Notes under the pieces: model-generated
What the model saw: the letters and a program-made list of their open reading frames with translations, nothing else
Database searches by the model: none
What the model was told of the DNA's origin: nothing
DNA from: Oikopleura dioica
Taxonomy: Eukaryota; Animalia; Chordata
Assembly: GCA_907165135.1 (NCBI GenBank)
Contig: OU015567.1
Location: forward strand, 310,001-374,000
Length of the DNA: 64,000 bases
Reading direction: 5' to 3'
Made by a program: the position numbers and the translations under genes
Shown here: in pieces, positions 1 to 64,000 of the stretch
Layout: each line of letters opens with the position of its first letter
Numbering within the stretch: position 1 is the first letter of the stretch

Positions 1-277
1 TTGAAGTCTTTGATTTAACAACTTACGGGTTGAAAAAGACGGAAACCGCAAAATGAAAATTTGCTTGCAACAGAAGCTCCCTAAGACGGCTTCACCTGCT
101 GCTTCTAGAATTGGACTAATTCAGAACTGACTTGGTCGAATAAACAGATTTGGGCGTTGCTTGAACGCGGATTTTAGTCATTCTTGGGGGTATATTTCTG
201 ATTTTATGACTTTTATCGTTTCCTTTTACGACAATGCTAGATAGCTTGATGCGACTAGCAATAATTTTTCAAGTAAA

Positions 278-1150
278 ATGAGCACGAGCGATTCAAATTC
301 ATCAGAGAGCACCCTAGGAGACTATCGAAATGAGCTATTGGAACATCCCCTTCAGCAGCATTTACCTGGAGAAGGTATCGAAAAACTTCATTTTGAATAC
401 TTTTTCAATCACAAGATGCAGCGGCTAATAAAAGATTTTTAAGACGAATCACCAGTATCTCAAAGTTCACCTCGCGAAAATCGAAGTGATGTCGCCTCCT
501 TACTCCTTCACTCTGTCTCAGTCATACATCAACTTGCCGACGATGTTGCTGCCATTAGGGCTGAAATGAAAAAAATGAAAGAAGAAAAGAAATATACCCT
601 GACCGAAATGGAGAAAAGTCTACTTGCTGAGAAATATATGCTCCAGAAAATCGACACATTTGATACAAGGGAAGCAAGCTTAAGAGAAGATGTCATACTC
701 TTCTTAAAAGCACTATCTGCCGGGAAAAAAATTGTTAATGTAAAAATTAACTATTTCAAAAGTGATTTCGACTCAAGATGGGGCATCCCACCAACCAGAC
801 ATTTCGATAAAAAGAGGTCGGTCTTTCCATTACAGATCGTTGTTAATGAGTGGGGTGTACTTTTTGAAATGGAAAATGACTGGGATAGTGATTGGAGTCA
901 TTCTGGTAGGTTTAGATGCTCAATGACATTGACTATTCCAGACGAACGGGAATTGACAGTTTTTGCAATGCATAATTCTCCTGAAAATGATTCTTCTGAA
1001 ATGATTATTGAAGAATATCTCGTATATCGTAAACCATATAAACTCAAGTTTGAGCTTTTCTGTTACGGTGGGGTTACACTTATTCCAAAAATTGTTGGTG
1101 TCGTTTCCATTCCTTCTGTAACTTGGACAGTAATAAATGATCTTGACTGA
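278..1150 (+). CDS. Protein of unknown function (probably 2 or more exons; main ORF 566-1150)
   Basis: 194-aa ORF extends upstream in frame (SSPRENRSDVASLLLH...). An ATG at 278 opens a short exon ending at a GT donor. No recognisable domain. Confidence 0.45.
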
Positions 1151-2233
1151 GTGACAGCTACACCATTGTTTCGTAATGCAAAGGTTAGAACTGCTTTCAA
1201 GCTAGCTAGAAACAAACACGATTAGTTTCTGTGCGAGTCTTCTAAATCTGATCTCGAAAATGAAATTGTCTCAAAGGTGTCGGACAAGGCGACATTTGAC
1301 GCATTTAGAAGGAGCTGACCCAAATGGAATTTATAAATGCGGTCTCATCTGAAGCTAAAATCCTTTCTTGGATAGGCATTCTTATATCCAAATCCAAAGA
1401 ACGCAGTTTGAAGCATTTGACGTCAGATATTTTTTTTTATTTTTTAAAATTTTTCATTGATTCTTGAATTATTCTTTGATCTATAAAAGAATATCCAAAA
1501 ATTATTTTGCATATTTTTCGTTCAGTTTTGACCCGATCAAAACAATGGTCCCATATCAATTCAAATTCAGATTTCATGCAGGGACCTTTGATTCAAAACC
1601 GCAAACAAGAATCTCTATCAATGAGGATTTGCATGACTCAGAGCTTTAGAAAATGGTCAAAGTCGAACAACTCGAACTTGCGCTCTGAAACCTGATCTCG
1701 GAATACAGGATTCCGACTCTTGTGTAGAAAACCTGAGTCAGGATCCTGAGAAAGCTTCGATAAGCGGCTTTGGAAGAAATTTGAATTAGCAATTTTAGGA
1801 TCTTTACTGAATTTTCGGCTCGGCAACCTGCGAAAAAAACCTGACTCAGGGTCTGATTGAACCTGTTTTTGATGATCATCATTTTTTGTTCAAACTTTGA
1901 TTAAACAATAATACATATTTTGCATAGAAATTTGTCGAGAAGAAAAATGGTCGATTGCGATTTTTAATGAGCTTTGATTTAATTGTCGATCCACGCTGGC
2001 GCTATTTTCATAAGATCTCATGATCGCGCGTTCCACGTGCACTCGCGCGCCACCTCTTCCGCTCAACCTGGCGAATCCAAATGAACATGTTACGCTCCTA
2101 ACCGGTATTTCCTAGAAACAATCCGACTTTTTGAAACGCTCAAAAATAGCTGTCAAAAGAAAGAGAAATCGAAAATAAAAAAAACACGAGTCGTTGTTGA
2201 TTTCAGTCGCTCAAAATCGAATTGCAGAGCAGA

Positions 2234-4981
2234 ATGTGCATTACAGAAGTTTTTCGACCGTTTGAGATTGAAGATGAAAAAAGAACAAGCGAAAGTGAAG
2301 ATTCTGGGGTCAATTCTTCTTCAGGTAAAAATTCTGAAAAAAAAATTTTTTTTTTGAAAATCGGAAAAATGACGATTTCTTGTCGAAAATTTTTAATGTT
2401 GGTATTTTTTTTAGAAAATATAATTTTTCGTTGTTCTTTTATAAAAATGAAATTTTGCCAAATTTCTGAAAAGAAAGAAGAAAATCAAATTCGGTCATAT
2501 TAATCGGCTTGTGTGGCTCAACTGTGGAGATCTAAACTGTGGTCATTCAACGTCGTTTACGCGGTTTTACAGATTCCGCGCTTGAATAATTTTCCTATTC
2601 AAAGTTGCCAGCGTTTAATTTGACCGTGACCTTTTTTTTAATTTATCCCCGTTATAATCAAAAATGAGAAAAATACAATTTATAAAAAAAAACAATTATT
2701 TTTAATTTCTCCATCATTTCAATTCAGAAGACAAGTCGATCCCTTCACCGACCTTTTTCATCCCCAGCTCTTCTTCAAGCAACACAGACGAAGAAATCGA
2801 AGAAGAAATCGTCAGTTCCGCGCCGATCCGAAATTCTAGCGTCTGGCGGCCGCCCGTCGAGGAGTTCAACTCTTCTCCATCCATTCTTGGTTCCAAACAA
2901 CCCATTTTTCGGAGACGGGAAAATTTACATTTGAATTCAGAAAATAGTGAAAACGAAGCAAAACTCCGCGTGGCCTACAATTCCCACTTCCACAATAATC
3001 ATCGCGCTTCTTCCTTATTTTCCGATATTCTTTCCCAGCGGCTTTTTCACCAGGTATTGTCAAAAGAAAAAAGTTTTAATCAAGCAAATTTTTAGAATCA
3101 GATCATTCATCAGAACTTCCTGGCCAGAGCAAATATGGGCTACTCTTCGCACCCTCATTTTTCCATGATTTCTTCAGCGGCATCAAGCAGAAGTATCAAA
3201 AAAGAAAAGGTACATTTATAAAAATAAGGACCTCCCCCCTCCCACAGCCAAAAAAACGAAGCCTGCGGGGGTGGGGGGGGGTTGATTTCTTTAGGCCCCA
3301 AGGCTTGGGCATCAGTGTCCTTTATTTGATGAGAGAAGTTGATATTGACTGATTTCTTATCATAAATTGTGGCGAAAAAAGGTTTTAAAAAGATTCACGT
3401 AATAAAAATGGGATCTGTCCAGAAATGTGTTTAGAACTTTCCAAAGAGACCCTAATGAAGTAATTCGGTTTTGGGCAAAAGGTCGCCGCGTGCAACGGGC
3501 GCCGCGAAAATGTCACGCTGCCCCACCGCCGCCGCCCTAGCCAAAAAAAAAGTGATACTTAACAACTTCATTCTCTCGCATTAAATAATGCATATGAAGA
3601 TTTTTTATCATGGCAAAGGTCCAAGAAATCAAAAAAAAATAAATTTTCGATGGTTTAATTAGTGACACTAAAGAACCATTATCTTGAAAAAAAACACTTA
3701 CTTGACCCCAGATGACCCCAAGTGACCCCAAGTTGACCTCTACTGATCTTATATATATTTACAGTTAAAACTTAACCGTTACTGTATTTTGATCACTGTA
3801 GAATGTATTTTGACCGGATTTCTGGCTTTGACCCCAACTTTGCAACACCTCCACCACTTTCAAGACCCCCGGGACATATTTTTCTGCATTCCAAAATGAT
3901 TGTCAGACCCTTCGCTACAATCTGGTATACACAATCTCGTCTTAGAACCCTTGTACGCCCTCAAAAAATAAATCGCAACGGTACTACCGGAATTTCTTAG
4001 ATTTTTGGACTTCTGGGGTCCCTAAATGCCCTTGGGGAACCAAATGACCCCACACTATTTATAGTTAAAATGATCCCCAGGTTCTGGAGATTTAAAAACT
4101 GTATTATGTTCCCCCTCTAATTGTTTGTTACATTATTTTCAGGTTTACGACTGCCACATTTGCCACAAGCAATTCAAGCGCTCCTCCACCCTGTCAACAC
4201 ATTTGCTGATCCACAGCGACACTCGACCTTATCCGTGTCCGTTTTGCGGCAAACGCTTCCACCAAAAATCCGACATGAAGAAACACACTTATGTTCACAC
4301 AGGTTACCATCTACATTTCTAAAAATCAAATATTCCCGGCCCTGTTTTATCGACTAAAAGGATTATGACAAAATGATGATTCTAATCCAATGAAGATTAG
4401 GCTCCATCCAGCCGAGCTTTGAGCACCTAGAAATATAAACACTCTTTCAGGGGAAAAACCGCATTCTTGCAGAATCTGTGGAAAGAACTTCAGCCAGTCG
4501 AGCAATTTAATAACGCATATGAGGAAACATCAAGGTAAAGACACGATAGAAAAACGCTCGCAGTTAATAAAAATTTTTTAGTCAGAAATTTAGGGGTAGG
4601 GTAAAAAAATAAAGTCAAAAAATAATGAGCCCTAACCCTAACCCTAAAAAGAGGGGACTTGTCAGGAATCGACAAAATATCGACAGATTTTGCGTGGAAA
4701 TTTTCAACCAATCAGAAGCCTGGATTCGGCTAGCCGGCCAATCAGCGGCCAATTGGCCGCCTACGCAAAATCTGTCGAATTTTTTTGTCGGTTACTGACG
4801 CCAACCCTTAAAAGTCACCAGAAAGTGAACAATCATTGAAAAAAAAACAGATTTTGAATAAATTTTTGAGAAAATATTTTCAGGTGTGAAGCCATTTGCA
4901 TGCGGATCATGTGGCGAAACTTTTCAGCGAAAAATCGACCTGCGAAAACACGAAGATGCCGTTCACATGAAAGAATCCTAA
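2234..4981 (+). CDS. Gfi1: Gfi1/Senseless-family C2H2 zinc-finger transcription factor, multi-exon
   Basis: Three exons (~4144-4303, ~4452-4534, ~4884-4981) give [103 protein letters not shown], matching Gfi1 fingers 3-6. Upstream Ser-rich exons (including a WRPP motif near 2840) are less certain, and one exon phase is unresolved. Confidence 0.85.
4589..4648. repeat. Small inverted repeat with TTAGGG/CCCTAA-like arms, intronic
   Basis: tttaggggtagggt ... ccctaaccctaaccctaaa. Similar gggttaagggtaagggg motifs occur near 24040-24110 and 44330. Confidence 0.5.
4661..4799. mobile_element. MITE, family 1, copy 1
   Basis: Imperfect TIRs gtcaggaatcgacaaaa ... ttttttgtcggttactgac. A homologous copy lies at 9555-9674. 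Confidence 0.65.
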
Positions 4982-5135
4982 ATCCATCCCCTCGCCGGCC
5001 TTAAAAATGCTCAATGCTTTATGTTCCTGTTTTTGAAATCAAGGAAGAAAAAAATCGAACATAAAAGTTGAAAAACAAACAATTCGCTTCATTCACTGCT
5101 TCTTTTTTCTGTAAATTTCAATAAAAAAAAGTATT

Positions 5136-5640
5136 TTATTCGTTTTTGGAAAGAAGTGGAGTAACGACGCCAGAAGTACTTCCAGGATGACCAGCGCTAG
5201 AAGAGCTCGGGAGACGATGGACCGTGGAAGTTCTAGATCTTCGTGGAGGAATGACCCCTTCGTGTTCAAGCTCTATTCTTCGCAGTTCTCGCTTGATTTC
5301 TGCTTTTCGCTGGATGATTTTTTTCTCGTAGCCGTCGAATTTCATCCACCAGATCATGACAGCCCCGACTAAGCGGAAAGTTGAAATTTTAACTTTTAAA
5401 GGAAAATGGTTAAATTCCAAATGCGCTGAAAACTTACCAACAAGAATGAACCACAAACCAACTCCGGCAGCAAAGAAGACTTGCCAGTCCTAATCAAAGC
5501 TTTAAAATTTTACTGATAAGAAAATTGAAAATTTAGATTTTTCGCGAAGGCTGCTTGCTTTTTCTCTTTTTCTAAGCTCCGTTCCTGGTAGTAAGAACTG
5601 AAAGTATGGCTTTTCTCAAAGTATCTCATTTTCCTTCAAT
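5136..5640 (-). CDS. Small single-pass membrane protein of unknown function, multi-exon
   Basis: Exons give DWQVFFAAGVGLWFILV-(GTAAG intron)-GAVMIWWMKFDGYEKKIIQRKAEIKRELRRIE..., a hydrophobic segment followed by a basic coiled-coil tail. Confidence 0.45.
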
Positions 5641-5979
5641 TTCGTCAAATGTTTGAAGGTCAGCCTCAATGGTATAAATAAATCTGAGGGCAATGGGCGG
5701 CTTTTGTCCGTGACGAAATCGTAAAATTGGTCAAGATGTATTTTTTATTGATCAGAACCGCCTAAAAATGGAAGACAAGGAAATGCTGAAAGATAATTTG
5801 CCCGGCAGCAATTATTTACTCTAATGCAGAAAAACTCTGAAAATAATTAAGAAAGATAACTTAAATGTTTTAAGTTAAAACTGTCTTTTTTTTTAAAGAT
5901 AAGTAATGTTTTCTTTTATTTAGAGTAAATCATATGAGTAAAAGCTCATGTATATATCTGACTGGCGAAGCTTCAGGTC

Positions 5980-7434
5980 ATGAAAATAGCTCCAAACATT
6001 GAAATGCGTGAACTCGCTCCAGAAAGAAAATCCATCATGGATTACCCAAAATGTCGAAAAAGAGAACTTTGACCTTCTCCTTTTCTCTCAATTATTATAC
6101 TTGGCTTTACTTGTCAACCAAGAAAACACTTCTGACTTTCAGAGAATGGTTGTTGACGAGGAAACTAATATAAATTTTGGGCAAATAAGCCGTATAAAAA
6201 TACAGGTATTTGAGTAATACGAAAATTAAGTATTAGCAATAAAAAAGTGTATGGATTGCAAATGCGTTGGAACCTTGCGAAAAACTGGTGACAAAGTCAT
6301 TCTTTTGACCGAAGAAGTTCTCTCTTCCCGCAGTATCCACACGCAAAAGGCAGATCTAAAGAACAAACATTTCAAAAAGAAGATAAATGGAAAAATTAGC
6401 CTTGCTCAGCATGGATTCGCAACGAATAAGCAAATGACAAGTTACTTGACGCTTGGTTCTCTTTTTTGGATAACGATCATGATAATAGGTACCGCTTTTA
6501 CAATAGCTTGCTAAAGTTAATGACTTCCGCAGCGAATTTAATTTCCTTGGAGAAATCCCGAGGAGAAACTACTTTCCTTACATCGACTTGTCATCGAAAC
6601 TACAAACAATGCGTTCAAGTAGAATCCATGGACATATGCGGCCATCTGATGAAGCAATGCCATTTCACTCAAGAGTTCATCCTTCCAAAGCCGGTGGCGG
6701 TGCTGAAACCGACAGAAAAAGACGATTTGCAATTCTCCAAAGAAGAAAACATGGTGAACCTGCGCCGCTGCAAAAAGAAAAAGTTTTACGACCAAAAAGT
6801 GTGCCGCCATCTCTGCGCAAATACGCTGATTTTGAAATCAACGAGGACCCATCCCATCACGCCTTGTGAATCCATTTGTTTTGAGCTGACCCGATCTTCA
6901 GAGTCTGCTTGAGACGTTTGTCCAACGGAAAAATATTGTAGACTGGGATGCCCTTGTCCTTTTTATCAGTGCGAAAAAACTTCGAACGACCAGAAATTCG
7001 TCCCTTTCTTTGATTTGAAAATTGATGATTATAGTCGTAAAAAATTCAAAGGAAGAAAAAGTAGAATCAAAAAGAATGCTCTTGTCTTATTTGACCAATC
7101 ACGTGTTAAAAAGAGACAAATAATGCTGAAGCCAGAAACTCCTTTCACACACTATGAATGTTTATCATACAAAAAATTTCTAACTTTAGGGGGTCCCTTT
7201 GTATTTATAAACGAAAAAAAGGCGATCGGGGCTACTTTTCTTAATGGACAACATTATTTGGTCGATCAAGGAGGGAATCTGATGCGAGTTGGAGAAAACG
7301 GAACCGCCTCTCTTTTCATTGAAAATCGTTATTTTGACAGGTTATTTTTCAAACGAATTAAAAAGTGGTTAAATATTCAAGAACGGGTATTTTTGCTTTT
7401 CATTTCGGCTCGTCTATTGGAACTCATACAATAA
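5980..7434 (+). CDS. Cys-rich protein with CPxxxYCxxGCPCxxYxC motif; in-frame TGA at 6910-6912
   Basis: ORFs 6466-6912 and 7015-7434 share one frame separated only by a single TGA. The read-through gives DVCPTEKYCRLGCPCPFYQCEK. The 5' exons are uncertain. Confidence 0.45.
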
Positions 7435-8329
7435 CGATAAGAAATGAGGAGAAAAACACGACGGATTTTCCGGTCATTGTGATCTGAAAACGGTCGAAAG
7501 AATGAAATATGGTCCATAATTGACTCCATTATTATATAAAATGATGAATAAAAATTTTGACCGCGTAAAGCTCCCCCAAAAGCAGGCCAGATAAGTGCTT
7601 CTATTACGCACCAGATTATAATTTAAATAGATTCGAAACTGCTCAAGGTTTGTTTAAAAAACCGAATTGACTTACCCGCATTTTATTTTTAAGGGTATAT
7701 CGCTAGCAACCACTTGAATGGCAAAGTTTCTTCCATCAGCTTCGGTGGAAATTTTTTCTTGATGAGCATGACACTTGGTCATAATTTGATTACGCTCTCA
7801 AAGACAGTCGCCTTGAACCAAATAAGACAAAGTGAGGAGTTACAAAAAGGATGGCGGAAAGACAAAATCGCTCTGCCAGCAATGTTCAGGGACTTTGACC
7901 CGGTTCATGTGATTCCTTTGGAATGGGTTCGCTTTTATTTTTTGATACTTCGACTTCTAGAATTTCGAACCTGAGCTAGATCGACCTAGGTCAACTTATG
8001 CTTGTTCTTGTTACAAGAAGTATAACACTCTCAAACATGCAATACTCACTTATGCTAGAAAAAGAAGGGAAGTTCCTTGCTCTTGCAAGTGAGTGGATCG
8101 GTTCGCTGGTCAAGTACGACCAACCTTCGCGCTGCTTCTCTGGCTTATATGCACCGAATGATTTCGCCTACTCGAATAGTTTTGGAACCAACAACGACGA
8201 GTGCGAGTACTTCATCAATGCATTTTTGAACAATGATCGGATTTACCTTCAAAATGTTGTTTTTGACGCCTCCTTTGAAATTTATTTCGATTTCGGAAGG
8301 GATCATTGCTATGTATTATAGTAGAAAAT

Positions 8330-10335
8330 ATGTGAATCTACAATTACAACCTTTGATACCCAGAAAAGATCGAATCGAGCTTAATTTCCGGCAGCTAAAA
8401 GCCAATAATAAAATGCACGTGACAAGCAACCCATTTTTCGCTTTTCATGACGATGTCTTTCCTTACTTCGCGAAAAACGCCATTGGTGAAATTTCTGAAT
8501 TTCCGCAATCAGCCAGTAGTCTTTCTCCCCCGTATCCTTTGGTTATTATTCCGAATTCACCGTTTCGATCGTTTCAAGAGTCATTACACCACATTTCTAC
8601 GTTCGAACTCGACTTTGATAAAACGCGAAAACTCAATCTTGAAATAAAGGAAAGACTGTAAAAAAGTTTTTTTAACCCGTTGCCGATTGCGAAGTGTATA
8701 AAGCTACGCCAATAGTAAGGCTGGATTTCGAGCCTCGGGGCAGGTTGAAGCATCCGGTATGATAGGCGCTCGGCAACGGGTTAAGAATCATCGATACCAT
8801 TTGAGAAATCATCTTATAAGTCCTGATAAGAAAAAATCTCTCAATCAATTGGACTCAACTAGAATTATCGAGTTTCGATCATTTTCGGAGAAATCAATCT
8901 TTGAATTGGAGATTTCCAAAAATTATCAAATCCGAGTAACATCTGATTTTTTCGAAGAAAGTATTGTCTCAAAAGATACTTTGGACGTCGATTGGACATT
9001 GATAACAGTCATCTTCCAGGTTCAAAAGGACTTATCTCTTCTCTTTATTGTGACAAGAAAAGGCAAGGAAATCGCACGGAGAGAATTAAATGATCTTCGA
9101 AAATTGGAGGACAAAAGAATAAGAGTTTTCAAATTCGACGACAAAACCGAAATCAAGAATATCTTTTTCTTCGAAAAACGACCAAGCCAGATTCTCGTCA
9201 TTTTACATCACCAATTCGAGTCTCCTAAGTCCTACGCGCTGTTTGGGGATGGTTCTAGAAACAACAATGCAAAAATAATTTCCAAACGATCTACGAAAAA
9301 CTCTGTATTTATCGAAAGATGCAGTGGTGAAGGGTCGATTGCATCTTTTCGGTGGATGGAGTGATCCATCATTGGTAAGTTAAAATTCAGTAAATCTCTC
9401 TTTTTTATTATCTCTTATTCTTTCAAGATACGGAGAATCGATGATTGCAAGCTGACTCGACTTCAAAATCGACTCGAGGGACTTTATAGATGGGGCAGTA
9501 GTGCATTGTCGATAACAGAGGGAACCGAAGGTAACGTCCTATATTTAGGGAGGTGTCTGGAAGCGACAAAAAAATTTTCAACCAATCAGAAACCTGAATT
9601 CAGCAAACCGCCAAATCAGCAGTCGAGTAGCCGCCCACGCAAAATTTGTCGAAATTTTTTTGTCGGTTCCAGACACCATCCGGGATGGTCCATCCCTTAT
9701 ATTTTCATCCATGATCTCATTTTTAGCTCTCATTTGCTTTGATTCGGCAGATCAAGACTTGTGCGAAGTGTTTGACGGAAAAAATGTTCGCTACCTCTCT
9801 TTCCAACCAATAATTGAGCACTATGATGGCGCGATGAATTTCTACAAAGGTCAGCCAACAGTGATTGGCGGTGGAAATTATCCATATACGAACATGGGAA
9901 ATACTGAAACACTAACGAAAAATGGCTGGGAGCAACTTACGTCACATCCAAGGCAATTTTTTTAAAGATCTTTGGATCATTTTTATTTAGATGGATAATG
10001 GACCATTCTGCTATCGGATTGCCATCGGGATCGATTCTCACTATAGGAGGTCATGATGACGAAGATTTAGGATTTATAAGAGAAGTTTGGCGATTAGACG
10101 AGTTCGAAGACTGGACAAAAATAGGAGACTTGAAAGAGGTACAAAATTTTGTCTTAAAAAAATTTATTCTGTAAGGTTTTTTACGCTGGATCGACGATTT
10201 TGGTGGATAATGTCATTTATATGTTTCCAGGGGATACTGAAGCCGCATCTTTTGGTTTACAACGCATTGAACTAGGAAAAGTTGTTAAATAAAGAAATGA
10301 TGATGGTTTTTTCGCTAAAAATGAAATTCTCAACT
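8330..10335 (+). CDS. Kelch/beta-propeller-like protein, multi-exon
   Basis: Exons encode CEVFDGKNV, YKGQPTVIGG, TETLTKNGWEQLTSHP, ILTIGG and EVWRLDEFEDWTKIGDL. These are GG/W kelch-like blade signatures. Boundaries are approximate. Confidence 0.5.
8676..8780. mobile_element. piggyBac-like MITE (105 bp)
   Basis: TTAA|CCCGTTGCCGA ... TCGGCAACGGG|TTAA: a perfect 11-bp TIR beginning CCC, flanked by a TTAA target duplication. Confidence 0.8.
9555..9674. mobile_element. MITE, family 1, copy 2 (intronic)
   Basis: TIRs gtctggaagcgacaaaaaa ... ttttttgtcggttccagac. The internal sequence aligns with 4661-4799. Confidence 0.65.
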
Positions 10336-10442
10336 GATCAATAAGATGGTGATGATATGAAGGACGTGGAGCGTATTGGCTATCATAATAAAAAATACTA
10401 CAAACCAAATCTCTTCGTGACGCATATAAATCACTGTCATCT

Positions 10443-10522
10443 GTGATTTTTTGAGAATAAAAATGGCTAAATCAGTCAAAAATACCTATTTTTATTTTTG
10501 CAAGAAATCGGAAGCAGTTGAA
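10443..10522 (+). repeat. ~80-bp dispersed repeat, copy 1
   Basis: ggctaaatcagtcaaaaatacc...tttttgcaagaaatcggaagcagttgaa, near-identical to 15782-15864. Confidence 0.7.
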
Positions 10523-12739
10523 AAGAGTAGAGTGTCGTATTGATTTCATTTCAATTGTTTAAAAAAGCTGCAAGATATGAATTATTAACTTGATGTGTCA
10601 AAACGAAATTCTTTTTCCTGCCACGTATTTGGGTGTAGTTATCATTTTAAAAATAGAAGAAGCAAAACAGAAAAAGGGAGCGTCAGTTTAATTTTCAAAT
10701 AGTTCTGCCAGGATTCCGCATTTCAATCTGCCGAATTCGCTTGAGCGCCAAAATATCGGCTATTGAGATTCTCTGGCTATTGAGATTCTTGCGGCCATTC
10801 AACGGGAAAGGCATCGACCCTCTCGTCTCTGACAGCTCGACGGAGCTCTGGATGTTCAATTTTCTCCGGATCTTGGTTTAGCGGATCGTCCTGCAAAAAA
10901 TCTGCGAAGAGCTGTTTTCGGGATCGCTGCGAGTTTTCAGTTCAAATATTTAAATTTAAGGATATAGCTAGGGCCCGGCCGCAAAAATTAAAATCAGTGA
11001 GCGCACCGATGAAACATCTCTTTTTTGAAGTCCAGATAGACTAGTACCCGCTAAAGACTAATTTTGACTTTAAATTAGACTAGTTTGGCTCTAGAACACT
11101 TAAAGGAGGTAGTCCTTGCTTTTTGCGATCTCGACCCTTTTTGAACAGCGCTCTGTCAAATATCAGCTTGAGTAAGAGGATAAAACCTTTATAGATAGAA
11201 AGGTCAAACCTAGATGAAAGTTTGAATTTTCTTGGAATTTTCTTTCGATATTGAACTTCGAGAAAAGACATGTAAAATTGCTTTATAAGCAAAGATCTCG
11301 TGAAAGACTTTTCGACAGTAAAAGAGTCTCTCTTTTTCTCTTCACAGAGTTTTATTCGAATTTAAAGCTGTCTTTATATGCGTGTCTGAATTTTCATTTG
11401 AAAACATCAAAATTTTATTCTTTGAGATTGAATACTTTGCAAAAAATATTTCGGTCAATGAAACGAGGAGTCTAAATTCAGATCTCGCCAAAATTCAATT
11501 TTGAGCGAATAATTCTTAAATCTGCAGAATTTCAGGGATCACTGTGACTTGGACCGGGCTTTTAAAGGACCAAGTTCATCTCAAATGGCTTTTCTCGGCT
11601 CTTTTTTTACCTTTCATTGCTTCTATTTCTTTAAATTGCCCGTTTTTCCTGAAAGTCAACTTTAACTTGATTCTTTGAGAATTAGCCAAAACCGAATCTG
11701 TTTGTTTGTTATGCCCTCATTATTCTTTTATAGCCAAGTTTTAATTTTATAGATTTTAAATAGCTCGAATCAAAAACTCGAATCCCTTTTGGTTCAAACT
11801 GGAGATAAAGGGGACAACCATACACGGTGTAGGTCAATTTCGAAGAATTCAGAATTGAGTCTTGTATTTTTGCGAGCAATATTTTTTATGGAATGTGGCT
11901 TTAAAAATCTTGAAGAATGAAAATTCCCAGTATTCAAAAGAAAGTAAGGCAAGCATATAAAGACAATTATGAAACGTTTCATTTCTGTGATTAAAAAAGA
12001 AGAAACGAAATTTTGAATACTGGGAGTTTTCACTTTACAGGCAATAAGAAAACGTGCTACAATGAAAATACAAGAGCCCTGCGCCGCCAAGTCCGGTACA
12101 AACTAGGTCTCGTCTGATCAAATCATGTACAGAAAAACTAATCGGAACAACCGCATGAGTTCTCTTCCCGAGAATGCGCTTCCCGATGAAATGACTTCTA
12201 TGGTGGTTTTGAAGGGGTTTCTGATGGAATTTTTCGGCCTTCTTTTAGAAGGATTTTGAGAAATTTCAAGAGAAACACCTTTAAACCAACCGGGAAAAAA
12301 TGGTCAAAAATTTTTGTCGAGTTTTTCCAAAATTCTTGAAAACCCCCTCAGTTTTTGACGGAGGTTCTTTTGAGCTATTGAACGTCCAATGTGAGCCTCT
12401 GATAAAAATTTTTCGTATTCTAACACCACGAACCTTAGTGATTTCAGCAAAAATAAGAAATTCATTAATTCAAGAAAAGTCAATTTTCAAAACTTGATCA
12501 ATTACGAGTATTTCGCAAAATTTCCAAAAAAAACGCTATTATTGCCACAGTTGGCTGTACTCAAAAATAAGTCTGCAAATAGAACTATTTTTCAAGAGCG
12601 CCACCACAAATGATCCCGGGATAAAAAACGAAATCACGAAGTGCTCTTTCTCAGATACATAAGATTATAATTTATAAAGAGAGCTTATATTTTCCGTTAA
12701 TAAGATTATCCTTAAATAATAATCTTAATTAAGACAGTT

Positions 12740-12836
12740 TAAGGACGCCAAGAATCCGGGCATCATTTTCACAATTTATACTTGGGGATGATGTCGTATC
12801 CTGAGGGTATTTAGGGACCTCCATAGTCCGAAAACT
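12740..12836 (-). repeat. Dispersed repeat homologous (inverted) to 4000-4100
   Basis: atcattttcac...ttgggg...gagggtatttagggacc...agtcc aligns with the reverse complement of 4000-4100. Confidence 0.5.
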
Positions 12837-13339
12837 GAGAAATTTCGGAAATTGGAATTTTCGAACAACAGGTGTCCACTTTTAGAGCCAGCGGCTTCCT
12901 TGAATTCTAGCCCGGGCTCTGACGATCATTTTGAGTGATAGAAAAGTACTGATTACCCCCCCCCCATTCCGGAGGCTTCAGAGGCCACTGAAGTTGGTGA
13001 GATCCACCAAAAATAAGTACTTCTCTTAAAAAAGTATATATTTCTTATTAAACGACATCAAAATGATCAATTCGTCCCACGCGGTTAATCGCGCTCCAAA
13101 GGCCAAAAGGCCCTGACACGGCCTCGCGCCTGTTAACGGGTTAAGTCCCTAAAATAACCCCTGTGAATTTTGTTTTTGATTTTGTATTTTTTCGGCTCGG
13201 ACATTCGAAGCAACTCAATCCTTTGGACCATTTGGACCATAGTTAGTGTTTTCGGAAATTTTTATGTTCGGTAAATATTATTAACGGAAAATCTAATCTC
13301 TCGATCAGAAAGTAATATTTGCGATTTAATTTCTAACAA

Positions 13340-15703
13340 ATGATAGTTTTTCTTTTGCTTGCCCTAGCGCAGGCCGAAGTGATTTGCGATTACGATGAAC
13401 CATGTCTTAAAGCTTGCACGGATACTGTGTGCGAATACTACTGGAACATTGAAAACCGATTCTCTCAAACATGGCGGACAACGGATTTTGGCGAAAACCG
13501 AAGTTACCCTAAGGGAGCTCTGAGAGACTTTCCGATTCAGTGGAATAAAACAAAGAACAATTTCGACATTATCCAAGAAGGAATCAACGTCGACGTCAAC
13601 GAGGTTATTGACGAAAATGGAAATGTTCGAGATCCTCTTGACGATCTTGAGAATCTTCTGCTTCTGGACGGGCAGCGGATGCGCAAAGTGATCACAATCA
13701 ACGGCCAGATCCCGGGTCCAAACATCATTGTCAACAAAGGAGCACTTGTGAAGATTCACGTTAAGAGCACAATGCATGAAGAATCATGTGAGTATATCAA
13801 CGCTTATCACGTTTCGTTGACAATGCAACTTGTCTAGTTACTCTCCATTGGCACGGCTTGCATCAACTCGACAACTACTGGAATGACGGCGCTGCTATGG
13901 TCTCCCAATGTCCAATCGACGCTCATAACGAGTTTACATACGTCATGAGAGCTGAAAACAGCGGCACCCACTGGTACCACTCGCACTACATCATCCAGCG
14001 CGCTGACGGACTCCACGGAGCGTTCATCATTTTGGAAGAAGACGAAAAGGACGAAGAGATAAGCTGGATGCCACTGGTTGTGACGGACTGGTGGAACACC
14101 GATTCGACTTTTTTGGCTGGAAACGATCCGTACCGATATGGAAATACTCTTGGAAAGCGCATGACTGGTTCAGGGTTGAAAGCTTGCCGCACTGATGAAA
14201 AATCATTCATGACGGGCGTAAAAATGAGCACTTTTTGCGTTGACTCAATCGTCGCTAACGGAAGAGGCCAGTATCGAACAAACGAAGACGAGTTTGAATT
14301 CAGCGTCCTTGAAGAGTATCGCGTTTCGAAAACAACCACAAGGATTCAGCTCAAAACAATTCATGCTGGTTTCGAACATCCGATTCTGGTCCGAGCCGTG
14401 GACGGTCGAAAACTTACAATAACTGCTCAAGATGGTCGCCGAGTCCTTCCAGAAGAAGGCGATGGAATATTTATGGGCGTCGGAGAAACTCTGAATATTG
14501 AAGTCGACTTTCCTCTCGAAGAAGAATGGATAGAACTCATCGCTGAAGTCATGTTTGAAGGAATCGGAAAGAAGTCCGAATATCACGAAAAACCCTATGT
14601 CAAGATCACATTTTCCCGGGACGCTTCAGTGAGTCAATTTGAAATAAAAAAACAACTCGTCGCAGCATACCCAGAATCGAATGTAGTAGAGCCGTTCTCT
14701 TTTCACACAGAAAATGAGGTTTCGGAAAAAGTTCTTCTGAATTGTCCAGCAAAAACGATCGGAGATATGTCTTGCAAGACAGTTGTTGATTTTAAACGAG
14801 ATCCGAAATACGAGTCGCGTTTCGCAAATCCGCCACCTTCGATCGAAGAGAAGCCTGATCGAGTGATTGATGTAAATATGAATTTCGCAATTGGACCGGC
14901 AATCAATGGACTCGAGTTCAAATATCCAGAGACCCCGTTTTTCTTTGGTGTGGAAAATACCGAAAAAACGCAGTGCACAGCGGCGATGATCGCTGATGGA
15001 GGACATTGTACTCAGATTATTGAGGTGAAGAAGGGAGAGCTTGTTGAATTCAGGTGGAAAACTAATTTAAAAACAGATATATATATCTATTAATACAGAG
15101 TTACCGCAGCAGAACATCTCGAAAATATGGCCCGACGATGGCAGTGGACCTACCACGGAATTCATCTTCATGGATACGAATTCGTTGTCACCGACATTGG
15201 CTTTGGAGTTGCCAATCAAACAACTGGCTTTATCGAGCAAATCAACCCAGTTATTCATTGCAAAGATGATCAAATAAAATGCAATCGCGCAAAATTTGAC
15301 GACCAAATGCTCGAAAATATCCGTTCGGACCGGGATGATCATATTTTAAAGAATACTGTGATTGTTCCTGCGATGGGTTACGTCGTTTTTCGGTGAGAAA
15401 ATTGACAGTTACAATATGATTATTTTCAGCTTACGCGCGAATAATCCAGGAGTGTGGCCTTTCCATTGCCACCAACTTTTCCATAACTACGAAGGAATGG
15501 CAGTCGCCCTTTTCGTTAAAGATGAAGAAGAAAACAAGCCGTTTTCATACTTGCCAAAAGAGATGCCTCGCTGCCACAATTATCATCCAAAAGACATTGC
15601 GATCAACGAAGAGCCAATTCTCCGAACAAATTCAATGAACAAAACTCAGTTTTCTCCACTGCTATTTGCACTTACCGTCTTCCTTTTCCATTATATATAC
15701 TAA
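13340..15703 (+). CDS. Multicopper oxidase (laccase/ascorbate-oxidase-like), signal peptide and hydrophobic C-terminus (possible GPI anchor), 4 exons
   Basis: All four copper-binding motifs are present after splicing: TLHWHG, WYHSH, HGIHLHG and FHCHQLFHNYEGM. N-terminus MIVFLLLALAQA; C-terminus FSPLLFALTVFLFHYIY. Confidence 0.93.
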
Positions 15704-15781
15704 ATACAGAATATGCAACTAAAGCTTTTTTCTTTGTTGAATAAGGTTATAAGGTAAGTGACCCGATCTGAGCTCAGATCA

Positions 15782-15864
15782 GTGATTTTTTTTTTGAGAA
15801 TAGAAAGGGCTAAATCAGTCAAAAATACCAACTTTTATTTTTGCAAGAAATCGGAAGCAGTTGA
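15782..15864 (+). repeat. ~80-bp dispersed repeat, copy 2
   Basis: Near-identical to 10443-10522. Confidence 0.7.
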
Positions 15865-16651
15865 AGAAGGGAAAATAAAGTTTTATTTGATTTTGTCAAA
15901 AAAGTGATCGCAGCTGACAGTTTTACCACGGCGCTCCATATCCGGTTGTAAAACGTCGAATTTGCCAAAAGTTGAATCTCGGAAATTTCAGTTTTTCAAG
16001 CTCAAGTTGATCTCAAATTTGACATTTCCTCGAAAAAAAATTGGCAGAGAGAGAGAGACAAGAAAAATTGAAGTTGCGGAAATCGAAGAAAAGGAAAAGT
16101 ACGATTTATTGATTGAATCTTCGAACCTTTCGGGGATGGTTTTTAATAAATACCAGAGGCGCTAGTGCATCATTTTTCATGAGCATCATCATCTGATACC
16201 GCAGGTAAATAATGGGAAAGGTACTCACGACCGATATTTTTGGGAAATTTTCAAAGAAAATTTTTCACTACCGGCCTTTGATTTTTTCTGCGGTTTTTTG
16301 GCGGTCTACAGGTGAATGTTGCGGTTTGAGTATGAAACTGCTCGAATCTGCTCACGGCAGCATCAGAATTCCTCCCAATTCCTTTTTCTCAGACGTCTAC
16401 TTCTTTCTTATCAATTCCGTTCAATTAAAAACGCGGTACATAAGGAAAAGCATTCCAGAATCGGAGACAAATTAAAAGAGAAGCAAATGCTTACAGTAAA
16501 TTAGAGAGATTAGGGTCACGAGCGCTCAGGGAATACTTGTCAATCAAAGGAATTTATTCCAAGACTAGACAAATACAGATTTTCAAAACGATTAGCTTGC
16601 TAAAAGAAATCAAGAAGGAGAGAGAAAAAATATTCTGCATTCCGAATTTAA

Positions 16652-17433
16652 GGATATAGCCTTGAATATTGAACTTTCGTAGCGCCGAATCCCTGTTACG
16701 AATTCATTCATTTTTCAAATTAACCCTACCTAAAATTCATCGTAGATTTCGAAAATGACCTTATTATTAGTACTTTCTATGGTGTTTGTACCTAAAAATC
16801 GCCTTTAAAATAAAACAGACCATCGTTCTCTGAAAATTTCCATTAAAAAGGTAAATCTGGATTGATGATATGAAAGATTGAAGCCTTATCTCTAATCTCG
16901 CGGTGGATTTTGTAAAAATATTGAAGATTACGGCTTCTAGGAACTGGTTTTTGATTGTACTTCGAAAAGGAGAGTGGCGCGCGCAGCCAATGAGAGCGAG
17001 GGGAAAATCTCACTCAGCCATCGCTCATCCTATTTTACGCGAGAAATTTTGTCGACAGCTTGGACGAAATCTAACTGAGATTCTCCTCGCTCTGATTGGC
17101 AGCGCGCGCCACTCTCCATTTCGAAGTACAATCATAAACCAGTTAGTAGAAGCCATAATCTTCAATATTTTTACAGAATCCACCGCTAGATTGGAGATAA
17201 GGCTTCAATCTTTCATATCATCAATCCAGATTTACCTTTTAATGGAAATTTTCAGAGAACGACGGTCTGTTTTATTTTAAAGGCGATTTTTAGGTACAAA
17301 CACCATAGAAAGTACTAATAATAAGGTCATTTTCGAAATCTACGATGAATTTTAGGTAGGGTTAATTTGAAAAATGAATGAATTCGTAACAGGGATTCGG
17401 CGCTACGAAAGTTCAATATTCAAGGCTATATCC
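16652..17433. mobile_element. Non-autonomous foldback DNA transposon (782 bp), Kolobok-like termini
   Basis: About 350-bp near-perfect inverted arms, TTAA|GGATATAGCC ... GGCTATATCC|TTAA. A TTAA TSD with 5'-RR...YY-3' ends is the Kolobok signature. Confidence 0.8.
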
Positions 17434-18794
17434 TTAAGGGTGTCCCCAACGATTTTTTTGAAACAGGATCAACATATATAATGATGATTTTAACAAAATT
17501 TGAACCAAATTTTAGGGCTCTAATCGCTTGATTTTTTTCTCCAATTTCAGTCTTAACATAGTTCGATCTTTCAACAAGGCTCCCATGAGCTCAGATTGTG
17601 CACCGATAAGTAGGTTAATCCCCTTTTCCGGCGCCAAAGAGCAGGTGTTTTCGAGTTTTGACGCGCTCTTACAATAAGTAAAATTCATCGGATCTTTTTG
17701 AAAATGGTATCAGCAGAAAGGAAATTTTTCAAGCTTTCAGGAGATATATAATTTGCTATACTTAATTGTGAATTTCAAAATAGCCATTTTCACAGTGCAT
17801 TTCTATCGAAGGCTTATTCATTAGCGCGCTCATAGAAAAAGCTATATCTCGAGAAGTAGATAAGATATTGAAGATCTGAAAAAAGGTTCGGAATCGGAAT
17901 TTCCTAAATAAAGAGAAAAATTTGAGTCAACGAATTCGGCAGTCTCGGCCTCGATCGTTGGGGACACCCTTAACGAGATTTTCTCAAATTTGTCCTCAAT
18001 TTTTTTTGAACTTGTTCTTATTTACCTCCCCAGGGCGCAAAAGAACGGAAGCAATTATCCGCTGCAAAAAAGTTTTTTCAGCAGAGTTTGCTTGTTTCGT
18101 TTGCTTTGCGCGTAAAACTTGGCTTTGTCAATCTTTTTAAATTTGCGGTCTTCAATCATTCAAATTTCAGCGCTTTTTCCTGACTTTGAACTTTTCGGAA
18201 ATTACAACCGCGAAGACCTCATCGATCATCTTTTAATTTTCCCTCGTTTCTTGAGCTCAGAAACAGCTCATCATTTGTCAGAGAAAAAAAAACGGTCCTT
18301 CATAAAAATCAGAAAAAACAGGCTTGGGAAAAAGTACTGATCTCAGCAATTTAAAACGGCTTAAAAATTTGGCTGGGGCGCAGCAGCAGGTCGGCAGCGG
18401 AGTCAGTAGATTTGTGATTCAATTAGCTCAAAATGTGAAATGAATGTTAATTTAATTTTAAGCCGCCCTCGGTCAACTTTTCTTTTTTCAGAAAAAAGAG
18501 AGAGAGCCTTCACCGTCTTCAAGGGTATTTAGCATAAATCCATTTCATCGTGTCAGCAACGGACTTGAAATTGACGAAATGGTGAATTGACTTGTGATGA
18601 GATTCGCATCTGTTCAATTTTCTTACCCAAATCGATTCTTCAAGCTCCTGTCCACTGTTTCGCTCATTTTCCTGTCACTCACGTCCGGATCATCTTTTTT
18701 TCTCATTTTAGTCATTTTTTCAGAGTTCGAGAATCGCGCTTTTATGAAAGAGTAAAGAGAGAAAAAGATAGACGAGCAATCTTTTCGTTAAACG

Positions 18795-19859
18795 ATGCGA
18801 CTGTTTCTATTTCTAGCAGGTAATTCGTTACTTCCAAGAAAATTTGTCTACCAAACAACTGTTAGACGGTGCACTTTTGATGCTCTTTTCAGTCGCAGTT
18901 CAGGGCTACAGGGAGTCAAAAAGAACATACACTCCTTATGGTCATCACGTGGCTACTTCAGGAGAGTTCCAGAACTACCAAGGTACAGTTCTCTTCGTAA
19001 AATGGATTTTTGGGAAGGACACCCTTATTTCAGTTTCTGCAGGTCGAAGTATTCATCGTTCAAACACACAGAGACAGTACCGTTTCGCTCCAACAGAACC
19101 ATCAACGCGGTAATCTACGGTCTTAATAGTGCTTCCTCGTTTTTAATTTTTGATATTTCAGACAAAGAGGATCCAGTAATGGACGATGCAAAAGAGGTCC
19201 TCGCGGATTAATGGGCAAAACAGGACCTCTTGGGCCAAAAGGAGATCCTGGCGTCTGCAGCCCTGCTTCTTGCTCAAACAGTAACTCTGTCAGCTACAGT
19301 AATCAACAGTCACCTGAAGATGCTGGTCTAAAAGCTGCTTTTTCTGTCACGCTGTCCGGTGCTGCTTTTGATGACATCGGAGAAACAGTTTTATTCGGTA
19401 AAAAACTCAACAAGCTGAGTTAGTTTAATATCTGAATTTAAAGACACAATAGTCAGTGACGCGACGAATAATTATAATTCTCAAGAAGGCACTTTCACTG
19501 CAGCGTCATCAGGTAAACATAAAAAAGAGTGTTCTTCAGTACTCAGTAATTGCTTCTCAGGGTTCTATCATTTCGCCGCGTATGGAACTCAAGATGACAA
19601 AAATAAACCCCTTCACTTCTCAATCAAAAGAGGATATCTCAATCGCCAGTTTGATGATGTCCTCTGCTCTGCTCAATCCAATGGATCGTACGTACACCAC
19701 CAAATTTTCCATTCTCGAAATCCGTTCAGGTACCAAACAAGCTCATGCTCAACCACCGTCCAGCTCGAAAAGGGCCAGAAAGTCTACGTACAACTAGTCA
19801 AAGGAGACCTCTTTGCCAACCGATTTCACTACACTTCGTTCAACGGATTCCAACTTTAA
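18795..19859 (+). CDS. Secreted short-collagen + C1q-domain protein, multi-exon
   Basis: Signal-like MRLFLFLA; Gly-X-Y run GPRGLMGKTGPLGPKGDPG; gC1q motifs AAFSVTLS...GETVLF and CSTTVQLEKGQKVYVQLVKGDLFANRFHYTSFNGFQL*. Confidence 0.8.
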
Positions 19860-21842
19860 TACATTTCTCATTAAAAATTCTCCAACCGTCCATTTGCAGA
19901 TTATTACCGAGTAGATTTCGTCGAACAACATCACCAAAGACGCATTCATAATTGATTATTGATATGTCACTGAATGGATAAAAACTCAGGCAAAACGCAA
20001 TCTGGCATCATCGTAAAGAAACAGGAAAAAAAGCGACAGTAATATGAATTTTTTCGCGCTACAACTTCTCCTTCTGAATTTCGCAGGCGCAATGAGACTG
20101 TACAAAAGAGGAGGAAACTGTGCTAGATGCGACCTTGACGGTATTGGAACAAAATTTCTGTATCTTTTGAATCCCATAATTTAGCGGACAATGCGATATT
20201 TACAAAGTGGCAGAATATTCTGAGGAATATGAAAAGCGAATCTCCGGAAAGGACGAAAAAATTTTTAATTGATGTAAGATATATTATGAAAGGGCATACC
20301 TGGGGTTGCGCCAGTGGGAAAATGGACTTTTTTTGCACTTGACCTGGAGGGATGAAATTTTGTGGACATATTTCTGAGGTCCTTATCAAGAAAAAAATCA
20401 AAAAAAATTTTCGAAAAATTAAGGGTATAGGGGTCGAAAAATCGATTTTTTTATTTTTGCAAAATTAAGCCTGAGAAAACCTAGACTATCATTTTAAAAG
20501 CTCAAAAATGAATTTTTCGAGTCGAAAAAAGTCGAAGCGAGATAAAGAATCCGCAAATAAAGAAATTAAAATTTTAAAACATTCAAATAAAAACCATAAT
20601 AAAAAGAAAAACTTGAATAATTTGTATTTCCACCTCGAATGGGTGTGGGTGGGATTGGGGACATAACTGAGATTGATCACCGCAGAGTCCAACGCCGATC
20701 TCAAGCCCCTTAAATTTAAAAATCAAGGAACGGGGCTGAGACGGCCTTTTCTATACATTTTTGAGCATTATTTATTATATTTTTCCAAAGAAAGGCGATT
20801 TTCGGCCAAAACGGAAATTTTCAAATCGGCCGCATTTTCGTTGCCGGGCGTTACCGGACGAGATTAGAATGGATCTATAGAGAGCATCGTCTGAGCTTTC
20901 TTGTGGTGGTCTCCGTTTGGTTGTGGGTCGTTGTGGTTTCGAGTTATTCGACGAAATGTCCAAAATTCGTGGTATTTTTCCGAAAAAATCGCGATTTTAC
21001 CACCAAAATTCAAAAATTTCTAATTTTAACTATTTTTTATGAAATCTCCGCCAATTTTTATACATTGTCACGTGGTTTCAGAATTTTTTGAAAACAAACC
21101 ATTTTTGGCCAAAATCCCACCAGCGCAACCCCAGGCATACCATATTCGAGGGGGATTGAACGTATAAGCTAGGGTAGACATAAGTAGAGGGGCGTTGGTG
21201 AAAAGAACCCTCTCAACCTCCCCAATAGGGGGCCCTTACTGCCTATCAACATAGAGGATTTGCCCCCTCCCCTCAGCGTAGTATGGCCTAAAAATTCGGC
21301 CATCCTCATTTTACGTTAGTTTTAGTGGGGTTCCAAGGGGGCGAAGCTATGCCCCCTCAGTATGCGCCCTTAGAATCAATAAAAGTTTGTCCCGCCACAG
21401 CCGATCGAATACCTTGTCTGAGGATCACCTGCAACTGGATAAAATATCCATAATGAATCATAATTAATTATCTGTCCTTCAGTAACCAGAATAAAACACC
21501 AAAATGGTCAATCGATTATGAATTAATTAGCTTGCTAATTTACTCCCCATAAATTATGAAGATTATCTCCTTTACTCTAAAACAGTGTCATTTTCTGGCC
21601 TATTCAGGAGACATTCACGGATCAGGTCAAGAACGCATTGATCGAAATAAATTAGTTTATTGCTAAGGCTTCCCGGTAAAACAGTCATTTTGCATAAGAA
21701 ATAACATTGAACTTTGAACGGAAAAATAATCAATAATTGAAGTGTAAACGGAAATCGAGATTTTAAATAAATTAAACTAAATTAAGGTAAGTTGATTCAT
21801 GAAAATTGTCACATGTGTAAGTTGGTTTTTTTTTGGTTTGAA

Positions 21843-24405
21843 TTAGTCAGTCTTTTCTGGTTGCGGAAATTTCAGGTTTTCGATGGTCTTGGAAAGGGCA
21901 GCGAGTTCGGAGGTGTACTTCAAGTCGGAAGATTTTACAGTGTCAGAAAGCGCGGTCAGGGTAGAAGAAAGCTGCTTTATCGCCTTAATAAATGATTATA
22001 AAATATAAATGACAATATTCGGTGGAAAATCTTGACAAGATCCTTTGATAGCCTCTTTCATACCGTCTCAAATTCAGCTCGAAGCGGCGCAACATCGTCC
22101 TTGTTAACCTTCGACTGCTCAACTTCAAAAAGCGCCTGCTGGATGTCCTTCGCAAGTGATGCTATTTTTGCGACATCTTCAGCCTTTGCCGCGTTTTGAA
22201 GAGCACCGAGAAGGTTTTCTACAGTCTGTTTTTGTTCCTCTAACAAAATCATAACAAGTGAAAAAGAAGGATGGATATTCTTACTGATAGAATTTTCAAG
22301 AGCGGACAAATCAGAGGAAACGTCACTTTTGGCAATTTCGGCGGCGAGTTTCGCCGAGTCCTAAAACGCAAAATAAACAGATAGACAGAAATCAACAAGG
22401 AATATTTTTTTTATTCAACAGTTTTTTCCGCAGTTTTTTCTTCACGTTCATTTTTATCCTCTACCTGCTCAAGTTTTTTCTCAAGAGCAGCGAGCGACTC
22501 CTGGACTTTGAGAATTTGAGCTGCTTGGCCGTCGATTTTTTCAGTGTCGACGCCGGAAGTGGAGACGAGTTCATGGAGCTGGATCAGTTTTGAGGCAGTT
22601 TCGGTTTTGGCAGATTCGAGTTCGGATTGAAGCTCGCTCATTGACTGAAAATGGGATGAAAACTTACTTTCGTTAACGCGAAATTAACCTTTGTTCTAGC
22701 ATCATTTTCTTCGGAAGATTTTTCGACAGTTTCTTGCAGATCACCAAGTTTTTGTTCGAGCTAGTTAAAAAAAAGTGAAGTTAACAGTTTCAACTTTATA
22801 ATAAAAAGTCTATCGACGTGGTGTTCTTTTGCAATTTTGGGTAATTTAACTCTTACAAGTTCGATTGTATTTACGGCGTCGAGCATATCTTGCTCTAGCT
22901 TGCCAAATGCCTCGGCTTGTCTTTTCAGCTCTTCGTATTGATCAGACCATTTTGCCTCAATATCAGCTTTGAGAGAGACCTCGGTACTCTCAATGTCTTC
23001 ATTCAGCTCTTTTAGCTCGTCTTTAAGCTATTTCAAAAAGAATTTTCAATAAGATTTTTGACAGAAATTCAATTCTAGCACCCCTTTCAATCTTCAGCTA
23101 TCAAAAATTTCATCAAAATATGCCAAAAGCCACGTCGATCCCGAAAAAAGGAAACCTCTTTTTGTACCTTTTTCTTATAGACTTTCGCCCGTTTCAACAT
23201 TCCCTCAATGCTTTCTACAGTCATTGTCAAATACTGTCGCCGCTGGGGTATGTCCTTGTCGAATTTAATCCTCGACTTGATGATCAGCTCATCTCGAACT
23301 TCAAGAGCCCGCTCTCCCGCTTTTTTAAGTTGGTTTCGGAACTGATCATTTTGAAAAACTTTTGAACAAAAAAGTGAATCGACGGCTTTTGCTTATTTCG
23401 ATGAAAAATGGCCAAAAACACCAAAAGTAAAAAAGAACACCACTTCAATAAAATATTTCCAAGAAAAGGCTTATTTTTATTTCAAAAACAAAATACAAAT
23501 AACCAGCTTCCAAGTCAGTTATTTGCCAAACAAGGAAACAGCCTGGGCTCGACAACCTGTGTAGAAAACCTGAGTCAGGGTCTGAAAGTCTAGGAAATGT
23601 TATCTTGCAAAGCCGCTCTCAGACCCTGACTCAGGTTCGCACACAGGGTGTCGAGCTCAGGATTCAACTTTGATACCATGACGTACAATAGAAATCATGT
23701 CCTCATTGTCCAAAGCTCTTGTCTGTTGGACTTGAATTTGAAAATCGTAGTCTCTTTTCAACGAATTATGCCGCCTGCTTAGGTTCCCAACTGACTCGGT
23801 TAGGTTTTGTATTTGCTAAATTTTACAATATTCACAAAACATGCGAAATAAGCCGTCTTTCGGAAAAAATAAGCACCAATTTCTATTTACCAGGGCGTTT
23901 TTCTCGTGCGTGGCAGTGACTTCTTCTTGGAGTCGTTTGATGATTGAGTCTTTTGCTTCAAGACCTTCTTGCATTGAGGCGATTGTTGAGAGCGTTTTGG
24001 CATTGTCCGCTGAAAAATTGGTTAGTTGATGATAAAAAGGGTTAAGGGTAAGGGGACGGGCAGTACCTACTAGGGGTAGCCCCCTGGGTTGGGTTAAGGG
24101 TAAGGGGCTACCCGACTTATAGCCCCCTCAAAGAGAAATCTTGCTGTTATACCTTTCAACTGAGCAGCTAAGCCTCTGACAGCATCGAATTCCGCAGCTT
24201 GATCCTTCTTCAAAACATGGCATCCAGAACCGGCCAGGATTGCCGCGACAAAAACGACCGAGAAGAATCCCATCCTACAAATATTTCTTCTCCAGAATTC
24301 TCCCTTTTCACTTGAAACTTACCCTTGTTTCTGAAAAACAACCTCTTTTTCTGGCGCCTTCGCTTCGGCTTCGCCAGATGCTTTTCGCTTTCGAACTTCG
24401 CCCAT
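21843..24405 (-). CDS. Type II membrane coiled-coil protein, IKBIP/CKAP4-like, multi-exon; apparent frameshift near 24220
   Basis: MGEVRKRKASG start, TM segment GFFSVVFVAAILAGSG, then long heptad-rich exons (e.g. ORFs 22411-22641 and 22058-22309). The family assignment rests on architecture only. Confidence 0.55.
23542..23661. mobile_element. MITE, family 2 (CCTGAGTCAGG/CCTGACTCAGG arms), complete copy
   Basis: TIR cctgggctcgacaacctgtgt...cctgagtcaggg pairs with ccctgactcagg...acacagggtgtcgagctcagg. Related copies lie near 1710-1855, 33595-33935, 36016-36120, 37446-37556, 39400-39445, 40295-40445 and 42918-43030. Confidence 0.75.
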
Positions 24406-24844
24406 CGTTCTTTTTTATTTCACTCTTAAATTTTTGACTCTCTTAGAAATCAATGGTCAGAGACGCAATAAAAGTCCTTTTGCTAATCAATTAGTTTTTC
24501 TTTTCTTTGTTTGTTCTCGAAATCTCCGAGAAGAGGAGATATTTATTCTGACTTCAGCTGAGTCAGTAGCTCGACTGGCAAGTCAGGATTGGCCAAGCTG
24601 ATAGGGGAGGCTAAGGAATGACCGATAATTTACCGGCGGTTCACCGAGAACCCGGTTTTGTCAACAAAAACGGGTGGTTTGGCACCACGCACGCACCAAA
24701 TGATTAACTCTGACCTTTTGGGTAAAAACAGTATCAATTTTGATTGAAAATAAGAAGGAAGTTAGTGACAGATTTACTTGAGAATTAAGCCGGAAGAAAA
24801 TGACAAAGTTAAGCTAATAATAAAATCCAGTTTTTATATAATCT

Positions 24845-25665
24845 GGGCCAGGCTATTCTGAAAAGGTCATTACCCCAGTAAGTCAAACAAAAGGCGACTC
24901 CATCGTCAAATAAAAGACTCGCCTCATAATTCTATTTTCGAGGCTCAGAAATAGAGGCAACTTTGAAACATGCAGGTTTGAGATTAAAAATCATCACCTT
25001 GGCTGCTCGAAATCATCTATCTTTTTTCTAGGCAAACGAACCAGACGATGACTTCACTACTGTCAGTAATCATGCTGAAGAAATGGATGTTGATAACTGT
25101 TGATTGTGAAAACCAGACTGTAACTGTCTTGTAAGAATGAAGGCTTCTTTTTTACTTGACGAATAAAAAAATAACCGCTAAAAACACGGTTCTGTTTGAA
25201 ATTTCAAAGAAGGAAAGGAACTAAAAATGGAGCATGATTCGAAAACTATTTTCAAGTGACTTCATTCATAAGAAATTATTGTTTGACAGTTTTGATACTG
25301 CCGAAGCATCAAAAAGCTTTTTGACCCCTTATGTAATCAGACCATGGCTATTCTTAAAAGTTCATTACCTCAGTAAGTTTACAAAGAGACAATAAAAGAC
25401 AAATCCATCGTCAAACAAGCGCCTCCCCTCATAATTCTATTTTCGAGGCTCAAAAATAGAGATCTTAAAAGAATCATGCAGGTTTGATATTTAAACTCAC
25501 ACCAAAACCAACATTTTTTCAAGGCTGGAGACGGAGATGACGGACATTACACAAAGAATGACTACAGACATCAGAAAGATTTAGAGGGATGGTGATTCTT
25601 AAAGAAAACCAGTAACAGTCTTGTAAGAGAGAAGGCTTCTCTTTAATTTGACGAATAAAATAACT
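24845..25665 (+). repeat. Diverged tandem duplicate of a ~320-bp small spliced unit (24845-25170 and 25340-25665)
   Basis: Shared blocks: ggctattct..aaag.tcattacc.cagtaagt, tccatcgtcaaa, cctcataattctattttcgaggctca.aaatagag, catgcaggtttga, gtcttgtaaga..gaaggcttct...ttgacgaataaaa. Confidence 0.7.
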
Positions 25666-25725
25666 GATTGAAAAAGCGAAGTTCTGTTTATTGCGATTTG
25701 GAAAGAAGTTTGATTTGAAAAGAGG

Positions 25726-26716
25726 CTATTTTTGAAGTGATTCGTATAATTTCTGTAGAGCGGCTAAATGTACATCGTGAAGAATAGCATGAGGTCTTCC
25801 TTTCTTTATCAGCGAGTAGGCTTCATCTACGGTTTGTCTTTTGTGCTTGATGAAGTACGAGGCCATCACCGTACTTGAGCGTGTTCGGCCGGCTTTGCAG
25901 TGGATATAAACTCCTTCGTTCTCTGAAAGATGGTAGTGAAGAGATCGCTGATTTCGCGATACCTGATATGTGCTTATTGATCGTATCCGCCATCGAATTG
26001 AGCTCATCTACAGTAGGAGCGAAGTTGAAATCAGCGACATTGACCTTAAAATGAACAGTTTGAAAATTCTGCGAAGAGACACCCTTATTTGAAAAAAGTT
26101 ACCTTGTATTGATGAATTCCAAGTTTTTCCCATTCCGCTACACTTGGCGTCACGACCCGCTCAAACTCTTCATTACAGCTAATAACTGCTTTGATATTCA
26201 GTTCTGGAAGCTTTTTGGGAACATCTCCTAATCGACCTTGAGAGCCATTTGTGGAAGAAGATTTGAGAGGAATCGCGCCGAGGTAGAGATTTTCGCTTAT
26301 TTTATCAAACCAATTGATTTGGCCGTTTTTGTATCTCAAGATGTTGTATTGGAGGGAAACGCGAAAGGAGGTCGGCTTCATGAAATCGGCCGTCCAAAGT
26401 TTCATCAGCGGAGGCTTCATTTTGCCGGCTTTTTCTGAAGGAAAAATTGTTGCAGAAGATTTCATTACTCTGTCATCAAGAAATGAATATATTGAAAAAG
26501 ACGATCACTGAATTCTAACTTTCTATGAACAGTAAATTGCGAGTAGACATGAAATAAAGCGAGTGCATTTTTTGTATCTGTATTTGTTTTTAACGCATGT
26601 TTTTTTTCATGAGATTTTAAGATTTTGAGCAGTCGTTGTTTAAGTTTTTTTTGTGATTTTTGGTTTGAAGGTTTCTGAGTGTACTTTTTGTTGACAGAGA
26701 CGATCGAATTTGCCAT
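25726..26716 (-). CDS. PTPMT1: Phosphatidylglycerophosphatase / dual-specificity phosphatase, multi-exon
   Basis: Catalytic loop VYIHCKAGRTRSST. The N-terminal block SLQYNILR...WFDKISENLYLGAIPL is characteristic of PTPMT1. Confidence 0.85.
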
Positions 26717-26876
26717 CAGACTTTTTGGGGAGGATGATAATTAACTCGATCACGGCGTTGTTTTTTTTCTTGATTTATGGCCAGGTTAGTGGCACATGGG
26801 AGCTGCTGATGTCTGAAAATAATGATATGAATGCCTTTATCTACTGTAGCCCAATTTCGGCCAATCGACTTCGGCC

Positions 26877-28451
26877 TTAGATTTGCTCATTCCACAATTC
26901 GACTAAACTTACAGATGGCTGGTCTTCGGGCGCTGGAACGGGTTCCATACACCTATCAGCGAACATTTTCCAAATGAATCCATCGTTGTCCATTCCATCA
27001 GCCCCTTCCGAATCCGCTGACATCGTAAATTGATGTCGAATCGGAGCGACAAGAGTCGGAAGCATTGTCATGTAGCTCGGCTTGAGAAGACGAGCAGCGT
27101 CTTCGGCCATTTTGATGTCGAGCTTGAGGCCGAGTTGTTTTTGGTGGAGTTTGAAGAAAATTCGGAACTGAGCGGAGTACTTTTTGAAGGCGACCATGAA
27201 GAGGCCAAAAGCAAGCTCCAGAGGAGGAATTCGAGCCGTTTCGAAGTTGGTGAGTTGCTTGGCGAGAAAATGCAGGAGCACCTTCTTGGCGTCAAGCCCA
27301 ACGACCTTGCGGTGATGCGTAGTGACGTTGATGTAGTCGAGGAGGGAGGAAAAGAAATCCACGGCCGTGGATTCCGACACTTCCCAGTTGAGTTTTGAAA
27401 GAATCGTCATTTCCATGCGCTTCAGATCGCGCTAGAATATGAGTTGAGACAAACTGGAGTTTTTCATTCGCCGAAAATAGGCTTTTTCCGACTTACCACA
27501 GAAAAAGCAGTCTTTGAAGCCCTAATGAGATGTTTGCCTAGGTTTCTAATCTGCTCGTCTTCGAGCAACTTGGCGGCTAGAAGGAGACAAGTGGTGGCGA
27601 GAACGCGGACGTGCGCCTTTTTCACTTTCATTCCAAATATGACCCTATCGAAAATTGCAATCGCAAGAGCAATTGTATCGCTTGATAATTGATGATGGAT
27701 GCATTGATTGTGGATCCATTTGCATGCTTCGTCCCTTTTTACAGAGTTCATTTTGCTCTTTCTAGCGCTAGAAAGGCTCGATTTCGAGGCTTGAAAAGGG
27801 TAAGAAATGGAGAACTCCGTGCCTATCTACGTATGTTGCGTGGATTGATGTTACTTCACTCTCCGTTTCAGGAGAGGGCCGAAAACTCTGATACGATTTC
27901 TTCCAGTTATCACGGCGTTTAGCTAAACAAAGAAAGTTAGGTCCGATTCAGATTTTCTCTAGAGCGCGCGGAGCAAAATGTTTCTAGATGGCCGGCATTC
28001 TCTAACGCCGGCCATCATTTCTCTTCAGTCTGGAAATTCCAGCGATAATTTGAGTCCGAAAGCGAGATAAAAATGGTAAGTCTTTGATTTCCAAGTAGAA
28101 ACCTGACCGTTTTCTTTAAGATTTTGAGGTCTAATTAGTTCCGACAGTGACAACCTCCAGTCACGTGGGGACGGAGAAAGCAAAACAAGATGAGTGCGTC
28201 GAAAAGCGAAAACTTGAATGGAAAACTTCCTTCATACTGCGCTTCTATTCTCGACTCTCCGAGAATTACTGCGGATCCATAGCTTGGATTCCTCTCTGTA
28301 CAAAATATTGAAAACTAGTAATAAAATATCCATTCGTTCATTCAAACTGTGTTTGAGGTGTTGATCATTTTGCAGGGACAGAAAGACAGTAGTTACCTGT
28401 AATGGCTTTCAACTGATTGACCAGCTTTGAGGCAGGGAGAGTTGGAGCCAT
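26877..28451 (-). CDS. Cyclin I/G-family cyclin, multi-exon
   Basis: Cyclin box RDEACKWI...TIALAIAIFDR...LATTCLLLAAKLLEDE...DLKRMEMTILSKLNWEV. The upstream exons MAPTLPASKLVNQLKAIT/EESKLWIR resemble the cyclin I N-terminus. Confidence 0.85.
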
Positions 28452-29020
28452 TCTGCTTTGCTTGGTGAAAGTCTTATCAACTTAAATCTTCTTCCAAAAC
28501 AACGCACTATTGCATAACCTTCCGGAACTGTCTAAAAGACAAACTGTCAGGAAAAATACAGCAGGGAGTTGTGCAGCTAATAAATGTATCTGTATCATCG
28601 ATAAGGGTGTTTTCCGTTAAAAAGTTCTGTGATAAGGCAGTGGTGGACAGTTCTAGTTTCATTTGTCCTTTTTTCTTCCTAAATGACAGGTTTTTGATGC
28701 AGCTTTTGCTTGAAAATCGGCTCCCAGAGCAGTGAACTTTTCCAGTGTCAACAACTTTCAACCGTAGAGAGATGCTTTCCTTCTAGCCATACGGTATCTC
28801 TTGAATTTGGGCATGTGTTTAGACTTGCTCCTTAGGGGTGTACCTCCCTGGGTAAGGGGCCATGCCTTCATTTTTCGTAAGTTTAAGAATACGGCCCAAT
28901 TTCGGGCTCCAAAAATAGAATCACCGTATGTCACCTGCCTAGATGATTACAGCGTAGTGTGACTAGATATATCCTAAGCGATCACCATCGCCTCTGATGA
29001 GTTCAGAAACCAAATAACGG

Positions 29021-32000
29021 TTAAAATTTGAAGAAATTTGGGCGTTCTGGTTTCTCAAATTGACGAAAAATTTCTTGATTTTCGAATGAATTCAAAGTTG
29101 CTTTTAAATCAATCTTTCTTGTTTCATTGTTTGACACATTCCTAAGTATCTCTTTGGCGGTGTGGAACAAATGAGCCTTGAGCTGAAGTTTGTCTTCGCG
29201 ATTCTGATGCGATGTGGACAGATGACGGAGCTCCTCAGTTGTCAAAAGACTGCGCCGGACGCATTGCGGGGAAATGAAGTCGCAGGCAATTTTGATGCAT
29301 GAGTTGATATTCAGAACCTTTAAGATTCACTAATAAAGGGGATTCGAGAAAGAATTACCTGATGAATAGCTCCAGAAGGGATGAAAACCGCGTCGCCCTC
29401 GCATTGAAGAATATACTTTCCTTTTACTCCATGTTTTTCAAGCATTTCCCTAGAGTGAAACATAGCCAACAGCGGATGCAAACGCGCCTTTTACCTGATT
29501 TCGCTGGTGATGTAAGTATCCTGGTCATGAATCGCATCGTTCCCAGATCCCTTCTTGTACTGCTCCTCGTCTCGTTTATGAAGCAGTTTTCTTATTTTCT
29601 CGGTATCGCGGACGGGCCAAATGTGCCAGAGCGCGCCCGGTTTTCGTCCAGACTCGATGAAATTGTCGATTTCTTCGTCGGAGAGACCCCCTTCCACGAG
29701 CAAATTGCGCAAGGCTTCTCGTCGCTGCCGTTTTGAGAAGGAATTGACTGGTTCGACGACGTTTGTCATCACGTTGATTGCGCCGGAAATGTCGATGTGG
29801 CAATCTGTACTTCCCTGACAAGAGAGTTAATTCAACCGCAATGACCGCAAAACTCACCTGTTTCATCTTCAAGAAGACTTCATGCTTATTTTTGTCGATA
29901 AATTCTTCGAGCCAGCCATAAGCAATGTACATTTTCGGTCCTAAATCGGGGATGCAAAAGTACTTTGGAAGGTACTTCGCCAAATTGAGCGCTCCATCGC
30001 GGTGGCAGATCTCGTGACAGGGTAGAAATTCCTTGAAGGCCTTGAAATGAAGCGGCATTTTTCGGCAAATGTCGTCTGTTGTCGGCCAATCTACAAGGAA
30101 AAGTCGATAATTGGGACTGTCTTGAGCAGGATTTCCAATACCTTTGAGCTTATAAATAGGAGGATCTTCCATTGACTTCGTGTATCGATGATTGTAATTG
30201 CTGAATCCGGCCCAAAACTCGCGGAGAGCACCTTTAGAAAGATGTTCGTTTTCACGGCAGTCGACCAGAATCGCTCGCTCCTGGGAGTAGTTTTCTTCGA
30301 AATAGTCTACAGACCAGATTTGATGGTCGAATGAAGGATGCTTGTCAAGATCGAAAATGACTATTGGCTCGCGATTTTCCCAATGAGCGTAGATTTCTGT
30401 GTCCAGAGCTGACTTTGCAAGGGTTTTACTCTGTTTTGAAAAATAAGATATAAATCAAGTTTTTTTTCCTGAATTTATTCTTTTTAGAATGAAAGAAAGT
30501 TGCTTAAATTTGATTTTTTAATTATTTATTGAAAGAAAGATGTTTTTAAAGTATTTTACAAGTTGAGAGAATAATTGTACATGGGAATGTTGGAAGTTTG
30601 AGCAAGAGATTCGTAGTAGGTGTTGAAGTAGGATGGGAACATGTGAGCGTAGTTTTCAGTTGTCGAATTCTGAGCGAAGTGGGCGTAGATATTATCGGCG
30701 AAGGCATTTGAATTTGAGGCTCCAGTCAGATGAGAAGATCCTTCGTCCTCGGAAGAGCTGGAGTTAGTGTTTGGAGAGCCAACAGAGCAGTCGAGTTCTG
30801 ATTTCTGGCGCTTGGAATTGGTGACGTCTTGGTCTTCATCTCGTGCTCGCTTTTCGCCGACAATGGATCGAGATGGAATTGGAACTGGAGCTGCGTCACC
30901 GTGATGGGCTTTCATGTGCTTCCTGAGGCTCGAAGGATGGCAGTATTCGCGCTCGCAGTCATCGACGGGGCATTTCAGGACGCCTTTCTTGTGGACATTC
31001 ATGTGCTTCTTTCGGTCGGAAGAATTGGAGAAGGTCTTTTTGCAGCCTGGATGGTAGCAGTCGAAGGGGCGCTCGCCAGTGTGGATTCGTCGGTGAATCT
31101 TGAGGTTTTCGCTGCGAGCAAATCGCTTTCCACAAGGGATTCCGCTGATGATCTCGTCGCAGACAAAGGGCTTCTCGCCGGTGTGGATTCGAAGGTGATT
31201 GACGAGCTTGTACTTGGCCTTGAAGGGTTTGTCCTGACGGGAGCAGCCGGACCAGGAGCAGGCAGACTCGTCGTTGGTGGGATTGTTCACGTGGTCGAGG
31301 TTTAGATGGTTGATGAAGTCGGACATTTTGGCGAAGGAGAAGCCGCACATTTGACCGTTCTCCATCCACTCGCAGAGGTGATGATTTGCTTGGGAAGGTA
31401 CACGGAGAAAGACGTTTGATTGGGAGTAGAGAGGATCGAAGTTGGCGTTTGAAGCAGCGTTTCCGTGGAAGTTTTGCATATTTCGATGATTTGTTGTTTT
31501 GCTTTTTGTTGATTGTTTGTTGAGGATGATTATGTTTTGATGGTTGATTCAATTTCTCTCCTGGTATAAATACCACAGTAGGTTAGTGCGGCGCGCGAGA
31601 GCGCATTTCAACCAGCTGGTCAGGCGCTCGCCAAGGGGCAAGTTTCGCTCTGAGCGCGAAATCTAGAATCAAAGCGCTCTGATCTGAATCACACCTGCGA
31701 GTTCCGAAAGTTATCAAGATTATCACCAAAAATTTCAAAGAAAGTAAAGATTACACAGAAAGCTCTCCCTACATGAAGAGTAATGAAACCCAGTGCCTTT
31801 GATTTTTTGCCGTCGAGATGAATCACAGAATTCGGAGTGTCACGGAAATGCTTTGTGTCGATGATTTCAACCTTTGCTTTGAAGCGTGAATGCACTTTTC
31901 CCGAGGAGTCGATTCGTTGCTCGATTTTGTTGATTTTGTCCAAATCAGAAGGGCTCAGCTCATCGCCACTAAATTTCAGAATTTATCAAGAGAAGCAGCC

Positions 32001-35000
32001 TTAATATTTTTTGATTGAATACGAACCTAGGGGAAATGGCAGGATCATTGTCAGAATCGGAGCTTTCAAAGTCCGAAAGGGGATCGACCAAGATTTTCTC
32101 AATGTCCTTGAGTAGATCTGCTTTCATCTTTTCGTCGATTTTTCGCTGCTCAAGCTTCAGGAGTTCTTCGAGCTGGCTTTTGTTGATATCTCCTACCAAG
32201 TCGAGCTCTTGGGGAATGACGTTCTTGTCTTTGAGGTAGCGCTCGGTTGACAGTGGATGGCAAACGTCAGGAACATCGTGGCTAAAGTTTCATTTTAGGA
32301 ATTGAAAGCAACAGAAACTAATACCTCGGATTGCTGGACATGATAAATTGAAGTAGCACGTAGATGTTTTTGAAGGATTCGATAGGTATGAAGGAAATGG
32401 GCAGGACCGTGTTTCTGAAAAAGTACTTTTTTAGTGATTTGTCAACTAAAAGGTTCAAAAGAGCCCTTATCCAAAAATTTTGGATTCAAAGCTCGAAATT
32501 CAAAGAAGGCAAGATGGCTAATGCATTGTTAAACATTTTCCGTATTGATACCCCGCCATGCATTTGCATCTACGAGCAATTCTAGTGCTTCTTAGAAGGC
32601 CGTCTTTGACCCCGCGGCATGACCCCAGCCTGGGGCCTCTGGGGAGCATCTGCCCCGCGCAGATGGACTCGTCTAAAACGGAAATGGATACACATCTTAC
32701 CGGTCGTCTGGAATTGTTCGATGGTTGTGGCAGAAGCTGCAGTGATGGATTTTCTTAAGATCAGTTCCAGGAATTTTCTTCATCGCGCATTTTGGACAAA
32801 TCGTACCGCCACAGGAAGTGCAGATGTAGTGCGAGTTGAAGAGGGATGTCTAAATTGACAGTAAGTCCAACTGTTTTGCGAATCCGGGGGTTTACCTTGC
32901 ATCTATCACATGTTTCCCTGACTCCAGGAATCACTCGCTTGACCGTATTCTTCCCGTATCGCATCCGCAATTGCTTGAAAGTTCCATCCAAATAGTCCTT
33001 GTTGCTACTTTTTTCCCACTCAATTTCTTCAAGCAGCATTTCCCGAATATCGCCCCAGAGAATTTCCAACAAATGACGAGCAGTCTGAGGTGAAATCATC
33101 ACCTCTCGGAACTCGTCAGATGGCAAAAACAAGCGATGATACCACTCTGGAATGATTTTAGAATTGGTGAAGCTCGAAGGCTTGAGGCCGCGCTTCTCCC
33201 GGAGAATTTGCTCGATTGACGTCTGCGCCGTAACAGCCTTGCCGGGACAGAGCCGCCGTAACCCCTTTTAAAGCGTTTTAAAACATTTTAAATTTTTAAC
33301 GCGGTCAAGTTGGTAAAATGGCTCGAAAGCGCTTCTAAGCTGATCTTTTCACTAATTAAGTCGTCTTAAAAATGCACGAGCAGTAATTCTTTTTCCTTAT
33401 AAAAAGGGATATAAAAAAGAAGAACGGGTGAAAATGTCCTTGAGAGTTCTGTGTTTTCTTCGTGTAGTTGCTCTAGGAACGAGTTTTAGTTTAAATTTGA
33501 TTCATTTTTTGAGCGAAGCGAAAAGTGCCTATAGAAACTATGCAAAGAAAAATTCTAGTTTCAAGCGAGATTCAGGTATTTCCACGAGCGGGGCCTCCTG
33601 TGTCGGCAACCTGAGTCAGGGTCCAGAAAGAGCTGAGATTCTTCTTACAGTGGGTTGCACAGTTGGTTCCCCTTTGCGATTGCAGCTTTGGTTGCCCTTT
33701 TGCCCGCACTTTTTCTATTGTTCTAGACTCGCTCAAAGTGATTGCTGGATTGGTTGACCCTTCACCCGCTCTTTAGGGGGCAACTACCTGCGCACCCACT
33801 GTAACCTAAGAATGAAAAGATAAATTTAGCGGAGCCGCATTGCGGCTTTGCTTTAAGAAAAAGCCGCCTGGTGACTTTTAATTGAAGCTTTTTCCGACCC
33901 CTGACTCAAGGTCTCATCCAGGTTGCCACGAATGTTGACCGAATTTGTTCTCCAGGAAAATTTTTTCAATTGAGAATTTTTTAGATTCCGAAAAGAGCGC
34001 ATTCGGAATAGAAAAACCGATTTCAATGGCGGACTTGGACCTTTTTATAGATCAATTGGCAACTAAACCTGACCGTATTTACACATAAAGATCACTGACT
34101 GAAAATTCACTACTTAGACCAACGTCTTAATAAACCCACTAATGAGTCTCTTTGAAAAAAATCAAAACGCTCTTCCTGAAACGCGCAAGAAATGTTTCTG
34201 GTCAAATCGGGCGACGCATCAAACTCGCCATTCTCGTCGTAATACAAGCTTCTCTCGTTGCAATGGGACTTCTGAAAATTGTGAAAATCTTTCCAGTAGA
34301 GCTTGTCGCAGACGCCGCAAACGTAGTTTTCTCCAATTCCGCGGCGGATGAAAGTGTCTTTTTTCTTGTTCGCGTATTGACGGGTCAGATATCGCATGCA
34401 CGGAGAGTCTTGAATTTCGCCAATTGTTGAGAGCTTTTCTTTTGCATCTGCTTTCGAAATTTTCGCCCTTTTCTTCTCCGGCTCTTCTCCGGCATTACTG
34501 TTTGGCTCAGAACCGAGAGGAGAAGTAGGAACTTCATCATCCGTTAGTGTAGAGAGGGTTGAGTTTTCTTCAAAAAACGACGTTTCTTCTTTGATTTCTT
34601 GGGCTTCTTCAGTTTTTTCTCCGATTTTCTGCATTTTTTGCCCGGTTTCCAGAGCTTGAGATTCTTTTTTCAGCTCTATTTGGTCTTTTACAACCTCTTT
34701 TGGCCCTTTTTCCGACGGTTTTTGCCCGTTTTCTTGCGTTTTTCTTTCGTTTTCAGTCAGTTTTCCCTTTTTCGTCGACCATTCATTCACCGACCGGCAC
34801 ATGGCTACTGTAACTCTGAGCGTATGACTGTCATCTTCGAATATAAACGCCGAGTTGGGACATCGCCAGATTTTTATCTTCGACGCTTTTTGAAAGGAAA
34901 ATTGCTGCTGAAACTGTTTGTCGTCGGGGTCGGCCATGAAGTTGTTCGAATTCTGGATGATTTTTTCGATGTATCGTCGGACGTCGAAGATGTCTCTTGA

Positions 35001-36329
35001 AACGCTTTCCCGGAGCGTTTTTTCCAGCTCGTCTACAGCGATTTTCGTCAGGTTGAATGGCTGGTAGAAGCTGTTATTCCACACGATTTCTACACCTTCC
35101 GGTAAAGCTGGCCATTGAAACTTCCTCTGCTTGACAATTTCTAGCGGTCCCCATTCGTCAACCCTCGGCTTATTTTGCTTCAACAGTTCTTTTTCGATCT
35201 TTTCCATGTTAGGAATCGGCCGGACTTTTATTTCTTTCGGCTTTTCTTCGACTAAAATCGCTTTCTGTGGTTTTTGCTTTTGAACCGTAGCCGGAGCTGG
35301 AGCTGGATTTTGGACCAGGGAAGAGTTTGTTTTCGACCGAATTTTCTCTTCTTTTGGCGGTTTTTTCTTGCGCTTGAAATCTGGAAGATTCATTTTTCCC
35401 TTCTCCTTCTCGGATTTTTCGGATTTTCGCTTTTTTGGAGGATTTTGAGGATCTTTCTTTTGATTCTGATTTGCAGTTGCGAGAAAATCGAATTGGTGGA
35501 GGCGAAAAGCAGGTTTTTGCGTTTTCTGTTTTTGAACCTGAGTTGCGCGCGGCGGAGAATTATGAGACAAATTCCGTAGGGAATTGGGGCTCCCCTGATC
35601 GATGGCTCTTTCTTTCTTGTTAACATAATTTCAGCATATAATATGCTGAATAATAGCATATAATTTCACCCATTCAAATGGTTTCAAATTTGTTGAAAAA
35701 AAGAAGCCATTCCTGATTCAAATTCTGTCCAGTTTTGATGACTTTTCCGAGCTTCCCGTCCGGCATTCTGATCATGTGACCTGGCTGAAGAGGCATTTGA
35801 TTTGTTCCCTGCACAATCGTCATTTGCGATTGCGTCCAAGGGCGAGCGATCTGAGATGGTGGTCTTTCTGGGCTGATTCGGGGATATTGCGAAGTCGGGA
35901 GCCAAGGTTGATGAGGAGGAAGGTTGCTTTGGGGGCGAATTGGGGTCAGCCCGGGCGGCGAAGAATGTCGCAGAGTGGGCTTTTTGTGGTTTTTAGAGAG
36001 TTTTTTTCTGATTCTGGGCTCGGCAACTGGTCCAGAAAACCTGAGTCAGGGGCTAAAAAACTTTAATAAACGGCAAAAACCCGCGTAAAAGATCTTTCCG
36101 GCCCTGACTCAGGTTTTGGCAAATAAAAATTAATCGCGAGTTTAACCAATGCCTGTATGATAGCTCCACTGCCCAAAAACGGCACTGGGCGACTATGAAA
36201 CGGCATGTTGGAGCCATTTGGAGAATTCGGATTCATGGAGTTTTCATTTCGCGAGTTTCCGGAAAGAGGGTAGATTGGCGCCTGAATACTTCTGGGATTC
36301 GTCTGTTCTTTGTCATCCCGTCCTTTCAT
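29021..36329 (-). CDS. KDM3: JmjC histone H3K9 demethylase, KDM3/JMJD1 family, multi-exon (5' end approximate)
   Basis: JmjC: LKDWPT, LNLAKYLP, PDLGPKMYIAYG, HIDISGAINV, PGALWHIW, DAIHDQ, QCEGDAVFIPSGAIHQV, EDKLQLK. Zinc finger KRVIPGVRETCDRCK|TSLFNSHYICTSCGGTICPKC at ~32800-32940. A long low-complexity exon spans 34110-35570. Confidence 0.88.
30556..31479 (-). CDS. Zic: Zic-family C2H2 zinc-finger transcription factor, intronless, nested in a KDM3 intron
   Basis: Five fingers with Zic signatures FKAKYKLVNHLRIHTGEKPF, FARSENLKIHRRIHTGERPF, FSNSSDRKKHM and YCHPSSLRKHMKAH. A TATA-like TATTTATA lies ~85 bp upstream. Confidence 0.95.
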   Translation of the reverse strand: MQNFHGNAASNANFDPLYSQSNVFLRVPSQANHHLCEWMENGQMCGFSFAKMSDFINHLNLDHVNNPTNDESACSWSGCSRQDKPFKAKYKLVNHLRIHTGEKPFVCDEIISGIPCGKRFARSENLKIHRRIHTGERPFDCYHPGCKKTFSNSSDRKKHMNVHKKGVLKCPVDDCEREYCHPSSLRKHMKAHHGDAAPVPIPSRSIVGEKRARDEDQDVTNSKRQKSELDCSVGSPNTNSSSSEDEGSSHLTGASNSNAFADNIYAHFAQNSTTENYAHMFPSYFNTYYESLAQTSNIPMYNYSLNL

Positions 36330-36594
36330 CGCGATTTACGATTTTTCATGGCATTTCTGAAGATTTTCAAAAGTGAAAATAATTCTAGCGTAGGATTGGG
36401 ATAATTATTTATCAAAATTACTCAGTAAGAAACAGAATCATAAAATAGCTGATAAATACAAGAACCGTAACTTTACAAAATATCGATTTTTTCTTGATTT
36501 CAAATTCTCGTAAAGCGCTTTTTCTCACTCGAACGTGATTGGCCGAGCGCGCCAAATTTAAAAGAAAAAAACGAGAAACTAAAAAGCTCCAAAA

Positions 36595-37666
36595 ATGAGT
36601 TTGGAAGCAGCGAAAAAGCCTGTCTTCGAGAAATCCTCAAGAAAAGCATCACAGGTAAAAATCACTGTAATTATAGACTGTTTCACTAATGTAGTTGTTA
36701 ATCAATTTGATTATTCGTCGTGATTAATTAACGAAAATAGAGAGAATAGGTTTGGAAAACACTTTCTGACAGCTTGAGGCCGCGAAAATCGACAGTAGAT
36801 GCCATCGTTCTTCAGTTACAGAGGTAAACTACTGTAAGAAGAAAAATGAAATTACCTTTTTTTAGATTTTTCGAAAAAGAAGAAGTTCCATTTCTCGAGC
36901 GCGCTGAGAAATTTCTGAAATCGGCGGATTGCTCTCTTTTTGAAGAAAAAGCCGAATTCGACGATTTTGGATACAAAAGAATTTTGATCGCTGAAAATGA
37001 AAAGTTTAACTTGGTGCTCATGTGCTGGCCAGAAGGATCTGCTACGAGCATTCATGATCACACCGGATCCGAGTGCATTATGAAGTGTTTGTCAGGTGAG
37101 ATCTTGAATTGTCGGAATAATTTTTATCGTTCTTTGGCCATGGTTAGACTCTAACCGTTAGAGCCTCGTCGACCCCCGTAGCTTGAAGATGAATGTCCGT
37201 TTTAGAAATTATTTTTAGGAAAAATTCGCGAAACGAGGTACAAATGGCCAGAAAAGAAACGACAGGCGTTGGAGAAAATCGGCGAAGAAGATCTTTTGAA
37301 AAACGAAGTTTCCGGGATAAATGACGAAGCTGGACTTCATCTTATCGAAAATCCGTCGACGGCGGAGAGGGCGATCTCGTTGCATTTGTATTATCCCCCG
37401 CTTTCTGAATGTCTAGGTAAGAAATGCTCTTTTTTCCATCAATATGAGCTCGGAACCTGTGAAACAGAGTTTGTGCCAGAAAAAGCTTGAATCAAAGGCC
37501 AATTAAAAGCTTTTTGAACACGAAGCCGCGAACTTTTGGCCCTGACTCAGGTTTTCTTCGCTATTTGACTTTAGTTAACAGATTTATCACCCTATTATTG
37601 ATGCTTTCAGTATTCGACGAATATACAGGAAGAGCGCGACGAGTCCGGCTCAAGCTGTCTTCTTGA
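36595..37666 (+). CDS. CDO1: Cysteine dioxygenase, multi-exon
   Basis: YKRILI, FNLVLMCWPEGSATSIHDHTGSECIMKCLSG, GLHLIEN and AISLHLYYPP. The last exon VFDEYTGRARRV follows a GTAAG intron that contains a MITE. Confidence 0.9.
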
Positions 37667-37769
37667 AAGAAGCCATCCAATATCCATCCCTCTCCTCTCT
37701 CTATTCTCGTTTCAACCCCTTTTTCCGCGCTATTTTCCCCCTCCCTCTTTGTGATTTTGCCTTTTTCAG

Positions 37770-38030
37770 TCTTGCGCTAGTCTCCTCAACGTAATTGCCA
37801 ACGAACCAACGATAGGAATGTACCGAATTCAAGAGCACATCCGCAAAACTGTGCCAAAGATGGAAAAGGAAACGGAGCGATTTCAAACCGTCGCCTCCAA
37901 CTTCGATAACGCCTGTTTCACTCTTGATTCCATCTCCGACTCTGTCAAGCTCGTCGAGAAAGGAGAAAGCGCCATTGACCGAATTGAACGCGATTTGGTC
38001 GAGCTCAACAATATCCTTGCTCGAGAATAA
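37770..38030 (+). CDS. BORCS8: BLOC-1-related complex subunit 8 (MEF2BNB-like); start codon unresolved
   Basis: VIANEPTIGMYRIQEHIRKTVP matches the conserved LANEPSVALYRLQEHVRRSLP motif. It is preceded by a pyrimidine-rich AG acceptor at 37769. Confidence 0.75.
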   Translation, partial: SCASLLNVIANEPTIGMYRIQEHIRKTVPKMEKETERFQTVASNFDNACFTLDSISDSVKLVEKGESAIDRIERDLVELNNILARE

Positions 38031-38101
38031 TTCGAAAAAATCTGCCATTTACTTTTTCTAGCGTTTTTCTCTTTTTAGAACATCGGTTTTTGAACTCAAA
38101 A

Positions 38102-38887
38102 ATGGAGGAAGAAGTGGCAGAAACGCTCAGTTTACAGACGATTTTGAAGTCGATTTTGGCTTCGATCTTCGGATTGGAACGGATTTAGATGACCCAATAA
38201 ATATAACAAAAAAAAAAACTAATTTTAAAACATCACATCAGTTGTTTCTCACCTCCTAAATCCGTGAAATAGACCCTGATTCTCGCATTCTGGCGGATTT
38301 TCTGGAAGTTCGTGCTCTACAAATTCCCGTTCATCCAGGCAATAGGTATGTTTCCCTTTCAACACTTCTCTCTTTTATGAAATTTAATTATTTTTGATTA
38401 GTGGCGACTGAAGGTAAAAAAATCTCGCTGGTGATCATGCAGCATGATTCATGCTATTTTATAAAACAGGATTTTCTCATAAAATTTTATACTCTCGTTA
38501 TTTGTCATTCTACGGACATTTGATGATTTTCCATCCAAATTCGGAATACAACTCATTTTCGCTACACTTTTTTCTTTTGATAACGAGTTTAACCATCAAG
38601 CCGCTGATTGGCTGAGTTTCTCTCCTTGAAAAGATCTTGGCCAATCAGAATTCGTGATGGGAATTTTCGTTATTTCGAGAAACCATTGTAGAATTTATCT
38701 ATTTACTCTCTTTTTAGGTGTTAAATGTATCGTTTTAGCCCTTTCTATCTTTTTTCTAACTATTTTTCTAGTGTCGGGAGAAGCACAAGCCCCCACCATT
38801 CCAGAAGTCCAGCTTACAGAAGAAGAAGCGCGCCGAGAGCGCGAAATTCGAATCGCCAAAAAGCGCAAAACTCGAAAAGCTGAATGA
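38102..38887 (+). CDS. Small integral membrane protein, SMIM13-like, multi-exon
   Basis: Exons give TLILAFWRIFWKFVLYKFPFIQAI|VSGEAQAPTIPEVQ...RIAKKRK, recalling SMIM13 (FVWHLFLSKFKFLRELVG). The first exon junction is unclear. Confidence 0.45.
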
Positions 38888-39812
38888 TCTAAATTTTAGA
38901 TTCTAAAATACCGTCCGTTGCTAGCTTTACTTTCTTCCATTGAAAAAAATACTCGACTTTCCGAAAATTCAAACAAAAAAAGCTCGATAAGTTCTGTTCT
39001 CTTCTGTTGATAAAATTCTGAAAATACTAAAATAAATAACTGATAAATTGAAAATCGAATATATGGGTCGCTTTGAGAAGTTGCCCGGTTTTTAAGTTTT
39101 TTGAGCATTTTTGGGTTATTTACGAAGAATCCACGTGATAGTTTTCGCAAATTCCGAAAGAAGGATTTTCAAAAAGAAATGAACAAATTTATTCTCGGGT
39201 CTAAGGGTATCCTGACACAAAGCAAACTTAGCTTTCAGAAAAGACCGTGAAAAGCGGCTCTTGAACACCTTAAAATACATTTCTTTATTTCAAAAAAGGG
39301 ATAATACAAAACAAGACCAACAGGACAGACGCTATCTGAAACTGTTGAGCTGACGAGCAGACACCCTTAAGAGGCTTACGAGTAGTTTTGTTATATTTGG
39401 GCTCAGAAACCTGTGTTAAAACCCTGACTCAGGTTTCCGAGCCCTAAAATAATGATTAGTAGTATATAAAATATGAATCATATTATATGATTAGTAGTCA
39501 ATTAATAAAAATTAAGCCCTTTTCCTTATCATCCCTTCTGAAGTCATCTTTACAAATGCATTTGAAGACGTAAAAACCATTTTCCTCCACTTTCCCACAG
39601 ACTTCATTCTGTCCATTGCACGATCTAAATGTTAATTAATTTGACAACTTTTTACTTTTCAAATTGAATCGACATTGATTGGGAAAGAAAAAGACATCAT
39701 CGACTTTTACCGCATTTTGCAGTCGGCAATTAACTGTGCCCCTACATAACTATGAATAAATTATTGCTTTTGACGAGCTATAAAAAGACTGCTGAAGGGT
39801 AGAAATAACAAA

Positions 39813-40310
39813 ATGCGGCTTTTGACGTTTTGCGCCTTTTTTGTTCTTGGATTTGCTCTTTCTTCGATGGAGAATATGATCCAAAAGATCTGGAGGAGTT
39901 TTGAAGCCTCTTTGGAATGCCGAAGAGGTTAGAGGAAAAGATTAATAGTGGGTTAATCTTTCATCTTTTTAATTATCACGGCTTTATAAAAACCAAGACG
40001 AATAAGAAATACCGTATTCTTCTTGAAAGAGTCAAAAACTCCAGTTTCGGAGGATGCGATTTTCGATTTTAGGCTTATTTTTGACCGCAGGGTTGAGTTT
40101 TAACACCGATGTTTTTGTTGAAATGCTCCAACGTTCCCTCCAAAAATATGGCCCTTCAGTCGCTTGCAAAGTGTATTTTTTTTTTCATCGAAAATTTTCT
40201 TGACCCCTTTCTTTCTCTTTATGATTTTTTAGATAAAATCAAAGCTCTCCGAAGACGTCCAACATACGCTGAAAATCTCGAAATCCGGAAAGCTGGGCTC
40301 GGGAACCTGT
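39813..40310 (+). CDS. Small secreted protein, multi-exon
   Basis: TATAAAA at ~39779, then MRLLTFCAFFVLGFALSSMENMIQKIWRSFEASLECRR followed by a GTTAG donor. Downstream exons are uncertain. Confidence 0.45.
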
Positions 40311-40449
40311 GATGACAACCTGAGTCAGGCTCTAGAACAGCTTAAAGAAAAGCCGCGACTTTCAATAAAATCAGGCTACGCGGCTTTTCATTTTAACTAT
40401 CTTTTCAGAACCTGACTCAGGTTTTCTGCACAGGTTTGCGAACGCAGCT

Positions 40450-41311
40450 GGAAAGAATGTGAACTGTGACAACTTTTAGTTTCCTTTTTGTCCAATAAAG
40501 TAATGTAAACTCACGTGTATCTGCAAGAAGTGACCACCAAAGGTGATGGTCTCCAGGCAGAGGGGTTTCTCAAAGAATCTTCTGTCGAGGTTGAAGTTGT
40601 AAGAGTAGTCGGAGCCGGAGTTATTGGAGTGTAAGGTTTGGTCTCGTCATTATTTTCTTGGGAGATCCAGTTTTCTGGTAGCGAGTTTTCCGTGATTTCT
40701 AGAATTTGGGCTTCTCCAATCGACCTAGGGGATTAAAAAGAGCTCTGACCTGGCTTTGGACGGAACTACCTGATGGACACCCTTAGTCGATAAATAGAGA
40801 AAAGGTCGGAAAGGACATCATTACAAATCGTCACGTAGATTTGTCGGTGAAGTTCAGTGTTGGCCTGATAAGTGTCTTTACGATGGTAAATATGCTGTCT
40901 TTGGTGTTGGATTGTTTCTTCGACAATGAACATTGTGATCTACCATTCCTGTGTCCAGTAAAACAGTGGCATTGACCACTAGAATCGGAGATAAGGAGGG
41001 GTAAAAGGTTGAGGTCCAGTTAGGGCCATAAAAATTGATTGGGAAGAGAAAATTTCGAGAGTAATTCTCAGCGTTATCGAACTGGTAGTCGAATTAGGGT
41101 TGATCATTGTATATTAAGATCCTTCAATAATAATTTTTAATGATAAACCGTTTATCTCAAGATCAGCTTTGAAAGTAACATCAGTTTCTTCCATCCAAGG
41201 ACTCTCCCGAAGCCTACTTTCTTGTTCATTTTCTATCTCTAAAAACTCCGGGGGTTCTGTAAAAAGATCGGAAAAGCTAGAAAACGCGACCATGATTATG
41301 AGCTGGATCAT
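40450..41311 (-). CDS. Putative secreted glycoprotein with Thr/Ser-rich segment, multi-exon
   Basis: MIQLIIMVAFSSFS signal-like start; later exons give PITPAPTTLTTSTSTEDS. No family recognised. Confidence 0.35.
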
Positions 41312-41894
41312 TTTTGAAGGAAAATAGAAGAGAATGGCATGGATTCTTGAGCTTGAATTAAATATGGAGTCGAAATTTTAAATGGCCGCAATTTTGCAGA
41401 AGCTACAGATTTAGATCGCAATAAGATTATCCCTTAGATAGACTGAGAATTGAAAAAACTGATTTTACCACAAAAAATATACTGACACCCTTATTTCGCA
41501 AGGTAAAATAAGGGTATCAATACTGAAAATTCTTTGAACGAGCTTTTTATAAGAGTAAATTGATGATCGATTATCATTATGCTAGCTCATAAGTTTGGTA
41601 TTCAAACAATTTTATTCGGAAATAAGCTAGTCAGAGAAACGGTATTTCGTGTCGAAATCTGTGCCGCGCCGCGTGACTTGCTTCCTACGTGACTGGCTCA
41701 TTCACTCGTCTGCGCCATTGATGCGTCACGTACGCTGGCGCAGGCGGGCGTCACCGGCGCTCTTCCAGCCAATCAGCGGGCGTCATGGCGCTGTGCGTGG
41801 GTGGCGCGCGAGTGCATCGATTGCATTGTGACTCAGCAGCGAATCAGCTCGTGCTACTACGCGCCTCACTCATTCAGCACCACCCTTGATGTCC

Positions 41895-42432
41895 GCCAAA
41901 AGTAGTAAGAGATGAGAAAAGAGATAAAAACTCGTGCAGAGAGCTGTAACTGTAAATCATCCCTCGGCCCGTGTCGCGGCACACCTTTACCAGTGCGCTG
42001 GGGAGTTAAACTTATGGAACCCAGCCGCATTGGTCAAGGTGCCACCTGACCGGATGGGAAAATGACAGCATGAAAGGAAGCACAAAGCATTAAGGGTGTC
42101 CACATCGAAGAGAATCAATTTCGATGTTGACACCCTTATTGTTCACTTCACATGCTTGGCCTTTTCTCTAATGCCAAAATCGACCTCATGTAATCGAACT
42201 GGATACCCTTAACCGGGCTGGACGCTAAAAATCTGTCTTGGTAAATCGTTAGCACCAGAAATTGACAACCATCTGAGAAATCTGGTTGTGAACAGACGGT
42301 AGCAAACGGCGCTGATGACACCTTCGACTGTAACTCTCCATTCTATCATTTGACTGTTCTTCAGTTGATGATTTTTTCTGCTGAAAATGATCAAAAAAGA
42401 ATCTGAATAAAACCATATCTTTCTTCCAAGAC
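41895..42432 (+). repeat. 538-bp segment duplicated directly at 63451-63988
   Basis: Colinear match with about 4 substitutions seen by eye. Confidence 0.9.
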
Positions 42433-42800
42433 GAGATTCCGTGAATTGTCTACTAGACGCCGAAACTGACGCCCAAGATTTGAGATAGAAATCGACAATC
42501 TTGGGCAGTAATTAAAAACTCTAATTGACAATCTTGGCCGCTGAAATTCGCTCAGCTACGGTAAATGCTGAACTCGCCAACTAGTGATTAATTTTCCATG
42601 AAGCGATATTCCTATTCCAGACCGTCCAAATGAACCAGCTGGTTGTTCCCCTTCCGATATCGCTTATCAACTCAGCATGATTTCAATTTGCGCGAACGCA
42701 TGCCCAACAAGTGGCTCAGTTAACGAGAAAAGGCTAATTCAAGAAGCTGATTTCTATTTTTTTTACTTTTGTACTTTTTCTTTTGTTTTATTTCTGAAAA

Positions 42801-44288
42801 ATGAAGACAAATACTGTTTTGGCGACTGTATTGGCCCAGGCCGCGAGCGGACTAAGAGTTGATTTCGGAAATAATGACTCGAAAAGTTACAGGTAAACAG
42901 TAAGGGAAGGGACTAAGCTGGGCAACCTGTGTTGAAAACCTGAGTCAGGGTCTTGAAAGCGTTTTTATGAAAAGCTGCGACTCAGCGACCCTAACCCTGA
43001 CTCAGGTTTGCTTAACAGGTTGCCGAGCCCACGGTGACCCCCTTAAAACACTATGTTTGCAGATCACTAGACGAGCTCCAGAAGCAACGCGTCCGGGCCG
43101 CCTCTAGAATCGCCACCGACCGCGAATCGTTCATCGCCAATCTTCGCAAAAACAACTTTTTCGCCGTTCCCGAATTCGAAATCACAAAAATCGTAGACTT
43201 GAATGTCGACCTTCGCGATGTGCGACCAAACGACATTGATGTTGATTTTCTGAAAATGAATCGCGGCTTTGGTTTTTTTGGAGAGTGACGATCCTCAAAG
43301 CCGAAGTCCGAGAAAGACGATTTTGGATGATGAGCCGAAAGAAGAGGTTTTTGAGAGCTTTTCAGAGGAGGCAATCGAGCTGGATTTTGAGGCTTCCGGG
43401 GAAGGATCAGGAAAGAGTCTTGAATAGAGGACATACTTTGAGTCTAAGACCTAATCTTTTTGTATCGGGCAATTTTCAAAACTCTGCAGGCTCCGATCCA
43501 TTGACAACCGAGAGTCCACTTACAACCGAAAAATCTACCGTAGAATGGATGGAAGAAAATACCACTCGATTGGAACTGTGGTCAACCGTAAACGGATACG
43601 AAAATGAAGAATCGACAACATCAGAGATTTATACAACATCTGGGACAACAACATTGGAACCAACTCAAACAACTCAAAATGCTGAAACAAGATTTAATCC
43701 AATAGATAAGGCAGCTTTTTTCGGCAATCCAGGGGCGGTTCTCTTCCTTGATTTTTTGAACTTTATTGAGCAAGAATTGATTTGAACCAAGAAACAGTTA
43801 CTACTGAGAGCAATCAGCCAATCACTTCCGTAATCAAAATCGAAAATGAAGCTCTCTCAATCGCTCCCTCTGTTGATGTTCAGTGCTCTGCAAAAACCAT
43901 CTGCGTCGAGTTCACCAAGTCCTATCTCGCCCAACACTGGCACGAGGACAAATGGTGGGGTCTCCACTTCAGCCAGCTCTGCAACGAGCTCCATGTTTAT
44001 GAAGACGCGACGACGTTTAAAATGTGTCTTGGGGATGAAAACACTTCGGATTTTCTCAACTGCGGGACGAACCTGAACACCAATGCGACCCATGCTGTTT
44101 TCTCCAACCACGTGACTCACTTCTTCCCCGATCGATCGAGCACAGCTGGATTGGAAGTCGGTACTTTTGGAACGCAGAAGATTTTTGAGTGGAAATGCAC
44201 CTACCCGCTTCAGATGGTTCATAGTTCCGAAGTGCGCCAATGGACGAAAATGAAAACAGCGACAAATAATCATCTTCTTCTGAAATGA
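42801..44288 (+). pseudogene. 5' half of a ZP-domain gene (signal peptide, Thr-rich region, ZP-N), truncated at 44230 by a rearrangement; frameshift in the T-run near 43275
   Basis: MKTNTVLATVLAQAASG start. ZP-N Cys pattern CSAKTICVEF...LC...MCLG...CGT...FSNHV...IFEWKCTYP. Sequence after 44230 is unrelated to the ZP continuation found at 63161 and 48436 on the minus strand. Confidence 0.8.
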
Positions 44289-44620
44289 GAAAAATAATGA
44301 TCAATAATGTCACATTGTAACCCTTACCCTCACCCTAACCATAAGCCTAATCGTATATGAAAAAAACCATAGAACCATAAAATTCTTCATCTCATCTTTG
44401 TTAATGCATCAATAAATAAAATATTTCAATAAATAAATATGTCATTCTCTATGATTCAAGCACTTATTCAGAAGCACCCATTCCTACAGTCGGAGCGCGT
44501 TACTGTTCAAACGAAAGTCATTCACGAATTTATGAAAGTGTAAATTGACACAATTATAAAACTGACGATTACTGAATTTCTCGCAAAACTGAATCTTGAG
44601 AAAGACAAAATAAAAAAAAA

Positions 44621-47457
44621 ATGGAGCCAGTCAATGATATAAATGATCAATTACAATCAAATAGAGAGATTACTCCGTCAAGAAGTAGACCTATCTCGAG
44701 AGAAGAGGTTTCAATTCATTCTTTTGTAGCTTGCGAGAGCGAAAAAAAGTGTAACTACAGGGAAGCTGTCTGGGCTATTCTTGTCCTAATTTTTGCCGGC
44801 GGTATCGTTTTGGCCATGACTTTGCCCTTCATTCTTGAGCCATTCAACACGACAACAACTACAACTACGACAACCACAACGACAACAACAACTCCTTTCG
44901 ACGAAGGTATCAAGAGTTGTCATTTTTTCTATTTTCAAATGAATTCTAAAATTGCCCTCAGATTGGGCAAATTGCGCGAGATGCAAAGAACGAGTAGACA
45001 TATGGAACCAAACGCGCGGCAATAATGATGACGATGAAGGATGCTTTCAAGATGGTTTCGACTTTATTCAAAGATGCCCGAATCGGAATGATTTATGCTC
45101 AGCATCTCTTTGGGCCAAAATGTATTCTGATGGAGAAATTTTATACGAGATAAAACGAGAATGCGTTGGCAAGGATTTTGACAGGCAATGTTATAGTTCA
45201 AGCTTAGTTCAAAATTGTACATCTTTGTGTGACCCAATAGCAAGCGGCATCGGCTGCAATGTTGGCCTTGAGGATGTTTCAGATCAATTTGAGTCAGAAA
45301 ATAATGTGACAAGTTGTTATCAATGCGATCACGTTGGTAATCCAAGCAGTTCGGACTGTGTATATTTGCCCGCGAATCTCACAGGGGATGAATCTGTTGA
45401 ATGCCCTCGATATGCCAATTCAGCATGCTTATATGCTAGTGCTATAAAAGCCACGGAATTTCATAAACATTACTATCATATTCGATTTTATTTTAAGTAT
45501 TCCGCTTGAAAGAGCAAACAAAACCAATTTTACAAAGCGGAGTCAAATCAAGAGAATATCATCGAGGATGCGTGCCTTTTGAGCTTGAAAATGTAGAAAC
45601 TTGCTATGAAGAAACTTATACTGACGGCCGTAAAAAAATATAAAACAACATATTGCAAAAGCACATGTTCAAATAACAAATGTAACGATGAAGACTTGAC
45701 CTTCATTCCTCCAGTACAAACGACCTCGACCACAACGACAACAACGACAACAACCACCACCACAACAACAACTACCCCATTTGACAAAGGTAAGTCCGAG
45801 AAGTTATCGTTAACGAAATAAAATTTATCTACCAATGAGAAAGTTTCCTTTGAAGTTTCGCGTTTCTATATTCATTTGAGATTGGGCGAACTGCGCGAAG
45901 TGTACGGAAAAAGTCGATATTTGGAATAAAACGATCGGAAAAGGCGATATTGGATGCTTTCACGATGGCAGCGATTTCATAAAAAGATGTCCGGGTCAAA
46001 CTGATTTGTGCTTGACATATCTCTTGGCAAATATGTCCATGTCTGGAGAGATATCCTTTGAGATTGGACGGAACTGCGTAAATAATAATGTTGAAGAGGA
46101 CTGTTATGTGTCTGATTATTCTCGTGGGACTCAGCTCAAAAACTGTACGTCTTTGTGCGACCCAAGAACGACTGGCATCGGGTGTAATTTAAACCTTGAG
46201 GAAGTTTCAGAAAAATTCAAGTCAGAGAACGATGTGAAGAGTTGTTTTCAATGCGATTACAGAGGTTCTAACCCCAAATTTTCGAAATGTGTTAATCTGC
46301 CCCGGTATCTGGTCGGGAACGAGACTGTTGAGTGTCCTCGATATGCAAATTCAGCTTGCATGTATGCTAGTTCCGAACGAGCCACGGAATATCGTCTTTA
46401 TCTTTATTTGTTTATCTTTTTTTAAGTATTCCGTTTTTAAGTACAAACTCGGCCAATTTTTCAAATCCAAGAGCTTCCTGGGGAATTTTATCGTGCATGC
46501 GTACCATTCGAGCTTGAAAATGTTGATACGTGTTACACACAATATTCTTCTGATGGCCGTAAACGATACAAAAATAAATATTGCAAAAGCACTTGCTCAA
46601 CTAAAGATTGTAATTCGGAAAGCCTAAGCGCTGTTCCTCCCGTTCAAACCACTTCAACAACTACAACCACAGGCGTTTCCGAGACAACAACAACAAAAAT
46701 CGGTAAAAATTGAAAATACATCTTTGAAATTGCAAAGCAATAATTGCATTAATAAACGTAAATTATAGGCTTGGCTGTTTGTGCTCGGTGTGCTGAAATA
46801 CTTGGAATTTGGAATAATACCATCGAAGGCCAACCTGGATGTTTTAAATATGGACAACAATATAATCTCCCCTGTCCTGAAGGTTATGATCTCTGTCATA
46901 CGTCATTGATTGCAGCTATGGGTCGTTACGGGATGATGACATTCACAATTGCTCGCGGTTGTATAAAGACTACAGATAATCAGCCTATAAATTTTTGTAC
47001 GAGTGGACTTGGTACTTTTACACAACACAAAGAATGCGCAATTACATGTAATCCCTCAATTGCCGGAAGAGCCTGTAATTCAGGCTTAGAGGAAATATCA
47101 GAGAAATTTGAGTCAGAAAATGCTGTCAAACGATGCTTTCAATGTGATCAGGAGAACCTTAATGGTTCCTTGTATGGAAACCAAACTTGTTCTTATGCTC
47201 AAAATTCAACTAGTAAAAGTGTTGAGTGTCCCCGATATTCAAACACAGCTTGTTTCTCTACAAGTGCAAAACTTGTTTCTTATCCTCCATTAAAAGAAGA
47301 GTTTAATCAGTTCGCTCATCGTGGTTGCGCTCCGTTTGAATTTAAGAATGAAGAGTCTTGCTATGCATACAACTCCACGGGAGAAGAATTCAGCGGCTGC
47401 CAACAGACGTGCACGACAAACGACTGTAATTATGAAAATATGCATGGTTTCATCTAA
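44621..47457 (+). CDS. Type II membrane protein with three tandem Cys-rich units (paired Ly6/uPAR three-finger-like domains) separated by poly-Thr stalks
   Basis: TM segment AVWAILVLIFAGGIVLAMTLPFIL. Three homologous units CARC...CP...DLC...C...CN / CFQC...ECPRYANSAC...RGC...CN, with (T)n linkers near 44850, 45720 and 46650. Confidence 0.7.
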
Positions 47458-47545
47458 TTATTGAATTGTATTTGAATGAGGCAATCGAGACTGATATATT
47501 ATCACAATAGCTTTTTCATGCAATATTGCTTGGAATAAAACAGAA

Positions 47546-48436
47546 TTATGCAAGAGTCGAGTCTTCTGTTGGGCATTTTCTTGTCGCTCCATAAATTGCA
47601 ACGAGCATGACCATTGTGATAAGCGTTATCAGTGCGATTAGAAAGTGGTTGATAAAGTTAAACTCGGCATCAAAAGTTGCTTCTTCTCCTTGTTCCCCAA
47701 CGAGTCCTGTCGCTGGATCAATTATCAAGTACTCAGCTTTGGAATAGCCAGTGAATCGAATGGGACCAAGGGAGACAACATTTTGACCATCGTAAGAAAC
47801 ATCTCTTGGAGATCGAGATTTTGCGCATTCGACAGCGCAGCTACCATCAAAGTCTTCGATGCAGACATTGACTTTGCAGTGCATGTAGACATTTTCAGAG
47901 TTTGTGAATCTAAGAAAATCATCATCAACGAAGAAAACTTTTGTCTTACTTGAAAACTCGGGATTGCCAGAGAACTTCGGATTCTTGTCCATTTTCGCGG
48001 ATCGTCATTTCGATTTGTGAGCCGATTGGAGTTGTGCAAAAATCGTCGTAGAACTCGAAACCATCCTTATCTTTCAAAAAGTTACGAAAATGGATTGCGT
48101 TTTATGGTTTTTACCGTTGATGTCTTCAGTAGGAGTTGCCCAGCAAGAGACAACTTGAAGGTTTGTCCCATTCATTGGTTCTTCGAGAACGACTTTCATG
48201 TTCAGAAAATTTCCTGTATCCAAAGTCGGGCTAAAAATTGTCTCACTCAAATCCTAAAGAAATTATTTTACCTTGAAAGATTGATCAAATCCGTGTAGTT
48301 TTCATCGGCATACAATTCAAAATCCACTCCAAACTTTCCAGAAGCATCGAGTGAATCGATGACGATCTTTTTCGCTGTATTTTGGCCTCTATAAAAGTGA
48401 ATGAAAGAAGACTTGGAGCGTTCTTACTTATAAAGA
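47546..48436 (-). pseudogene. 3' half of the ZP-domain gene (ZP-C, furin-like site, TM)
   Basis: SGKFGVDFELYADENY, LQVVSCWATPT, VYMHCKVNVCIEDFDGSCAVEC, RSPR, LGPIRF and a C-terminal TM. It joins in frame to the ZP-N copy at 63159 once the retroelement is removed. Confidence 0.85.
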
Positions 48437-48702
48437 GAATCTAGGACAAGGGATTAGCAGCCCGCTAGAAATAGAACGCGGCAGGAAGCCTAGTAACCAG
48501 AGGCAGGGATTCCCAGGAGGCAGCGGAAGGTGTCAAAGGCGCCCGAGAGCACCTGGTTTCGAGCGGGTGCCCCGGAATCACGCAGGTTCATTCGAAAGGT
48601 TCTTAGCCTACAGCTAAAACCTTAAACGAGGAATTTTAAATAGAGCCTTTTTCTCAGCAGAAGCATTACCAATAAGACTCCTAGCTGAATCAAAAAGACT
48701 CT
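48437..48702 (+). repeat. Terminal repeat A1
   Basis: Direct repeat of 62723-62988; begins with GAATC. Confidence 0.95.
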
Positions 48703-48819
48703 AGGTAGACCATCAATCGATGCTACCTGCTTATTTCACCTCTAAAAGTCCACGGACTATAAAATCATTCAGCCTCAGGCAATTACGCCTCGAAGGCTCT
48801 GGGATTCTTACTCAGTAAG

Positions 48820-48870
48820 CGGCCGCAGCGGCGCGCCGAGCCGAGCCAATCAGCTTCAGGCTTCTTAGAT
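48820..48870 (+). promoter_or_regulatory. Putative element promoter (GC-rich + CCAAT box)
   Basis: gcggccgcagcggcgcgccgagccgagCCAATcagcttca. The aatcagcttca motif recurs at 52650 near an inverted CCAAT (52591) and a TATA-like site. Confidence 0.4.
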
Positions 48871-49188
48871 TCAGAGAAACCCTCTTCTTAGAAATTCGGA
48901 ATTCCTGTTTCTTCCTCGAAGCCCTAGACTTGCTGACCCTCTCATTTAGACATGATCGAGGAGGCCTTCGTCAAGGCAGCGCTGGAATTCGGCCCCAAAT
49001 GGGGAGTGGCTTTGGACTCGGATCCAACACGCCCAATCGAGAACTCCCAAAGAAGACTCCAAACCCTCAATGAGGAAATCTCTAGGAAAGGATCTCTTCT
49101 CCTCAGAATCTTTTAGGAACGGGCTATCCCGAACACCTTCCAAATTTAGGATAGGTTTTGATCCATTTAAAGAAACACTCTGCTCTTA

Positions 49189-52143
49189 ATGAGTCAGATA
49201 AATTGGAGAAGAATTTCCCGCACTGCAATGGCGGAGCAAAAGATTGCCACGAGACTCGTCAGACTTTATGTCCCCTCGGATGCAAACGAGCCTCTCTCGA
49301 ATCACAGGCTGATGTTCGATCTGCAGACTCCCTCAAAAGCGAGATTCAATTTCGCAGAGCTCTCCTCGTGGTCCCAGATCATTTTCACGGCGCCATCAGG
49401 AAAAGAATCACTCTGGGTCGCTCACAGGAGCAACGAGCCTGGTTTCATACTCTCCATCATCGCAGACGAGATTGCAGAAGCAGAAACCGACCTCGCGGAT
49501 TCTTGGCAACTCGAATCAAAGCCATATCCATTTAAGCCAATGGAGAGCCCCACGAAGCTTCTAAAAGCAGACTCAGCGGGCACGACTGAGGACCCAAGCG
49601 TCAAGCTGGACGAATGCGAAACCATCTCCAATCTACTCGAAGCCCTGAAAATAGAAAAAGGACCAATAAGAATCGTGGCCAGGAGGCTAGACTCTCAGCG
49701 TAACTCGGAATCCCAAAGCGCGATGGAGAAAAGCAGACTCTTTCCGAACAACATCTCGGAGGAGCTCAACAAATGGGCGAAAATCAAGAGCCAAGACTGG
49801 TTCCGCGAGTGGGAAGACCTAGAAAATCAAGATATCCTGAACGAGGGATTCTGGCATTTCGTTTGCCTCCGAGTAATCGGTGAGAGCAAAATCAAGACCC
49901 AGGCGAATTACGAACGCCCAAGCTTCACGGACGACAATTGGCTCCGAAGACTCATAAAGAAAGGTCTTGAAACGATTTTCGACGCAATGCCAAGGTCAGA
50001 CGCTTTTATTACGCCAGAAGAACTACTGGACTCGCTCAAGATGCTGAAGTCTCTCCACAGCGACTGGCATGAAATTTGCCATCAGAAAAATGCCTGGCTA
50101 GAACTCAAAGCAAACGAGGACACCCAATGGGCGAACAAAAAACCGGCGAATATGAACGCATGGATCATCGACATAATCGGCGAATATGCATCGGAAGACT
50201 CACCCATTCCGAATCCGACTCCCTTAACAAAGATTCTCTCACCACTGCTGCTCCACCTGGTGCAAAAACAGCTCATCCAAGACTCAGTCATTGGTCAAGA
50301 CGGAAGCTGCAAGGAAATGCCCACCCAATGGCACGTGGACTGGAGCGAACTCAAGGATTCCCGGTCCCTCAAAAAGTGGCTGGAGTCAGCGGCGAAAAAA
50401 GTTAACCCGATTAATACCACGGTTAGAGTCAAAGAAGTTGGAAAAGGGGATTCCCACTGGATCCTGTGGATTCCTTACAAAGTCGTACCTCAAATATGGG
50501 TTTTCAACTACGGCGAGGACTCTGATTTTATCAAAGCGAAATCCCTCCTCTCCCTTGCAGCCCACCCAGCGCTCACGCCGTTAGAATCAGAGGCGCTCGA
50601 GAAGCTAGCCTCCAAACCTTGGACCACCCAAAACGTCAAAGAATGCATCTCGGCGTTCCAGAAGCCAACAAGAAACTTCTACGCCTCAGGAGCCTGCTTA
50701 GTCGGAGTCAACCGCCCCTTTCGAACTCAGAAGATCATCCTGGAAATCATCGCCAAGGTTGTAAGAGACACAAAAGCCCATTCTCACTTGCGCTCACTCG
50801 AGCATAACCTCGGAATCTTATCAACTGGCTGGAACTGGGCAAAAGGCAAAAGATTCAGCCCAAACAAGACTCTGGACAACTTCATCGACACCTGGATGCA
50901 GAAAAGAGAAGAAGTCACGGGAGTCACGAGACTCAGATTCCTTCGAGAACAACCAGAAAAGAGAGAAAGATCGTGCGAATGGCCAATGTGTGGGGAAGCG
51001 GAAGCGAGCACGACTTGGTGTAAAACACATCAAGGATTCCAAGAACTCAAAGAATCTCGCCAACCAGACTGCTCAGAGAAATGCCGAGTCGCAAACGGCT
51101 TCATACAAAAAGGACTCCCCCAGGGCACAAAAATGTCCATCGACAGCGAGGAATGGCAAGAAACCTTCTACAAACTCTCCGAATCTTTCAAAACGACTAT
51201 GCTAAAGGACGCTGGCGAAGACCTCATCCAGAGAATCCAGACCAGCGTAGTCGAAGGATTCGACTCTATCGTAAACGCTTGGAAATCCACGGCAATCCTT
51301 TTTCAGGGAGAAAACGACACAGCAGCGAACCTCAGCGAAAGTTTCCGGAAGTTCGGAAGAGTCTTAAAAAGACCACGATTCGAGAATCCGGGAGCAGCTG
51401 GAATAGTCATCTACCACGCAGGGCTAGAAAGATGCGGAGGAAAATTCGACGCTTTCGTAGTTGGAAACACCTCAACCAGAAAGAATCAACATCTCCCGAG
51501 ACTGGCGGATTCTATCTCCAAAAAATCTGGAGACAAATGGATGGAAGTAGCGAAAATTATCAGCGAACTCACATGCCAGAAAAACACAGTGCTGATTCTC
51601 CCTTCACAAAAAGACGCCAAAAAACTCAGAGAAGCTCTCGTCACCTGGTCGGCACCTTACGTTAAATTCGTCACCCAGGGCCCAACGAAGAATCTTCATC
51701 GAACACTCCAAGGGGACAAAAACCCAAGAATCTCGGGACTCTGGGAAATCTTCCAAATGGCCTGCGATGGGGACTACGAATCTGCATTTACCCCGTGTTG
51801 GGCACACCCCAGGGTGGCGGAAACGATGTTCAGATGCTGCAACGGCTTCGACGCTAAAAACCGAGCAGTCTCGAAAATAGACAAGCTCAAAATAAGAGCC
51901 AATCGAACAACCTGGGAGAATGTGACGGCCAAAACCCACATTCTAGCCCCAGACGCACCGTTCACGACCCACATCAGGGACATAATCCTCGACGGAATCA
52001 AGGCAGCGGAGAATCTTGACCTAGACCACGGAGAGGAAGCCAAAGTCGAGAATCTCTTCCCGAACGTCTGGTCTCAAGACCGCCAAAACATCGAAGAACG
52101 ATTCGCTCGTCTGAATGTCGCTGAAGCCACGGGAAGCGACTAG
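49189..52143 (+). CDS. Element ORF1, 984-aa intronless protein of unknown function
   Basis: Uninterrupted ORF inside the element. Contains a C-x4-C-x9-C-x2-H motif (CEWPMCGEAEASTTWCKTH). Confidence 0.85.
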   Translation: MSQINWRRISRTAMAEQKIATRLVRLYVPSDANEPLSNHRLMFDLQTPSKARFNFAELSSWSQIIFTAPSGKESLWVAHRSNEPGFILSIIADEIAEAETDLADSWQLESKPYPFKPMESPTKLLKADSAGTTEDPSVKLDECETISNLLEALKIEKGPIRIVARRLDSQRNSESQSAMEKSRLFPNNISEELNKWAKIKSQDWFREWEDLENQDILNEGFWHFVCLRVIGESKIKTQANYERPSFTDDNWLRRLIKKGLETIFDAMPRSDAFITPEELLDSLKMLKSLHSDWHEICHQKNAWLELKANEDTQWANKKPANMNAWIIDIIGEYASEDSPIPNPTPLTKILSPLLLHLVQKQLIQDSVIGQDGSCKEMPTQWHVDWSELKDSRSLKKWLESAAKKVNPINTTVRVKEVGKGDSHWILWIPYKVVPQIWVFNYGEDSDFIKAKSLLSLAAHPALTPLESEALEKLASKPWTTQNVKECISAFQKPTRNFYASGACLVGVNRPFRTQKIILEIIAKVVRDTKAHSHLRSLEHNLGILSTGWNWAKGKRFSPNKTLDNFIDTWMQKREEVTGVTRLRFLREQPEKRERSCEWPMCGEAEASTTWCKTHQGFQELKESRQPDCSEKCRVANGFIQKGLPQGTKMSIDSEEWQETFYKLSESFKTTMLKDAGEDLIQRIQTSVVEGFDSIVNAWKSTAILFQGENDTAANLSESFRKFGRVLKRPRFENPGAAGIVIYHAGLERCGGKFDAFVVGNTSTRKNQHLPRLADSISKKSGDKWMEVAKIISELTCQKNTVLILPSQKDAKKLREALVTWSAPYVKFVTQGPTKNLHRTLQGDKNPRISGLWEIFQMACDGDYESAFTPCWAHPRVAETMFRCCNGFDAKNRAVSKIDKLKIRANRTTWENVTAKTHILAPDAPFTTHIRDIILDGIKAAENLDLDHGEEAKVENLFPNVWSQDRQNIEERFARLNVAEATGSD

Positions 52144-52927
52144 AAAACGACTCCAAAAACTTCACCAAAATACAGTCAGGAAAAGGGCCCAAAAGAATCA
52201 GAAATTTCCAAAGAAAAAGTGAAAAAAAAGAGACTCGGAGCCCTCGAAAAGACTCAAAAATCGCCCAAAAACCCCCCTTTTCTGCCGCAAACAAGCTCAA
52301 GAATCTTCAACCTCAGGAAAAGACTCGCTAAATCTGTTAAATTCTCACTCAAAAAGAATCTACTTCACTTTCAATTAGCAAAAATCACAGAAAAAGAGTC
52401 TTACGAGAGAAAAACACTTTTTCCTCGAACTGCGCACCACCTCCACCACCAATCTCCACAAAAAAAGATCCGAAAGAGCACAAGAATCAGGAAATGGTCT
52501 CAAGAATCTAAAGATTTGAATCAAAATAGCATAAAATCCAAATTGGAGACCGTGGGAAAGTTGCAAAGTTGACTCACGAAATAGAGCGCGCTGATTGGCG
52601 GAGCACCAAAACGAGCCAGGATAAGCCAGGGCTCAAGCGAAATTGCCTAAATCAGCTTCATTTCTTCTCCAACAAAAAGAGAATCACCCAGAGCCCTTTA
52701 TAAAGAGAAAAACCACTGGATTCCGCTAGAATCAGACGCGTCAAAACCAGAGAATCAAAAAAAAAAGATTCTTCCCTTCCGGATCTTAATTTAGACTCTT
52801 TTTCTCGTGCTTCTTTTTAAAATTTCGCTCTTTCTTTTCAAATTTTCCTTGCGCTCCTCCAAACAAAACTAGCCAAAACCAAAATTTCGACTCTTTGCTA
52901 ACAAAGGCGTTTCTTCAGACTCTAGAA

Positions 52928-53939
52928 ATGACCCGAGACGCACAAGACGCACAGATTCACGACGCTGAAGGGCTCGAAAGACTCCGAGAGGAAGCCGGAA
53001 TCACCAAAAACCCGATCGACGAGCCAGACTACTGGAGGAAGATCAAATCGGCGATCAAGATGGACCCGGTGACTCAGTTCCCGCAGGAATCGAAGGGACG
53101 AATGCTCATTCGACTCAGACTGAAGATTGGAGACAGATTCAAAAATCTTCTCGAGCAAATGGTCGAAGGAATGGGTCAGAAAATAAAAAGAAAAAGAAAC
53201 TTAAAAAAAAAGAAAATTTTTTAAATATTGAAGAACAATTTTCATAACAGACTCTCAAGCCTTAGAATCGGCTTCTATTAAAATTCTGACCCTCATTAAA
53301 GGACTCACCGACCCCAACGCTCAGATGTCCCTCGATGGCTGGCAGAAATCCATCAACGACATCTCCCGAGTCCTCTCCGAGCTCGTGCGCGAAGAAAACC
53401 AGAAAATCGCCGAGGACGACCGAGCCCAGTCAGACCAGAGTCTCTTCTACGGCTGCCTCAACGCCGCCAAAGCCGCCATGGACGTCCACCCGCTCCTCAA
53501 CATCGTCTACATTGAGGAGTCACTCGTGATCCCGGAAGGAAGACTCCCAGCGTATCAAGAAAGAGTCTCAGCTCTCAAGGAAAAGGGTCAAATTAAAACT
53601 CTACACATTAAGTCGAGCCTTACAACTTTAAAAAAACCCTTTCAAAAGTCAAGAGCGGACTTTCTCCTCCGCCAAGATCGACTCCCCAAAGATGGCAAAG
53701 ACTCTCTGCGTAGCTGGAAGAAGCAAAGACGAAACGAGTACGTCAGCGATGGAGTCCCCAAAGACATTGCAGCTACGCTGGCAAGACGCGATTCAAGGAC
53801 CATCGGCTGGACGTCGCGACGAGACGGAACGACTCAGACTCACCCGGTGGAAGCGCAGCAGGCAAAATGCCAGGAATCCCAAACCACCCAAGGAAAGGCT
53901 GAAAGAATCTCAAAGAAAAAAGAGATTCATTTAAAATAA
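52928..53939 (+). CDS. Element accessory ORF2, unknown function, at least one intron (53175-53250)
   Basis: Removing GT..AG 53175-53250 joins ORFs 52895-53224 and 53325-53939 in frame. AATAAA signals follow at ~53935-53965. Confidence 0.7.
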
Positions 53940-54435
53940 AAATTGAAATTAAAACTCGAATAAAAATTAATAGAAAAAATGACGCACCATAAAACAAATC
54001 CACATAAGAAAAGGTGGATGAGCTCTTGGCCTTTCAATTTTGACTCACTTAGGCCAATTCAAAAAATAGAATCAGTCCTGATTTCAAAGAATCCAAAATT
54101 ATCAAAAATCCATTAAAAAGCCAATTCAAAACCCTCTTTCAGCCAAAAGATTCAGACTCGGCAGACTCGGCGACTCAGACGGAGAATCCAACTTCCTCAG
54201 TTTCGACTCAGACTCAGCAACCAGACCCTGCTCCAGCACAAGACTCGGCCAACAACGAAGAGGCAGACAGCGTCTCAGAACCAGATCTGTACGAAGACTC
54301 GTACAACGCCCGTTCAGGAAGGAGTCATAGAATTCCTAAAACATTTAAAGTCGAGCAAAAGTAACCACATAAAAAGAGAATCATATTAAAATTGTAACAA
54401 TCAAAAGACTCCACCCAAAAGACCCAACTCAACTC

Positions 54436-55167
54436 ATGCCTCCGGCCAGCCAAAATGCTCCAGTAGACTCCGAAGATGGCTTTTCTTCAGACGAAGAAAT
54501 CATGGAAGAATCCGGCGGAGAAGAAGATGAAGCTACAGTCGGATTCCCAGAGACTCAAGCCCAGAAAGAACAACAGGACTGGAGCAGACGCACAGACACA
54601 CTCTTCGAGTCAGCGGCGGAGCAGAAAGAAGCAGAAGAAAGACGAGTCAGAATCGCTGCCCAATGGAACGAGCCGCTCAAAGACATCAAGGAAGAATCCG
54701 AAAGCAACGCATCAGTCAGAATGGAGCAGAAGGAAAAAGCGGAAGCTGAAAGACGACTCCAGAAAGAAGAGTTCGAGAAGATTCAGAAGCTGAAGCAAGA
54801 ACAGGAGGACAAAGCGAGAGCCAGAGAAGCCATCAGACTCCGAATGCAGCGACAAGTGGATGAAAACACCAGAATCCGACGCGAATACCACGAGGAAATT
54901 CAGCGGAAGAAGGAGGAAGAAGAAGCTCAAAAAAGACGCCTCGCCCAAGACAAAGAAGCAGAAGAAAGACGCCGAGCAGCCATCAAGGCAGACGAAGAGA
55001 AAGTCCTCACCAAACCAGAAGTTGGAATCAGGCTCGTCGCAGAAACCGGCAGAAGAGGGAATCACTACTACCTGTCGAAGAAGGAAGCGAAGCTTATGAG
55101 CAGAATCTCAGGATCGGTTAGCACAGCAAAACTAGCTAAAAACTTCTTCAAACAAAAAAGAGTCTAA
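54436..55167 (+). CDS. Element accessory ORF3, acidic N-terminus + long E/K/R coiled coil (may splice to ORF4)
   Basis: 243-aa ORF; similar acidic coding-like sequence lies upstream at ~54140-54320. Confidence 0.65.
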   Translation: MPPASQNAPVDSEDGFSSDEEIMEESGGEEDEATVGFPETQAQKEQQDWSRRTDTLFESAAEQKEAEERRVRIAAQWNEPLKDIKEESESNASVRMEQKEKAEAERRLQKEEFEKIQKLKQEQEDKARAREAIRLRMQRQVDENTRIRREYHEEIQRKKEEEEAQKRRLAQDKEAEERRRAAIKADEEKVLTKPEVGIRLVAETGRRGNHYYLSKKEAKLMSRISGSVSTAKLAKNFFKQKRV

Positions 55168-55199
55168 AAGAACTGGGCTAACCAAAATAAGTCCGAGCC

Positions 55200-55699
55200 A
55201 TGCTCGATAATCGCCAAATCCAGAACTTCGAAGAAATCAGGCAAGCTTGGTTCAACAGCGAAGGACTCCTCAAATTCAAAGACTCCAAAAACCCGGGCCA
55301 CCGCCACTACAAGTACACCCTCCGATCCGGCTGGACCATCAAAGAAGGCACCGAAAACTGGAAGCTGGATCCAGTCGCCAGACTCAGCGCAGAGGAACGA
55401 CGAGTGGTCCATTACTTGGTGGAATTCCTCAACTACCAAGGAATCAAACGAAGATTCAAGGAGGCACTAGGTAAGAGCATATCTAAACATCGAAAATACA
55501 GAATCTAATTCATTTCTAGACACTGGACTCCTCAACCCGGCCAAGATGGACGCGATCCTCGTCTTTGCCTACAAGATCTGCGGCGGAAACCTGGTCCACT
55601 ACGTCCGATTCGTGTTCGTCCGACTCTTCAGACTCCACGACATCCCGATTCCCCCAGTGCACTCAGACGCCGCCCCAAAACCTCCACGCCACTACTAGA
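55200..55699 (+). CDS. Element accessory ORF4, unknown function, intron 55471-55519
   Basis: Removing the GTAAG..TTCTAG intron (49 bp) extends the ORF to ...EALDTGLLNPAKMDAILVFAYKICGG...PKPPRHY*. AATAAA lies near 55813. Confidence 0.65.
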
Positions 55700-56200
55700 A
55701 AAAGAAGAGAAGAAACTCTTACCAGACTCTTAGACTCATATTGCCTTTTTCCTCAAAACATTGAAACAGAACTTACCTCTTTCCATTCTCCAAATTCAAA
55801 AAGCTGTACATAATAAATAATTCGATCTCATCAGAAGATCTTCGCCTCTTTACTTCGAAGCATCACAAAATAGGAATCTAAACCGTAAATCCTCAAGCTA
55901 CAAGATAAAAAATCTTGTAATTAAAATATATGAAAACTCGCCAAATTAAAAGAGCCAAAAAATTCAGAATGGAGAGTCAAAATGCAGAGCCGCCAGAGGA
56001 ATATAAATTACCTTCAGAGTCAGGCCAGGGCAACAAAGAGTCACAAAAACGCCAGAATCCCCTAAACCAATGACTTTAAAAAAAAGAGCCCCTAAAAAGA
56101 AGACTCGAACGACGAAGCTCCACCTTCGGACCAACCGGAAAGCCCGCCAAACGAGAGCCAAATTGACTCGAAGAATCCTCAGCAAGGGCAAGGCACTAGC

Positions 56201-57412
56201 GTGAACCTGGAGAGACTCAAAGGGCTCGTTTGGGACATCCAAAACAGCCTCAACACAAACGCTTCCATCCCACCAAAAAGAATCTTATGCTACGGCGAGA
56301 CGCTGGATGACAAGATCAATAATCTAGCAACAGAAGCTGCCAAAATCATCTCCGAGTCCCAAGAGGCCTCAAAAATTATGAAAACGATCCTCCAAGAAGC
56401 CGAGCATGAGGGTCTCCAGGGAATCCAACTGCTAGACGCCTTCCAAACCATTGCCATAATCGCGCACAGCCCATCCATAGGAATCAACCGAAGACTAGCG
56501 TCCACAAACAAGGTGGAGCTAGAGACGATTCAAGACACGCTGGAACTGACAGTCAGACCTGTAGTGGAGAAGCTTATGAAGCAAGTCCACGCTTCTAGCG
56601 TCTACAATTCGGCGGAAATAACCTTCTGGGCCAAAATGATGGAGCCACTGGAAAGAGACTCAGTTTCAAAAGATGATCTTCGGAAGCTAGAAGAGGCCGC
56701 GGCTTGGATCTTGGGAAGGCTCTGGAATGAATCTGCAGAAGCCATCTTCAGAATGATCTTAGCGAGATGCAAGCCACCAGAAAACCTCAACTCTCGAGCA
56801 TCACCAAGAATGACGCTCATAGCTCACATTTGGAACATCAGATTCAAAAAGATTCTAGAGTTGAGCCCGGACAAAAGACACGCTTCCTTCGCGAACGAAA
56901 GACAACTCAGCATCTCCATCGCCAACTCAATATTTGGAGAAATCCTTTTCCAGATAACGAACACGCGATGCATCTTTCCAAGACTCCTATCAAGTGCAGC
57001 AAGATCAGCATGGACCCACCTTAACACGCTTTGCGGAGCATCGAATCCCATCAGTCTGACGCTCAAAGAGTTCTTAACGAACATTGACTCGAATCAAGAT
57101 TACACGGCCTGGGACGCAATCCGTACGCTGCGCAGAATCTGGCCACCGAGAGATTGCATCGCTGATGCTGAATATAGAGCCCTCAATCTCAACGACATCG
57201 ACAACCGCCTCGAAAGAGGACTCGAAGATCCATCCTCACTTTACGGCACCACATACGAGAAACTCTTCTGGAAAATCCCGATTCCGAGAAGCTATGAGTC
57301 CGCCCGCACAACCGCGGGATTCAAACGAAAGAGAGCAAACGAAGAAGACGAAGAGCTGGAAAACAATCGAATCAGAGATGCAGGCCATGGCGAGCAAAGG
57401 GATCTTCAATAA
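56201..57412 (+). CDS. Element ORF5, helical protein in the gag position (overlaps pol start); true start probably ~55969
   Basis: 403-aa ORF whose last 35 bp overlap the likely pol ATG (57378), like gag/pol overlaps in DIRS elements. Confidence 0.75.
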   Translation: MNLERLKGLVWDIQNSLNTNASIPPKRILCYGETLDDKINNLATEAAKIISESQEASKIMKTILQEAEHEGLQGIQLLDAFQTIAIIAHSPSIGINRRLASTNKVELETIQDTLELTVRPVVEKLMKQVHASSVYNSAEITFWAKMMEPLERDSVSKDDLRKLEEAAAWILGRLWNESAEAIFRMILARCKPPENLNSRASPRMTLIAHIWNIRFKKILELSPDKRHASFANERQLSISIANSIFGEILFQITNTRCIFPRLLSSAARSAWTHLNTLCGASNPISLTLKEFLTNIDSNQDYTAWDAIRTLRRIWPPRDCIADAEYRALNLNDIDNRLERGLEDPSSLYGTTYEKLFWKIPIPRSYESARTTAGFKRKRANEEDEELENNRIRDAGHGEQRDLQ

Positions 57413-59800
57413 ACTCAGATTCCCAATCATAAACCCAGTAAACATTCACAATGATTCAATCACCGGCCCAAAATCCTTACCTGAATGGAGAGTCTACGAG
57501 ACAGATCTGCTTCACAGAGTCATAAAAGTCCTAAATAACGAGATCAAGCCCGACTGGAGAGAACTGACGCTCAAAAAAGAATCCGATTTCATCGCCGGCC
57601 AATGGACCCACAACAAAGACAACTGGAGAGCCTTAATCCATCAGATGCCCGAGAAAGTAAAGCCTCTCATCTACCACTTTGTCCACGCCGGAGCAGACCT
57701 ATTTTTGAATCTCAAAAGAATACCGCCGAAGAAGCCAGTCAAATTCAAGCGAAAGGAACTGGTAACTATTTGGAAAAGAAACTCAGCCAACGCGGACACC
57801 CTTAGGAAGATGGACGGAAATTTCAAAACATGGTACAACCACAGACTTAGACTCTCAAAATTTGTGCCTCGACCATACGAAAAAATCGGCAAGCGATTCA
57901 AGACTCTCACAATCCCGAGTCAGGAAGCTGTAAGAGAAAGAAGCGACGAGATTGCCCAACAAATTACCGACTGGTGCGAAATGGGCTCAGTAACAAGAGT
58001 CACAGAAGCCAAAGGATGCTGGATCCGCGCGGGATTCGTTCTGGTTGACAAGCCAGGCAGGGAGACAAGAGTCTGCTGGAACGGTGGAGTTCTCAAACCG
58101 CTTCAACTATACACGTTCCCGTGTAAATTGGAAGGCATTGGAACAGCGATTCAGATGCTCAAAAGAGGGGATCTACTGTACAAATTCGACGATAAAAAAG
58201 GTAAAACAGCAGCAAAACTTCAGAACCAAAAACTCAAATCTAGGATTCCACCAGCTCCCGCTCAGCGAAGAGAGCAAGAAACTCGCCTGCTTCGAATGGG
58301 GAGGCCAATATTTCAGAAACAATATTCTAGCATTCGGAATCCCAGCCGCGCCCGGAATCTACCAACTCATGAATCTGTGTGGAGTCAATTTCCTGAGGAA
58401 AAACGGAATCAAAATCACGCTCTATTTGGACGACAGACTCTTGGCGGTTACTCCAGAATCTGAGGAAGAACGCCGCCAGCTGCTGTCGGGAGAAAAAACC
58501 AGCAAGGAAGTCTGGGCAACGGTAGCGACGCTAGTAGCTCTAGGTGGCTATGTTAACATCGCGAAAAGCACCTTCGAGCCTACCCAGAGAATAGAATTCC
58601 TGGGCTTCATTCTAGACACGGAAAACGAGACGGTAGAGATACCAATTCAAAGATGGTCAGCCCTAAAGAATCTCATGAAAGATGCCGAGGCAGAGGCAGA
58701 AATTCCGACGCGGACACTGGAAAGAATCAGAGGCACAATGGCAAGCATGGCGGAAGTCCTCCCGAACATGAGAATGCTCATCCGTCAAACAACAATCCTC
58801 ATCAGTGAAGCCATCAGGAATGAAAAAGAATCCTGTATTCTGACTCAAGAAGTCCGAGAGGAATGGAGACTTTGGAATCTTCTGGAAGAAAAAGGACTCA
58901 AGAGGCATTGGACCAAATTAAATCGACAAGAAACCGGTCTCATAATATACACAGACGCTTCTTCGCACGCAGGAGCCATCGTCATCGAGCACTGGAAGCT
59001 AGAAGAAAGATTCGCGTGGGAGCCGGACGTAGCAGACAAACACATCGGTATCAAAGAAGCCCTCGCGATCCAATACACACTCGAGTGGTACGGTCAGAAG
59101 CTTCAGAACAAGAGAGCGCTGTTCCTCTGCGACAACGACAGTGTGGTTCAAGGAGCGATAGCGGGTAGCAAAGACCCGGAAATGAATCGGATTCTAGTGA
59201 GAATCTGGACTCTGGCGCATCGCTTCAACATAGACATGAAGGTCGATTGGGTCAGCACAAAGAAGCAGCTGGCTGACGCTCCTTCCAGGGATTTGGACTC
59301 GAGGGAGCAAAAACTAACGGCAAATGGATTCGCTTATCTCCAATCTCACCTCCGGGATCCGCTCGACATCGACGTGGCAGCAACGGTAAGACTCAAACAG
59401 CGAAGCGGACTCGCAAATAAACTTCCATTCCGTTCAGCCACTCAACAATAAATGCAGAGACTTCATCGCACGCCGAGAGACGAAAGGAGCCTTTGGAAAA
59501 GACTTCCTAAGCTTCCCAATCCACGCACTTATCGGAAAAAAATTGTATGCGTTCCCGCCTCCGAAGATTTCTCACAAATACTACAACAGACTCACCGAAA
59601 TAGCAACGCCCTGGGCTCTGGTGGTGCCATGCTTTGAAGCCGAACCTGTAGTGGTAACACAGGCAAGACTCAAAGGCTACAGAATCTTTGACATACCGGC
59701 GGATTCCATCCTCACGCCCTCAAAAATAAAAACTGCTGAAGGCTACTGGAAAGTCGCGCTAAACATCTCAACCATAAAAATTATTGCTAATAGACTCTGA
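57378..59800 (+). CDS. pol: reverse transcriptase - RNase H - N6-adenine DNA methyltransferase-like domain; introns 58201-58243 and 59386-59437
   Basis: After splicing: RT KFDDKKGFHQLPL...LAFGIPAAP...LYLDDRLL; RH YTDAS...HIGIKEALAI...LCDN...WVSTKKQLADAPSR; MT IDVAATPLNNKC...DFLSF...LYAFPP...WALVVP. Confidence 0.93.
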
Positions 59801-59903
59801 AGCTCTGCAGCCTCTCTCTTAGACTCACCATTCATCCAATTCACGGAAAACACAAATCTGACTCTCAAACCCTCTGTTTTTAGACTCGGAATCAATTGAA
59901 AAA

Positions 59904-61211
59904 ATGGCGGAACAGACCAAAACCCTCTCCAAGCTTCTTTCTGACCACACGAAGCTCACGGAGCAGGAAGCGAAGACGCGGGCGGTCAGAGTCCAGATCA
60001 CCAAGGCAGCATTCTACGAGCATTCAAAGACTCAAGCTCAAACGGAAGAGGCTGATCGACTCATCGTGGAAATTGAGGACATCAGAAAAGACATGGCGAC
60101 TCACGATAAGCTCACCGACTCCCTCATTGTAAGTAATCTCCACCAAACGCAGAAAGAACTCCCTCTTATTACAGAAAGAGATCGCGGAACTCGAAGCCAA
60201 CCGCGACAAGAGTCTCGAGATCAAAAAACGAGAGCCCAACGCCAAAAAGCGATCGGAGGAGGAAAACAAATTTTATGACCGTTGGAATCCATCGGAAATA
60301 GAATCTAAACTCCGCCGCCTGATTGCCGACAAGATGGAGCGCTACAGCCTCAAGGGGTCCATGTTCGCCCAAATCAAAGCTCGAGAAACGAAAATCACCG
60401 AGCTCTCCCAAAACACGACCGAGTCAGCAGCGGTCTTCAAGGAAAAGGACCCGCTCACGGGTGTAGAATCCTATTTCATGGTAAGAATAAATAGTAAAAA
60501 GAAAAAGAAAAAAATCTTACATCCTAATTTTCAGACTCAAGTCGGCTCAACGAGCCTTCCACAAGATGAAGGAGACTCCCTCCGAGACATAAGCAAGGAA
60601 TTCCGAGCGTTCGTCACGGATGCCAAGACTCAACGGACCTTCAGACGAGAAAAGCTCCTGAAGTTGCTCGGAAACTATAAGAGAGCCATGACTCCCGAAT
60701 ACACCGAGCGGGCGATCATCGAAAGCGTCGTCGACGAACTGATTCGAATGCCGGACATGACCCGCAAAGACGCGCTTCTATCCCTCACGGTAAACCTACA
60801 ATTCAAAAAAAAACACACACGACTCATAATCCACTTTAGCCGCTTATGCGCCCAAACGTGCGCCACCAATTCGACAGAGCCATGACAATGAACACGACTC
60901 ATCCGACCTTCAAGAAGATGATCATTAACCCCTGCGATGGTTCAGAGGACTGGCGCACCGAAAAAGACTCTAAACCAGGCCGTGGGCGTCGAGGAGGACA
61001 CTCGAATGGCGGCCAAAGCAAGAAGCAGAAAACGGACCATCAAGGGGAAAATGCGAGCCCCAAATTCAACCCCGAAGGAAGCGGACATTCGGGAGGCCGA
61101 GGCCGAGGCCGCGGGCGAGGCCGAGGACGAGGCCGCGGGCGAGGCCGCGGCGGTGGAAGCAATCAAGGAGGAGACACTAAGAAGTTCCAAGACCAAGGCG
61201 GAGTCGAATAA
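59904..61211 (+). CDS. Element ORF7, coiled-coil protein with C-terminal RG/RGG tail (gag/nucleocapsid-like); introns 60129-60174, 60481-60534, 60790-60839
   Basis: GT..AG introns join ORFs 59904, 60334 and 60846 in frame. The C-terminus reads GRGRGRGRGRGRGRGRGGG. Confidence 0.8.
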
Positions 61212-61393
61212 TCCCAAAGACTCTCTTTAAGAATCAATCCACTTCTTAAGCGAAGAATAGCCCCTGGCAGTGCGCAGTTTTTCGCCTAGTTTCTCTCTTT
61301 CAAAACCACTGCCAATCTTTAAAAGCTTTTCACACTTAAAAACATTCAGGCCCTCTAAAAAAGCTCGAGCCCGAAAAGACTCAATTCAGATTC

Positions 61394-62562
61394 ATGACTT
61401 GGCTCGACTACAAGAATCTTCTGGAGCACTGGGAAGTGGCGGAAGCAATGTCTACCTTCAGCTACGACGAAGCCGAGACCGACGACGTGATTCAGCATTT
61501 TCTCGACAGGCTCCTCACCAGACCAATACTCAAGGCCTACGCTTACGAAAAAGGAATCACAACGATTCAAGACGTAATCGCGTCTCAAACGAAGAAGACT
61601 CTCACGGCCAAACAGAAAAGGAAGATCAAGACCTGGTGCGAGCACAGAGCTCGAGAATCAGCAGCCGAGGCACTCCAATACCCCAAGGTAAATCAATTCC
61701 GCTCCCCTAGGCGATAACCCTTTCCTTAAGCAAGCGGAAGTCGTCGACGAGCCCGAAGCGATTCAGTTGTGGGAAGAGCTTATGAAAACAAACAAGCCAA
61801 AGCCAAGAGAAGCAGCTATCGCCTTCTTCATTTGCTTCACCACGGGTTCCAGAATGAAGGAGGCCCTCAACCTCAGAATCGAAGATCGCGAAAGCGTCAA
61901 AGAAGACGGAAAAGAATTCTGGCGATTCCACATCCGATCCAGCAAGACGGACCCATTCTGCAAACGCATGGAGACTCTCACCATTCCAATGGAAATGAAG
62001 CACGGCGTCCCGCTAGCTCTCGAGCTCCGAGCACAAGTGAGAGACCGAGAATCAGGTAAAATTCGAATCCGACTTACCCTAAGCTAAATTTTTCGATAGG
62101 ACTCGTCCTCAAGACTCTCGAAGGTCACACCAGAATCGCCTCGGACTACTTAGCCCGCTATGGAGCCAAAGCAGGACTCTCTAAGAAGGTTTATAACTTA
62201 AAATCCTCACGTACCGTAAGAATCCAATTCAGGTTTCCGCACATTCAGGCAGAGTCAGTTTCTACATCGAAGGACGACGCTCTGGCCTCTCTCAACAAAC
62301 GCTCGCGCACACGCTCCGCTGGGCGCCAGGAAGCTCGATGCCGGACTACTACGAAAGATGCTGGCTTGAGTGCAGCAATTTGGGAGCGCCAGTCAGCGTC
62401 GCAAAATCAAGAGCCAGAAAGCGAAACGGAAGCGACAACGAAGACAACTCTCTTCAGGTAAAAACCAGCATGACAAGGGAGACTCCTTCATTTAAAAAGG
62501 TTTCAGATACCCCAAGAACCACAAGAAGCCAATCAAGAGCAAAAGAAACAGAAAACAACTGA
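61394..62562 (+). CDS. Tyrosine recombinase; introns 61688-61730, 62056-62099, 62189-62232 (possibly 62458-62499)
   Basis: The spliced protein holds the full catalytic set: TTGSRMKEAL (R), SSKTD (K), VSAHSGR (HxxR), LRWAPGSSMPDYY (W, Y). Confidence 0.92.
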
Positions 62563-62677
62563 AGCTTAGTCCACAGATGACGCTGTCAACATGAAAAAGA
62601 GTCTTTCCATCCTTTTTTTTCCTGCCAAATTAGAATCCTTAGACATCGATTGACGAGAATAACGAGAATGGTAGGGA

Positions 62678-62988
62678 GGGAATATTCCCATTACCATTGT
62701 TATTTGTGCGTGATTATAATACGAATCTAGGACAAGGGATTAGCAGCCCGCTAGAAATAGAACGCGGCAGGAAGCCTAGTAACCAGAGGCAGGGATTCCC
62801 AGGAGGCAGCGGAAGGTGTCAAAGGCGCCCGAGAGCACCTGGTTTCGAGCGGGTGCCCCGGAATCACGCAGGTTCATTCGAAAGGTTCTTAGCCTACAGC
62901 TAAAACCTAAAACGAGGAATTTTAAATAGAGCCTTTTTCTCAGCAGAAGCATTACCAATAAGACTCCTAGCTGAATCAAAAAGACTCT
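62678..62988 (+). repeat. Internal B1-A2 junction (circle-junction copy)
   Basis: B1 62678-62722 directly abuts A2 62723-62988 (...ttataatac|gaatctagg...). Confidence 0.92.
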
Positions 62989-63113
62989 CCCGCCCACCAT
63001 CCCTGAAATAAGCAGTACATGTAGGGTAAAACGAGCACACGCCCTACATACTGCCCAGTCCATTACCTTAGAAAGGCTCTTTCTCTACCACAGTATTGTA
63101 ATTGCGCGTGCTC

Positions 63114-63158
63114 GGGAATATTCCCATTACCATTGTTATTTGTGCGTGATTATAATAC
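63114..63158 (+). repeat. Terminal repeat B2
   Basis: Identical to B1: gggaatattcccattaccattgttatttgtgcgtgattataatac. Confidence 0.92.
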
Positions 63159-63454
63159 ACATCGGAACTATGAACCATCTGAAGCGGGTAGGTGCATTTC
63201 CACTCAAAAATCTTCTGCGTTCCAAAAGTACCGACTTCCAATCCAGCTGTGCTCGATCGATCGGGGAAGAAGTGAGTCACGTGGTTGGAGAAAACAGCAT
63301 GGGTCGCATTGGTGTTCAGGTTCGTCCCGCAGTTGAGAAAATCCGAAGTGTTTTCATCCCCAAGACACATTTTAAACGTCGTCGCGTCTTCATAAACATG
63401 GAGCTCGTTGCAGAGCTGGCTGAAGTGGAGACCCCACCATTTGTCCTCGTGCCA
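63159..63454 (-). pseudogene. Inverted duplicate of the ZP-N exon segment (43938-44230)
   Basis: 63162-63454 is the reverse complement of 43938-44230 (293 bp, no differences seen). Confidence 0.9.
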
Positions 63455-63988
63455 AAAGTAGTAAGAGATGAGAAAAGAGATAAAAACTCGTGCAGAGAGC
63501 TGTAACTGTAAATCATCCCTCGGCCCGTGTCGCGGCACACCTTTACCAGTGCGCTGGGGAGTTAAACTTATGGAACCCAGCCGCATTGGTCAAGGTGCCA
63601 CCTGACCGGATGGGAAAATGACAGCATGAAAGGAAGCACAAAGCATTAAGGGTGTCCACATCGAATAGAATCAATTTCGATGTTGACACCCTTATTGTTC
63701 ACTTCACATGCTTGGCCTTTTCTCTAACGCCAAAATCGACCTCATGTAATCGAACTGGATACCCTTAACCGGGCTGGACGCTAAAAATCTGTCTTGGTAA
63801 ATCGTTAGCACCAGAAATTGACAACCATCTGAGAAATCTGGTTGTGAACAGACGGTAGCAAACGGCGCTGATGACACCTTCGACTGTAACTCTCCATTTT
63901 ATCATTTGACTGTTCTTCAGTTGATGATTTTTTCTGCAGAAAATGATCAAAAAAGAATCTGAATAAAACCATATCTTTCTTCCAAGAC
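63451..63988 (+). repeat. Direct duplicate of 41895-42432
   Basis: Joined to the inverted ZP segment through a GCCA microhomology (63451-63454). Confidence 0.9.
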
Positions 63989-64000
63989 AGGGATGGAAAT

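Follow-up and report, generated by a model that had tools for sequence, protein, structure and literature searches.

An Oikopleura dioica ZP locus assembled with DUP-TRP/INV-DUP topology and one junction 3 bp from a retroelement insertion point

On chr2 of Oikopleura dioica (assembly OKI2018_I69), the two halves of a ZP gene face each other on opposite strands with a retroelement beside them, which raises the question of how this arrangement arose and whether the element had any part in it. The locus lies in a 64,000-bp stretch of contig OU015567.1 (positions 310,001 to 374,000; hereafter the window), which we extended rightward by 40 kb (the extension being L011; 104 kb in total). Positions beyond the window are given in extended coordinates, extended 70229 being L011:6229. 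Self-comparison of the window and extension gave the assembled order U-[a c b]-J1-[Y z3' E' b']-J2-[a MITE c b z3 Y']-W. Segments a-c-b are present twice in direct orientation, z3-Y twice with one copy inverted, and b three times (plus, minus, plus), and exactly two novel junctions, J1 (44230/44231) and J2 (63454/63451), account for all five repeat relations. The topology is that of a DUP-TRP/INV-DUP rearrangement with two junctions, not that of a simple inversion.

The first copy begins with segment a (41895-42432, plus strand), upstream of the ZP gene, whose left edge (p4, the acceptor side of J2) reads ...GTCCGCCA|AAAGTAG at the U-a boundary. It is followed by segment c (42433-43937, plus), which holds the ZP 5' exons and introns and is covered by the annotated protein P0001, and by segment b (43938-44230, plus), the last 293 bp of a ZP-N-type exon. 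The three copies of b, including those at 63162-63454 (inverted) and L011:1731-2023 (direct), are all identical. At J1 (44229-44232), the end of b is joined to the inverted far end of a neighbouring gene, Y (44231-47545, plus), which is inverted relative to the empty allele described below. Gene Y has three ~930-bp Thr-rich/Cys-rich repeat units (repeat families D3-D8), and a Pfam search of it returned no family. Beyond it lies z3 (47546-48436, minus), the 3' half of the ZP gene with the ZP-C exons and a C-terminal hydrophobic tail. The ZP and recombinase exons were searched singly, exon by exon, and two z3 exons within 47549-48253 (minus) matched positions 26-66 and 85-132 of the Pfam ZP-C profile, consecutively and each with an E value of ~7e-4. 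The ZP exon of this inverted copy is occupied by element E, a retroelement of 14,722 bp (48437-63158, plus). Between the element end at 63158 and the inverted exon end b' (63454-63162) stand the three bases TGT (63161-63159), so that the original exon-element junction is retained; TGT and b' together (63159-63454, minus) are 100% identical to extended 66026-65731, and z3 runs on from b' without a break once the element is removed. At J2 (63451-63454), the start of b' is joined to the start of a.

An initial annotation of the window had already recorded the copy of 41895-42432, the inverted exon, TGT, the GCCA at J2, the ZP 3' half and 63158 as the end of the element. All of these coordinates, repeats and junctions hold, as does the inclusion of the element in the inverted block, and the inverted exon has no mismatch. 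Because the window ends at 64000, however, the switch in sequence at 63989 and the 538-bp copy were incompletely described. Segment a' (63451-63988, plus) is indeed a direct, 99.26% identical copy of 41895-42432 over 538 bp, but it is only the opening part of a third, complete copy of the locus of ~6.8 kb (extended 63451-70229). The new sequence at 63989, formerly taken for a further template switch, is instead a 232-bp MITE (first 12 bp at 63989-64000, plus; full extent, extended 63989-64220), found in no copy of the locus but the third, with 18-nt inverted ends (TIR 94%) and a 9-bp target duplication, TTCCAAGAC; at least 10 other copies are found in the genome, at 83-96% identity. Past the MITE, the ZP 5' copy runs on for 1.8 kb straight into the ZP 3' half and gene Y. 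The corresponding matches are 1807 bp between 42424-44230, which includes segment c, and extended 64221-66023 (99.67%), and 44229-48436 against extended 70229-66027 in inverted orientation (98.8%).

The third copy is the uninverted, element-free ZP allele together with its neighbouring gene. Such an empty allele, which the initial annotation had proposed to seek in other haplotypes and populations, is present on the same contig directly beyond the window, and the element's target site in it is intact and unoccupied. It holds the only uninterrupted ZP gene, yet this carries two homopolymer frameshifts, and seven one-base indels between the copies all fall in homopolymers and are all shorter in copy 3. 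An old, 78% identical inverted paralogue extends across the Y'-W boundary, and in an ENA protein of another lineage the residues ...HSSDALYK... run without interruption over the b-z3 join. Together these indicate that the empty, collinear copy is ancestral, and J1 is the derived join.

Both junctions can be read to the base. Copy 1 reads ...TTCCGA|AGTGCGCC at J1, the empty allele reads ...TTCCGATGT|TCTTTATAAG, and the Y'-W boundary on the opposite strand reads ...AAAAAGA|AGTGCGCC, leaving a 2-bp microhomology, GA. J2 reads ...CCTCGTGCCA|AAAGTAG, against ...GTGCCA|GTGTTGG in b and ...TCCGCCA|AAAGTAG at the U-a boundary, a 4-bp microhomology, GCCA. Apart from these 2 and 4 bp, the flanks of the junctions are unrelated, and self-comparison detected no inverted repeat common to the two sides of J1 (p1 and p2), only the GA. 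The earlier description of two non-homologous junctions with short microhomology is supported. Both are clean, with no filler, and the joint chance of such microhomology for blunt random joins is 0.0024, which speaks against contig ends having been pasted together and against chimeric reads, whether from ligation or made in silico. Relative to the reference allele, J1 stops 3 bp short of where the element inserted, bearing out its reported closeness to the element-host boundary, and a breakpoint placed at random would come within 5 bp of that point with a probability of 0.0017.

Element E has split direct repeats in the order A1...B1-A2-B2, with A1 (48437-48702) identical to A2 (62723-62988) over 266 bp and B1 (62678-62722) identical to B2 (63114-63158) over 45 bp (both 100%), and the same ends recur in six other copies. 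It stands exactly within the sequence that the empty allele reads as ...CCGATGT|TCTTTATAAG, without a target site duplication and with no base gained or lost, and the target site resembles the element's circle junction (TTATAA, then 3 bp). Its reverse transcriptase domain matched PF00078 above the cut-off (E 8.7e-9, 35.8 bits). A putative tyrosine recombinase gives a weak signal, its coding sequence being divided among exon-like pieces: PF00589 matched weakly on 61767-62084 (E 0.034, 14.4 bits), an HSGR...Y pattern occurs within 62197-62559, and 28 of 30 named ESM Atlas look-alikes were Phage_integrase clusters (score 0.95), while a PDB sequence search gave no hit and a genome-wide PF00589 scan gave no match on the element. 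The termini, reverse transcriptase, duplication-free insertion and target resembling the circle junction are those of PAT-like/Ngaro elements of the DIRS order, from which element E differs in its large size (14.7 kb) and its weakly detectable recombinase. We know of no published link between DIRS-order split-direct-repeat elements and rearrangement junctions. Element E is 99.26% identical to a copy on C4, and scaffold C13 carries other odd inverted arrangements of its family. Among four other full-length copies, examined at their right flanks only, none had a duplicated right flank (0/4), so the connection to genome-wide scrambling drawn in the initial annotation receives no support here.

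We favour, at about even confidence, a real, recent and microhomology-mediated rearrangement linked to the element junction. On this view, a tyrosine-recombinase retroelement had newly inserted, and the first break would have occurred where its right end meets host DNA. The product would then consist of three stretches. The first is reference sequence ending with b. At J1 there is a jump across to the opposite strand at the far end of Y, and the second stretch runs back over Y, z3, the element and b. At J2 there is a jump to the start of a, and the third stretch runs forward over the complete, element-free locus, templated by a chromatid or homologue without the element. Both joins may have arisen as a broken replication fork switched templates, or through MMEJ, and cleavage by the recombinase may have been the trigger. 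The topology, both junction sequences, the empty site and the polarity can be read from the assembly, whereas we infer the existence of J1 and J2 in the DNA of the animal, the sequence in which the events took place and any part played by the element end.

Rearrangements of the DUP-TRP/INV-DUP type have reportedly been described at the human MECP2 and PLP1 loci by Carvalho and colleagues. The ZP locus shares with them reference sequence as far as p1, then an inverted segment leading from p2 to p3, and a return to reference sequence at p4, with the overlap (b) present three times, its middle copy inverted, and two junctions of which the second has microhomology. In contrast with the human cases, which span hundreds of kb and form the first junction through inverted low-copy repeats, the ZP locus is of kb scale and has a 2-bp microhomology at J1; moreover, J1 lies beside a retroelement insertion point and the third stretch lacks that element. 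In O. dioica, MMEJ is active at induced lesions and canonical NHEJ has been lost (Deng et al. 2018, as related in PMC11067885). As far as that account goes, the ZP junctions resemble such repair in their 2-4 bp of microhomology without filler and in coming from the same species, whereas the published events are induced lesions and the ZP locus is a 21.6-kb inverted insertion-duplication that would need copying, not joining alone.

The age of the sequences bears on this preferred reading in two ways. Counted for a young rearrangement are the identity of A1 with A2 and of B1 with B2 over 311 bp, and a core of 4.6 kb around the insertion site in which the copies differ by one substitution. The outer parts of the copies, however, differ by 0.9-2.7%, and a real event would need later recombination or a switch between homologues to explain them. 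Also counted against it are the absence of anything similar at the four other full-length element copies, and filled and empty copies that differ exactly as alleles do. Furthermore, had the element already been present, an intrachromosomal event should have placed it in the third copy too; since the third copy is element-free, one has to assume a homologue, a sister chromatid lacking the element or insertion at a later time. A version in which insertion and rearrangement were one event, which we consider unlikely, would have the element circle and the ZP exon exchange only one strand pair through the recombinase. A replication fork meeting this half-finished junction would yield one sister with the element and one without and would break ~3 bp from the crossover, and microhomology-primed copying would proceed backwards on the filled sister and then forwards on the empty one. 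If true, this version would explain the breakpoint position, the filled inverted and empty third copies, and the near-identical core of all copies. Lineages of O. dioica are thousands of rearrangements apart by a mechanism stated to be unknown, and cases within populations have been called for (PMC11067885). If real, the ZP locus would be a young case of this kind, with both junctions legible, the ancestral allele on the same contig and one junction tied to a fresh retroelement insertion.

The main rival, a strong one although we hold it less likely than a real event, is a diploid-assembly artefact, in which a male heterozygous for the element contributed both haplotypes of a 6.5-kb locus to one contig: haplotype A filled, broken at the insertion boundary and with its distal piece flipped, and haplotype B empty and MITE-bearing. 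J1 and J2 would then be absent from the animal. As a rule, false heterotype duplications are collinear and occur at gaps or the ends of contigs. Hi-C scaffolding joins are understood to leave N gaps, although the assembly paper does not state so. The count of N across the 104 kb is 0, the duplicate blocks adjoin neither gaps nor contig ends, and, unlike such duplications, the ZP locus has one piece inverted and microhomology at both joints. What it has in common with them is two locus versions side by side, differing in the presence of transposons and in SNPs, in a heavily haplotype-merged assembly (PMC8008620). The assembly was made with Canu from one male with ~3.6% heterozygosity and reads of 840 bp median length, and HaploMerger2, whose merging also raised the contig N50, reduced it from 99.3 Mb to 64.3 Mb, removing 35 Mb of redundancy (PMC8008620). 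With a single heterozygous male and so heavy a reduction, retained haplotypes are a real risk. The copies, moreover, differ like alleles (element and MITE each present or absent, patchy SNPs), no segment has more than two sequence versions, the seven homopolymer indels show uneven consensus and polishing at the ZP locus, and the odd arrangements on C13 would fit as well. A heterozygous 14.7-kb repeat insertion is also a branch point in an assembly graph, which would account for a junction there.

Against such an artefact, J1 and J2 lie outside shared sequence, where overlap-based joining can create neither; the two would have to come from separate chimeric reads that persisted despite 221x coverage, and blunt chimeras or pasted ends would seldom carry the microhomology described above. 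J1 is, moreover, 3 bp before the point at which the haplotypes diverge and not on it, and the right flanks of the four other full-length element copies are clean. No alternative haplotig of the locus was found elsewhere in the assembly, segments a and b being on C5 only. Exact-pattern scans of JGI metagenome contigs for J1 and the end of b gave no match, a result uninformative as to support from reads or independent assemblies. If the arrangement is an artefact, the reference chr2 has an extra 21.6 kb here, P0001 is a chimeric gene model reading through J1, and the sole uninterrupted ZP copy is the one with the frameshifts.

It is improbable, in our judgement, that two unrelated real events are involved, namely an older duplication and inversion followed by insertion of the element, by chance or at a preferred target site, into the inverted copy at the place where copy 1 ends. 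At face value, identical element terminal repeats beside outer parts 0.9-2.7% apart do fit an insertion younger than the duplication, and a target like the circle junction would suit a preferred site. However, the near-identity of the 4.6-kb core means that this part was not duplicated long ago, agreement with the position of J1 would have the low chance given above, and the same target site is unoccupied in copy 3.

The initial annotation's simple inversion of 44231-63454, splitting a single-copy ZP gene and followed by a short third template switch at 63989, we consider very improbable: within the window the two ZP halves do face each other and a copy seems to stop at 63989, but the inverted block is an extra copy, the same segments recur uninverted and contiguous at extended 63451-70229 as a complete ZP gene with its neighbour, no reciprocal junction of the z3'-W type exists in the window and extension, and position 63989 is the edge of a MITE with its target duplication, so that this history is refuted as long as the assembly is correct past the window's end. 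Two further histories were rejected. A tandem duplication followed by inversion is less parsimonious, its second event having to break exactly at the junction of the first, and an inversion that the recombinase would have catalysed site-specifically, with the target and a pseudo-site at the Y'-W boundary as partners, is contradicted by the missing reciprocal joint and by the direct orientation of the TCTTT-like motifs. Elsewhere on C5, at 13.90 Mb and 4.70 Mb, there are direct duplications, one with an insert in one copy, whose topology differs from that of the ZP locus.

Comparison of the sequence with itself recovered all of the repeats listed in the initial annotation, at the same coordinates. 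Among segments a, c and b, which comprise the upstream region and the 5' half of the ZP gene, a (41895-42432) has a direct copy at 63451-63988 (99.26% identity), and the exon end b (43938-44230) has an inverted copy at 63454-63162 with no mismatches, followed by TGT and then by the end of the element E at 63158. E itself occupies 48437-63158, and its repeats are identical (A1 and A2, 266 bp, 100%; B1 and B2, 45 bp, 100%). Below 48436, minus-strand exons of the ZP 3' half (z3) match consecutive stretches of the Pfam ZP-C profile, the exon pieces having been run against Pfam one at a time.

When 40 kb of the same contig (L011-L014, rightward of the window) was appended and the resulting 104 kb was compared with itself, the "new sequence" previously placed at 63989 proved to be a 232-bp MITE (18-nt inverted ends, target duplication TTCCAAGAC, many genomic copies), beyond which the copy of the locus resumes. 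In coordinates extended into the appended sequence, 64221-66023 corresponds to 42424-44230 in direct orientation (99.67%), and 66027-70229, preceded by TGT, to 48436-44229 in inverted orientation (98.8%). The order across 63451-70229 is therefore a-MITE-c-b-TGT-z3-Y', a collinear, element-free ZP gene with the neighbouring gene Y next to it, tail to tail. The sequence of the empty site is ...CCGATGT|TCTTTATAAG, and in the filled site E sits between precisely these bases, which shows that its insertion was exact and neither duplicated the target nor removed any base. Gene Y (44837-47272), for which no Pfam family was found, consists of three tandem units of ~930 bp, each containing both Thr-rich and Cys-rich sequence.

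Between the outer flanks U and W, the contig is laid out as U-[a c b]-J1-[Y z3' E' b']-J2-[a MITE c b z3 Y']-W, where primes on z3, E and b mark inverted copies and Y' is Y in the third copy. There are three copies of segment b (+, -, +), two of a-c, and two of z3-Y, one of them inverted; this order is that of a duplication-inverted triplication-duplication (DUP-TRP/INV-DUP) and requires only two novel adjacencies. At J1 (44230/44231), the end of b is fused to Y's far end, read on the opposite strand, with GA common to both sides, and at J2 (63454/63451), the start of b' is fused to the start of a, with GCCA common to both sides. J1 falls at ...TTCCGA|, 3 bp short of the site where E inserted (3-5 bp counting the GA overlap). 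The chance of a random breakpoint falling within 5 bp of the insertion point in the 6.5-kb locus is 0.0017, so J1 is linked either to the element or to the heterozygosity of its insertion, through a cause that may be biological or computational. A degenerate telomere-like tract (TAACCC, TTACCC, TCACCC, ...) is found at 44310-44345, at the end of segment Y and ~80-115 bp from J1, and is one hexamer shorter in copy 3.

The collinear empty copy represents the ancestral state, on two lines of evidence. An old inverted paralogue (extended 82821-83329, 78% identity) spans the Y'-W boundary unbroken, and P0002, an 85% identical protein encoded in an ENA assembly from a different lineage, has ...HSSDALYK... 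continuing into a KKIV stretch similar to the beginning of the following OKI exon. J1 is therefore derived. P0001 (Oidioi.mRNA.OKI2018_I69.chr2.g3993, 263 aa, 42802-44288), a truncated ZP 5' half, runs through J1, and its last 22 residues are unrelated, out-of-context sequence. The region of the Y'-W boundary (L011:6159-7082) has older, diverged inverted duplicates 12-15 kb further right (L012:8821-9329 and L013:945-1248, 78% and 91% identity); this neighbourhood has undergone inverted duplication before.

Divergence between copies is patchy: a shows 5 substitutions over 556 bp and c+b a single one over 1780 bp, the outer 1.4 kb of Y carries 37 differences, counting substitutions together with short indels, and the inner 2.8 kb of Y+z3 carries none; the first 1.4 kb of gene Y is 2.7% diverged and the remainder identical. 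For all seven one-base indels, it is copy 3 (beyond the window, at L011:1045-2369 and L011:3594-4832) that has the homopolymer shorter by one base. Two of these, an A5 to A4 change in the ZP-N exon and a T5 to T4 change in the first z3 exon, would shift the reading frame of the one ZP copy that is not interrupted. Homopolymer shortening is typical of Nanopore consensus errors, and the one-base indels of copy 3 are most likely unpolished errors of this kind. Given these indels, including the two that would shift the ZP frame, consensus and polishing were uneven at the locus.

We put at even odds that the DUP-TRP/INV-DUP is real, was mediated by microhomology and is tied to the junction with the element. 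A less likely but strong alternative is that both the filled and the empty haplotype of one heterozygous male were retained during assembly. The window is G000:C5:310001-374000 of the OKI2018_I69 assembly (64.28 Mb in 19 scaffolds), made from a single male with heterozygosity of ~3.6% by Canu 1.8 on Nanopore reads (median 840 bp, 221x), Racon, Pilon with Illumina reads of amplified DNA, one round of HaploMerger2 and 3D-DNA (PMC8008620). HaploMerger2 reduced the assembly from 99.3 Mb to 64.3 Mb (PMC8008620), so that haplotype redundancy made up one third of the raw assembly. Moreover, the copies differ as two alleles would (one with E and without the MITE, the other the reverse, plus patchy substitutions), no segment has more than two sequence versions, the shortened homopolymers betray uneven consensus, and on scaffold C13 fragments from this element's family are arranged as near-palindromes. 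However, neither J1 nor J2 falls within sequence that both of its flanks share, which means that overlapping reads cannot have produced them, and an artefact would require a separate chimeric read per junction retained at 221x, or blunt pasting of contig ends. The joint probability that blunt joins would show microhomology of 2 bp or more at one junction and 4 bp or more at the other is 0.0024; there are no N gaps in the extended 104 kb, and no untemplated bases were seen at J1 or J2. O. dioica is without classical NHEJ, and MMEJ has been demonstrated at induced lesions (Deng et al. 2018, as cited in PMC11067885), so microhomology joints would be expected from a real break. Exact-pattern scans of JGI metagenome contigs, one for J1 and one for the end of b, gave no match and were uninformative.

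If the rearrangement is real, it is probably young, since the terminal repeats of E show no differences in 311 bp and the core 4.6 kb is nearly identical between copies. A purely intrachromosomal event with E already present would have put E in the third stretch too; this stretch is without E, and would therefore have come from the homologue or an E-free sister chromatid, or else E came later. The last of these options would suit two unrelated real events, an older duplication or inversion and a later insertion of the element, which we consider unlikely with J1 so close to the insertion point. The divergence of the outer parts is compatible with a switch between homologues, and equally with crossing over at a later time with normal chromosomes, within the duplicated sequence at the outer ends. 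The simple inversion of 44231-63454 originally proposed, in which single-copy DNA was inverted and the ZP gene split, is very improbable, as a collinear, element-free ZP copy persists at 63451-70229.

Reverse transcriptase was confirmed in E. One exon-like piece has a weak Pfam recombinase match (E 0.034), 28 of 30 Atlas look-alikes are Phage_integrase clusters, and an HSGR...Y pattern is visible in the next piece, so that E may encode a tyrosine recombinase. The target resembles the circle junction (TTATAA, then 3 bp) and, together with the split direct repeats and insertion without target duplication, is consistent with the DIRS order. For four further full-length elements (C4:4.06 Mb, C3:1.48 Mb, C1:8.01 Mb and C4:14.19 Mb), the right flank was compared, and in no case did it have a near-identical second copy. 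Small as this sample is, nothing here supports the general role in genome scrambling suggested for element ends; what stands of the initial interpretation is the microhomology at both junctions, the inclusion of the element in the inverted block and the tie between J1 and the element junction.

Duplications of other kinds were also encountered. The start of unplaced scaffold C13 (G000:C13:1-40000, L015-L018) consists of ~5.2 kb of a telomere-like 6-bp tandem array, beyond which lie direct and inverted duplications nested in one another, with fragments of E's family at 99% identity. These include a near-palindrome, its arms ~4.5 kb long, in which element positions 52749 and 53092 meet at the fold, a junction present a second time in opposite orientation; the arrangements may reflect either genuine subtelomeric structure or an assembly problem. 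At G000:C5:13901185-13910699 (L024-L028), a 2.1-kb segment is directly triplicated (98.4-99.7%), with a 56-bp tandem array separating copies 1 and 2 and a ~700-bp insert in copy 3, a topology unlike that of the ZP locus.

Follow-up and report, generated by a model that had tools for sequence, protein, structure and literature searches.

A retrotransposon of the tunicate Oikopleura dioica is saturated with the palindromic word GANTC, an enrichment that is genuine and specific and does not stem from composition. Related families of the element carry another palindrome in its place, and a self-tagging motif with some symmetric putative reader is a well supported interpretation of these words. The element lies within a window of 64,000 nucleotides, the whole stretch of DNA that was analysed (GCA_907165135.1 OU015567.1:310001-374000), and is a complete PAT-like tyrosine-recombinase retrotransposon with split direct repeats and a length of 14,722 bp. 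Its features are as follows.

48437..63158 (+), whole element with 280 GANTC (19/kb) and 51 AGANTCT, based on repeat architecture, motif counts, null models and sharp edges
48437..48702 (+), repeat A1, the 5' terminal repeat, with GAATCT at its start and 6 GANTC
49189..52143 (+), ORF1, 984 amino acids, family not recognisable, with 57 GANTC in all three codon phases
57645..58202 (+), pol exon with the N-terminal part of the reverse transcriptase (RT), followed by a tiny intron, placed by tblastn of gene model P0011 (a 99% copy) on the window and by alignment
58243..59385 (+, start approximate), pol exon for the RT core (YLDD) and RNase H, in which the methyltransferase (MT)-like domain begins, from Pfam RVT_1, a weak RT_RNaseH match and the exon map
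59438..59797 (+), pol exon for the Dam-like MT domain core, with motif IV (LYAFPPP) encoded at 59543-59563, from an AlphaFold model and fold matches
61340..62559 (+), tyrosine recombinase region divided among several frames and exons, from a weak Phage_integrase match at 61692-62084 (E 0.029) and PF00589 on orthologous genes of relatives
62678..62722 (+), repeat B1, adjoining A2 on its upstream side, from a 50-nt repeat and the junction as read
62723..62988 (+), repeat A2, with 6 GANTC
63114..63158 (+), repeat B2, from its match to the B1 region and the junction as read

The repeats are arranged as A1...B1-A2-B2, the order of the PAT-like class. The A repeats match directly over 275 nt with 99% identity (48428-48702 and 62714-62988) and the B repeats over 50 nt with 96% identity (62678-62727 and 63114-63163). 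RT and RNase H are of the DIRS/PAT type (Pfam RVT_1 with E 8.7e-09, above the cut-off, and a weak RT_RNaseH match), and this region could be aligned with DIRS-like pols and placed with them in a tree. The weak recombinase match in the window is joined by PF00589 on the orthologous genes of two relatives (L031 and L032), and no integrase or endonuclease was found in the element. ORF1 had neither a Pfam nor an atlas match, and the same searches revealed no recognisable DNA-binding domain in ORF1 or the other ORFs of the element. The described PAT/DIRS1-like elements share with it the split direct repeats, the order of RT, RNase H, MT-like domain and then tyrosine recombinase, and an MT domain of unexplained function, and DIRS1-like elements have already been listed for Oikopleura dioica (Goodwin and Poulter; PMC3266345; 10.64898/2026.05.21.726589). 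However, those elements are shorter than 6 kb, whereas the present one has 14.7 kb with extra ORFs and introns. A saturating palindrome in PAT/DIRS1-like elements was not reported in the literature searched.

The 280 GANTC of the element compare with 233 in the 48,436 bp of host DNA in the window, which corresponds to about a fourfold difference in density (19/kb versus 4–5/kb) and to roughly one site per 53 bp, coding sequence included. The drop is sharp at both edges, with 4.5/kb in the 2-kb left flank and 3.6/kb in the right. The original prediction had noticed this excess by hand counting. Its counts of 2, 0 and 2 in host DNA were identical on recount, and those of 8, 9, 13, 8, 5 and 7 in the element were corrected slightly to 7, 9, 13, 7, 5 and 7. 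It had also stated rightly that the excess covers coding and non-coding DNA (each segment of the element has 13–25/kb), that repeat A holds six GANTC, which is true of both copies, that the element begins with GAATC, and that GACTC and GAATC (102 and 92) are commoner than GAGTC (34).

Against the mononucleotide expectation, GANTC has an observed-to-expected ratio (O/E) of 5.4. Markov simulation yielded 2.80 in first order (z 17.6), 2.51 in second order (z 18.6) and 1.43 in third order (z 6.0), compared with 1.00–1.13 in host blocks; host DNA is at expectation for GANTC (0.99–1.0). When synonymous codons were shuffled with protein and codon usage kept, the excess survived as well, with an O/E of 1.65–2.2 (z 4.2–8.7) and of 1.65 in ORF1 (z 6.4), where the codon-shuffled expectation amounts to about 11.7/kb. 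The control pentamers GANTG and CANTC were not enriched (O/E 0.89), and further control words in the element reached 1.11 (TCNGA), 0.54 (GATC) and 0.63 (GANNTC). Among 256 patterns of the form XYNZW, GANTC ranked first, with a runner-up at 1.95. Only the spacing of one base between GA and TC is enriched and neighbouring spacings are depleted; therefore, a 3-base periodicity is absent, and the ORF1 sites are spread over the codon phases as 19/24/14. The flanks of the sites are close to background save that A is preferred in front of the site and T behind it, and thus the sites are not explained by a longer repeat unit.

With these flanking bases, the sites extend to the 7-bp palindrome AGANTCT, with an O/E of 5.6–6.0 (z 14) in the families A and F. 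The base before GANTC is A in 54% of sites, T being depleted to 8% at this position, and all four central bases are enriched, 2.3–4.0-fold. The strand symmetry is incomplete, with C commoner than G in the centre and more GANGC than GCNTC in families A and F. On the sense strand, GT is depleted (O/E 0.57) and TC (1.59) and GA (1.25) are enriched. The asymmetry can be explained by avoidance of GT on the sense strand together with Glu/Asp-Ala codons and leaves room for a role at the RNA level.

All copies with 76% or more identity to this element have the motif. Sister families of equal base composition, whether from this genome, the Norwegian strain or a marine metagenome contig, instead carry AGCNGCT, which differs by one base changed symmetrically in each half-site in an otherwise identical architecture. 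The palindromic core is perfect in both types, and the flank preferences are largely mirror images. AGCNGCT reaches an O/E of 6.0 in family J, 7.0 in L031 from the Norwegian strain and 11.2 in L030 from the metagenome contig. In L031, GCNGC occurs at 10–21/kb within the element versus 1–5 outside, with the one-base spacing only and a second-order z of 11.8. Relatives with equal GC content (0.45–0.48) and A-T skew (+0.25 to +0.31) show a GANTC excess of just 1.3–1.6-fold. In the tree, the families with GANTC form a monophyletic clade (97/96), and two other subclades have GCNGC. One host genome holds three motif states, which follow the element tree. One related family is mixed in motif, and a reading of family H as a relaxed intermediate has a single 7.7-kb copy behind it and is partly a codon effect. 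The Norwegian-strain relative L032 has no enriched palindrome although its MT-like domain is intact. More distantly, a search for palindrome enrichment was negative in L035, L037, L038 and L039, and L033 alone has an enriched word (TCCNNNGGA, z 13.3). In host DNA, AGCNGCT is mildly over-represented (O/E 2.5) at unique, dispersed places. Taken together, these comparisons show the motif to be a property of the element lineage; neither the host nor base composition accounts for it.

Families A and F are 70% identical and have equal GANTC density. Of their GANTC sites, 46% are shared, whereas the average pattern reaches 28%, and each family has about 120 sites of its own. The GANTC sites of family J are retained in A at 46% versus a mean of 15% (rank 1 of 105), whereas only 8% of the GCNGC sites of J are retained (rank 95 of 105). 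At GANTC sites of A, J mostly has GCNTC or GANGC, i.e. A/C and T/G transversions and not transitions. As GANTC sites are kept above other words and replaced where lost, the enrichment appears to be maintained by selection, and the sister lineages with GCNGC indicate that selection tags the element by a lineage-specific word.

The pol C-terminus does contain the YAFPP motif noted in the original prediction (codons 59543-59563), and other DIRS pols in the comparison read YAFPPF. Of the MTase-like domain proposed there, the fold stood, but motif IV and sequence profiles did not agree. The AlphaFold model shows a class I SAM-dependent methyltransferase fold (core pLDDT 80–95), and the best VIA-align matches are adenine-N6 methyltransferases with middling Z scores, namely DIMT1 (8.7), METTL5 (8.6), T4 Dam (8.5) and E. 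coli Dam (8.3), the latter two over 109–110 residues at 2.9–3.5 A; Foldseek placed PCIF1 on top (E 2e-3). The domain shares with the alpha-class, GATC-specific Dam, T4 Dam and DpnM this fold and the arrangement at motif IV (hydrophobic-Tyr-x-X-Pro-Pro). However, where [D/N/S]-P-P-[Y/F/W] is expected, the window reads F-P-P-P (codons 59552-59563) and all clade relatives F-P-P-[P/K/R/Q/N], so that neither the stacking aromatic nor the residue for holding the target amino group is present, Phe replacing the catalytic Asp/Asn of Dam and Pro, Lys, Arg or Gln the next aromatic. Nearly all DAM domains of a recent preprint have NPP at this place (10.64898/2026.05.21.726589). The glycine-rich SAM loop of Dam (motif I, FxGxG) is not recognisable in the sequence, the strand at its presumed place reading VDVAAT without glycine. 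The target-recognition domain is mostly missing, in agreement with the preprint (10.64898/2026.05.21.726589), and the Dam word GATC is depleted in the element. No Pfam family was matched at E<=1, including N6/N4 methylase, Dam (PF05869) and MethyltransfD12 (PF02086), and a profile of six MT-like domains matched no methyltransferase among PDB sequences. Given the degenerate catalytic motif, the domain is expected to be a binding or base-flipping module, if anything, and not a 6mA writer.

A kinship to CcrM and M.HinfI was not borne out. These bacterial enzymes recognise the same five-base word, but they belong to the beta class with DPPY, their GANTC sites are not saturating in bacteria, and the sister motif GCNGC, unlike their target, is not an adenine site. 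The element has neither DPPY nor a Pfam or other sequence match to them, and in fold it neighbours the alpha-class Dam enzymes and the adenine methyltransferases of rRNA (Dam, KsgA and METTL5 kind). Another parallel may be METTL14-type dead folds, in which the methyltransferase fold is retained under selection with a degenerate motif IV (EPPL in METTL14, FPPP in the element). By analogy, nucleic-acid binding might be the role of the element domain; METTL14, however, partners an active subunit on RNA, and no active partner is evident in the element. DNA uptake sequences of Neisseria and Haemophilus and the GATC clusters of oriC and the phage P1 pac site are short words that selection holds at far more than chance frequency, since their cognate reader tells 'own' DNA apart by them. 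The likeness to these bacterial self-tagging systems lies in the possible working and not in membership, as their sites are non-palindromic or clustered. We know of no case of self-tagging by over-represented words in a eukaryotic retroelement.

The explanation that we favour, with a confidence just short of even, is that AGANTCT is a putative double-stranded DNA site of a two-fold symmetric, probably element-encoded and co-evolving reader, and that selection would keep the density of this palindrome, with GANTC as its core, high along the whole element. Two-fold symmetric readers on double-stranded DNA usually leave a footprint of this form, an odd-length perfect palindrome whose centre is unspecified. 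Since the word follows the element phylogeny inside one host genome, the element itself most likely encodes the reader, with reader and sites having co-evolved. These sites would mark element DNA, as circular cDNA intermediate or integrated copy, as 'self', and the tag might serve in coating, recombination licensing or the control of chromatin and transcription.

The rival readings differ in what recognises the word. Recognition by host proteins, for instance chromatin proteins or dimeric transcription factors, with different factors recruited by different lineages for transcription, nuclear retention or anti-silencing, would suit 7-bp odd palindromes, a form typical of the sites of such dimers in eukaryotes (GACTC lies within the AP-1/GCN4 site TGA(C/G)TCA), as well as the over-represented host AGCNGCT and the lack of a DNA-binding domain found in the element ORFs. 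Yet host GANTC is at expectation, the T needed before the site for an AP-1 half-site is the depleted base, the three motif states track the element tree in one host, and one site per 53 bp including coding DNA far exceeds any usual enhancer, which leaves this reading unlikely. We consider it quite improbable that the motif works in RNA, be it by binding a factor for packaging, export or the control of splicing, as m6A at AGACU (DRACH), or in multivalent RNA-RNA pairing that clusters genomic RNAs of the same family. The strand asymmetry (GACTC over GAGTC, A before the site, GANGC over GCNTC) points that way, as do the introns, because unspliced genomic RNA must be kept, and the palindromes that homotypic RNA kissing requires. 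Against it, all four central bases are enriched and GAAUC and GAUUC fall outside DRACH, a mismatch remains in the centre when an odd palindrome pairs as RNA, a single-strand motif needs neither a perfect palindromic core in both motif types nor mirror-image flanks, and GT depletion can account for the excess of C over G.

That the pol C-terminal domain is an active GANTC-specific N6-adenine methyltransferase, for which target sites accumulated, was the core of the original prediction; the selected word stood, and the enzyme is now very improbable, so that 6mA self-marking by the element is possible but disfavoured. The enrichment is real and selected, and the fold is Dam-like and of the adenine-N6 type. 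The second motif position is A or C, both bearing an exocyclic amino group, from which it is conceivable that an amino-methyltransferase switched between m6A at GANTC and m4C at GCNGC, and the mark would be unique, as animals lack a background 6mA system (10.64898/2026.05.21.726589). But FPPP stands at the catalytic position and VDVAAT at the presumed SAM-loop position, Pfam and PDB sequence matches are absent, the domain is of the Dam and not the CcrM/HinfI kind, there is no fixed adenine in GCNGC, the enrichment is missing from L032 in spite of its domain, and DIRS-type domains expressed in dam- E. coli produced no 6mA (10.64898/2026.05.21.726589). A neutral by-product of composition, codon usage, amino acids, or context-dependent mutation or editing is hardly tenable. 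The TC and GA dinucleotides are themselves enriched, the codon-shuffled expectation in ORF1 already exceeds the host density, and much of the signal is taken up by the third-order model. However, z values of 17–18 in the dinucleotide and trinucleotide models and of 4–9 in the codon shuffle, the single enriched spacing, equally dense non-coding parts, site retention above average, and sister families of identical composition with another palindrome and without GANTC speak against it, and the compositional cause that had been left open earlier is largely refuted by the Markov, codon-shuffle and sister-family results.

Returning to the element-encoded reader, the Dam-like pol C-terminal domain would be the only domain encoded by the element whose fold is known for reading short sites of this kind, and it would, if anything, bind or flip bases, as METTL14 does, and not write 6mA. 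More tentatively, and with clearly lower confidence, the palindrome may be a lineage-specific self tag that was ancestrally AGCNGCT and became AGANTCT by a symmetric one-base switch, with a reader encoded by the clade, plausibly this domain. If true, tag and reader would co-evolve, each family recognising only its own DNA as circular cDNA or integrated copy, and there would be a role for the Dam-like domain of DIRS/PAT pol, which is catalytically degenerate and has long been unexplained.

A single retroelement fills 48437-63158 of the window (C5:310001-374000 of the 64.3-Mb, 19-contig assembly), and its parts are as follows.

48437-63158 (+): PAT-like retroelement with split direct repeats, A1 at the 5' end and B1-A2-B2 at the 3' end
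Within it, ORF1: 984 aa, orphan
Within it, pol: reverse transcriptase (Pfam RVT_1), RNase H (weak) and a C-terminal domain with the string LYAFPPP
About 58203-58242 and about 59386-59437: pol introns
Within it, tyrosine recombinase: weak match in the window, clear in relatives

ORF1 had neither a Pfam nor an atlas match, and additional ORFs besides ORF1, pol and the recombinase have no assigned function. Tiny introns break up pol in the gene models of near-identical copies. A is abundant and T scarce on the sense strand (A-T skew about +0.3), where both TA (observed/expected ratio, O/E, 0.49) and GT (O/E 0.57) are depleted. Because of this composition, long open stretches of hundreds of codons exist in all three forward frames, and ORF length alone is therefore no gene marker in 48437-63158. 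A run of RG dipeptides (60840-61208) lies in an ORF between the methyltransferase-like (MT-like) domain at the pol C-terminus and the recombinase. The related families F, H and J have kept this run, which may form a tail that binds nucleic acids. Three poly(A) RNA-seq runs labelled O. dioica, in which the presence of this strain is not established, gave zero reads over 56001-62000. A search for reverse transcriptases found at least 150 places in this genome.

The word GANTC occurs 280 times in the 14,722 bp of the element versus 233 times in the window's 48,436 bp of host DNA. The nine hand counts behind the original prediction were each correct to within one, and the excess indeed covers coding and noncoding element DNA, with 13-25 sites per kb in each segment, terminal repeats and inter-ORF stretches included, against 3.6-4.5 per kb in the flanks. 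GANTC ranks first among all 256 two-plus-two patterns with a free centre (XYNZW). The O/E was 5.4 on mononucleotide expectation, 2.80 (z 17.6) in first-order and 2.51 (z 18.6) in second-order Markov simulations, and 1.43 (z 6.0) at third order, where the model already holds the tetramers of the word; host blocks gave 1.0-1.13. Control words were unenriched (GANTG|CANTC 0.89, TCNGA 1.11) or depleted (GATC 0.54, GANNTC 0.63). Among the window element and all family copies (L001-L020), those enriched for GANTC had depleted neighbours: GATC reached an O/E of only 0.4-0.6 and GANNTC of 0.6-0.8, and GCGC was at 0.4-0.6 in families rich in GCNGC; judged from these ratios, the spacings adjacent to k=1 (k being the spacing between half-sites) seem to be avoided in these elements.

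When the GA-to-TC spacing was varied from 0 to 12, enrichment was found at spacing 1 only, and codon periodicity is thus not the cause; three-base periodicity was rejected by the same scan. A codon or dipeptide effect was likewise rejected, as GANTC occurs in all phases (19/24/14 in ORF1) and persists after synonymous-codon shuffling that keeps protein and codon usage (O/E 1.65-2.2, z 4.2-8.7 in five ORFs of two families). A codon effect is accepted as part of the explanation for the related word GANGC, whose sites are biased to phase 0. Site flanks are close to background except for A before (54%) and T after GANTC, and no 9-mer was found more than six times, so that a longer repeat unit was also rejected. 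With three-base half-sites, the top palindrome of the element is AGANTCT (51 sites, O/E 5.6, z 13.9), within an overall density of one GANTC site per 53 bp.

GANTC spikes also occur in control DNA. The GANTC spike of control locus L029 (7527-8169, C5:1007527-1008169) is a 22-bp minisatellite with the unit ATCCTGAGTCAGGGCCTGCAGC in about 23-29 copies, each containing an AP-1-like TGAGTCA palindrome, and is unrelated to the retroelement. The spike in L023 was rejected as an element signal, being a mild local excess unrelated to it. For the word GCTNAGC, 42 of 62 host sites lie in the single 10-kb locus L026 (C4:1000001-1010000), and several have surroundings of the GCTCAGCTCAGCT type, suggesting that a simple repeat occurs locally.

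A DNA search of the genome identified ten further places matching the element. GANTC density is 16-20 per kb in copies with 99, 97, 83 and 76% identity (O/E 2.6-3.1, rank 1 in all) and falls sharply at their element ends. The window element (family A) begins with the word, as originally noted: the first bases are GAATCT in families A and C and AGAATCT in F and G (L016 2111, L017 2004, window 48437, L013 2225). Families I and J (69% identity) equal A in GC content and strand skew, yet GANTC is only 1.3-1.6-fold enriched there and GCNGC ranks first (O/E 2.4-2.5), with AGCNGCT as its extended form (37 sites, O/E 6.0, z 12.4); both families start with TTGTGGAATAT and not with their word. The five opening bases were considered as a putative recombination core, a pattern that the starts of I and J do not follow. 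In family H (70% identity), GANTC, GANGC, GCNTC and GCNGC are each 1.5-2.3-fold enriched and both heptamers are present.

The sister motif was confirmed outside this genome in two independent sequences. L031, a Norwegian-strain relative (GCA_000209555.1, 62% protein identity), has a GCNGC density of 10-21 per kb across 15 kb, against 1-5 per kb in adjacent host genes, with 226 sites in total (first-order O/E 2.62, second-order z 11.8), spacing 1 alone enriched, A before 71% of sites and AGCNGCT at an O/E of 7.0. An origin from (AGC)n repeats was rejected, as no peak appeared at k=4 or k=7. L030, a 3.6-kb marine metagenome contig with an MT domain of 49% identity, showed AGCNGCT at an O/E of 11.2. 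In L031 (18534-20238), a zona-pellucida-domain gene lies some 3.5 kb away from the GCNGC-type element, separated from it by a BTB/Kelch gene. L032, another Norwegian-strain relative (60% identity), has no dominant palindrome and an intact MT-like domain, which argues against palindrome saturation being strictly tied to this domain. In the more distant L033 (ENA ERZ27294030 k119_1617320, 21.7 kb, 35% pol identity), TCCNNNGGA tops all three-plus-three patterns with 36 dispersed sites (O/E 6.7, z 13.3), and 22 TCCNNNNGGA sites are also present, each in a unique context; this is another element-wide palindrome. Other distant metagenomic relatives (L035, L037-L039) showed no dominant palindrome. 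The top word of L035 is the non-palindromic ACGGAG (42 sites, O/E 7.4), and the marine metagenome contigs L035/L036 contain a dispersed, non-palindromic CGTNACGGAG (12 sites); these words are possibly a splice or regulatory signal.

A reverse transcriptase-RNase H tree, unrooted within the clade, groups the GANTC families together as a single clade (support 97/96) and places GCNGC in two further subclades (I+J; L031+L030). For this reason GCNGC is the probable ancestral word, with a single origin of GANTC. Over 12 kb, families A and F have 70% identity and equal GANTC density; of about 220 alignable GANTC sites, 102 are common and about 120 are private in each, a common fraction of 46-47% versus an XYNZW average of 28% (rank 2-4 of 113). 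Of the GANTC sites of J, 46% are retained in A versus a mean of 15% (rank 1 of 105), compared with 8% of its GCNGC sites (rank 95 of 105). Where J lacks a GANTC site of A, it mostly has GCNTC or GANGC, and the differences are A/C and T/G transversions, whereas ordinary mutation favours transitions. Retention and replacement of sites therefore point to selection for the GANTC word and its density.

The MT-like domain of DIRS/PAT elements was described about 25 years ago, and to our knowledge it has had no known function since; the functional tests we know of are heterologous expression in E. coli, with negative outcome. In our searches, no Pfam family matched the domain up to E<=1, a six-domain profile found no methyltransferase among PDB sequences, and an exhaustive comparison with 1.8 billion representative proteins yielded only ten hits. 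An AlphaFold model (core pLDDT 80-95) predicts a class I methyltransferase fold, whose best structural neighbours are all adenine-N6 enzymes (DIMT1, Z 8.7; METTL5, 8.6; T4 Dam, 8.5; ErmC', 8.4; E. coli Dam, 8.3; DpnM, 7.5; and PCIF1 in Foldseek). These middling Z values support the predicted fold, not a function. The proposed methyltransferase-like pol C-terminus thus held as to a Dam-like fold, the kind ascribed to DIRS-type domains (PMC3266345; 10.64898/2026.05.21.726589), but it is not of the CcrM/HinfI kind. Motif IV reads [D/N/S]-P-P-[Y/F/W] in amino-methyltransferases and F-P-P-[P/K/R/Q] in all members of the clade; other DIRS pols retrieved have YAFPPF. One preprint reports NPP in nearly all of its DAM domains, which also lack the first catalytic subdomain as well as some of the recognition domain (10.64898/2026.05.21.726589). 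Neither a link between retrotransposons and GANTC nor 6mA in Oikopleura was the subject of any paper in the literature searched.

A perfect odd palindrome with a free centre, occurring in two variants with a symmetric half-site change, would be the imprint of a two-fold symmetric reader on double-stranded DNA. The favoured reading is that the element encodes such a reader, and the degenerate Dam-like domain is the candidate, as the only one with a suitable fold. A host protein reading the palindromes is unlikely, since one genome contains three motif states side by side, distributed in line with the element tree, which favours an element-encoded reader. That the words are a neutral by-product of composition is highly improbable: families I and J, with the same composition and skew but without the GANTC excess of A, serve as a natural control, and composition and strand bias are therefore not the cause.

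A role of the motif at the RNA level is given some room by leftover strand asymmetries (central C over G, A tolerated after the site, and GANGC over GCNTC in families A and F), but these can be explained by avoidance of GT on the sense strand together with Glu/Asp-Ala codons, as the phase-0 bias of GANGC would suggest, and we regard such a role as distinctly unlikely. The original prediction, self-marking with 6mA by an active methyltransferase at GANTC, would fit the fact that position 2 varies between A and C, the two bases that carry an exocyclic amino group. However, GCNGC has no fixed adenine, motif IV is F-P-P-[P/K/R/Q], the domain of L032 occurs without a motif, and DIRS-type domains produced no 6mA in dam- E. 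coli (10.64898/2026.05.21.726589), which makes active self-marking very unlikely.

The genome of O. dioica is very compact and has little cytosine methylation. The elements' own DNA appears to show which sequence matters to them, and the pair AGANTCT and AGCNGCT offers defined substrates, matched to their families, for assays of binding and methylation as well as a clear prediction for modification calling in long reads of O. dioica. If the palindromes were read by a host protein, they would represent a massive recruitment of host proteins by retroelements. If the reader is encoded by the element, this would be a eukaryotic counterpart to bacterial self-DNA tagging and a clean case in nature of a protein whose specificity changed jointly with that of its hundreds of DNA sites.
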